Positions 1 through 32,000 of a stretch of 32,000 bases of DNA are shown piece by piece. This DNA is from Nitratidesulfovibrio vulgaris str. Hildenborough (GTDB lineage: Bacteria; Desulfobacterota; Desulfovibrionia; Desulfovibrionales; Desulfovibrionaceae). The notes under the pieces were generated by a model. That model had not been told where the DNA came from, did not search any database, and saw nothing but the letters and a program-made list of their open reading frames with translations. The stretch spans positions 2,700,001-2,732,000 of the forward strand of contig NC_002937.3 in the NCBI RefSeq assembly GCF_000195755.1, given 5' to 3'. How positions within the stretch are numbered: the stretch's first letter is position 1; each line of letters starts with the position of its first letter. Made by a program: the position numbers and the translations under genes.

Positions 1-21
1 CTTGCGCCCCTGCTTCCCGGC

Positions 22-3000
22 ATGGCATGGACTGCCCGCCTGCTGCCTCTATGGCCGCTGTTCATGTTCCTGCTCGTTCCCACGTCTCTCGCCGCCGTCG
101 TACGGCGTCTGCCCGGTGCACGGCGTTTCCTTGCCGGATGCCTCGCGCCCCTCGCCGGGACGTCGCTCTCCATGCTGGCCATCGGCAGCCCCGCGCCCGC
201 GGCCCTCATCGCCTCCGGCCCCATGTGGGGGCTTGCCTGCGGCGCATTGCTCATCGCCGGGGCCGGAACGCCCCGCACCCGCAATGAGACGGATGAACGC
301 TCCGGCCTGCCTGGGCGCGACGCCCGCACCCGGCGCAATCCCGCTGCCAGCCGCCCCGACCTGCTCGACCCGCTGGCCGGAGAACCGGGGCTGCGGCTCA
401 TCACCCCTGAAGAACAGCGTAGCAACGACATCGCCGACATGGCGCCGACGGCTGCGGACAGCCCACTCTCACTCGACGCCCTCGCGCCCATGGACACGGC
501 CGACCTCTCCTTCCCCGACACGGGCGGACGTCTCGTGCCGGGACAACAGGACACCTCTGGCCGAGACCATGCCGGACACGCCGAAGCAGGCAGGGCCACC
601 CCCGAAGGCCCTCGCAACGTCGACCCTGCCCTCCTCGCCCGCATGGAAGACGCCCTGCGCCAGCCCATGGACTCATTGCAGCAGGCGTTGACCGGACTTT
701 CCGACTGCTCATTGCCTCCGCTGGCACGCAGTCAGGCTGAGAGCGCGCTCGACGCGGCACGGAAGCTTGGCGTTCTCACGGGCGACCTTCGCAAGGCCAG
801 CCATGGCCCCAAGGCCATAGTGTCACGCAGGGCGGTCTTCGACCTGCAGCGCAGCCTGCGCGACGCCCACGACGCCGTCGAGGAACGCGCCGAGGCCAAG
901 AATCTGGCCCTGTCGTGGTTCATGGCCCCCCATCTTGCGCAGGTCTACGAAGGAGACGCCCAGCGCGTGAACGAGACCCTCAGGCTGCTGGTGGAAAGCG
1001 CCGTCGGCGCCACAGACAAGGGCTCCATCCACCTTTCCGTCCGCCGTGTGCCCGACAGCACCGACCCCGGACACCTGCTCTTCACCGTCACCGACACGGG
1101 CGCGGGCGGCCCGCCCGAACGCCGGAGCACCATCGCCCTGACGCGGGCGTGGGAACTTGTCGCCGCCAGCAACGGTACACTCAACGTCGACAGCGGCCCC
1201 CAAGGGACTGCCGTCTCGTTCTCCGTACACCTGACCGCCCTCTCCGGCGACCTGACAGCACCACGCCCGGCGGTGGTGGAAGACATGGATGCCCCTGCGG
1301 CCCCGGCCCCACGTCCCCGACCGTTGCGCGTGCTCATCGCCGACGACGTGCCCAGCAGTCGGCAGTTGCTCACCTTCTATCTTGAAGGCCTTCCACACGA
1401 AACGCTCGAGGCACGCAGCACCGACGAATGCGTGGGCCTGTACCGTCGCGCCCCGGCGGGGCTTGTCGTCTTCGATGGTGACATGCCGGAAGACGACATC
1501 GCCACCGCCGTCAGTGACATCCGCGCCTTCGAAGGCGAACTCGGACTCGCCCCGGTGCCTCTGCTGGTACTGGTCAGCCACGACGAACAGGGCCGCCGGC
1601 TGCTGCAGACCGGATGTTCCGAGGCCCTCGCCAAACCCATCACCCGCACCAGTCTCCGCGAGACCGTTCTCCGTCTTGCACCGTTGCCCGTTCAAGGGGT
1701 TGCGGCGACCGGGGCCGACGTTGCTTCGACAGAGGCCGAAGGCAGTGACGCACCAAGCCCGGCAGAAAACCGGGCACAGGCAGACACGCCACACGAAATG
1801 GCGTCCCTGCCGCCTGACCTGCCGACACTCTCGCTGGACGGCACTCCCGAGAGGGCCGGAAGCCTTGCCACAGGCGGGATGACAGCCTCCGGCACCGGGC
1901 TTGCCCCGTCGCCGACGGATGCATCACCACTGACGCTGGCGTCGGCATCGGGCATGGACCCAATGCACGAAGGACACCCCTCGACAGTTGCACACGTCGA
2001 TGACGGGCCTCTGCACATGGAAGGCGCGCCCGCCCCGGCACCTGACATCTTCGCCACACTCGACAGCACCGACTTCACAAGCCCCGCAGCCCCTGACAGC
2101 CATCAGGCGCAACCTTCCGGCATGGCCGAAGAGCGCGGGGAAGTCGACGGCGAGTCGTGGTATCCTTGGGACCGTCCGGCGCAAGCGCCCAAACCGCGTC
2201 CGGCAGACGAGCAGAAGCCCGAAGGCACCGCCAAGCTGCCAGACCTGTTCGGTGAGGCGACGCCCGCCGGAAGCAGCCAAGCGGACGACCTGCCGCTTCT
2301 CGACCTCATCATCACCGACCCTGAACAGGATGCCGAAGATGATGTCCCGGCCACGCCCTCGAAGAAGGCAGAGCGTCTAGCGCCCCTGCCCGAAGAGCCC
2401 GGCACAGCGTTCTCCGGTGAGCAGCCTGCCCCTGCTTCCCCGCCTGTGGCGGATACAGGGCATGAACACGCGGCAGCCGCATCGCCGCACGCTGCGCCCC
2501 ACCGTCACGATGAGCCGCAGGCGCACCAGCGACCTGAAGACGACGGCCTCGCCGCCCACGACTCGCCTGCATCGGACGAGACGGAAGTGGCGGAAGCGGA
2601 TGACAGCGGGCGTCCCGGCTACGACCTCTCGGCCCTCGCCCGCGCCTCTGCCAATCTTTCGGCTGCCGTTCGCGCTTCGGCCATCGCCGAGGAGGCAGCC
2701 CGCACAGTGACACATACAGGCAAGCCCGCCAGTGCCGACGCACACGCGTCCGACGATAGGGCGACCGCCTCTGATAGCGATGCCGGACAGAGCAAGCCAC
2801 TGCTCTCCGCACACGGGGAACTGCTGGACGCTTCGCTTGCGCCTCTGGTTCCCGGTCTTGTCACCACCCTCGAGGCGGCTCTTGAAGACGCCCTCATCGG
2901 GCGTGACCAGGACGACACCCTCGCCGTCGAAGAGGCCTCGTGCCGCATCGCCGGAAAGGCCGAGACCTTCGGCCTTCGGGTGCTGGAGCGCATCGCGCGG

Positions 3001-3135
3001 TGTGTGGAACGTGCCGCAGCCGCCGACGACATCGAGGCGGTACGCGACCTGTTGCCCGAACTGCAGGCCGCCGTGGAACGCAACACACTGGCGTTACGCG
3101 CCGCGCCGCACGCAACCAAGGGCACCGATCGATGA
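22..3135 (+). CDS. Multidomain two-component signalling protein: N-terminal hydrophobic segments, degenerate HisKA/HATPase_c-like core, receiver domain, long Pro/Ala/Asp/Glu-rich linker, C-terminal Hpt-like domain
   Basis: 1037-aa ORF starting at ATG 22. The frame is open to the window edge, so the true start may lie upstream. Motifs: HLLFTVTDTGAGG (G1-box-like); LRVLIADDVPSSRQLL...VVFDGDMPEDD...ALAKPI (receiver); SCRIAGKAETFGL (Hpt HxxKG-type motif with Cys in the His position). Confidence 0.75.
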   Translation: MAWTARLLPLWPLFMFLLVPTSLAAVVRRLPGARRFLAGCLAPLAGTSLSMLAIGSPAPAALIASGPMWGLACGALLIAGAGTPRTRNETDERSGLPGRDARTRRNPAASRPDLLDPLAGEPGLRLITPEEQRSNDIADMAPTAADSPLSLDALAPMDTADLSFPDTGGRLVPGQQDTSGRDHAGHAEAGRATPEGPRNVDPALLARMEDALRQPMDSLQQALTGLSDCSLPPLARSQAESALDAARKLGVLTGDLRKASHGPKAIVSRRAVFDLQRSLRDAHDAVEERAEAKNLALSWFMAPHLAQVYEGDAQRVNETLRLLVESAVGATDKGSIHLSVRRVPDSTDPGHLLFTVTDTGAGGPPERRSTIALTRAWELVAASNGTLNVDSGPQGTAVSFSVHLTALSGDLTAPRPAVVEDMDAPAAPAPRPRPLRVLIADDVPSSRQLLTFYLEGLPHETLEARSTDECVGLYRRAPAGLVVFDGDMPEDDIATAVSDIRAFEGELGLAPVPLLVLVSHDEQGRRLLQTGCSEALAKPITRTSLRETVLRLAPLPVQGVAATGADVASTEAEGSDAPSPAENRAQADTPHEMASLPPDLPTLSLDGTPERAGSLATGGMTASGTGLAPSPTDASPLTLASASGMDPMHEGHPSTVAHVDDGPLHMEGAPAPAPDIFATLDSTDFTSPAAPDSHQAQPSGMAEERGEVDGESWYPWDRPAQAPKPRPADEQKPEGTAKLPDLFGEATPAGSSQADDLPLLDLIITDPEQDAEDDVPATPSKKAERLAPLPEEPGTAFSGEQPAPASPPVADTGHEHAAAASPHAAPHRHDEPQAHQRPEDDGLAAHDSPASDETEVAEADDSGRPGYDLSALARASANLSAAVRASAIAEEAARTVTHTGKPASADAHASDDRATASDSDAGQSKPLLSAHGELLDASLAPLVPGLVTTLEAALEDALIGRDQDDTLAVEEASCRIAGKAETFGLRVLERIARCVERAAAADDIEAVRDLLPELQAAVERNTLALRAAPHATKGTDR

Positions 3136-3572
3136 AGTCCGTGCTCATCGTCGATGACGAAGCCATTTGCAGGCTGCTCTTCACACGTGTGCTGCAACAG
3201 GCCGATTATTCCGTTGACGCCGTCGAGTGCGGCGCAGACGCCCTCGAGGCCATCGAAGGGCGGATGTACGATGCCATCCTGATGGACATGCAGATGCCCG
3301 GCATTGACGGCTGCACACTGGCCCAACGCATCCGGGGACGCTTCGACGCAGCATCCGGCACCGCGCCACGCCTTGTGCTGCTGTCAGCCACCCATGCGGA
3401 TGCGCGCCCGCAAGCCCACGCCCCGTGGCCTTTCGACGCCCAGATAACGAAAGACGCCGCCGTGGACGGACTCTGTGCCTTCATGACCCGCCTCTTCGAG
3501 AAAGACGGGGCCACCCCTGCCGCCATGCCCGCCAATCCTTCAAGGATTGACCTTGGCACGGCAACTGGGTAA
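3132..3572 (+). CDS. Single-domain (CheY-like) response regulator receiver
   Basis: ATG 3132 overlaps the upstream TGA (3133-3135) as ATGA, which suggests translational coupling. Motifs: MKSVLIVDDE...AILMDMQMPGIDG...LLSAT. The 2940 start on the ORF track is an in-frame upstream extension inside the previous gene. Confidence 0.85.
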   Translation: MKSVLIVDDEAICRLLFTRVLQQADYSVDAVECGADALEAIEGRMYDAILMDMQMPGIDGCTLAQRIRGRFDAASGTAPRLVLLSATHADARPQAHAPWPFDAQITKDAAVDGLCAFMTRLFEKDGATPAAMPANPSRIDLGTATG

Positions 3573-3644
3573 GCCCTTCTTGCCGGATGAGTAATCACTG
3601 CGTGCCCTGACTGTGGCACAGCAACATACTAAAGGAATATACCG

Positions 3645-4232
3645 ATGAAGCGCGATACTATCCTTTCCACAGCAGCCCGCCTGTTCGCCGAGCGCGGCTT
3701 CAACAACACCCCCACAAGCCTGCTGGCACGCGAGGCGGGTGTCGCCGAAGGTACCATCTTCCGCCATTTCAAGACCAAGGATGATATCTTTCTCACGCTC
3801 ATCCGCAATGTGAAAGACCAGCTCATCAGCGACATCGAGAAGTACCTCGAAGTCCGCGCCCCTGAGACCAGCATCGAAAAGGTCGTGTCCATCATCAAGT
3901 CGTTCTATGTCTTCGTGAAGAAGAACCGTATGGAGTTCAGCCTCATCTTCCGTGATGCGCCGACCCGCTACGGCGAACGCAACGACAACGTCTTTCTCGC
4001 CATCAAGGACATCTACACCTATCTGGGCGACTATGTGCTGCAAGCCCTTCAGGAAGGACAGCGCGACGGTTCCATCCGGGCGGACATCAACACCCGCGAT
4101 ACCGCGCACATGCTGGTGAGCACCATGGCTGGTCTCGTGCGTGCCATCCACTTCCAGTTCATCGAACCCAGCGACGACCTGCTGCGCAATGTCGTCGACA
4201 ACTGCACGAACTTCCTCAAGCCGCGCGCCTAA
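3645..4232 (+). CDS. TetR/AcrR family transcriptional regulator
   Basis: 195 aa. N-terminal HTH signature ILSTAARLFAERGFNNTPTSLLAREAGVAEGTIFRHFKTKDDIF. AAGGA lies upstream of the ATG. Confidence 0.9.
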   Translation: MKRDTILSTAARLFAERGFNNTPTSLLAREAGVAEGTIFRHFKTKDDIFLTLIRNVKDQLISDIEKYLEVRAPETSIEKVVSIIKSFYVFVKKNRMEFSLIFRDAPTRYGERNDNVFLAIKDIYTYLGDYVLQALQEGQRDGSIRADINTRDTAHMLVSTMAGLVRAIHFQFIEPSDDLLRNVVDNCTNFLKPRA

Positions 4233-4464
4233 CGCATCGGGCCTCGGATTCCGGTCGGGGCGACGACCCTATCCCCTCGGCCGCCAACGCGCCTGACGCC
4301 AGCGCACACGATACCGCGCACCTGACTCCACCTGCGACGCATGCCATCAAGCGGGGCCTTCGGCCCCGCTTTCCACTTGTATGGTGCCGCGTTCATGCTA
4401 TGGTCTATGCCCAGCCACACAGACGGCCCAAAGCTGCCGAGACCCCAGCGAGGATGGTTCTGCC

Positions 4465-4971
4465 ATGCGTTATGCGATACTGCTCATTGCAGGGACATGT
4501 CTTGGTATCGCCGCGTGCTCCTTCGCGGCGAAGCCCTCCGGCGACACTGCCATGGAGCGCCCGGCTTCTTCCGTGGCGTCCTGTTCCGACAGGGAGGGCA
4601 CTGTGCCTGCGCTGCTTCCTCCCTGCCCATCAAGCCCGAAGTGCGTCTCCAGCATCGCTGGTTGCGCCCCTGAAGGGCGCACCGTCCCCGCGTTCGTCGG
4701 CGACGTACCCGGCGTCATCCCCGAAGCCCTGACAGACGCCGTGCTGCAACTTCCCGGCTGCACCATAGAGACGCGCACCCCCGCCCGCGTGCATGCCCTC
4801 TGCCGAAGCCGCGTGTTCGGCTTCATCGACGACCTCGACCTTGCCGCAGAACAAGACTCCACGCTCGTGCACGTGCGGTCGTCGGCGCGGCTTGGCTGGT
4901 GGGACTTCGGCGTCAACCGCGCACGGGTCGAACGACTGCACGCGCTGTACGGACAGCGAGTACAACGCTGA
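4465..4971 (+). CDS. DUF1499-family lipoprotein
   Basis: Internal ATG 4465 is preceded by GAGGATGG. Signal peptide with lipobox MRYAILLIAGTCLGIAAC. The PPCPSSPKCVSS motif is typical of DUF1499 proteins. Confidence 0.7.
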   Translation: MRYAILLIAGTCLGIAACSFAAKPSGDTAMERPASSVASCSDREGTVPALLPPCPSSPKCVSSIAGCAPEGRTVPAFVGDVPGVIPEALTDAVLQLPGCTIETRTPARVHALCRSRVFGFIDDLDLAAEQDSTLVHVRSSARLGWWDFGVNRARVERLHALYGQRVQR

Positions 4972-5432
4972 CGAGCCCCCCGGAACCGCCCCAGCCAGAC
5001 AGCACGGACAGGGTTACGACTTTTTGTCGCTTGCCAAGCGCCCACGACGGACGTAAAGCAGTGACCGACACAACCACATTGCCCGTCAGACGGGACAGGA
5101 GGAAGCCGTGGATTCCGGCGACAGTAGCAGTCGACCTAGCTTGTCGACCCCTGCGAGAAGAATGCCCAACAACGGCTCCTGACCTGCACGACGGCGCATC
5201 CGCCTTCGTGGGGCCGGAGTCCCGACGGAGGTGGAGCATGACCACACCCTGCCTTGCCCACATGCGGCGACTGCGCAGAAGACTGCTGCAGGCCGCGCGA
5301 CCGCTCTTCATACCGGGACGCAACCCGGACCCGTACTCGTGAAGCTCACTTCGCGTCCGTAGGAGACGCTCCGCAAGGGGCGTTGCAGCGGGGCACGCAT
5401 GCCCTGTCATCTGACGTACGGAGGGTAGCTCC

Positions 5433-6365
5433 ATGATCTCAATATTCAAGACGATTTCCGGTCGACTCGACCGCATCGACGATTTCGAACCCGGCTGTTG
5501 GGTCAACCTCGTCGCCCCCACCGCCGCGGAAGTGTCGCAGGTGGCAGACCGCTACGGCATCGCCGCCGACTATCTGACCGACTCTCTCGACGCCGACGAA
5601 CGTGCGCGGGTCGAGGTCGAGGACGATGCCATCATCATGGTGGTGCGTGCGCCCATGCCCAACGAGAAGAACCCGCAGGTACCCTTCACCACCCTGCCCA
5701 TCGGCATCATCATCGCACCCGACGCCATCATCACCATCTGTGCAGCGGAAGGCGACCTCGTCACATTCCTGCTCAACGGCAAGGTGCGCGCCCTTGATAC
5801 GGGCAAGCGCATGCGACTCGCCATCCAGCTTCTGCAGAAGGTCGCCCTCACCTACCTCTCCGACCTGCGCGCCATCAACCGCAAGTCCGAAGCCATCGAA
5901 CGGGAATTGCAGAAATCCATGCGCAACAAGGAACTGCTCGAACTGTTCAGCATCGAGAAGAGCCTCGTGTATTTCATCACCTCTCTCAAGGCCAACGACA
6001 TCATCATGGAGAAGCTGCGCAGCTCGCGGCTTGTACACCTCAGCGAAGACGAGATGGACCTGCTGGAGGACGCCATCATCGAGAACAGGCAGGCCATCGG
6101 CATGACGACCATCTACACCGACATCCTCAGCGGCCTCATGGACGCCTTCGCCTCTGTCATCAACAACAACATGAACACGGTCATGAAGATGCTGACAGGC
6201 GTGACCATCGTGCTCATGATTCCAAACATCATCACCGGTGCATACGGCATGAACATCGACGTCCCCCTGCATGATTCGCCCTATGCCTTCATGTTCGTGG
6301 TCGGAAGTTCGCTGCTGCTGTGCTGCCTTGCCTGGCTGCTCTTCACCAAGAAGCGGTGGATGTGA
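5433..6365 (+). CDS. corA: CorA-family magnesium/cobalt transporter
   Basis: 310 aa. GGAGGG lies 8 nt upstream of the ATG. C-terminal two-TM region carries the YGMNIDVP (GMN) signature. Confidence 0.9.
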   Translation: MISIFKTISGRLDRIDDFEPGCWVNLVAPTAAEVSQVADRYGIAADYLTDSLDADERARVEVEDDAIIMVVRAPMPNEKNPQVPFTTLPIGIIIAPDAIITICAAEGDLVTFLLNGKVRALDTGKRMRLAIQLLQKVALTYLSDLRAINRKSEAIERELQKSMRNKELLELFSIEKSLVYFITSLKANDIIMEKLRSSRLVHLSEDEMDLLEDAIIENRQAIGMTTIYTDILSGLMDAFASVINNNMNTVMKMLTGVTIVLMIPNIITGAYGMNIDVPLHDSPYAFMFVVGSSLLLCCLAWLLFTKKRWM

Positions 6366-6430
6366 CATAGCCACGGCGCTGGCGTGCCCCCGATATCTGG
6401 CAACCGGCCTTGACGCCCCGTACTGCCGCA

Positions 6431-6461
6431 AGAAGACCCCGTACATGGCACGGGGTCTTCT
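6431..6461 (+). terminator. Hairpin downstream of corA (putative intrinsic terminator)
   Basis: Perfect 12-bp stem AGAAGACCCCGT / ACGGGGTCTTCT with a 7-nt loop, 66 nt after the corA stop. The following U-tract (GCGTTC) is weak. Confidence 0.5.
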
Positions 6462-6526
6462 GCGTTCAGTGACGGACTCCGTGAGCGGGCCTCGTTCTCT
6501 TCGGCAAGACGCCCTTCATGTCGGGT

Positions 6527-6546
6527 TATCCTTGCAATAAAGGATA
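6527..6546 (+). promoter_or_regulatory. AT-rich inverted repeat upstream of the chemoreceptor gene
   Basis: TATCCTT-GCAATA-AAGGATA, perfect 7-bp arms, about 60 nt upstream of ATG 6604 in an otherwise GC-rich region. TAAAG...CGAT nearby loosely resembles a sigma28 promoter, but the spacing is off by one. Confidence 0.3.
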
Positions 6547-6603
6547 CAGCGACGCTACGATGCCATATCGCATCCTGCGTATTCGCCATTTCAGGAGTCT
6601 GCC

Positions 6604-8484
6604 ATGCAACACCGCCCGGCCCTCGACCTCGCACCCGAGGCTGCATCCCGTGGACGTTTCCAACCCGGCGTGGGGGCAAGACTGCTCCTCCTCGTGGGGG
6701 GAATCGTCGCTCTTTTCGTACTGACCATCTTCGTGGGCATTCTGCCCACCGTCGAACAGCGACTTCTAGCAGCACGCGGAGACGCCCTGCGCAACATGAT
6801 CCAGAACGTGGACAAGTTGCTTCAGGAATACGACGCCCGAGTCCAGAAGGGGGAGTTCACCCGCGAAGAGGGCATGAAGCGTGCGGCACTGCGCATCGGT
6901 TCCATGCGATACGGCAACAACGACTATTTCTGGATCAACGACACGGGAACGCCCTACCCGACCATGATCATGCACCCTGTCGCCACCCAGCTTGTGGGCA
7001 AGGTGCTGGACAGTCCCAACTACCAGCGTGCAACGGGCTGGCGTACTGCGCCGGGTGAGGATTTCAACGCCTATCCCGCTGGCAAGAACCTCTTTCAGGC
7101 GTTCGTCGATGTGGTGCAGCGCAACGGCAGCGGGCTTGTCTCGTACGCATGGCCCAAGCCACTGCCGGGAGGAGGGGCCTCAAGCGAGCTTTACAACAAG
7201 GAGTCGTACGTCACTCTTTTCCGCCCATGGGGCTGGATAGTGGGCACAGGGGTCTATGTGGACGACATCGAACGGGATGTGACAGCGTTACGGCTGCGCG
7301 TGCTCACCCTTTCCGGCGGCATTCTGCTGCTGGTATGCGCCTTCGGCTGGATTCTCATCCGTTCCATACGTCGCCCGCTTGACAGCCTCGCCAGCTACGC
7401 CCGCAAGGTTGCGGATGGTGACCTTGGGGCACACGTCTCAGGTTCGTTCATCGCAGAATTCGGCGAACTGAAACACTCTCTCGAAACCATGGTCGAGGCC
7501 CTCCGGACAAAGATAGCCGAAGCACAGGAGAAGACGGACGAGGCTTCGATCATGGCACGGCGCGCCGAAGAGCAGACACATGCCGCAGAGGCAGCCCGCG
7601 AAGAGGCGGAGCGTGCCCGCAGTGAAGGCATGGTGGACGCCGCCAACCAGCTTGAAGCCATCGTCCGGGATGTGGGCAGGGCTGCCTCCGCACTGACGGG
7701 ACTTGTACGGGTCGCCGCCGAAGGTGCAGGCAGGCAGCGTGCACGCGTTGGCGAGACCTCGGTGTCGATGGAAGAGATGAACGCCACGGTTCTGGACGTG
7801 GCCCGCAATGCGGGACAGGCCGCCACGACGTCCGAGGCGGCCAGGGCCAAGGCGCAACAGGGCGCAGGCGGTGTCGAGCAGGTGGTGGCATCGGTGGCGC
7901 AGGTCGAGCGGGAGGCGGCGAGCCTGCGCGAGAGCATGGGGGCCCTGTCCAAGAGGGCAGACGCCATCGGTCAGATCATGTCTGTCATCTCGGACATCGC
8001 CGACCAGACCAACCTGCTGGCGCTCAACGCCGCCATCGAGGCTGCACGGGCCGGAGAGGCTGGCCGCGGCTTCGCCGTCGTCGCCGACGAGGTGCGCAAG
8101 CTCGCCGAAAAGACCATGAACGCCACCAAGGAAGTGGATTCCGCCATACGGGGCATCCAGCAGGGCACAGGTGAGAGTTCGCGCAATGTCGATGCCGCGT
8201 CGCGTGCAGTGGGAGAAGCCGCGGAACATGCACGGGCAGCCGGGGAATCGCTGGGCGAAATCGTGCGGCTGGCCGAGCAGGTGTCAGACCAGATACGCTC
8301 CATCGCCACTGCGAGTGAAGAACAGTCGTCTTCGAGCGAATCCATCGCCCATGCCCTTGACGGGGTGGCAGGCGTAGCGGACGACACAAGTCGGGCAATG
8401 GATGATGCCATGCACAGCCTGCGCGACCTTGAAGGTGGCACTACCAACCTCACGAGACTCATCGAACGGCTCAAGAAGAGCTAG
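6604..8484 (+). CDS. Methyl-accepting chemotaxis protein (periplasmic single-Cache-type sensor, HAMP, MA signalling domain)
   Basis: 626 aa with [27 protein letters not shown] is a Cache_2-type motif. A second TM is followed by a HAMP domain. The highly conserved hairpin tip reads [38 protein letters not shown]. Confidence 0.9.
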
Positions 8485-8507
8485 AAGACCAGCATCCAGA
8501 TGGCAAA

Positions 8508-8535
8508 GGCCCCCCCGCCTTGCGGCGAGGGGGCC
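8508..8535. terminator. GC-rich hairpin between the convergent chemoreceptor gene and ettA, present three times (also 8730-8757 and 8952-8979)
   Basis: GGCCCCCCCGCC-TTGC-GGCGAGGGGGCC: 12-bp stem with one mismatch. It lies 24 nt after the chemoreceptor stop, and copy 3 lies 25 nt after the ettA stop. Flanking T tracts are short on both strands. Confidence 0.55.
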
Positions 8536-9004
8536 GTGTTGCGCGCGGATGGAGCGACCGTTACCGCGTCAGCTTGCGGAACTTGATACGGTGCGGCGTG
8601 ACATCTTCCATGACGGGCACCACCGCAAGCGGCGGATGCCCTCGCGCCCGTGCGGGGAACGCGGTCCCCGCACGACGCGCGCTACGCGCAACCCCTCATG
8701 CCGGACGCCACACGCCGCACAATGACAAAGGCCCCCCCGCCTTCCGGCGAGGGGGCCGTGTCGCGCGCGGATGGAGCGACCGTTACCGCGTCAGCTTGCG
8801 GAACTTGATACGGTGCGGCGTGACATCTTCCATGACGGGCACCACCGCAAGCGGCGGATGCCCTCGCGTCCGTGCGGGGAACGCGGTCCCCGCACGACGC
8901 GCGCTACGCGCAACCCCTCATGCCGGACGCCACACGCCGCACCATGACAAAGGCCCCCCCGCCTTGCGGCGAGGGGGCCGTGTTGCGCACGGATGGAGCG
9001 ACCG

Positions 9005-10687
<1,683 letters not shown>

Positions 10688-10878
10688 GGTCCACCTGTTG
10701 TGGTTGCTTTCGGGGATGATGCCGCAGGCTGCGGCCCCATGAGCTTTTGCAGACAAGCGCGCGTTTGTCCAGTCTTGCGGCTGCCGGACGCACGTTCGCG
10801 CCAGCCTGATGTTGCAGAGGTCGCCGTACACCGATGCCCTACGACGCCCCGCCTGCCCATGACGGGAACGCTGGCCGC

Positions 10879-12264
10879 CTAGTGCTGTGGCAGGAAGATG
10901 CTGAACACCGTCCCTTCACCGGGTGTGCTCGCCACATCGATGCTGCCTCCATGCTGCTCGACGATGGCCTTGCACAGCGAAAGGCCCAGTCCATGACCGG
11001 ATGGCCTGTCACCGCGACCGACGCGGAAGAGCTTGTCGAACACGCGGGCAAGATGCTCCGGGGCGATGCCTACGCCCGTGTCGGACACGGCGATGACCAC
11101 CCCACCCACCGTCGCCGCGCCCTCGACCCGCACCGAACCACCGGGTGTGAACCTGAAGGCGTTGTCCAGCATGTTGAGCAGCACAAGACGCAGCCGTTCC
11201 CTGTCCGCCTCCATCTGAAGCGACTTGGGGCATGCCACCGAAAGGGCTATTCCCTCGCCCTCGGCCAGTGGTGCGAAGAACTCCTCCACCTCCTCCAGCA
11301 GGTCGCGCATGGGGAAGCTGGTACGCCGAAGCTGCATGGTACCCGATTCGGCTTCAGACAGGTCGAGCACCATGCCCACCATCTGTACCAGCCTGTCGTA
11401 TTCCGAGAGTTGCCGGGCGAGAAGGTCGCGGCATTCCTCGACGGATGCGCCCTTCAGCAGGGTCATCTCCGCCTGTGTGCGCAACCGCGTCAACGGCGTG
11501 CGCAAATCGTGGGCCACATTGTCGAGCATCCTTCGCATGTTCTCGATGAGCGAATCGATGCGAGAGAGCATCAGATTGAACGTGGCTGCCAACAGGTCGA
11601 CCTCGTCCCCGTTGCCGGTGCGTTGGACCCGCGCCGTAAGGTCACCCCTGTAGATGCGTAACGCAGCCTCGCGCACGCGCGACACACCGAGAAGCGACGT
11701 GCGCGTGGCGGCTGCCCCCGCAAGCAGCGCGAGCACGATGCCGGGGAGGAAGCACAGGGCGGCAGCTCGCCCGAGCATGGTCAGCGTCGTGCGACTGGTG
11801 AAGTCGCGATGGCCCACCTGCACGATGGTGCCATCATCGAGGCGCCCCGTCACAAGGCGCAATTCGACCCCGCTCACCACCCCTTCGACGATGAGGTTGC
11901 GTCCCACCATATCGGCCGGGGTGGCGTCCATGACGGAGAGGAACTCCGTCCAGTCTTCGGGCGAGGGGAGCATCTCGTCGGATTGCGGTGTGACAAGGCG
12001 TACGATAAGGCGCCGCGACCCAATGAGATTGATGATTTCGAGTGCGGCATCGTAGCGTTCCTCGTCCGTGGCCTCCTTCACGGCCGTGAACTGCCGCAAC
12101 GCCTCACGGGCGATGTCCATGTCGCGCCCTTCAAGGGTACGCTGCATGTAGCCGTACACCGCCAGACTGAAGGCCAGTGCAGACACGCAGAAGAACAGTG
12201 CGTGGATGATGGCCAGCCGCGCAACGAGACGGCTATGCCACGGCGTCTGCGAGTCCGAAGACAT
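10879..12264 (-). CDS. Sensor histidine kinase (two TM segments, HAMP, HisKA, HATPase_c), CusS/CopS-like
   Basis: Start taken at ATG 12264 (MSSDSQTPWHSRLVARL...), which overlaps the regulator gene by 32 nt. H-box AHDLRTPLTRL. G-boxes VSDTGVGI and GHGLGLSL. Confidence 0.85.
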   Translation of the reverse strand: MSSDSQTPWHSRLVARLAIIHALFFCVSALAFSLAVYGYMQRTLEGRDMDIAREALRQFTAVKEATDEERYDAALEIINLIGSRRLIVRLVTPQSDEMLPSPEDWTEFLSVMDATPADMVGRNLIVEGVVSGVELRLVTGRLDDGTIVQVGHRDFTSRTTLTMLGRAAALCFLPGIVLALLAGAAATRTSLLGVSRVREAALRIYRGDLTARVQRTGNGDEVDLLAATFNLMLSRIDSLIENMRRMLDNVAHDLRTPLTRLRTQAEMTLLKGASVEECRDLLARQLSEYDRLVQMVGMVLDLSEAESGTMQLRRTSFPMRDLLEEVEEFFAPLAEGEGIALSVACPKSLQMEADRERLRLVLLNMLDNAFRFTPGGSVRVEGAATVGGVVIAVSDTGVGIAPEHLARVFDKLFRVGRGDRPSGHGLGLSLCKAIVEQHGGSIDVASTPGEGTVFSIFLPQH

Positions 12265-12913
12265 AACCCACGCCGCGCATGGTATGAATGACCCTCGGGG
12301 CGCCGTTGCGCTCCGTCTTCTCGCGAAGCTGGCATATCTGCACGTCGATGATGTTGGAACCGGGCATGAAGTCATAGCCCCACACCCGCTTCACGATCAT
12401 GTTACGGGTGACCACCGTGCCCGCGTTCTCCATGAGCAACAGCAGCAGCGCGAACTCTCGCCCCTTGAGGTCCATCTCGCACCCGTCGCGATAGGCCTTG
12501 CGGTGCACGAGGTCGAGCATGAGCCCCGAATGGGTGAGCGACATGGGCCTGCCCGCACTGCGACGGCGCAACGCCGCAAGCCGCGCCAGCAACTCGGAGA
12601 TGGCGAAGGGCTTGGTGAGATAGTCGTCACTGCCGCTTTCGAGATGCCGCACCCTGTCCTCTACGGATTGACGGGCGCTGAGCACCAGAACAGGCACGGT
12701 GTCGCCCCGCTCACGCAATTCGTGCAGCAGGTCGGCACCATCACCATCCGGCAGCATGAGGTCGAGAACGATGGCGTCCCACGCCCCGCTGCCCGCCTTC
12801 TCTCTGGCTTCATCCAGCGTGGAGGCCACCATCGCCTCGTTTCCCGCGTCCACAAGCGCCTGCGCCGTCGTCGCGGCTATGGTGGCGTCGTCTTCGACGA
12901 TGAGTATGTTCAT
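12233..12913 (-). CDS. OmpR-family DNA-binding response regulator, CusR/CopR-like
   Basis: ATG 12913 is preceded by GGGAGGG. Motifs: MNILIVEDD...IVLDLMLPDGDG...DDYLTKPF, and winged helix LDLVHRKAYRDG...REFALL...TMRGVGYVF. Confidence 0.9.
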   Translation of the reverse strand: MNILIVEDDATIAATTAQALVDAGNEAMVASTLDEAREKAGSGAWDAIVLDLMLPDGDGADLLHELRERGDTVPVLVLSARQSVEDRVRHLESGSDDYLTKPFAISELLARLAALRRRSAGRPMSLTHSGLMLDLVHRKAYRDGCEMDLKGREFALLLLLMENAGTVVTRNMIVKRVWGYDFMPGSNIIDVQICQLREKTERNGAPRVIHTMRGVGYVFGLADAVA

Positions 12914-13109
12914 GAATCCCTCCCGTGCGCGCACTCTGCTTCGCTTGCGACGACGATGCACATTATTTGTTCATAAGCCTCGTGCCGCATGCCACGGACT
13001 GACAGCCCGACGTGCCTCGCCATCGGAATGCACTCTACGCCATGCGCCTTCGCCGGAAAAGAGGATACCGGTGAACAGGTACTGTCCCGCATACATCTTT
13101 ACAGAACGC

Positions 13110-13124
13110 TGGCAGGCGCATAGC
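13110..13124 (+). promoter_or_regulatory. Candidate sigma54 (-24/-12) promoter upstream of the DUF438 gene
   Basis: TGGCAGGCGCATAGC has GG and GC at the canonical 12-nt register (consensus TGGCACG-N4-TTGC), about 120 nt upstream of ATG 13242. No enhancer-binding protein gene is present in the window. Confidence 0.3.
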
Positions 13125-13241
13125 CTGTAGAATCATCCATCCGACGCAATCCGGAGGCCGCATGGCGAAAAGGCACGACTTCGCGTCTCTCCGGTCAGGC
13201 TTCATGCCCCCATTCACGAACAGGTGTAGCAAGGAGGATTC

Positions 13242-14807
13242 ATGCTGCTTTCGGCTACCACATCCATACATGACCTCGTCACATCGCATCCCTATCTCAT
13301 CGAAGTGCTGGCAGACTACGCACCAGCCTTCGCCAAGCTGCGCAACCCGCTGCTTCGCAACACACTGGGGCGTGTGGCGACCCTCCAGCAAGCCGCAGAC
13401 CTAGCGGGGCTTGAACTCACCGGGCTCATGGCCCACCTCGCACGCGCCATCATGGAGCATACGAAAGAGGCCGTAACGCTCGTCCCGCGCGGGGCCGAAA
13501 CGCCCGCACATGCCGTGGCGGACGGTGACAGCGGTTGCGGAGGCTGCACACCCCGCCCCGCAGAAGGCAACACGGCGGACCGCGCTACGCGCCTTGCGAC
13601 ACTGCGTGCCCTGCTGGAGAGACTGCACCAGGGAACACCACTGGCCGACCTCAAGGAGGCCTTCGCCTCTGCCGTGGGTGGCATCTCCGCAGCAGAAGTC
13701 GCATCGCTGGAGAAAGAACTTGTGGCCGGAGGCGTTGCGGAGACGGAAATCAAGAGGCTGTGCTCGCTGCACGTGGACATCTTCCGCGAGGCCCTCGCAC
13801 CGCAACACGTGCCGGACATGCCGCCCGGACACCCCGTGCACACCTACCGCGCCGAAAACGCGGAGGCGACACGCATCGCCGACGAAATCATCAGTCAGAT
13901 AGACAGGATGCGCAGCGTACCCGGCGACACGGAGTCGCCCCTCGACGAACTGGCGTGGTCGTTCAGCCGCCGCCACGTGGCCGACCTGCTTGCCGACCTT
14001 GCCCATGTCGAACGCCATTACACGCGCAAGGAGATGCAACTCTTCCCCATGCTCGAGGAGAACGGCATCGAAGCCCCTCCGAAGGTGATGTGGGAGGTGC
14101 ACGACGATATCCGCAGTCTGCTTCGCAAGGCCCGCGAGACCGTGGAAGGCCCCTCGCCCGTGGCCGCCGCGACCGTGGCGCGTGATGCGGCACTTGCCGT
14201 GAAAGACATGGTGGACAAGGAGGAGACGGTGCTCTTCCCCATGGCACTGGAAAGCCTGACCGAAGCGCAGTGGGGCCGTGTCAGGCACGGCGAGGATGAA
14301 ATCGGCTATGCGTGGGTGACCCCCGAAGGGGAATGGACGCCGCAGGCGGCGGACACTCCGGAATCCCTGACGATGGAAGGGGCTGCTACCGGGACACCTG
14401 ACCGGGTGACGCTGGGGACGGGTACCCTCACCGTGGAGACCCTCGACCGCATGCTGCGCACCCTTCCCCTCGACCTGTCCCTTGTCGATGCCGAAGACCG
14501 GGTGGCCTACTACACGGACTCGACGCACCGCATCTTTCCCCGCAGCGCCGGAGTCATCGGGCGTAACGTGCGCAACTGCCATCCGCCCAAGTCGGTACAT
14601 ATGGTCGAAGAGATCCTGGCCCGCTTCAAGACCGGAGAACGCGACGAGGCCGCCTTCTGGATAGAACTCGGAGGGCGCTTCCTGCACATTCGCTACTTCG
14701 CCGTACGTAGCGACGAAGGCCGTTATCTCGGTTGTCTTGAAGTCGCACAGGACGTGACGGACATCCGGGCCCTCAGCGGTCAGCGGAGGCTGCTCGACTG
14801 GAATTGA
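13242..14807 (+). CDS. DUF1858 / hemerythrin-like / DUF438 / PAS-domain protein
   Basis: 521 aa with AAGGAGG RBS. The N-terminus TSIHDLVTSHPYLIEVLADYAPAFAKLRNPLLRNTLGRVATLQQAA is DUF1858-like. Central HHE-type segments (HVERHYTRKEMQLFPML, WEVHDDIR). The C-terminus LDLSLVDAEDRVAYYTD...RNVRNCHPPKS is the DUF438/PAS_10 signature. Confidence 0.85.
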   Translation: MLLSATTSIHDLVTSHPYLIEVLADYAPAFAKLRNPLLRNTLGRVATLQQAADLAGLELTGLMAHLARAIMEHTKEAVTLVPRGAETPAHAVADGDSGCGGCTPRPAEGNTADRATRLATLRALLERLHQGTPLADLKEAFASAVGGISAAEVASLEKELVAGGVAETEIKRLCSLHVDIFREALAPQHVPDMPPGHPVHTYRAENAEATRIADEIISQIDRMRSVPGDTESPLDELAWSFSRRHVADLLADLAHVERHYTRKEMQLFPMLEENGIEAPPKVMWEVHDDIRSLLRKARETVEGPSPVAAATVARDAALAVKDMVDKEETVLFPMALESLTEAQWGRVRHGEDEIGYAWVTPEGEWTPQAADTPESLTMEGAATGTPDRVTLGTGTLTVETLDRMLRTLPLDLSLVDAEDRVAYYTDSTHRIFPRSAGVIGRNVRNCHPPKSVHMVEEILARFKTGERDEAAFWIELGGRFLHIRYFAVRSDEGRYLGCLEVAQDVTDIRALSGQRRLLDWN

Positions 14808-14834
14808 GGCACGGCCCCCGATAACGGATGAAGA

Positions 14835-14874
14835 GCCCCTGTCGCGCCATCGTCATGTTGGCGTGACAGGGGCT
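14835..14874. terminator. Hairpin between the convergent DUF438 gene and the phage-like cluster
   Basis: GCCCCTGTC...GACAGGGGC arms (9-10 bp) around a ~21-nt loop, 28 nt after the DUF438 stop. No strong U-tract. Confidence 0.4.
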
Positions 14875-14952
14875 TGCTCCGTCTCTGCGGTCCGGCCTGT
14901 CGTGCACCGGAGTCCTCGCGATGCGCTGCCGGACGACAGTATGCCATCTCCC

Positions 14953-15462
14953 CTACACCGGATAACTCACGACCACGGCATCCAGCACCTCGACGGCAGC
15001 TGCGGCGGCGACGGCGGCAAGCAGTTCATCCCGGCGCGCGACCAGCTTCTGCCGGGCATACTCAAGCCCGGTGAGGTCGGTCGCAGCGAGCAACGCGGCT
15101 TCCACGGCCACCGTGGTGGGGGTGGGGTCGGAGATGGCGACCACTCCGGCAAGGGCCGCATCGTGCCCTGCCCGGATGGCAACCAGCTTCGCAGTCTTGG
15201 CCTGTTCCAGCGTCAGGGGCGGGGGCGGTGCATCGGCAGCGGCACGGGCCGACTCCCACGCGGCGAGGGCTGGCACCACCAGTGCATCGTACTCGGCTTG
15301 GGTCACCGGGGTGTTCGGTGTGCCGTCGGTGTGTTCCACCCATCCGGTGCGTCCGTCCCACTGGATGGCGTGCACGTGCCCCGGCAGGGTGAGGCTCACG
15401 TCGAGGCCCCGCCCATCCACGATGACGAGGCTGTCGGCGGGTACGATGGTCACTCTAGGCAT
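14953..15462 (-). CDS. Phage hypothetical protein (tail-fibre-associated, DUF4376-like C-terminal half by eye)
   Basis: 170 aa from ATG 15462. AGGAGG lies upstream. It overlaps the preceding gene by 8 nt and is the last gene of the cluster. No TM helix. Confidence 0.6.
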   Translation of the reverse strand: MPRVTIVPADSLVIVDGRGLDVSLTLPGHVHAIQWDGRTGWVEHTDGTPNTPVTQAEYDALVVPALAAWESARAAADAPPPPLTLEQAKTAKLVAIRAGHDAALAGVVAISDPTPTTVAVEAALLAATDLTGLEYARQKLVARRDELLAAVAAAAAVEVLDAVVVSYPV

Positions 15463-15793
15463 GGGGCACCTCCTGTAGGGCGATGGTGCGGGGATGCGCG
15501 GTCGCGCCCGCTGCGTTGTCCGCGCCGAGGGCGGCGAGGGTGATGGCCTGTGACGCCTCTGCCGCACGCACCATCTCGTTGCGCAGCGATTCGGTAGCCG
15601 CCGCGCCCTGCCGCACCTGCTGTGCGTTCTCGATGAGCAGCACGGGCAGCCACGCCAGCGAGCATCCCCACTCGTCGATGTCCGCCCCGGTCTGCGGGTG
15701 CGTGCCGCGCAACTGCGTGAACAGGGCGCAGTCCAGTTGTCTGCATTCAGCGAAGCCCGCGAGCGGGCACAGGTTCTTGCGTTGCATCTGCAT
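15455..15793 (-). CDS. Phage hypothetical protein, Cys-rich N-terminus
   Basis: 112 aa. The ATG lies 2 nt after the tail-fibre stop. Motif CPLAGFAECRQLDC...DEWGC. No convincing TM helix, so it is not an obvious holin. Confidence 0.5.
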   Translation of the reverse strand: MQMQRKNLCPLAGFAECRQLDCALFTQLRGTHPQTGADIDEWGCSLAWLPVLLIENAQQVRQGAAATESLRNEMVRAAEASQAITLAALGADNAAGATAHPRTIALQEVPHA

Positions 15794-15795
15794 AG

Positions 15796-16848
15796 CTAGT
15801 CCTTGGTGGCGATGATGACGTCGATGTAGGCGAGGCGCAGGTCGAGGCCGTGGGTGTGTGAACCGTTGCTCCCCTGCGTGCCGGTGACGAGTTGCGTCGA
15901 GTTGGTGGCCCCGGTGCCGTTGTCGGTGGTGCGGATGACCTGAATGCCGCCGCCTGCGTTACCGGCCCTCCTCACATAGGTGCCTACAGAGTCGATGACC
16001 TCGTGTGCGTGCCCCGGCATCTGCGAGGCGACCAGCGTCGTCGAGTCGACCATCGTACGGCTAAAAATTGAAGAGAAACCCGTGACGCCACCACTCGCCA
16101 CAGCCCCGGAAACCACGCGCAACGCCCTGTCGTTCATGGTCGTGTCCTTCGTCCAGCCCGTGGGGGCCGTCGACTGCTGAAACAGCAGGCGCGTTCCGGC
16201 GGGAAAGGGCTTCACGCCTTCCAGCCCGTACCCGCCGCCCACCGATACAACCACGGCCTTGCCTGCGGCCTCGGCGACAGGGATGGGCAGGATGCGGCTT
16301 GCCGCCTCGTCCCGTGCTGCCTCGGCCCCCGTCTTCGCCGCTTCCGCCCCTGCCCGCGCGACCTCTGCCTCGGCCTTCGCCGCAAGTGCCGCCACAGAGC
16401 TTGTCATGGATGCGGAGACGGATGCATCCAGCTTCTGGAGCAAACCGTCAGGATTCACGTCGGCATGGATGCCGACCTTGATGCACCTCGCCAACTCGTC
16501 ACGCAGTTGCTGCGCCATGAGTGTGAGACGGTCGCACGCCTGTTCCAGCACTTCGGCATCGAGCACCCCGGTATTCCGCAAATCCACATCTTGCGTGAAC
16601 GGCTGGTCGAGCCAGATGGTGAGCCGTTGCCCTTCCGGTACGGAGCACTCGACAATGCCGCCGCCGAAACCCTCATCGCAACGGACGACATAGTCCCGTC
16701 CCTGCTCGAGAAGGACCAGCTCACCCTCGTCGGCACTCAGCCCCGCGCGGACATGCTCGGGCCGGAAGAACGCAAACCCCACCGGCCACTGTGTCTGAAC
16801 GCCATCGCCCCTGTAATGCTCGACTGTCGGCCTTGATACGATCGTCAT
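15796..16848 (-). CDS. Phage tail fibre protein with C-terminal tail-collar-type domain
   Basis: Start set at ATG 16848, 6 nt after GGAGGT; the GTG at 16854 abuts the RBS. The N-terminus VEHYRGDGVQTQWPVGFAFF is typical of short-tailed-phage fibre adaptors. Ala-rich coiled coil AKAEAEVARAGAEAAKTGAEAARDEA. C-terminal motifs APTGWTKD...SQMPGHAHEV...GSHTHGL are collar-like. Confidence 0.8.
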   Translation of the reverse strand: MTIVSRPTVEHYRGDGVQTQWPVGFAFFRPEHVRAGLSADEGELVLLEQGRDYVVRCDEGFGGGIVECSVPEGQRLTIWLDQPFTQDVDLRNTGVLDAEVLEQACDRLTLMAQQLRDELARCIKVGIHADVNPDGLLQKLDASVSASMTSSVAALAAKAEAEVARAGAEAAKTGAEAARDEAASRILPIPVAEAAGKAVVVSVGGGYGLEGVKPFPAGTRLLFQQSTAPTGWTKDTTMNDRALRVVSGAVASGGVTGFSSIFSRTMVDSTTLVASQMPGHAHEVIDSVGTYVRRAGNAGGGIQVIRTTDNGTGATNSTQLVTGTQGSNGSHTHGLDLRLAYIDVIIATKD

Positions 16849-16963
16849 GGGCACACCTCCGTATGCCGTTCATTCTCCATAAGGGCAGCGTAAAGAATCC
16901 GGCACGATGCCCCCCACCACCGGAAGTCCGGCGCCGTTCCTGTCCTCGTCCGGCCCTGTCCCG

Positions 16964-17437
16964 TCATCGCGCAGTCCTACCTATGACCAGTCCGGTACGC
17001 ATGGCCCGACGAAACCTGTCCGCGTCATCCTCGGCGGGAGAGAGCAGCGACTCCGCCCGCCAGCGCGCCATGTCCGCACCATACCGGGCATCGGCGGCCC
17101 GGCGTCGCGTCTCATGTTCCGTGACCGCCGCTTCGGCCCCCGCCTGTTCCGAGGCGTCCACGAGCACATCGAGTGCGCTGCCCGAAGCCATCTCCACGCC
17201 AGACGCCGCCAGCATTGAGCGCGTGCGCCCCGCCGTCCGCGACGCCTCGTCGCGCTGTGCCTTAAGCCTTCGCTCACCTTCCGACTCGATGAGGCGTGCC
17301 CTGTTCTCCTGCTCGTCGGCACTGCGTCCGTAAGCCTCTGCCTGACGGTGCCGTGCACGTGCGGCACTGTCGTCGAACAGGTTCATGCCCGTCTGCACAA
17401 GCGAGCCCACGAGGGCCCCCCCAATATCTCCGCACAT
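16964..17437 (-). CDS. Internal virion protein, T7 gp14-like
   Basis: 157 aa from ATG 17437, with GGAGGGG RBS. Begins MC as T7 gp14 does. The block LAASGVEMASGSALDVLVDASEQ resembles the gp14 GESMLEGSSMDRI region. It sits immediately before the tail fibre gene. Confidence 0.6.
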   Translation of the reverse strand: MCGDIGGALVGSLVQTGMNLFDDSAARARHRQAEAYGRSADEQENRARLIESEGERRLKAQRDEASRTAGRTRSMLAASGVEMASGSALDVLVDASEQAGAEAAVTEHETRRRAADARYGADMARWRAESLLSPAEDDADRFRRAMRTGLVIGRTAR

Positions 17438-17958
17438 GGCGTCACCCCTCCGGTCATACATGGATGCATGAGAGCCCCCTCCGCCCCCACGGGGCGCACA
17501 GGAGCAAGAAAAAGCCCGCACCGTGCCAGCCACCGCTCCATGGCGGGGTACGCGGCAAGTTGCGCGGGCGACAGGACGTTGACGAGTACCGGCCACACGG
17601 CACGCAGGCGGGCCGCGAACAAGGGCGCAAGCCGGGCCAGCGCCCGGCCTGCACGGTCGAGTGCCGGCGTGCCATACAGCCATACGGCGGCGACCCCCGG
17701 AAACTGCGCATACGGCCGTGCCCCACCCAGCGCGATGCACCGCCCATCGTGCAGCATCGCCCAGCGGACGGGTGAAAGGGCGAACGCGCGTGCCGCCGCA
17801 GCCTGTGCCGCCCTGCCCGAAGCCTGTTCCATCTCCGACGCATCGGTCTTGCGTAGCCGCGGTAGCACTTCGCGCAGGTGACACCTGCGGGCGGGCACCA
17901 CCCGGTAGCCGCGCATGCCCGTATGGACGCCCCGGCATTCCGCGATGACATCGCTCAT
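17383..17958 (-). CDS. Phage protein in the T7 gp13 position (possible GNAT-like fold)
   Basis: 191 aa. ATG 17958 overlaps the upstream TGA as ATGA, with GGAGGCGGGAGAG upstream. Its tail overlaps the next gene by 55 nt. Function is inferred only from position and the C-terminal pattern ...VLVNVLSPAQLAAYPAMERWLARCGLF. Confidence 0.55.
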   Translation of the reverse strand: MSDVIAECRGVHTGMRGYRVVPARRCHLREVLPRLRKTDASEMEQASGRAAQAAAARAFALSPVRWAMLHDGRCIALGGARPYAQFPGVAAVWLYGTPALDRAGRALARLAPLFAARLRAVWPVLVNVLSPAQLAAYPAMERWLARCGLFLAPVRPVGAEGALMHPCMTGGVTPCAEILGGPSWARLCRRA

Positions 17959-20052
17959 ATCTCTCCCGCCTCCACGTCGAAGGCCACGGCAAGCACCGTG
18001 CACGGCAACGGGTCGTGCTGACGCAACACCACCGTGGCGCTGTCCCCCGTCATGGCGTCGAGTGTCACTTCGCGCTCTCCGCTGAACAGGGACGGCGCGG
18101 TCCCGGTCACATCGCGGGCGGTGCGGAACGAAAGCTCACGCAACCTCGTCGCGTCCGGCCCGGCATGCAGCCCAAGCGACCGATGCAGGCGCACCCGCGC
18201 CCTTGTCGCCCGCATGGGCCTGCCGCCCCCGGCGATTTCATTCCCCGCAACGCCGAAGGGCATGGGCACGAGTTCGCTCATGAAGGGCAACCCCGCATGG
18301 ATGACCGAAGCCGGGCGGTCGAGGCGCACCCTGCCTTCCGCAACGACCTGCGGGGGATGGACGGCACCGTCGGCAAGGAGGTGCACCGTGCGCCCTTCAA
18401 GATGTTCCAGCCCGCCCACTTCGACCACGGGGTCACCCCGGTATGAAAGGCCGGAGTCGACGAAGAAGGCCTCGACAGCTGCGGTGTCGCCTTCGCCGTA
18501 GCCCGCGCCAAGGTTGTCGCCATCGAAGGGCGGGTCGAGACGCTCGATGCAGCACCGCACCATGCCGCCGCCCTCACGGCGCACGGCGACCCACAACTCG
18601 TCGCCCGCCGTTCCGGGGATAGTGCAGACCGAGAGCACCGCCCCATCCGTGACATGACGATGCCAGCCTGCCACCTCGTGTTCGGGGATGCGCGTCATGG
18701 CGATGAGCCCGCCGTCTTCAGTGACGCACCACACCGTGCCTGAAGGCGATTGCTGCCACGCCCAGTCGATGATGCGCCGCCCGCGTGTGAGATGTTCCGC
18801 GAGGATGGTCAGGTCGGTTCCGGCATAGCCGTCCACATCAAGGCTGTAGCGGAACTCGCGTACGACGCGCCCCCCCGTTGCAAGGCCAGCACGGCATCCC
18901 CGACGGAGAGAGGCTGCACGTCGCCCGACCCCCTCGACGACTGGCGTTCGAGCGAACACGACAGGGGCGAGAACGGCTGCTCGCCCTGACCGGAGAGCGT
19001 CCACTCCCCGCCCCCCGTCCCCACGAGCAACCTGCGGGCGGGCATGAGCCAGCGCACCGCGCTGACTGTATCGGCAGCGATGGTCACGGTGACGGCGTCG
19101 TCGTCGCGCAAGGGACGCGAGACGGAGAAGTTGCCGTAGGCCCCCGAACGGCTGGCCCATATGGTCTGCGGCCCGTTGCGCGTTCCGGCGAAGCAGAGAC
19201 GCTGCTGCCAGAAGACCGCGCACGAGGGCCAGTCGCCTTCGCCGGAGAACGGGTTGCGGGCTTCGGGCGGCCCGGCGTCGAAGTCAGGGGTGCGCCCCGT
19301 GTCGGTATAGGTCTCGCCAGCCCCGGCACTGCCCAGAAAACCGTACACCGAAGCGCCGCCGCCCGCCCGGTAGACACGGTATTCGCCCGCATCCTGAACG
19401 GGCGTCCACGCCAGCGTCACACTCGCCGTCTGTGACAGGGCATCGGGCCCCGTCACCTGTAGCTGAGGGGTGGGCAGACTCTCCTCACCCGATTCGCGAT
19501 GCACGGCGGTGACCACATACGTCCATGTCCGGCTGCCTGCGGGCTTGACCGTGCAGTGCAGGCCTTCAGGCGGCGACACACCCGGCAGGAACGACACATC
19601 CACCAGCCGCCAGTCCGCATGCCCATGACGTTCCAGCCGACGCGGCGGCCCCGCATGGCTGACGAGGTAGAGCATGTCCGCGGACTGGCACCAGCGCAGC
19701 GCGGTCAGCTGTTCGCCCGCCCATGGGGTCTCAAGCCGGAACGGTTCGCCATCGCCACCCAGCACAAGTCCACCACCGTGCCATATGCGTAGCGAACGCG
19801 GCCCGAATTCAAGGACATACGCCTGCGCCTCGCTGAACACGAAGGGGATGAGGCGCACCGGGCCTGCCGGGTCTGCGGCCAGCCCATGAAACGTAAACCC
19901 GGCCTGCGCCATGCCCCGCCGTGGGGGTGCAGCAACATGTTGCACAGGCTGGCGCATCCGTTGGGATAGCGCGCCTGATCGACCCGTGCGGCCATGAGCG
20001 GCGAGAGTTCCCCGGCGTTGAAACTGTTCCTGACGATGGTCGCGCGCGCCAT
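17955..20052 (-). pseudogene. Tail tubular protein B (T7 gp12-like), split into three reading frames by two 1-nt frameshifts
   Basis: Segment A runs from 20052 to about 19885 (MARATIVRNSFNAGELSPLMAARVDQARYPNG...RRPG). Segment B runs to the G7 tract at 18870-18876. Segment C runs to 17955. Adding one G to the G7 tract joins B and C as ...LALQRGGRVVREFRYSLDVDGY.... Reconstructed length is about 698 aa. Confidence 0.7.
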
Positions 20053-20053
20053 G

Positions 20054-20608
20054 TCACCGCACCTCCAGCCACGGGTTGCCCTCGTCGGGGTCTGCCGCCC
20101 CCTCGGCTGCATCGGCCATGCGGGCGAGGTCGAACGCCGCCGCGAAACGTTGCAGCATGGTCTGTTCAAGGCGGGCATTGCCCATGAGCGGCACAGCCAG
20201 CGACGACGCCAGACGCCGCGCCAGCATCTCGGTGAACAGGGCCGGAAAACGCCCGGGGTCGGTCACGCGCACCGTGAGCACGGCTTCCGCAGGTGTGGCG
20301 TCCGTGTAGAGCACCCTGTCCTCCACCACCTCGAAGGGGTCGCCCGCGCGCAGGTGCCGCACACGCAGGCAGTCGCCCGGCAGCCTGTAGGAGCGGGCGT
20401 AGCCGAAGGGCGGTGCACTCTCCATGGGCGCGAGACGCGCGTAGCGTGTGGCGAAGTTCCAGTGATGGCTTTCGAGAAGCTCGTCACGAGTCTCCACATA
20501 GTGACGCGCGCACAGGTCGGCCTCGCGTGAATGCTGGTCGAGGGAGAGAATCTCGGGCGCACCGAGGTAGCGCAGGGCACGGTTGCATATGGCCACGTCA
20601 CTGCCCAT
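20054..20608 (-). CDS. Tail tubular protein A (T7 gp11-like)
   Basis: 184 aa from ATG 20608. ICNRALRYLGAPEILSLDQHSREADLCARHYVETRDELLESHHWNFA parallels the T7 gp11 N-terminal region (VNDILASIGEPPVSTLEGD...RGWTFN). The stop lies 1 nt before the gp12-like start. Confidence 0.65.
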   Translation of the reverse strand: MGSDVAICNRALRYLGAPEILSLDQHSREADLCARHYVETRDELLESHHWNFATRYARLAPMESAPPFGYARSYRLPGDCLRVRHLRAGDPFEVVEDRVLYTDATPAEAVLTVRVTDPGRFPALFTEMLARRLASSLAVPLMGNARLEQTMLQRFAAAFDLARMADAAEGAADPDEGNPWLEVR

Positions 20609-21041
20609 GGGATTCGCCCTCTCCGTCGTTCCCGTCCTGCCTCGCGCTGGCGCTCCCCCCCTCGATATCTCCGGACGCCCCCGTGGGAGCGTGTTCCCGT
20701 CCGCACACACCGGTCCGCCCCTGACGGCGCATCTGGCGCTGCCCTGCCACGCGCGCCAGACGGCGCAGCGTCTCCTCGTCCGCATCGGCGGGAAAGACGA
20801 CGCCCATCGCGGCGAGGCGCGCCTGCAGGGTGGCGCGGACGAAACGGCGCATGTCTCCCTCGCCGGGCCTGTCATCCGCACCATGACGCATCGCGCTCTC
20901 GTCATCGGACGTGTCAGCGCATGGTGTCTCTGCCCGGGCTGCATCATCCTTCGCCTTCTGGTCGCCCGCGCGCTTGCGACCGTCGGCGTCCTTGGTGGCA
21001 CCTTGGCGTTGCGACGCCTCGCACAGGTACATTCTTCCCAT
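20598..21041 (-). CDS. Phage hypothetical protein, charged and low-complexity
   Basis: 148 aa from ATG 21041, with a strong AAGGAG RBS at 6-nt spacing. It overlaps the gp11-like start by 11 nt. No recognisable motif. Confidence 0.45.
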   Translation of the reverse strand: MGRMYLCEASQRQGATKDADGRKRAGDQKAKDDAARAETPCADTSDDESAMRHGADDRPGEGDMRRFVRATLQARLAAMGVVFPADADEETLRRLARVAGQRQMRRQGRTGVCGREHAPTGASGDIEGGSASARQDGNDGEGESHGQ

Positions 21042-21181
21042 GATATTCTCCTTTTGAACCCCGGCACGCCCGCACCCGACGGGGCTGCGCACCTGTTCTG
21101 CTTCCTGCTTGCGTCCTTCAGGGGGCAGGTGCGACGCACGACCACGCCATGCGCCGCAACCTGCCTTGAGGTCATGCGTGG

Positions 21182-21583
21182 CTAACGGGGCTGGACGTCG
21201 AACAGCACGTCCACACTGCCCGACGCCTCGGGGTCATCGTTTCCGAACACCACGCGGATACGGGCCCGGCAGTCCGACGGCACAGGCAGGCGTGCAAGCA
21301 CGTCACCGGGTTCCCACGTACGGGGGCCACCGGAAAAGGTGCGCCTGAACGATACGGGAACCGGCGCGAAGGCGATGCCGTCCGTGCTGTCCTCCAGTCC
21401 CAGCGTGAGGCTCTTTCCATCGCCGAGGGTGACAGGCGTCGCCGCCACCATCACCATCTCGGTCGTACCCAGCAGCCCTCCGGCATGGTGGGCTCCCCCG
21501 TTGCCCTGCACGGTGGCGTTGCGGGGCATCTCCTGCCTGCTGGCAGGCTGCGTGTCGTGGATGCGCAACATATTGCGGTACAT
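21182..21583 (-). CDS. Phage hypothetical protein following the capsid gene (possible decoration or minor head protein)
   Basis: 133 aa with AAGGAG RBS. It starts 27 nt after the capsid stop. The functional suggestion rests on position only. Confidence 0.5.
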   Translation of the reverse strand: MYRNMLRIHDTQPASRQEMPRNATVQGNGGAHHAGGLLGTTEMVMVAATPVTLGDGKSLTLGLEDSTDGIAFAPVPVSFRRTFSGGPRTWEPGDVLARLPVPSDCRARIRVVFGNDDPEASGSVDVLFDVQPR

Positions 21584-21609
21584 GGAGATTCTCCTTGCTG
21601 TTGTGGCTG

Positions 21610-22524
21610 CTACAGGGCTGCGCGGGGTTCCGTGCCGTCCATGAAGTTGTAGGAGGTGACGATCTCCACACCGTTCCAGTGGGTGATCTGCCTGTCGAGG
21701 TCACGCCCGCCGGGGCCGATCTGCAACGCCCCCGCCTTGTAGCGGCACAGCATGTTGCGGGTGCGCTCATGCATGAAGAGGTAGGTGGAACCGGGGGTGG
21801 CGCGCACTTCGGCGAGGATGTCGTCGATCATGGCTTCGGTGGGCACGTGGTCGCGGCTGATGTTGACCACGGCAGCCACGCTGCGCGGGTCGCCGATCTG
21901 CACGCCGAGATACGCCTTGAGACGCAGCCCGTAGACCAGAACCCCCTGATGCGGGCCGGAATGCGCCTTGTAGAGGTCGCCCCCGTTGATGGGCTGCGTG
22001 TCGAGCACCGCCCCCTGCTTGAAACACTCGGGGCTGTAGAGGCCGCAGGTCTCGCCCTCGCTGAAGCGGACGGCGATGATGGAATAGGTGCCGTCGGCAG
22101 TGGCACCGGCGTCGGTGGCCTTGCCGTGGTCGAGCGCCCACGCCCTGAAGTTGTCGTAGACGATGCGCTGTTCGGCAGCCATGCCGGAACGGCGCAGCAC
22201 CTTGGGCAGCTTGCGGGCGAAGTACTTCTCGCGCCCGCCGAACATGTTGGCGGTGTCTTCCGGCACCTCGATTTCACCGCCGAGGATGGAGAGGTCGACC
22301 TTGCGCAGGTCGCTGGTCACCTCCACGCCCGGCAGCGGCGCGTTCATGGCCACCCAGCCGGCGCCCTGCACCTCGGTCACGTCCTCGTACATGTTCCACA
22401 GGCCGTGGCTGGCCTCATGGAAGGGGATGATGCCCAGAATGGGGGCTTCTTCCGTAAGGCCGTCCACCTGCTGCGGCTGTCTGCTCGCGAAGGCCGCTGC
22501 CAGTTCCTTGAGAGTCTTGCCCAT
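21610..22524 (-). CDS. Major capsid protein
   Basis: 304 aa with AGGAGGAGAAGG RBS. It lies directly downstream of the scaffold-like gene and upstream of the tail tubular genes (T7 gp10 position). Its size and composition resemble short-tailed-phage capsid proteins. Confidence 0.75.
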   Translation of the reverse strand: MGKTLKELAAAFASRQPQQVDGLTEEAPILGIIPFHEASHGLWNMYEDVTEVQGAGWVAMNAPLPGVEVTSDLRKVDLSILGGEIEVPEDTANMFGGREKYFARKLPKVLRRSGMAAEQRIVYDNFRAWALDHGKATDAGATADGTYSIIAVRFSEGETCGLYSPECFKQGAVLDTQPINGGDLYKAHSGPHQGVLVYGLRLKAYLGVQIGDPRSVAAVVNISRDHVPTEAMIDDILAEVRATPGSTYLFMHERTRNMLCRYKAGALQIGPGGRDLDRQITHWNGVEIVTSYNFMDGTEPRAAL

Positions 22525-22535
22525 ACCTTCTCCTC

Positions 22536-23288
22536 CTAGCGTTTGAAGACAACTGTCTTGAGAAACTCTTCCGTGCTCAGCGGGGTCTCATGCCCGCCGC
22601 CACCGCCACGCACCGCGCCGAGGCTGTCCTCGCCGAGGGTTTCGGCGAGATGCGCCATGAGTTCGACGAACTCCGGCGCGTTGCCGAGACCCGATTGCGC
22701 CAGCGTCGCCAACCGGCCCTCCATGCGTTCGTCAAGCACGCGCAACGACCCGCGCGCTGCATCGAGGCGGTTCTCGTAGGCGGTGCCCCAGCGTTCACGC
22801 AGGGCGGTTTCACATCGTGTCAGGGCCTGTTCCTGCCCGGCGCGGCTCTCATCCAGCCAGAACCCCACGGCAGCCTGCGCCTGTTGCGGCGTAAGCCCCG
22901 CCCCGGTGCAGAAATCCCGGAACCTGCCGGTCAGCTGCGGGTCTGCCGACACGCCCTCGGGGAATGCGAAGCTGTAGTCCCCGGGGGTATGACCACCCGC
23001 CGTGTCCGGCACTTCAGCCGCGGGAACGCCCGTTGTCGCCGGGCCCTCCCCCGCCGCTGCGGGAGATGCCACCTGCGAGGCCGAACGCGTGGTTGGTTCC
23101 TCCACTCCACGCGCCTGCGTCGCAGACCTGCCCGCAACGGCCCCCTGCATCGCGGGGCTTCCGTGACCGACCTGACCGAATTGACCGGCCTGACTGGCCG
23201 CGGCGTGACCGGAAGACACGGCCCCCTCGCCACCTGCCGCAGTCGGAGGTGCCTGCGGCCCTGCCGTCTGCACACTCGTCTCACTCAT
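22536..23288 (-). CDS. Capsid scaffolding/assembly protein (T7 gp9 position)
   Basis: 250 aa with a Gly/Ala/Pro-rich disordered N-terminal half and a helical C-terminal half (DYSFAFPEGVSADPQLTGRFRDFC...). It sits between the portal and capsid genes. An 8-nt start/stop overlap links it to the upstream ORF. Confidence 0.6.
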   Translation of the reverse strand: MSETSVQTAGPQAPPTAAGGEGAVSSGHAAASQAGQFGQVGHGSPAMQGAVAGRSATQARGVEEPTTRSASQVASPAAAGEGPATTGVPAAEVPDTAGGHTPGDYSFAFPEGVSADPQLTGRFRDFCTGAGLTPQQAQAAVGFWLDESRAGQEQALTRCETALRERWGTAYENRLDAARGSLRVLDERMEGRLATLAQSGLGNAPEFVELMAHLAETLGEDSLGAVRGGGGGHETPLSTEEFLKTVVFKR

Positions 23289-23688
23289 CGTTCCTTCTCC
23301 CCTTCAAAGGTTCATCACCCAGTTGTTCCCTTGCCCATTGCCGTGCCCCCTCAAGCTGGATGCGCAGTAGACTTGCGGGGTCTGCCAGCGCCACCTCGGC
23401 CATGCGGTCACGCCCGTAGTCGTGCAGTGCCGCTGCCCCGCGCAGACTGGCCCCGCACCGCCCGAGACGCGCCCCCAGCCCTGCGGCATCAAGCCAGTGC
23501 CGCACCACCCGCACACCCGCACCTCCTTCGATGGCGAGCACGGTGGTCAGGTCTTCGAGGTAGGCGGCGAACCGCACCTCTGCCTCGCGCGCCACCTGTC
23601 GGGCGGCCTCGGTCTCCTCTGCCAGCAGGTCTGTGAGTCCCGCCCCGTCCAGTGCCATCAACCGGGCCAACGTCGCGTCAGCCTGCAT
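23281..23688 (-). CDS. Phage hypothetical protein
   Basis: 135 aa from ATG 23688, with AGGAG RBS. It overlaps the portal 3' end by 11 nt. Confidence 0.5.
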   Translation of the reverse strand: MQADATLARLMALDGAGLTDLLAEETEAARQVAREAEVRFAAYLEDLTTVLAIEGGAGVRVVRHWLDAAGLGARLGRCGASLRGAAALHDYGRDRMAEVALADPASLLRIQLEGARQWAREQLGDEPLKGRRNDE

Positions 23689-25387
23689 GGGGTTCTCCTG
23701 TTCCGCTGTTGCCGCCACCTGTGACAGGGCTGGCAGGCCCGTGCGCCATGCCGTCCTCCGGCATGCCGTGTTCAGCCGCCCCGACGGCAGACGCTGGAAC
23801 CGGCAGCGACATCAGCGAGGCGATGGCGGTTCCCGTCAGGCCGTTCCGCGCCGCACGCAACGTGGCGACCTCCGCATCGGAGCGGACGACACGGGCGGGC
23901 ACCCCGGCGATGGCGGCGAGTTCATCCACCGCCTGTTCGAAGTCCACCTTGTCGAGCACCTGCGGGGCGACCCCTGCCAGGGCCGACACATCCGACGCGA
24001 AACGCCGTATGGCCTGTGCCGTCACCACCCTCTGCGCCTGTGCCAGTGCCGAGACGTACTCCACGCGCATCGACCGTCCGGCCAGTTCCGGCGGGGGCGG
24101 TGGCAACAGACCGCCACGCCGCAGGATGCCGTAGGTGCGCTCCAGCAGGGGGTCGAGCAGTTCGGACTGATGGCGCTCGATGACGGGCCCGAGCATGAGG
24201 AGCTTCTCCTCGCCACGCTCGAGCACCTCGGCGGCGGTGATGTTGGAGCGCCCCTCGGCCGTGAACATCAGGAAGAGGTCGTTGAAGAACCCCTCGCGCA
24301 CGGCACGGCGCACATCCTCCATCTTGTGGGTGACGGCCCCGATGTCCGGATTGATCTGATAGAGAGGGCCCACCGACTCGCCCTGCCCGGGGGTGACGTA
24401 GTTCTGTCCGCCGGGGATGAGGTTGAGGCGCTGCTTGAAGCCGCTGGGCACCCGCATGGGCGGGTTGACCACCTTGTGGATGGCGAGAAGCTGACTGCGG
24501 GCCATCTCCTGCAGCATCTTCACGTCGGGCAGCACATCCATGCCGGGGGAACGTCCATAGATGTCGCCCCCTGCCACGTCCCAGCGTGCCGCCAGATGCG
24601 GGAACTCCTCGAAGCCCCCCTCGTGCAGCAGCCCCTCGGCCCCTTCGGTCTCCCACGTCAGCGACTGCCACGGCATGTTCACCCCGCCGAGGCCTCCGCT
24701 GGCGGTCTTGCCAGCTTCGCCGGCGTTGCGACGCACTCGCGGGCGCACCATGTGCACCAGCGGGACGGAACGTTCGGGATCGCGCCGGAGCATCCGGCGC
24801 ACCCGGCGCGAGAGACGCGCCTCGCCATAGCGTTGGGCCATCTGCCGGGCACTCATCCGCAGACGCCTCACCACGGTATCGACCCTGCCCGCCGCGTCGC
24901 ACGCCCATGCGAAATCGCCACAGGCGAGGCATGAGAAGCGCATGACCCGTTGCGGGTCGGCCTCGTGGTACATGTCCGCCGACCCGAAGGCCGCCAGTTC
25001 AGTGTACAGCCCGTGCACGGCCGCATAGAAGTTGCTGCGCGCCAGCGCCGCGTAGAGGCGACGCTCGACCACATCCAGCCAGCGACGTTCAGGCCCTGCC
25101 TCTTCCATGTCCTCGTCGGCAAGGCGCAACCTGAACCACGGACGCGCGGGCGAGGTGAGCCCCCCCTGCATCCCCGCCGCGAGGATGCGTACGGCCCGCG
25201 TGGCCGTGCCATCGATGATGCGCGGGCCGCGCCGCGCCGTGTCTCCCGCCTCGTCGGCCCTGCGTGGGCTGTCGATGCAACGGGGCAGGACGAAGTCCTC
25301 CACCTCGCGCCACAGCGGTTCCCACACCCGGCGTTCGCGTTCGACACACGACGCGGCATCACGCGCCTCACGCAGTACGGCGTCCAT
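23678..25387 (-). CDS. Portal (head-to-tail connector) protein, T7 gp8 family
   Basis: 569 aa from ATG 25387. Two in-frame GTG codons lie upstream, and the ATG shares 1 nt with the upstream TGA. The blocks IYGRSPGMDVLPDVKMLQEMARSQLLAIHKVVNPP and NITAAEVLERGEEKLLMLGPVIERHQSELLDPLLERTY align by eye with T7 gp8 (SYGRSYIEEYLGDLRSLENLQEAIVK...NPAG and RVTAEEIRYVASELEDTLGGVYSILSQELQLPLV). Confidence 0.85.
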   Translation of the reverse strand: MDAVLREARDAASCVERERRVWEPLWREVEDFVLPRCIDSPRRADEAGDTARRGPRIIDGTATRAVRILAAGMQGGLTSPARPWFRLRLADEDMEEAGPERRWLDVVERRLYAALARSNFYAAVHGLYTELAAFGSADMYHEADPQRVMRFSCLACGDFAWACDAAGRVDTVVRRLRMSARQMAQRYGEARLSRRVRRMLRRDPERSVPLVHMVRPRVRRNAGEAGKTASGGLGGVNMPWQSLTWETEGAEGLLHEGGFEEFPHLAARWDVAGGDIYGRSPGMDVLPDVKMLQEMARSQLLAIHKVVNPPMRVPSGFKQRLNLIPGGQNYVTPGQGESVGPLYQINPDIGAVTHKMEDVRRAVREGFFNDLFLMFTAEGRSNITAAEVLERGEEKLLMLGPVIERHQSELLDPLLERTYGILRRGGLLPPPPPELAGRSMRVEYVSALAQAQRVVTAQAIRRFASDVSALAGVAPQVLDKVDFEQAVDELAAIAGVPARVVRSDAEVATLRAARNGLTGTAIASLMSLPVPASAVGAAEHGMPEDGMAHGPASPVTGGGNSGTGEPHAG

Positions 25388-25605
25388 CACCACCCCAGCA
25401 GGGTCTTGCGGCGCACATCGGCCTCACCCTGCACGCCCAATGCCCCGGTCAACAGCGTTCCCTGACGCCCACGCGCCCTCAACGCCGCCTTGCGGGCCTC
25501 TTCGCGGCCCCTCTCGATGGCCTCGGCCTCCTCCTGTCCCGACTCGTCGACCACCGGCGGTGCCGGGGGCGCGGGTGGGGTATACGACTTGCCGCCTCCG
25601 CCCAT
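25387..25605 (-). CDS. Small virion-associated protein (T7 gp6.7-like by position and composition)
   Basis: 72 aa from ATG 25605, with AAGGAG at 6-nt spacing. Sequence MGGGGKSYTPPAPPAPP...RARGRQGTLLTGALG...RRKTLLGW. It is the first gene of the portal operon. Confidence 0.55.
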   Translation of the reverse strand: MGGGGKSYTPPAPPAPPVVDESGQEEAEAIERGREEARKAALRARGRQGTLLTGALGVQGEADVRRKTLLGW

Positions 25606-26081
25606 GTCATGCTCCTTGCCTGCGGGCCGATGCCTCGGCCCCGTCCGTTCTGCCGTCACGCCACCGACCGCTTCGGTGTGCGTCACGTGAACGGGCCTAC
25701 CACTCCCATCTGGCGGAAATGGACGGAGTGCGGGTGGGCGAGGGGTCGGAACATGTTCCCGGCATGGTGTCAGGCGGGTGGACGGGGCAGAGACACAAGA
25801 GGAGGACAGGCGGCGAGGCATGGGTGCACACGGATGACACCACGGAGGGTACCAGTGCGAAATGACTCGGGGAGGGCCGTACCTCGCCGTGCAGGCAGGA
25901 GACGAGTCACGGGGCGATGCGGGATTGGATCAAGGAAGCCGGATTACGCTGCAAAACGATGCCACATGCGGCAGGGAAAGGCGGCGTACCGTCGCAAGAC
26001 CGGGTCATGTCCGCGAAGGGCCGCAAGACGGGGTACCCTGCCACACCGCCCCGGATGAGACGGTGGCCCTGTACCGCATGC

Positions 26082-26115
26082 AAAAAAACGAGCATGAATA
26101 TGTTTTCATGCTCGT
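26082..26115 (-). terminator. Canonical rho-independent terminator, minus-strand orientation, with no gene to terminate
   Basis: On the minus strand: ACGAGCATGAA-AACATA-TTCATGCTCGT followed by TTTTTT (11-bp perfect stem, 6-nt loop). The plus-strand orientation lacks a U-tract. Confidence 0.65.
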
Positions 26116-26221
26116 CACAGCACCCCCAGAACCTAGCCGGACGGTCAACAACGGGCACTGACAGGGCCCGCAACATCGCAAGGGCGGGCAGATGACCGGA
26201 AAAGCCCTGTCCGTATGACTT

Positions 26222-26235
26222 TTCACGAACGTGAA
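26222..26235 (+). promoter_or_regulatory. Perfect palindrome TTCACGAACGTGAA in the pilZ promoter region
   Basis: 5-4-5 dyad (TTCAC-N4-GTGAA) about 36 nt upstream of ATG 26271. It lies between a possible -35 (TTTTCA) and -10 (TATGCT). The architecture resembles CRP/FNR-type boxes. Confidence 0.35.
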
Positions 26236-26270
26236 TCTCGTCTATGCTCAACTATTGAGGGGGAAACGAG

Positions 26271-26897
26271 ATGCGTATGGATGCCGTGTCGACCACTGCG
26301 AAAAGTGGCCCGGAACGTCGCGCCTGCTACCGGGTGGACGCGCCCGCGGGCTTTTTACGCGAAGTGGCCCTGTGGCTACGCCCGAACATGGGAACCAGTG
26401 CAATCGTGACGCTGGACTGCCTTGGCGCGCCCGATTTCGTGGCATCAAGTGAACTGCACGGGGTGCGCCTCGAAGACGTCTCGACACGCGGTCTCGGTTT
26501 TTCATTCGTCCCGCAGGTCCTTCCCGGAGGGGAGCAGTTGCGGAACCGGTCGCTTTATGTCTACATCAAATTGCATTCGCCTGCCGTGAACCGCGAGAAT
26601 CCTCGCTACTGTCTCTTCCTCGGGGCACGGGCGGTGCATCTGGCGCAACACGGAGACAGGCTGCATATGGGGCTGCGCATCACGCAACGCGGCACCCCCG
26701 AACGCACCTCCAAGGCCATACGCATGTTCGACGTGGCCCGCTTCGGCGTTCGTGAACTCACACGCTGGTGCGACGATATGACCCGCATGGGACGCGGCAT
26801 GCTGCCACCCGCAACACCGGGGCTCGACATGGAGCAACTTCTTTCGGAAATCGCAGATCAGGGTGCCTCATGCAGGGCATCCGACGACAAACGCTAG
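26271..26897 (+). CDS. PilZ-domain (c-di-GMP-binding) protein
   Basis: 208 aa with GAGGGGG RBS. RRACYR (RxxxR) and DVSTRG (DxSxxG) motifs have the canonical spacing. The stop lies 15 nt before motA. Confidence 0.8.
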   Translation: MRMDAVSTTAKSGPERRACYRVDAPAGFLREVALWLRPNMGTSAIVTLDCLGAPDFVASSELHGVRLEDVSTRGLGFSFVPQVLPGGEQLRNRSLYVYIKLHSPAVNRENPRYCLFLGARAVHLAQHGDRLHMGLRITQRGTPERTSKAIRMFDVARFGVRELTRWCDDMTRMGRGMLPPATPGLDMEQLLSEIADQGASCRASDDKR

Positions 26898-26912
26898 CCA
26901 ACGGTCGCAGGC

Positions 26913-27758
26913 ATGTTCATCATAATCGGTCTCGTCGTCGTCTTCGGCTCCATCATCGGGGGCTACCTGATAGCCAACGGCAACCTCGCCGTGCTCGTGC
27001 AGCCCGCAGAAATGATCATCATCCTCGGCGCCGCCATGGGGGCCTTCCTCGCGTCGCAAACCAAGTACACGCTTGGGCTGGTCATCAAGAACATCAAGCA
27101 CATCTTCGGCGACCCCGGCATGAACAAGGCCCGCTACCTTGAGACGCTGGCGCTGCTCAACTCGCTGTTCTCGAAGATGCATCGCGAAGGTGTCATCAGC
27201 ATCGAGCAGGACATCGAAAAGCCCGAATCGAGCGCCATCTTCACGAAGTACCCTTCCATCTCCAAGGACAAGCATATCGTGCACTTCATAGGTGACACGC
27301 TGCGCGTCTACCTCACCACCGGCGACCCCAGCGACATCGAAAGCCTCATGAAGATCGACATGGAGTCGATGCACGAAGAGGAGATGGTGGCGCCGGGGGC
27401 CGTGAACCGCATGGCTGAATCGTTGCCCGGCATGGGTATCGTCGCCGCCGTTCTGGGCGTCGTGCTCACCATGGGCATGATCAACGAACCGCCCGAAATC
27501 CTCGGCCACCACATCGGCGCGGCCCTCGTCGGCACATTCGTGGGTATTCTCTTCTGCTACGGCATCTTCGGCCCCATGGCCGCGAAACTGGAGAACCACG
27601 CCCACGAGATGCACGCCTACTACAACGTCATCAAGGAAGGCGTGGCAGCCGCCATACGCGGTTCCACGCCTATCATCGCCGTGGAATACGGCAGACGCGC
27701 CATTCCGCACGCCTTCCGTCCCACGTTCGCCGAAATGGAAGAAAAGCTGAAGGGCTGA
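26913..27758 (+). CDS. motA: Flagellar motor stator protein MotA
   Basis: 281 aa, collinear by eye with E. coli MotA: MFIIIGLVVVFGSIIGGYL...QPAEMIIILGAAMGAF...SLPGMGIVAAVLGVV...ALVGTFVGILFCYG...PIIAVEYGRR. Confidence 0.9.
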   Translation: MFIIIGLVVVFGSIIGGYLIANGNLAVLVQPAEMIIILGAAMGAFLASQTKYTLGLVIKNIKHIFGDPGMNKARYLETLALLNSLFSKMHREGVISIEQDIEKPESSAIFTKYPSISKDKHIVHFIGDTLRVYLTTGDPSDIESLMKIDMESMHEEEMVAPGAVNRMAESLPGMGIVAAVLGVVLTMGMINEPPEILGHHIGAALVGTFVGILFCYGIFGPMAAKLENHAHEMHAYYNVIKEGVAAAIRGSTPIIAVEYGRRAIPHAFRPTFAEMEEKLKG

Positions 27759-27784
27759 TGCCCTGAAGCACCAAGGAGACTGGC

Positions 27785-28516
27785 ATGGGTGGCGGCAAGG
27801 GTGGCGGTTCATGGAAGGTGGCCTACGCCGACTTCGTGACGGCGATGATGGCCTTCTTTCTGCTCATGTGGATTCTCAACATGACGTCAAAGGAGACCAA
27901 GGAAGGCCTTGCAGGGTATTTTTCAAGCGACGCGGCCAAGATGCAGTCGAACAACGTCTCGCCGGTGGCCAACAACCCCTTCGTGCAGAGTACCGACAAA
28001 CTCGACACCCGCGACTTCAAGATCACCGAAGTCGAACGCTCGCACTATGCCATCGCCCAGAAACTGCGGCAGATGCTCATGGCGGATGCCACGCCCCAGA
28101 GTGCCAGCGGCATCAGTGCCGACGACGTGGGCGTCCAGCTTCGCGTCAACTCCGACATCATGTACGCCCCCGGTTCCGCAGAACTTGCCCCCGAAGGAGC
28201 CAAGGTTCTTGATGATGTGATCCGCATCCTCAAGGAATACAACCTGTACCTCGTGGTTCGGGGGCATACCGACAGCGGCGAACCCCGCAACAGCATCTAC
28301 CCCTCCAACTGGGAACTCTCCGGTGCCCGCGCCGCAGCTGCCGTGCGGTACATCATCACCCACGGCGAGATCAAACCGACCCGCCTGCGCAGCATCGCCT
28401 ACGCCGACACCCGCCCCCTCGAACCCAACACTTCCCCGGACAGCAGGGCCAAGAACCGCCGGGTGGAATTCTACTTCCACCGCCCCGAGGTCATGTCCTA
28501 CAGCGTTGTGTATTGA
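27785..28516 (+). CDS. motB: Flagellar motor stator protein MotB (OmpA-like C-terminal domain)
   Basis: 243 aa with AAGGAG RBS. WKVAYADFVTAMMAFFLLMW is the TM segment with the conserved Asp. C-terminal motifs VRGHTD...NWELSGARAAAVVRY...NRRVEF bind peptidoglycan. Confidence 0.9.
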   Translation: MGGGKGGGSWKVAYADFVTAMMAFFLLMWILNMTSKETKEGLAGYFSSDAAKMQSNNVSPVANNPFVQSTDKLDTRDFKITEVERSHYAIAQKLRQMLMADATPQSASGISADDVGVQLRVNSDIMYAPGSAELAPEGAKVLDDVIRILKEYNLYLVVRGHTDSGEPRNSIYPSNWELSGARAAAAVRYIITHGEIKPTRLRSIAYADTRPLEPNTSPDSRAKNRRVEFYFHRPEVMSYSVVY

Positions 28517-28549
28517 GCCTGCCGCCCCGCCGCCACCCCCACAGCACGG

Positions 28550-29308
28550 TCATGACGTCGTCATGGTGCGGAACGCATCGCGCGTCAGGACCGTGAGCAC
28601 CACATCGACCACACGTCCGGCCTCGCCCCCGCCCGGAGTGCCGGGGGCGAGGCGCGTGCCAGCCGGCACGACACCAAGACGAGAGAAACCGAGGTCTGCC
28701 GCAAGACGCAGGGCATGGCGATACGGGGCAGGTGTGACGCCCAGCAACGTATCGAGCGGGGCATCCGCACACTGCGGCGCGAGAAGGAACGTCAGCGCCA
28801 TGGCCCCGGCGGCGCGTGCGGCGGACATCCCGTTCCGGAAGAAACAGAAGTGGACCTGCGCCGCCCTGCCGCTGAACCCGTTGCACCAGAAGAAGCCCTG
28901 CGGCACTGCGTGTGCGTCGACACGATAGAGCCATGCCCTTTCAGGCGCCAGCAGACGCGCAAAGGCGCCAAAGTCGGTGACGCCCCCATCGTGGAAGACG
29001 ACCCGCACGAGGTCGTCCTCCACCAGACGCGTCCACAGCCCTTGCAACCCGTCGATGCCGAAGTCGTCGGTGCCTGCCGTACCGGTCCCGCCGTCATCCT
29101 GCCTTCCGGGCAGCCGCACGATGCGCCCGTCCTCTCCGGGGGGCCGTCCGCCACGATCTTTGCGGCCAGCTGGCTGTTCGCCGCCCCCGTCGCCTGCGGT
29201 GCCTGCGGCGTCCGGCATATAGCGCACAAGCCGAAGTCCCGTACCGACCGCGGCCCTTTCACCCCCGCGTTCCGCCCCTGCAACGCCGCAACTGCCGTTC
29301 TCAACCAT
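28550..29308 (-). CDS. Phage-cluster hypothetical protein: Gly/Asp/Arg-rich N-terminus, possible acetyltransferase-like C-terminal fold
   Basis: 252 aa from ATG 29308, overlapping the terminase stop by 8 nt. The C-terminal pattern ...LLGVTPAPYRHALRLAADLGFSRLGVVP... is GNAT-like by eye only. Confidence 0.45.
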   Translation of the reverse strand: MVENGSCGVAGAERGGERAAVGTGLRLVRYMPDAAGTAGDGGGEQPAGRKDRGGRPPGEDGRIVRLPGRQDDGGTGTAGTDDFGIDGLQGLWTRLVEDDLVRVVFHDGGVTDFGAFARLLAPERAWLYRVDAHAVPQGFFWCNGFSGRAAQVHFCFFRNGMSAARAAGAMALTFLLAPQCADAPLDTLLGVTPAPYRHALRLAADLGFSRLGVVPAGTRLAPGTPGGGEAGRVVDVVLTVLTRDAFRTMTTS

Positions 29309-30860
29309 AGAGCGGATACTCCATATTGCCGATGGCAGCAGGTTCTGCCGCATCCCACACAGGAAAGGCACACCCTAGGGCGGGGTCGGTGATGCGCGCG
29401 AGGCAATCGAGCATGTCGTCATGCCGCGCCACCGGAAACGCCATGAACTCGTCGTCGACGAACTCCCTGACAAGGTCGCGCACCCGCCCTTCTGCATCGA
29501 CGAAGGGACAGACGTCCGGAAGGTAGAGACGCCCCTGTTCGAACAGGGGGACGAGTCGCCGTATCCTGTCGTTCTTGGGCATGGCACCCCCAAGCGGCAC
29601 GATGTCGAAGCGATGGTTGCAGCGGGCCTGTTCCGTGCGGATATGCTCGATATCGGCCTGCATGCCGTAGCGTTCATAGCCCACCTTCAGCGGCCTGTAC
29701 TGCCGGTGGAGACGTAACAGGGCGGCGGCCCTGCCCGTGAGGTTGAGCCTGTCCCGCAGTCCGTCGACAAGGTAGTGGTTGCCGTCGGCCCCGAGTCCCA
29801 CCACGAGCATCACCGTATAGTCGCTATCCCTCTTGCGCTCTCCTGCCGGGTCGACCAGCAGATACAGGTTCATGTTCGAGGTGCCTGACACTTCTCCCGG
29901 CAGCGATGAGGCCCCGGAGGAGGACAGGGACGGGGGGCGGCGCCAGTAGCGAAGCCACGACGACCGGAACCCCTGTGTGGCATCTGCCACCGGGTTCAAT
30001 AGCATCTGGCAGCCGAAGACATAGGGCCCCATGGCACGCCTTTTTTCGGCGAGGGCGTCGGGCGAGAGCAGAAGCGGCCTGCCCTCCGCCGTACCGTCTT
30101 CCGTGGCGGGATGCACGCGTGGTACGGCCGCCTCGCGCTCCAGAATGGCGCGATAGGTGTCGTTGAAATGGTAGCGGGTGCCGATGATACGGCGTCTGCC
30201 GCCCCGCGCTCCGAGGTTGAGCGAAAGGGCCCAGCATTCCGTCACCTTGGCGATCATCTCGGGCGAAGAGACCGACTCGCGGGTGACAACGTCATCATAG
30301 ACCAGCAGGCTGAAGTGCTTCCCGGTGGGCTGACCGTCCACCAGTCCCCACGCCTCCACGGTGGCCTCCTTGGGGTTGGCGCGCCGCCGCACCACGATGC
30401 CCTTGTCCAGAGACCAGACCGGAGCCTGCGTCCGGGGCGAGTCCCACAGCACATCGGGATAGCAGCGACGCAGCCATACGTTGCGCTCGAACTCGAGCTT
30501 GATCTGATTGAGGAAGTCCTTCGCCACAGGGCGGCTGTGGGAGAAGATGCCCACCGTCACTTCCGGGTCCAGAAGGATGTCACGGATGGTCTGACCGAAC
30601 GTGATGATGGTGGACTTGTAGTGCTCGCGGGCCCACAGGTCCAGACGACCGTCCGGGGCCGCCTGCACTTCGGCACAACGCTCGAAGGCCCAGTCGTTAT
30701 CCATGTCGTCACGCCCGAGAAGGCGTGTCAGCAAGAAGAACAGGTCGCGCCGCCCAAGTTCGGCCATGACGCCGGCAAGCCCCTGTTCACCCTGCGCCCT
30801 TCCCTCGGCCATGAGGTCGTCGTACATCTCCCGTGCACGACGACGCGCCTTTTCCGGCAT
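29301..30860 (-). CDS. Phage terminase large subunit
   Basis: 519 aa from ATG 30860, with AAGGAG RBS. Walker A-like AREHYKST and Walker B-like FSLLVYDDV. The RNaseH-like nuclease half begins LYLLVDPAGERKRDSDYTVMLVVG. The 258-nt N-terminal extension on the ORF track lacks an RBS and looks non-coding. Confidence 0.85.
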   Translation of the reverse strand: MPEKARRRAREMYDDLMAEGRAQGEQGLAGVMAELGRRDLFFLLTRLLGRDDMDNDWAFERCAEVQAAPDGRLDLWAREHYKSTIITFGQTIRDILLDPEVTVGIFSHSRPVAKDFLNQIKLEFERNVWLRRCYPDVLWDSPRTQAPVWSLDKGIVVRRRANPKEATVEAWGLVDGQPTGKHFSLLVYDDVVTRESVSSPEMIAKVTECWALSLNLGARGGRRRIIGTRYHFNDTYRAILEREAAVPRVHPATEDGTAEGRPLLLSPDALAEKRRAMGPYVFGCQMLLNPVADATQGFRSSWLRYWRRPPSLSSSGASSLPGEVSGTSNMNLYLLVDPAGERKRDSDYTVMLVVGLGADGNHYLVDGLRDRLNLTGRAAALLRLHRQYRPLKVGYERYGMQADIEHIRTEQARCNHRFDIVPLGGAMPKNDRIRRLVPLFEQGRLYLPDVCPFVDAEGRVRDLVREFVDDEFMAFPVARHDDMLDCLARITDPALGCAFPVWDAAEPAAIGNMEYPLYG

Positions 30861-31377
30861 GTCATCTCCTTCAACGCCGTAACAGCGGCGACCATGCGCG
30901 GTGGCACTGCGAGGCCTTCGCCCCGCATGAACCGACCGTGCGTCCGACGTGGTGCTACCCCGGGTGATCATGAACAGAAGGTGAAAGGATGACCGGAAGT
31001 GTATGGGAGAGGTATCCCGCCACGATGGAACGGGGGTGGACAGCAACAGGGCAAGGGCCCCGCGCCGGGACACATGACCGACATCACCGGGCACGCAGGC
31101 CCCGAAGACGAATCGCACGAGGACCTGCCGCCAATGGGCCTGACGAGGATGAGCCTATCTGACGCCGGGGCATGCGACCTGAAACGCGAGGGCCCCGGAC
31201 GCACCCCGCCGGAGATGGATGGCGGCCCCTTCCCATCTACCGGCGAGACCTCACGTATTTCCCCCGCGCACGTCTTGTAAGACGCCCCGACCTTTGCTAT
31301 CTGTCTTGAAACTTTCTAGAGCCGCTCTCGCAGCAAGGCACCGGGTGCCTCGCGTAACGCGGTGAATCCCCCCCGCC

Positions 31378-31785
31378 ATGGAGGAGTACATGTTCATGAT
31401 CCAGAACTGGCGTATGTTGCGCCACATCGCTATGGTCATGGTGGCCGTCATGGGCCTGCTCAGCTTCGTACCCCGCGTGGAGGCCGCGTTCGTGCCCAAC
31501 GCCGGGATGATGGCCGAACAGCGCACCGCCGACGTCGACACCATCCAGAAGGCACTCGAGAACAAGATGGTGGCCGAACGCCTGCAGGCCCTCGGCTACA
31601 GTGCCGATGAAGTCAACCAGCGCCTTGCCATGCTCTCCGACGACGAAGTCCACAGCGTCGCCAAGCAGATAGACGCCCTCAATCCCGGCGGCGACGGCGT
31701 GGGTATCGTCATCGCCATCCTCGTCGTGGTTCTTCTGGTCGTGCTCATCCTGCACTTCTCCGACCGCCGCGTGGTCATCCAGTAA
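31378..31785 (+). CDS. PA2779-family secreted/membrane-anchored protein
   Basis: 135 aa. Alternative starts at 31390 and 31396 lie closer to GGAGGAG. Signal peptide, then DTIQKALENKMVAERLQALGYSADEVNQRLAMLSDDEV and a C-terminal TM helix, as in PA2779-family proteins. It is followed by a PA2778-type peptidase gene. Confidence 0.65.
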   Translation: MEEYMFMIQNWRMLRHIAMVMVAVMGLLSFVPRVEAAFVPNAGMMAEQRTADVDTIQKALENKMVAERLQALGYSADEVNQRLAMLSDDEVHSVAKQIDALNPGGDGVGIVIAILVVVLLVVLILHFSDRRVVIQ

Positions 31786-31795
31786 GAGTCTCCTC

Positions 31796-31823
31796 CCCTC
31801 TGCGGGCCCCGGCCCGCAGAGGG
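31796..31823 (+). terminator. Strong hairpin between the PA2779- and PA2778-family genes (attenuator or terminator candidate)
   Basis: CCCTCTGCGGGCC / GGCCCGCAGAGGG: perfect 13-bp arms followed by TGCTTTG. It lies 11 nt after the upstream stop and 9 nt before the next ATG. Confidence 0.45.
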
Positions 31824-31831
31824 TGCTTTGC

Positions 31832-32000
31832 ATGACGACACACACTCTCCACGGCCTCCGGGCCCTCATATCCGGCCTTCTCTGCTGCCTTCTGGCCACG
31901 GGTTGCATGCCCGGGCCAAGACTGCCCGCGCCCGACTTGCATCGCCCTGCGACGTCACACCTCATCGAGGGGCTCCCCTTCCATCCGCAAGAGACCTACC
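31832..32000 (+). CDS. PA2778-family cysteine peptidase lipoprotein, N-terminal fragment (runs off the window)
   Basis: The frame is open from ATG 31832 to the window end. Lipobox LLATGC. EGLPFHPQETY matches the start of the conserved PFxPQ..YxCGP region of this family. Confidence 0.6.
   Translation, partial: MTTHTLHGLRALISGLLCCLLATGCMPGPRLPAPDLHRPATSHLIEGLPFHPQETY

What the first reader, a model, noticed from the sequence alone, without database searches (positions are those of the whole stretch)
14953..30860. Structural-only T7-like cluster in core chromosome: candidate podovirus-type gene transfer agent
Sixteen co-oriented, mostly overlapping minus-strand ORFs reproduce the T7 virion gene order. 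The order is gp6.7-like, gp8-type portal, scaffold, capsid, gp11-like, gp12-like, gp13-position ORF, gp14-like and tail fibre, with a large terminase 3.7 kb upstream. Nothing else a phage needs is present. There is no integrase, repressor, RNA/DNA polymerase, primase or nuclease. There is no small terminase, holin, endolysin or spanin. No tRNA or visible att-type direct repeat marks either edge, and both flanks are ordinary chromosomal genes. A head-tail-packaging-only cluster embedded in core genome is the signature of a GTA. From memory, a short-tailed GTA (Dd1) packaging about 13.6 kb of host DNA was described in Desulfovibrio desulfuricans. To my knowledge its genes were never assigned. 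This locus is 15.9 kb, or about 13.0 kb without the motility island, which is at or above such a head capacity. The terminase also sits upstream rather than downstream of the structural genes, a circular permutation relative to T7. The alternative reading is a decaying prophage stump.
Basis: partly seen in the sequence, partly recalled or inferred. Interest (0 to 1): 0.8.

Follow-up and report, generated by a model that had tools for sequence, protein, structure and literature searches.

The report
Domesticated short-tailed phage particle genes
Desulfovibrio vulgaris carries a head, tail and DNA-packaging gene set from an ancient short-tailed phage that has been inherited with the chromosome and kept intact by selection across several related genera, which makes it a strong candidate gene transfer agent, although the copy in this window has a broken tail gene.

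Summary
The cluster is real. On the minus strand, 14953-25605 encodes two small tail-end proteins, tail fibre, gp14-like, gp13-position ORF, tail tube B and A, capsid, scaffold, portal and small proteins. 28550-30860 encodes a conserved TerL partner and the large terminase. motA/motB lie between the two blocks. The window has no integrase, repressor, replication, lysis or small-terminase gene, no tRNA and no att repeat.

Three corrections. First, the nearest relatives are BPP-1-like temperate podophages, not T7, and in those the terminase is upstream by default. Second, the tail tube B gene is broken by two 1-bp deletions specific to the Hildenborough lineage; it is intact in DP4 and other strains. 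Third, the published putative Dd1 island is Ddes_0702-0725 in D. desulfuricans, and its relation to this locus could not be tested.

The same structural-only element sits in conserved chromosomal neighbourhoods in Nitratidesulfovibrio and Halodesulfovibrio, and in the same gene order in Oleidesulfovibrio, D. cuneatus and related MAGs. Different host genes split terminase from portal in different genera. Capsid and TerL trees follow host genera. In-situ dN/dS is 0.01-0.35 for core genes. Complete phage relatives appear only at 60% capsid identity or less.

Verdict: a domesticated phage module, most likely GTA-type, disabled in this strain. DNA packaging and transfer are untested.

The parts
14953..15462 (-). 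g01, 169-aa tail-end protein of unknown role (possible fibre accessory)
   Evidence: phrog_5400 E=5e-30 over the C-terminal 90 aa. A homologue follows the fibre in L017.
15455..15793 (-). g02, 112-aa ORF after the fibre, function unknown
   Evidence: GC3 of 0.86 is coding-like. No profile hit.
15796..16854 (-). Tail fibre, with an N-terminal adaptor domain of podophage tail-fibre/tail families and a variable C-terminus
   Evidence: phrog_1640 E=6e-15 and 15 other tail or fibre families on residues 3-125. It is the fastest-evolving gene of the element, with dN/dS 0.41-0.48.
16964..17386 (-). gp14-like internal virion protein (140 aa)
   Evidence: phrog_418 E=7e-9. Homologues in L080 and L086 carry PF24072 T7_gp14.
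17383..17958 (-). g05, ORF in the gp13 position (191 aa)
   Evidence: Conserved in this position across genera. The Halodesulfovibrio homologue gives a weak PF11090 Phage_T7_Gp13 hit, E=0.017.
17955..20052 (-). Tail tubular protein B (gp12-like); a pseudogene in this genome
   Evidence: phrog_376 is split over two of the three reading frames. There are 1-bp deletions at 18869 and 19882 relative to five strains. The repaired frame gives 699 aa, 2 substitutions from DP4. The fragments are WP_223295100 (its shorter original call is DVU_2596) and WP_223295101, seen on 65-69 contigs including the 3,570,858-bp chromosome.
20054..20608 (-). Tail tubular protein A (gp11-like, 184 aa)
   Evidence: phrog_394 E=1e-46, full profile length. 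46-74% identical across genera.
20598..21041 (-). g08, variable small ORF between g09 and gp11; doubtful as a gene
   Evidence: Called in DP4. Only patchy similarity in L007, L015 and L080. dN/dS 0.5-0.6.
21182..21583 (-). g09, 133-aa protein in the position of the BPP-1 cement protein Bbp16
   Evidence: Conserved at 100% coverage in all element loci. Profile-profile match to Bbp16 homologues has E=0.0013 but only 19% probability, so it is inconclusive.
21610..22524 (-). Major capsid protein, BPP-1/Carin1 type
   Evidence: Weak PF20911 GP7 and phrog_212 hits. The only PDB sequence hit is 3j4u. An AF2 model with pLDDT 83.6 best matches 8cjz and 3j4u, E about 5e-14. dN/dS 0.01-0.17 in unsaturated and in-situ pairs.
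22536..23288 (-). Scaffold-like protein
   Evidence: phrog_3742 E=1e-14 and phrog_458 E=4e-13. Same position as bbp18 in BPP-1.
23281..23688 (-). g12, 135-aa protein between portal and scaffold
   Evidence: Conserved across genera. No family hit.
23678..25387 (-). Portal protein (T7 gp8 type, 569 aa)
   Evidence: PF12236 E=1e-190. Identical to AAS97076.1 of Hildenborough. Best cultured phages are 39% identical or less.
25387..25605 (-). g14, 72-aa protein that heads the portal operon
   Evidence: phrog_831 E=1e-11. Similar to HTVC010P gp03. The family starts MGGGG(K) and has a strong AAGGAG ribosome-binding site in most of the loci shown.
26087..26116 (-). Terminator-like hairpin in the spacer upstream of the portal operon
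   Evidence: 12-bp stem followed by a T-run. Its role is not established.
26271..28516 (+). Host insertion: 208-aa ORF, motA and motB. Not part of the element; it splits it.
   Evidence: PF20560/PF01618 and PF13677/PF00691. Other genera carry different host genes at the same junction.
28550..29308 (-). g15, conserved partner gene that overlaps the 3' end of TerL; it sits where BPP-1-like phages carry a GNAT acetyltransferase
   Evidence: Present after TerL in every lineage. The positional equivalents, bbp24 and the ctEw122 GNAT, are the two sequences that match GNAT Pfam families. No significant direct similarity was found.
29301..30860 (-). Large terminase (519 aa)
   Evidence: phrog_38 E=4e-56 and PF17289 nuclease domain E=5e-4. 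Identical to AAS97083.1. In-situ dN/dS 0.03-0.04.

Best explanation
The locus is a domesticated remnant of a BPP-1-like temperate short-tailed phage. It became fixed in the chromosome of an ancestor of several Desulfovibrionaceae genera and has been inherited vertically since.

What it keeps: large terminase with a conserved partner gene, portal, scaffold, BPP-1-type capsid, a possible cement protein, tail tube A and B, gp13/gp14-like proteins and a fast-evolving tail fibre.

What it lacks, compared with its phage relatives: small terminase, the large internal ejection proteins, lysis, replication and lysogeny genes.

Shown here: gene content and order; conserved chromosomal neighbourhoods in Nitratidesulfovibrio and Halodesulfovibrio; the split between terminase and portal by different host genes in different genera; congruent capsid and TerL trees; purifying selection in situ.

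Inferred: where the genes are intact (DP4 and most other strains and species), they build small short-tailed particles. Their terminase has no sequence-specific small subunit, so it fills heads with arbitrary cellular DNA. That would make the element a gene transfer agent. Because the trans-envelope ejection proteins are missing, recipient uptake functions would probably be needed, as for RcGTA.

In the genome of this window (Hildenborough lineage) two frameshifts destroy the tail tube B gene, so complete particles are most likely not made here.
For: Homology and order:
- The gene order matches BPP-1, phage ctEw122 and a genuine Maridesulfovibrio prophage that carries integrase and TerS.
- The capsid model matches the BPP-1 and Carin1 capsids.

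Structural-only content in every relative examined.

Conserved host context:
- HK-TetR lies on the tail side in D. vulgaris and in three Halodesulfovibrio species (TetR 69-70% identical).
- ABC-F lies on the tail side in L015 (90% identical).
- DUF6627, Peptidase_C39 and TPR lie on the TerL side in Nitratidesulfovibrio HK-II.

Spacer between the TerL partner and the portal operon: 0 kb in L015, 3 kb of motAB here, about 5 kb of other host genes in Halodesulfovibrio, more than 10 kb in Nitratidesulfovibrio, and inverted in Oleidesulfovibrio.

Trees: structural-only loci form one capsid clade whose subclades follow host genera. The TerL tree is congruent with it, and phage contigs fall outside.

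Selection:
- Halodesulfovibrio, in situ: dN/dS 0.01-0.18 for element genes against 0.03-0.25 for host flanks.
- Nitratidesulfovibrio: 0.09-0.35 for core genes, 0.41-0.48 for the fibre.
- Within D. vulgaris: pN/pS 0.26.

Relatives: in IMG/VR, the loci with 61% capsid identity or more lie on 5-19 kb contigs (one of 31 kb). Complete 39-47 kb phage contigs appear only at 60% or less.

Inactivation here.
Against: - No particle, packaging, transfer or expression data for this locus were found.
- No TerS, holin or endolysin lies in the window, so production would depend on genes elsewhere.
- The Hildenborough copy is broken, and another strain has a 236-bp deletion in g15. This shows that selection is at times relaxed.
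- Within-species pN/pS (0.26) is higher than for the neighbouring host genes (0.04).
- The one complete prophage examined in the family also shows no giant internal protein in the sequence seen. The loss of ejection proteins may therefore predate domestication.
- Purifying selection shows that the genes do something. It does not show what.
Confidence: 0.55

Rival explanations
1. It is a domesticated particle with a function other than gene transfer. One option is a PBSX-like killer particle, which packages host DNA but acts as a bacteriocin. Another is a set of structural proteins kept because they interfere with infection by related BPP-1-like phages.
For: The evidence for conservation and selection is the same as for the main explanation and does not discriminate between functions. 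The fast-evolving fibre fits any role that depends on cell-surface recognition. The absence of ejection proteins would hamper DNA delivery. Related true prophages occur in the same genomes.
Against: Retention of the terminase after it was physically separated from the head genes, with dN/dS of 0.03-0.04, argues that DNA packaging itself is under selection. No toxin or immunity gene is associated with the locus. GTAs are the established precedent for this architecture.
Confidence: 0.2
2. It is an ordinary decaying prophage stump with no current function. Its similarity between species would reflect repeated acquisition of related phages followed by deletion.
For: tail tube B is frameshifted twice in Hildenborough and g15 is partly deleted in CP116246.1. 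L040 has an internal deletion and L015 lacks a fibre. TerS, lysis and regulatory genes are missing from the window. The TerL type is common in real phages at 54-67% identity.
Against: Host flanks and insertion junctions are conserved across species whose synonymous sites are near saturation. All core ORFs are intact in most species. dN/dS is 0.01-0.35 in situ. Structural-only loci are monophyletic and follow host genera in two separately located modules. No close complete prophage was found.
Confidence: 0.1
3. It is a helper-dependent element. The cluster is completed in trans by resident BPP-1-like or other prophages, which would supply TerS, ejection proteins and lysis. It would then act as a fixed satellite-like capsid producer rather than an autonomous GTA.
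For: Some genomes carry both the element and a genuine related prophage with TerS. D. vulgaris Hildenborough is reported to hold up to 8 prophage-like elements (PMC6006170). A TerS-like gene sits beside the element in A2-like Nitratidesulfovibrio.
Against: The element has no integrase, replication or excision functions and is not mobile, unlike known satellites. It is retained in many species without a detected helper nearby. Helper presence could not be surveyed here.
Confidence: 0.1

Closest known systems
Bordetella phage BPP-1 (Rauchvirus) and related temperate podophages (ctEw122, Cobetia phage Carin1, Pelagibacter phage HTVC010P)
   Same: The order of morphogenesis genes is the same: TerL, partner gene, small ORFs, portal, small ORF, scaffold, capsid, small capsid-associated protein, tail tube A, tail tube B, gp14-like, fibre. 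The portal is T7 gp8-type (about 37-39% identity). The capsid has the BPP-1/Carin1 fold.
   Different: The element has no TerS, no 720-aa transglycosylase or 2052-aa internal proteins, no lysis cassette, and no replication, cI/Cro, integrase or att site. It is interrupted by host genes. It is fixed at one chromosomal site across genera.
RcGTA-type gene transfer agents of Alphaproteobacteria
   Same: It is a head-tail-packaging-only gene set embedded in the chromosome, vertically inherited, under purifying selection, and spread over more than one locus separated by host genes. There is no DNA-specific small terminase at the locus.
   Different: The phage ancestry is unrelated: a podovirus with T7-type portal and tail, against a siphovirus of HK97 type. 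No regulator, holin/endolysin or maturation loci have been identified. No experimental evidence of packaging or transfer exists.
Dd1 of Desulfovibrio desulfuricans (Rapp and Wall 1987) and its putative island Ddes_0702-0725
   Same: The host family is the same, and a short-tailed morphology is expected. The putative island is a run of hypothetical genes that includes a GCN5-like acetyltransferase (Ddes_0708). That recalls the TerL-GNAT pair of BPP-1-like modules (PMC5701242).
   Different: The species differs. No D. desulfuricans ATCC 27774 protein appeared among the named top hits for portal, TerL or capsid. The predicted TerS is Ddes_0720 (PMC6854486), whereas this locus has none. Homology was not testable with the data at hand.
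FpGTA of Faecalibacterium prausnitzii (Nat Commun 2026, PMC12946183)
   Same: It is a candidate GTA-like element of probable podovirus morphology, encoded in two operons.
   Different: The phylum differs. FpGTA has experimental evidence for packaged host DNA and proteomics. No sequence comparison was made here.

Membership tests
Gene transfer agent (viriform) | Phage-derived head, tail and packaging genes in the chromosome, without replication, lysogeny or excision functions | tested here: met
   Pfam and PHROG scans of the window ORFs, neighbourhoods of relatives, no tRNA or att.
Gene transfer agent (viriform) | Vertical inheritance with the host lineage at an orthologous locus | tested here: met
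   Host flanks are conserved across species and genera. Capsid and TerL trees follow host genera. No full species tree was available.
Gene transfer agent (viriform) | Purifying selection on the structural genes after domestication | tested here: met
   In-situ NG86 dN/dS is 0.01-0.35 for core genes. Exception: the tail tube B gene is a pseudogene in this strain.
Gene transfer agent (viriform) | Particles package essentially random host DNA, without preference for their own genes | not testable with these tools
   Needs sequencing of DNase-protected particle DNA. The only pointer is the absence of a TerS at the locus.
Gene transfer agent (viriform) | Packaged DNA is delivered to recipient cells (marker transfer) | not testable with these tools
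   No data were found for D. vulgaris.
BPP-1-like (Rauchvirus-type) podophage morphogenesis module | Gene order TerL, partner, portal, scaffold, capsid, tube A, tube B, gp14-like, fibre | tested here: met
   Comparison with NC_005357, MW202640 and prophage L086.
BPP-1-like (Rauchvirus-type) podophage morphogenesis module | GP7-type capsid with the BPP-1 HK97-like topology | tested here: met
   Foldseek best hits are 8cjz and 3j4u, E about 5e-14 and TM about 0.6. The profile hits only 3j4u. Homologues carry PF20911.
BPP-1-like (Rauchvirus-type) podophage morphogenesis module | Bbp16-type cement protein after the capsid gene | tested here: inconclusive
   A 133-aa gene sits in the right place. 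hhalign gives E=0.0013 with 19% probability. No Pfam hit.
Complete BPP-1-like prophage | TerS, large internal virion proteins, lysis, replication, repressor and integrase all present | tested here: not met
   All are absent from the window. They are present in BPP-1, and partly in L086 and L108.
T7-like phage (Autographiviridae) | Phage RNA polymerase and DNA polymerase, gp10-type capsid, terminase at the end of the structural block | tested here: not met
   No polymerase is present. The capsid is BPP-1 type. The terminase lies upstream, as in BPP-1. Only the portal, gp11, gp12, gp14 and the fibre N-terminus are T7-type.
Dd1 gene cluster of D. desulfuricans | Homology to the putative island Ddes_0702-0725 | not testable with these tools
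Only its annotation was read.

The most novel reading that the evidence does not exclude
This is a genetically new family of gene transfer agents, derived from a BPP-1-like podophage. It is spread by descent through much of the Desulfovibrionaceae and is already fragmented into separately located terminase and head-tail modules. It may also be the same kind of element as the never-verified Dd1 of D. desulfuricans. That would give the 1987 observation a genetic basis and a tractable model in D. vulgaris strains with an intact tail tube B gene.
Probability: 0.35. Interest if true: 0.8.

Novelty: new variant of a known kind. Interest (0 to 1): 0.62.

Why it matters
Only a handful of genetically distinct GTA families are known, and the genes of the Desulfovibrio agent have never been verified. 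This element offers three things. First, it is a concrete, testable gene set in a genetically tractable group of sulfate reducers. Second, it provides a natural control: Hildenborough has a broken tail tube B gene and DP4 an intact one. Third, it is an example of a podophage module being taken apart by host-gene insertions while selection keeps both halves. If it does move DNA, it would bear on horizontal gene flow in sulfate-reducing communities in sediment, corrosion and gut settings.

Tried and rejected
- Exact look-up of the GTG-start portal ORF found nothing. The ATG-start form identified Hildenborough.
- Literature searches for locus tags DVU2592-2611 found nothing in main texts.
- No sigma-54 promoter was found upstream of the portal operon, and a shared-word search across 12 species did not exceed shuffled controls. 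The consensus scan found no sigma-70-like promoter.
- No att-type direct repeats, no tRNA, no Rfam family.
- Direct BLASTP of g15 against the phage GNAT at the same position was not significant. Pfam recognised GNAT in only two sequences of that alignment, consistent with the two phage proteins annotated as GNAT. One unidentified member of that alignment hit DUF2824. The GNAT-like nature of g15 therefore rests on position alone.
- The match of g09 to Bbp16 stayed inconclusive.
- A 'loss of giant ejection proteins on domestication' reading was weakened. The one complete Desulfovibrionaceae prophage examined also shows none in the sequence available, although provirus L108 has an 811-aa internal protein with an endolysin domain.
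- TerL identity is not a marker of domestication, because many 37-45 kb phage contigs carry 54-67% identical TerLs.
- A capsid search and a TerL search of IMG/VR returned no contig from D. desulfuricans ATCC 27774.

Full report
**Source of the window.** Positions 16913-32000 of the window are 100% identical to contig DAIPTE010000006.1 of assembly GCA_036778195.1. That stretch is 99.3-99.5% identical to D. vulgaris DP4 and four other strains or metagenome contigs. The portal and terminase proteins are identical to AAS97076.1 and AAS97083.1 of D. vulgaris Hildenborough. The fragment of the broken tail gene corresponds to DVU_2596. By numbering, the cluster should therefore lie at about DVU_259x to DVU_2611; this is an inference.

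**Anatomy of the cluster.** Profile searches confirm a minus-strand virion gene block. In window order it contains:
- g01 (phrog_5400) and g02;
- the tail fibre, whose N-terminal domain matches podophage tail and tail-fibre families;
- a gp14-like internal virion protein;
- an ORF in the gp13 position;
- tail tube B (phrog_376) and tail tube A (phrog_394);
- a doubtful small ORF (g08);
- a 133-aa protein (g09);
- the capsid and a scaffold-like protein;
- a 135-aa protein (g12);
- the portal (PF12236, E=1e-190);
- a 72-aa protein (g14, phrog_831).

After a 665-bp spacer come a 208-aa ORF, motA and motB on the plus strand. Then, back on the minus strand, come a conserved 252-aa gene (g15) and the large terminase (phrog_38, E=4e-56). 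g15 overlaps the 3' end of the terminase gene.

Nothing else phage-like is present. The left flank holds a hybrid kinase, TetR, DUF1499, CorA, an MCP, ABC-F, a histidine kinase and a hemerythrin-PAS protein. The right flank holds DUF6627, Peptidase_C39, TPR, an SBP and a PAS kinase. There is no tRNA, no Rfam family and no att-like repeat.

**A broken tail gene.** The tail tube B profile is matched by two overlapping ORFs in different frames, and a third frame carries the N-terminus.
- Aligned with five other D. vulgaris sequences, the window alone lacks one C at 18869 (C7 instead of C8) and one C at 19882 (C3 instead of C4).
- Restoring both bases gives a 699-aa protein that differs from the DP4 protein at two residues.
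- The two fragments are on record on 65-69 contigs, including the 3,570,858-bp Hildenborough chromosome. The intact 699-aa form is found in DP4 and many other assemblies.

The frameshifts are therefore real and specific to the Hildenborough lineage. Among the six D. vulgaris sequences compared, all other genes of the element to the right of the fibre are uninterrupted, apart from a 236-bp deletion in the non-conserved N-terminal part of g15 in CP116246.1.

**Which phage it comes from.** Cultured phages reach at most 39% portal identity. The best are an uncultured podovirus (ctEw122), Pelagibacter phage HTVC010P, Caulobacter phages, Cobetia phage Carin1 and Bordetella phage BPP-1.
- BPP-1 and ctEw122 share one order: (TerS), TerL, GNAT acetyltransferase, two small ORFs, portal, small ORFs, scaffold, capsid, small capsid-associated protein, small ORF, tube A, tube B, gp14-like, two very large internal proteins, fibre.
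- A genuine prophage in a Maridesulfovibrio genome has the same order. It carries an integrase, HTH regulators and a TerS (phrog_309), a capsid annotated PF20911 (GP7) and a following protein annotated PF21190 (Bbp16).
- The window's capsid gives only weak sequence hits. However, a profile of 39 homologues hits only the BPP-1 capsid in the PDB. An AlphaFold model (pLDDT 83.6) matches the Carin1 and BPP-1 capsids best, with E about 5e-14.

The element is therefore BPP-1-like with a T7-type portal and tail. The upstream terminase is the native arrangement, not a permutation. Compared with these relatives, the window lacks TerS, the large internal proteins, lysis, replication and lysogeny genes.

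**Distribution and synteny.** A scan of one genome per species found 73 loci with a related portal. I mapped all window proteins onto them. The block from g14 and portal through to the gp14-like gene, and in most loci the fibre, is present in the same order in:
- four other Nitratidesulfovibrio species;
- several uncultured Desulfovibrio MAGs;
- D. cuneatus;
- five or more Halodesulfovibrio genomes;
- Oleidesulfovibrio.

Neighbourhoods with precomputed Pfam labels show no phage regulatory or replication genes around them. The distance between g15 and g14 varies by lineage:
- L015: contiguous;
- D. vulgaris: 3 kb (motAB);
- Halodesulfovibrio: about 5 kb (Na/Ala symporter, metallophosphatase, M23 peptidase);
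- Nitratidesulfovibrio HK-II and A2: more than 10 kb;
- Oleidesulfovibrio: the terminase module is inverted.

Host flanks are conserved:
- TetR (69-70% identical) and the adjacent kinase lie on the tail side in both D. vulgaris and Halodesulfovibrio.
- ABC-F (90%) lies on the tail side of L015.
- DUF6627 (78%), Peptidase_C39 (66%) and TPR (62%) lie on the terminase side in Nitratidesulfovibrio HK-II.

In Maridesulfovibrio a related element is split at a second point. Here TerL to portal is followed by 6-8 kb of host genes, and then by a scaffold gene and a GP7 capsid (PF20911, E=1e-128). A PF11351 GTA_holin_3TM gene lies upstream of its terminase.

**Phylogeny and relatives.** In IMG/VR, the contigs whose capsid is 61% identical or more are 5-19 kb long, with one of 31 kb. 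Complete 39-47 kb contigs appear only at 60% or less. Some of these carry ORFs of 1200-1340 aa, and provirus L108 has an 811-aa internal protein with an endolysin domain downstream of tube B.
- A neighbour-joining capsid tree places all structural-only loci in one clade. Its subclades follow host genera, and phage contigs fall outside.
- The terminase tree has the same shape, although the terminase is physically separated from the head genes in most lineages.
- These are distance trees without support values, and no genome-wide species tree was available.

**Selection.** Among six D. vulgaris sequences the cluster has 67 synonymous and 51 non-synonymous segregating sites. That gives pN/pS of 0.26, against 0.04 for the neighbouring host genes. 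Between species, in comparisons where synonymous sites are not saturated and the host context is shared, NG86 dN/dS values are:
- Halodesulfovibrio element genes: 0.01-0.18 (capsid 0.01-0.02, TerL 0.03-0.04, portal 0.04-0.05). Their host flanks give 0.03-0.25.
- Nitratidesulfovibrio core genes: 0.09-0.35.
- Nitratidesulfovibrio tail fibre: 0.41-0.48.

Every core gene has thus been under purifying selection while resident at this locus. The receptor-binding end evolves fastest.

**Interpretation.** The distribution is not patchy. dN/dS is not near 1. The closest relatives are not complete prophages. The element is best described as a domesticated phage morphogenesis and packaging module. What it packages and delivers is inferred, not shown. 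Continued selection on a terminase that lies apart from the head genes, and the lack of a small terminase at the locus, point to non-specific DNA packaging as in known GTAs. A killer-particle role, a phage-exclusion role or helper dependence cannot be excluded. In this genome the particle is most likely not completed, because tail tube B is broken.

**Relation to Dd1 and the literature.** Reviews still list Dd1 as only cursorily characterised (PMC11841831).
- A putative GTA island, Ddes_0702-0725, is named in D. desulfuricans ATCC 27774. It is repressed up to 100-fold by nitrate and includes a GCN5-like acetyltransferase, Ddes_0708 (PMC5701242).
- A TerS, Ddes_0720, has been predicted for that island (PMC6854486).
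- I could not obtain those sequences, so homology with the present cluster is open.
- No named D. desulfuricans ATCC 27774 protein appeared among the top hits for portal, TerL or capsid.
- I found no paper that names the D. vulgaris locus.
- A 2026 paper describes a Faecalibacterium element as the first podovirus-like GTA-like element (PMC12946183).

**Limits.** NG86 estimates are crude and dS is saturated for distant pairs. Orthology of insertion sites was judged from 10-kb flanks. Several relatives are MAGs. TerS, lysis genes and regulators may lie elsewhere in the genome and were not searched. Attempts to find a shared promoter or operator upstream of the portal operon failed.

Noticed in passing
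window 26087-26116 (minus strand): A 12-bp-stem hairpin followed by a T-run lies about 480 nt upstream of the g14/portal operon. It sits in the spacer shared with the divergent motility genes, and no minus-strand gene ends there. It could be a leader terminator subject to antitermination.
   Followed up: no
window 26271-28516; L081 5103-9263; L083 12564-21746: Host genes inserted at the same junction (after the TerL partner, before g14) differ by genus: motAB here, Na/Ala symporter plus metallophosphatase plus M23 peptidase in Halodesulfovibrio, and more than 10 kb in Nitratidesulfovibrio. The junction behaves as a permissive insertion point.
   Followed up: partly
L082 5640-6951; L028 11825-21416: Maridesulfovibrio elements carry a PF11351 GTA_holin_3TM gene and small ORFs upstream of TerL. 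They are split a second time, between portal and scaffold/GP7 capsid, by an ABC transporter and other host genes.
   Followed up: partly
L080 3143-9370 (also L007-L010 and L015): In A2-like Nitratidesulfovibrio a divergently transcribed block lies next to g14. It contains a 291-aa TerS-like gene (PF03592, phrog_51), an esterase-like protein and four hypothetical genes, with dN/dS 0.12-0.50. D. vulgaris lacks this block at this site.
   Followed up: partly
window 29038-29273 versus L004 (CP116246.1): One D. vulgaris strain has a 236-bp deletion in the non-conserved, low-complexity N-terminal extension of g15. The conserved C-terminal domain remains callable.
   Followed up: partly
window 25387-25605 and homologues in about 18 loci: The 72-79-aa protein that heads the portal operon always begins MGGGG(K) or MGGGK and ends in a TxLTGxLG...LLG motif. 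It resembles HTVC010P gp03. Its function is unknown.
   Followed up: no
L038/L086 (Maridesulfovibrio OY781931.1); also Desulfovibrio sp. X2 (P0042, P0097): Some genomes hold both the conserved element and a second, more distant copy. In OY781931.1 the second copy is a genuine prophage with integrase, regulators and TerS.
   Followed up: partly
window 26271-26897 (plus strand): A 208-aa ORF upstream of motA has no family hit. An RRxxxR-like motif near its N-terminus made me think of a PilZ/YcgR-type flagellar brake. This was judged by eye only.
   Followed up: no
D. desulfuricans ATCC 27774, Ddes_0702-0726 (literature only): The published putative GTA island includes a GCN5-like acetyltransferase (Ddes_0708) and is followed by a putative phage repressor (Ddes_0726). 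It is repressed up to 100-fold by nitrate. A GNAT gene inside a run of hypothetical genes recalls BPP-1-like modules.
   Followed up: partly
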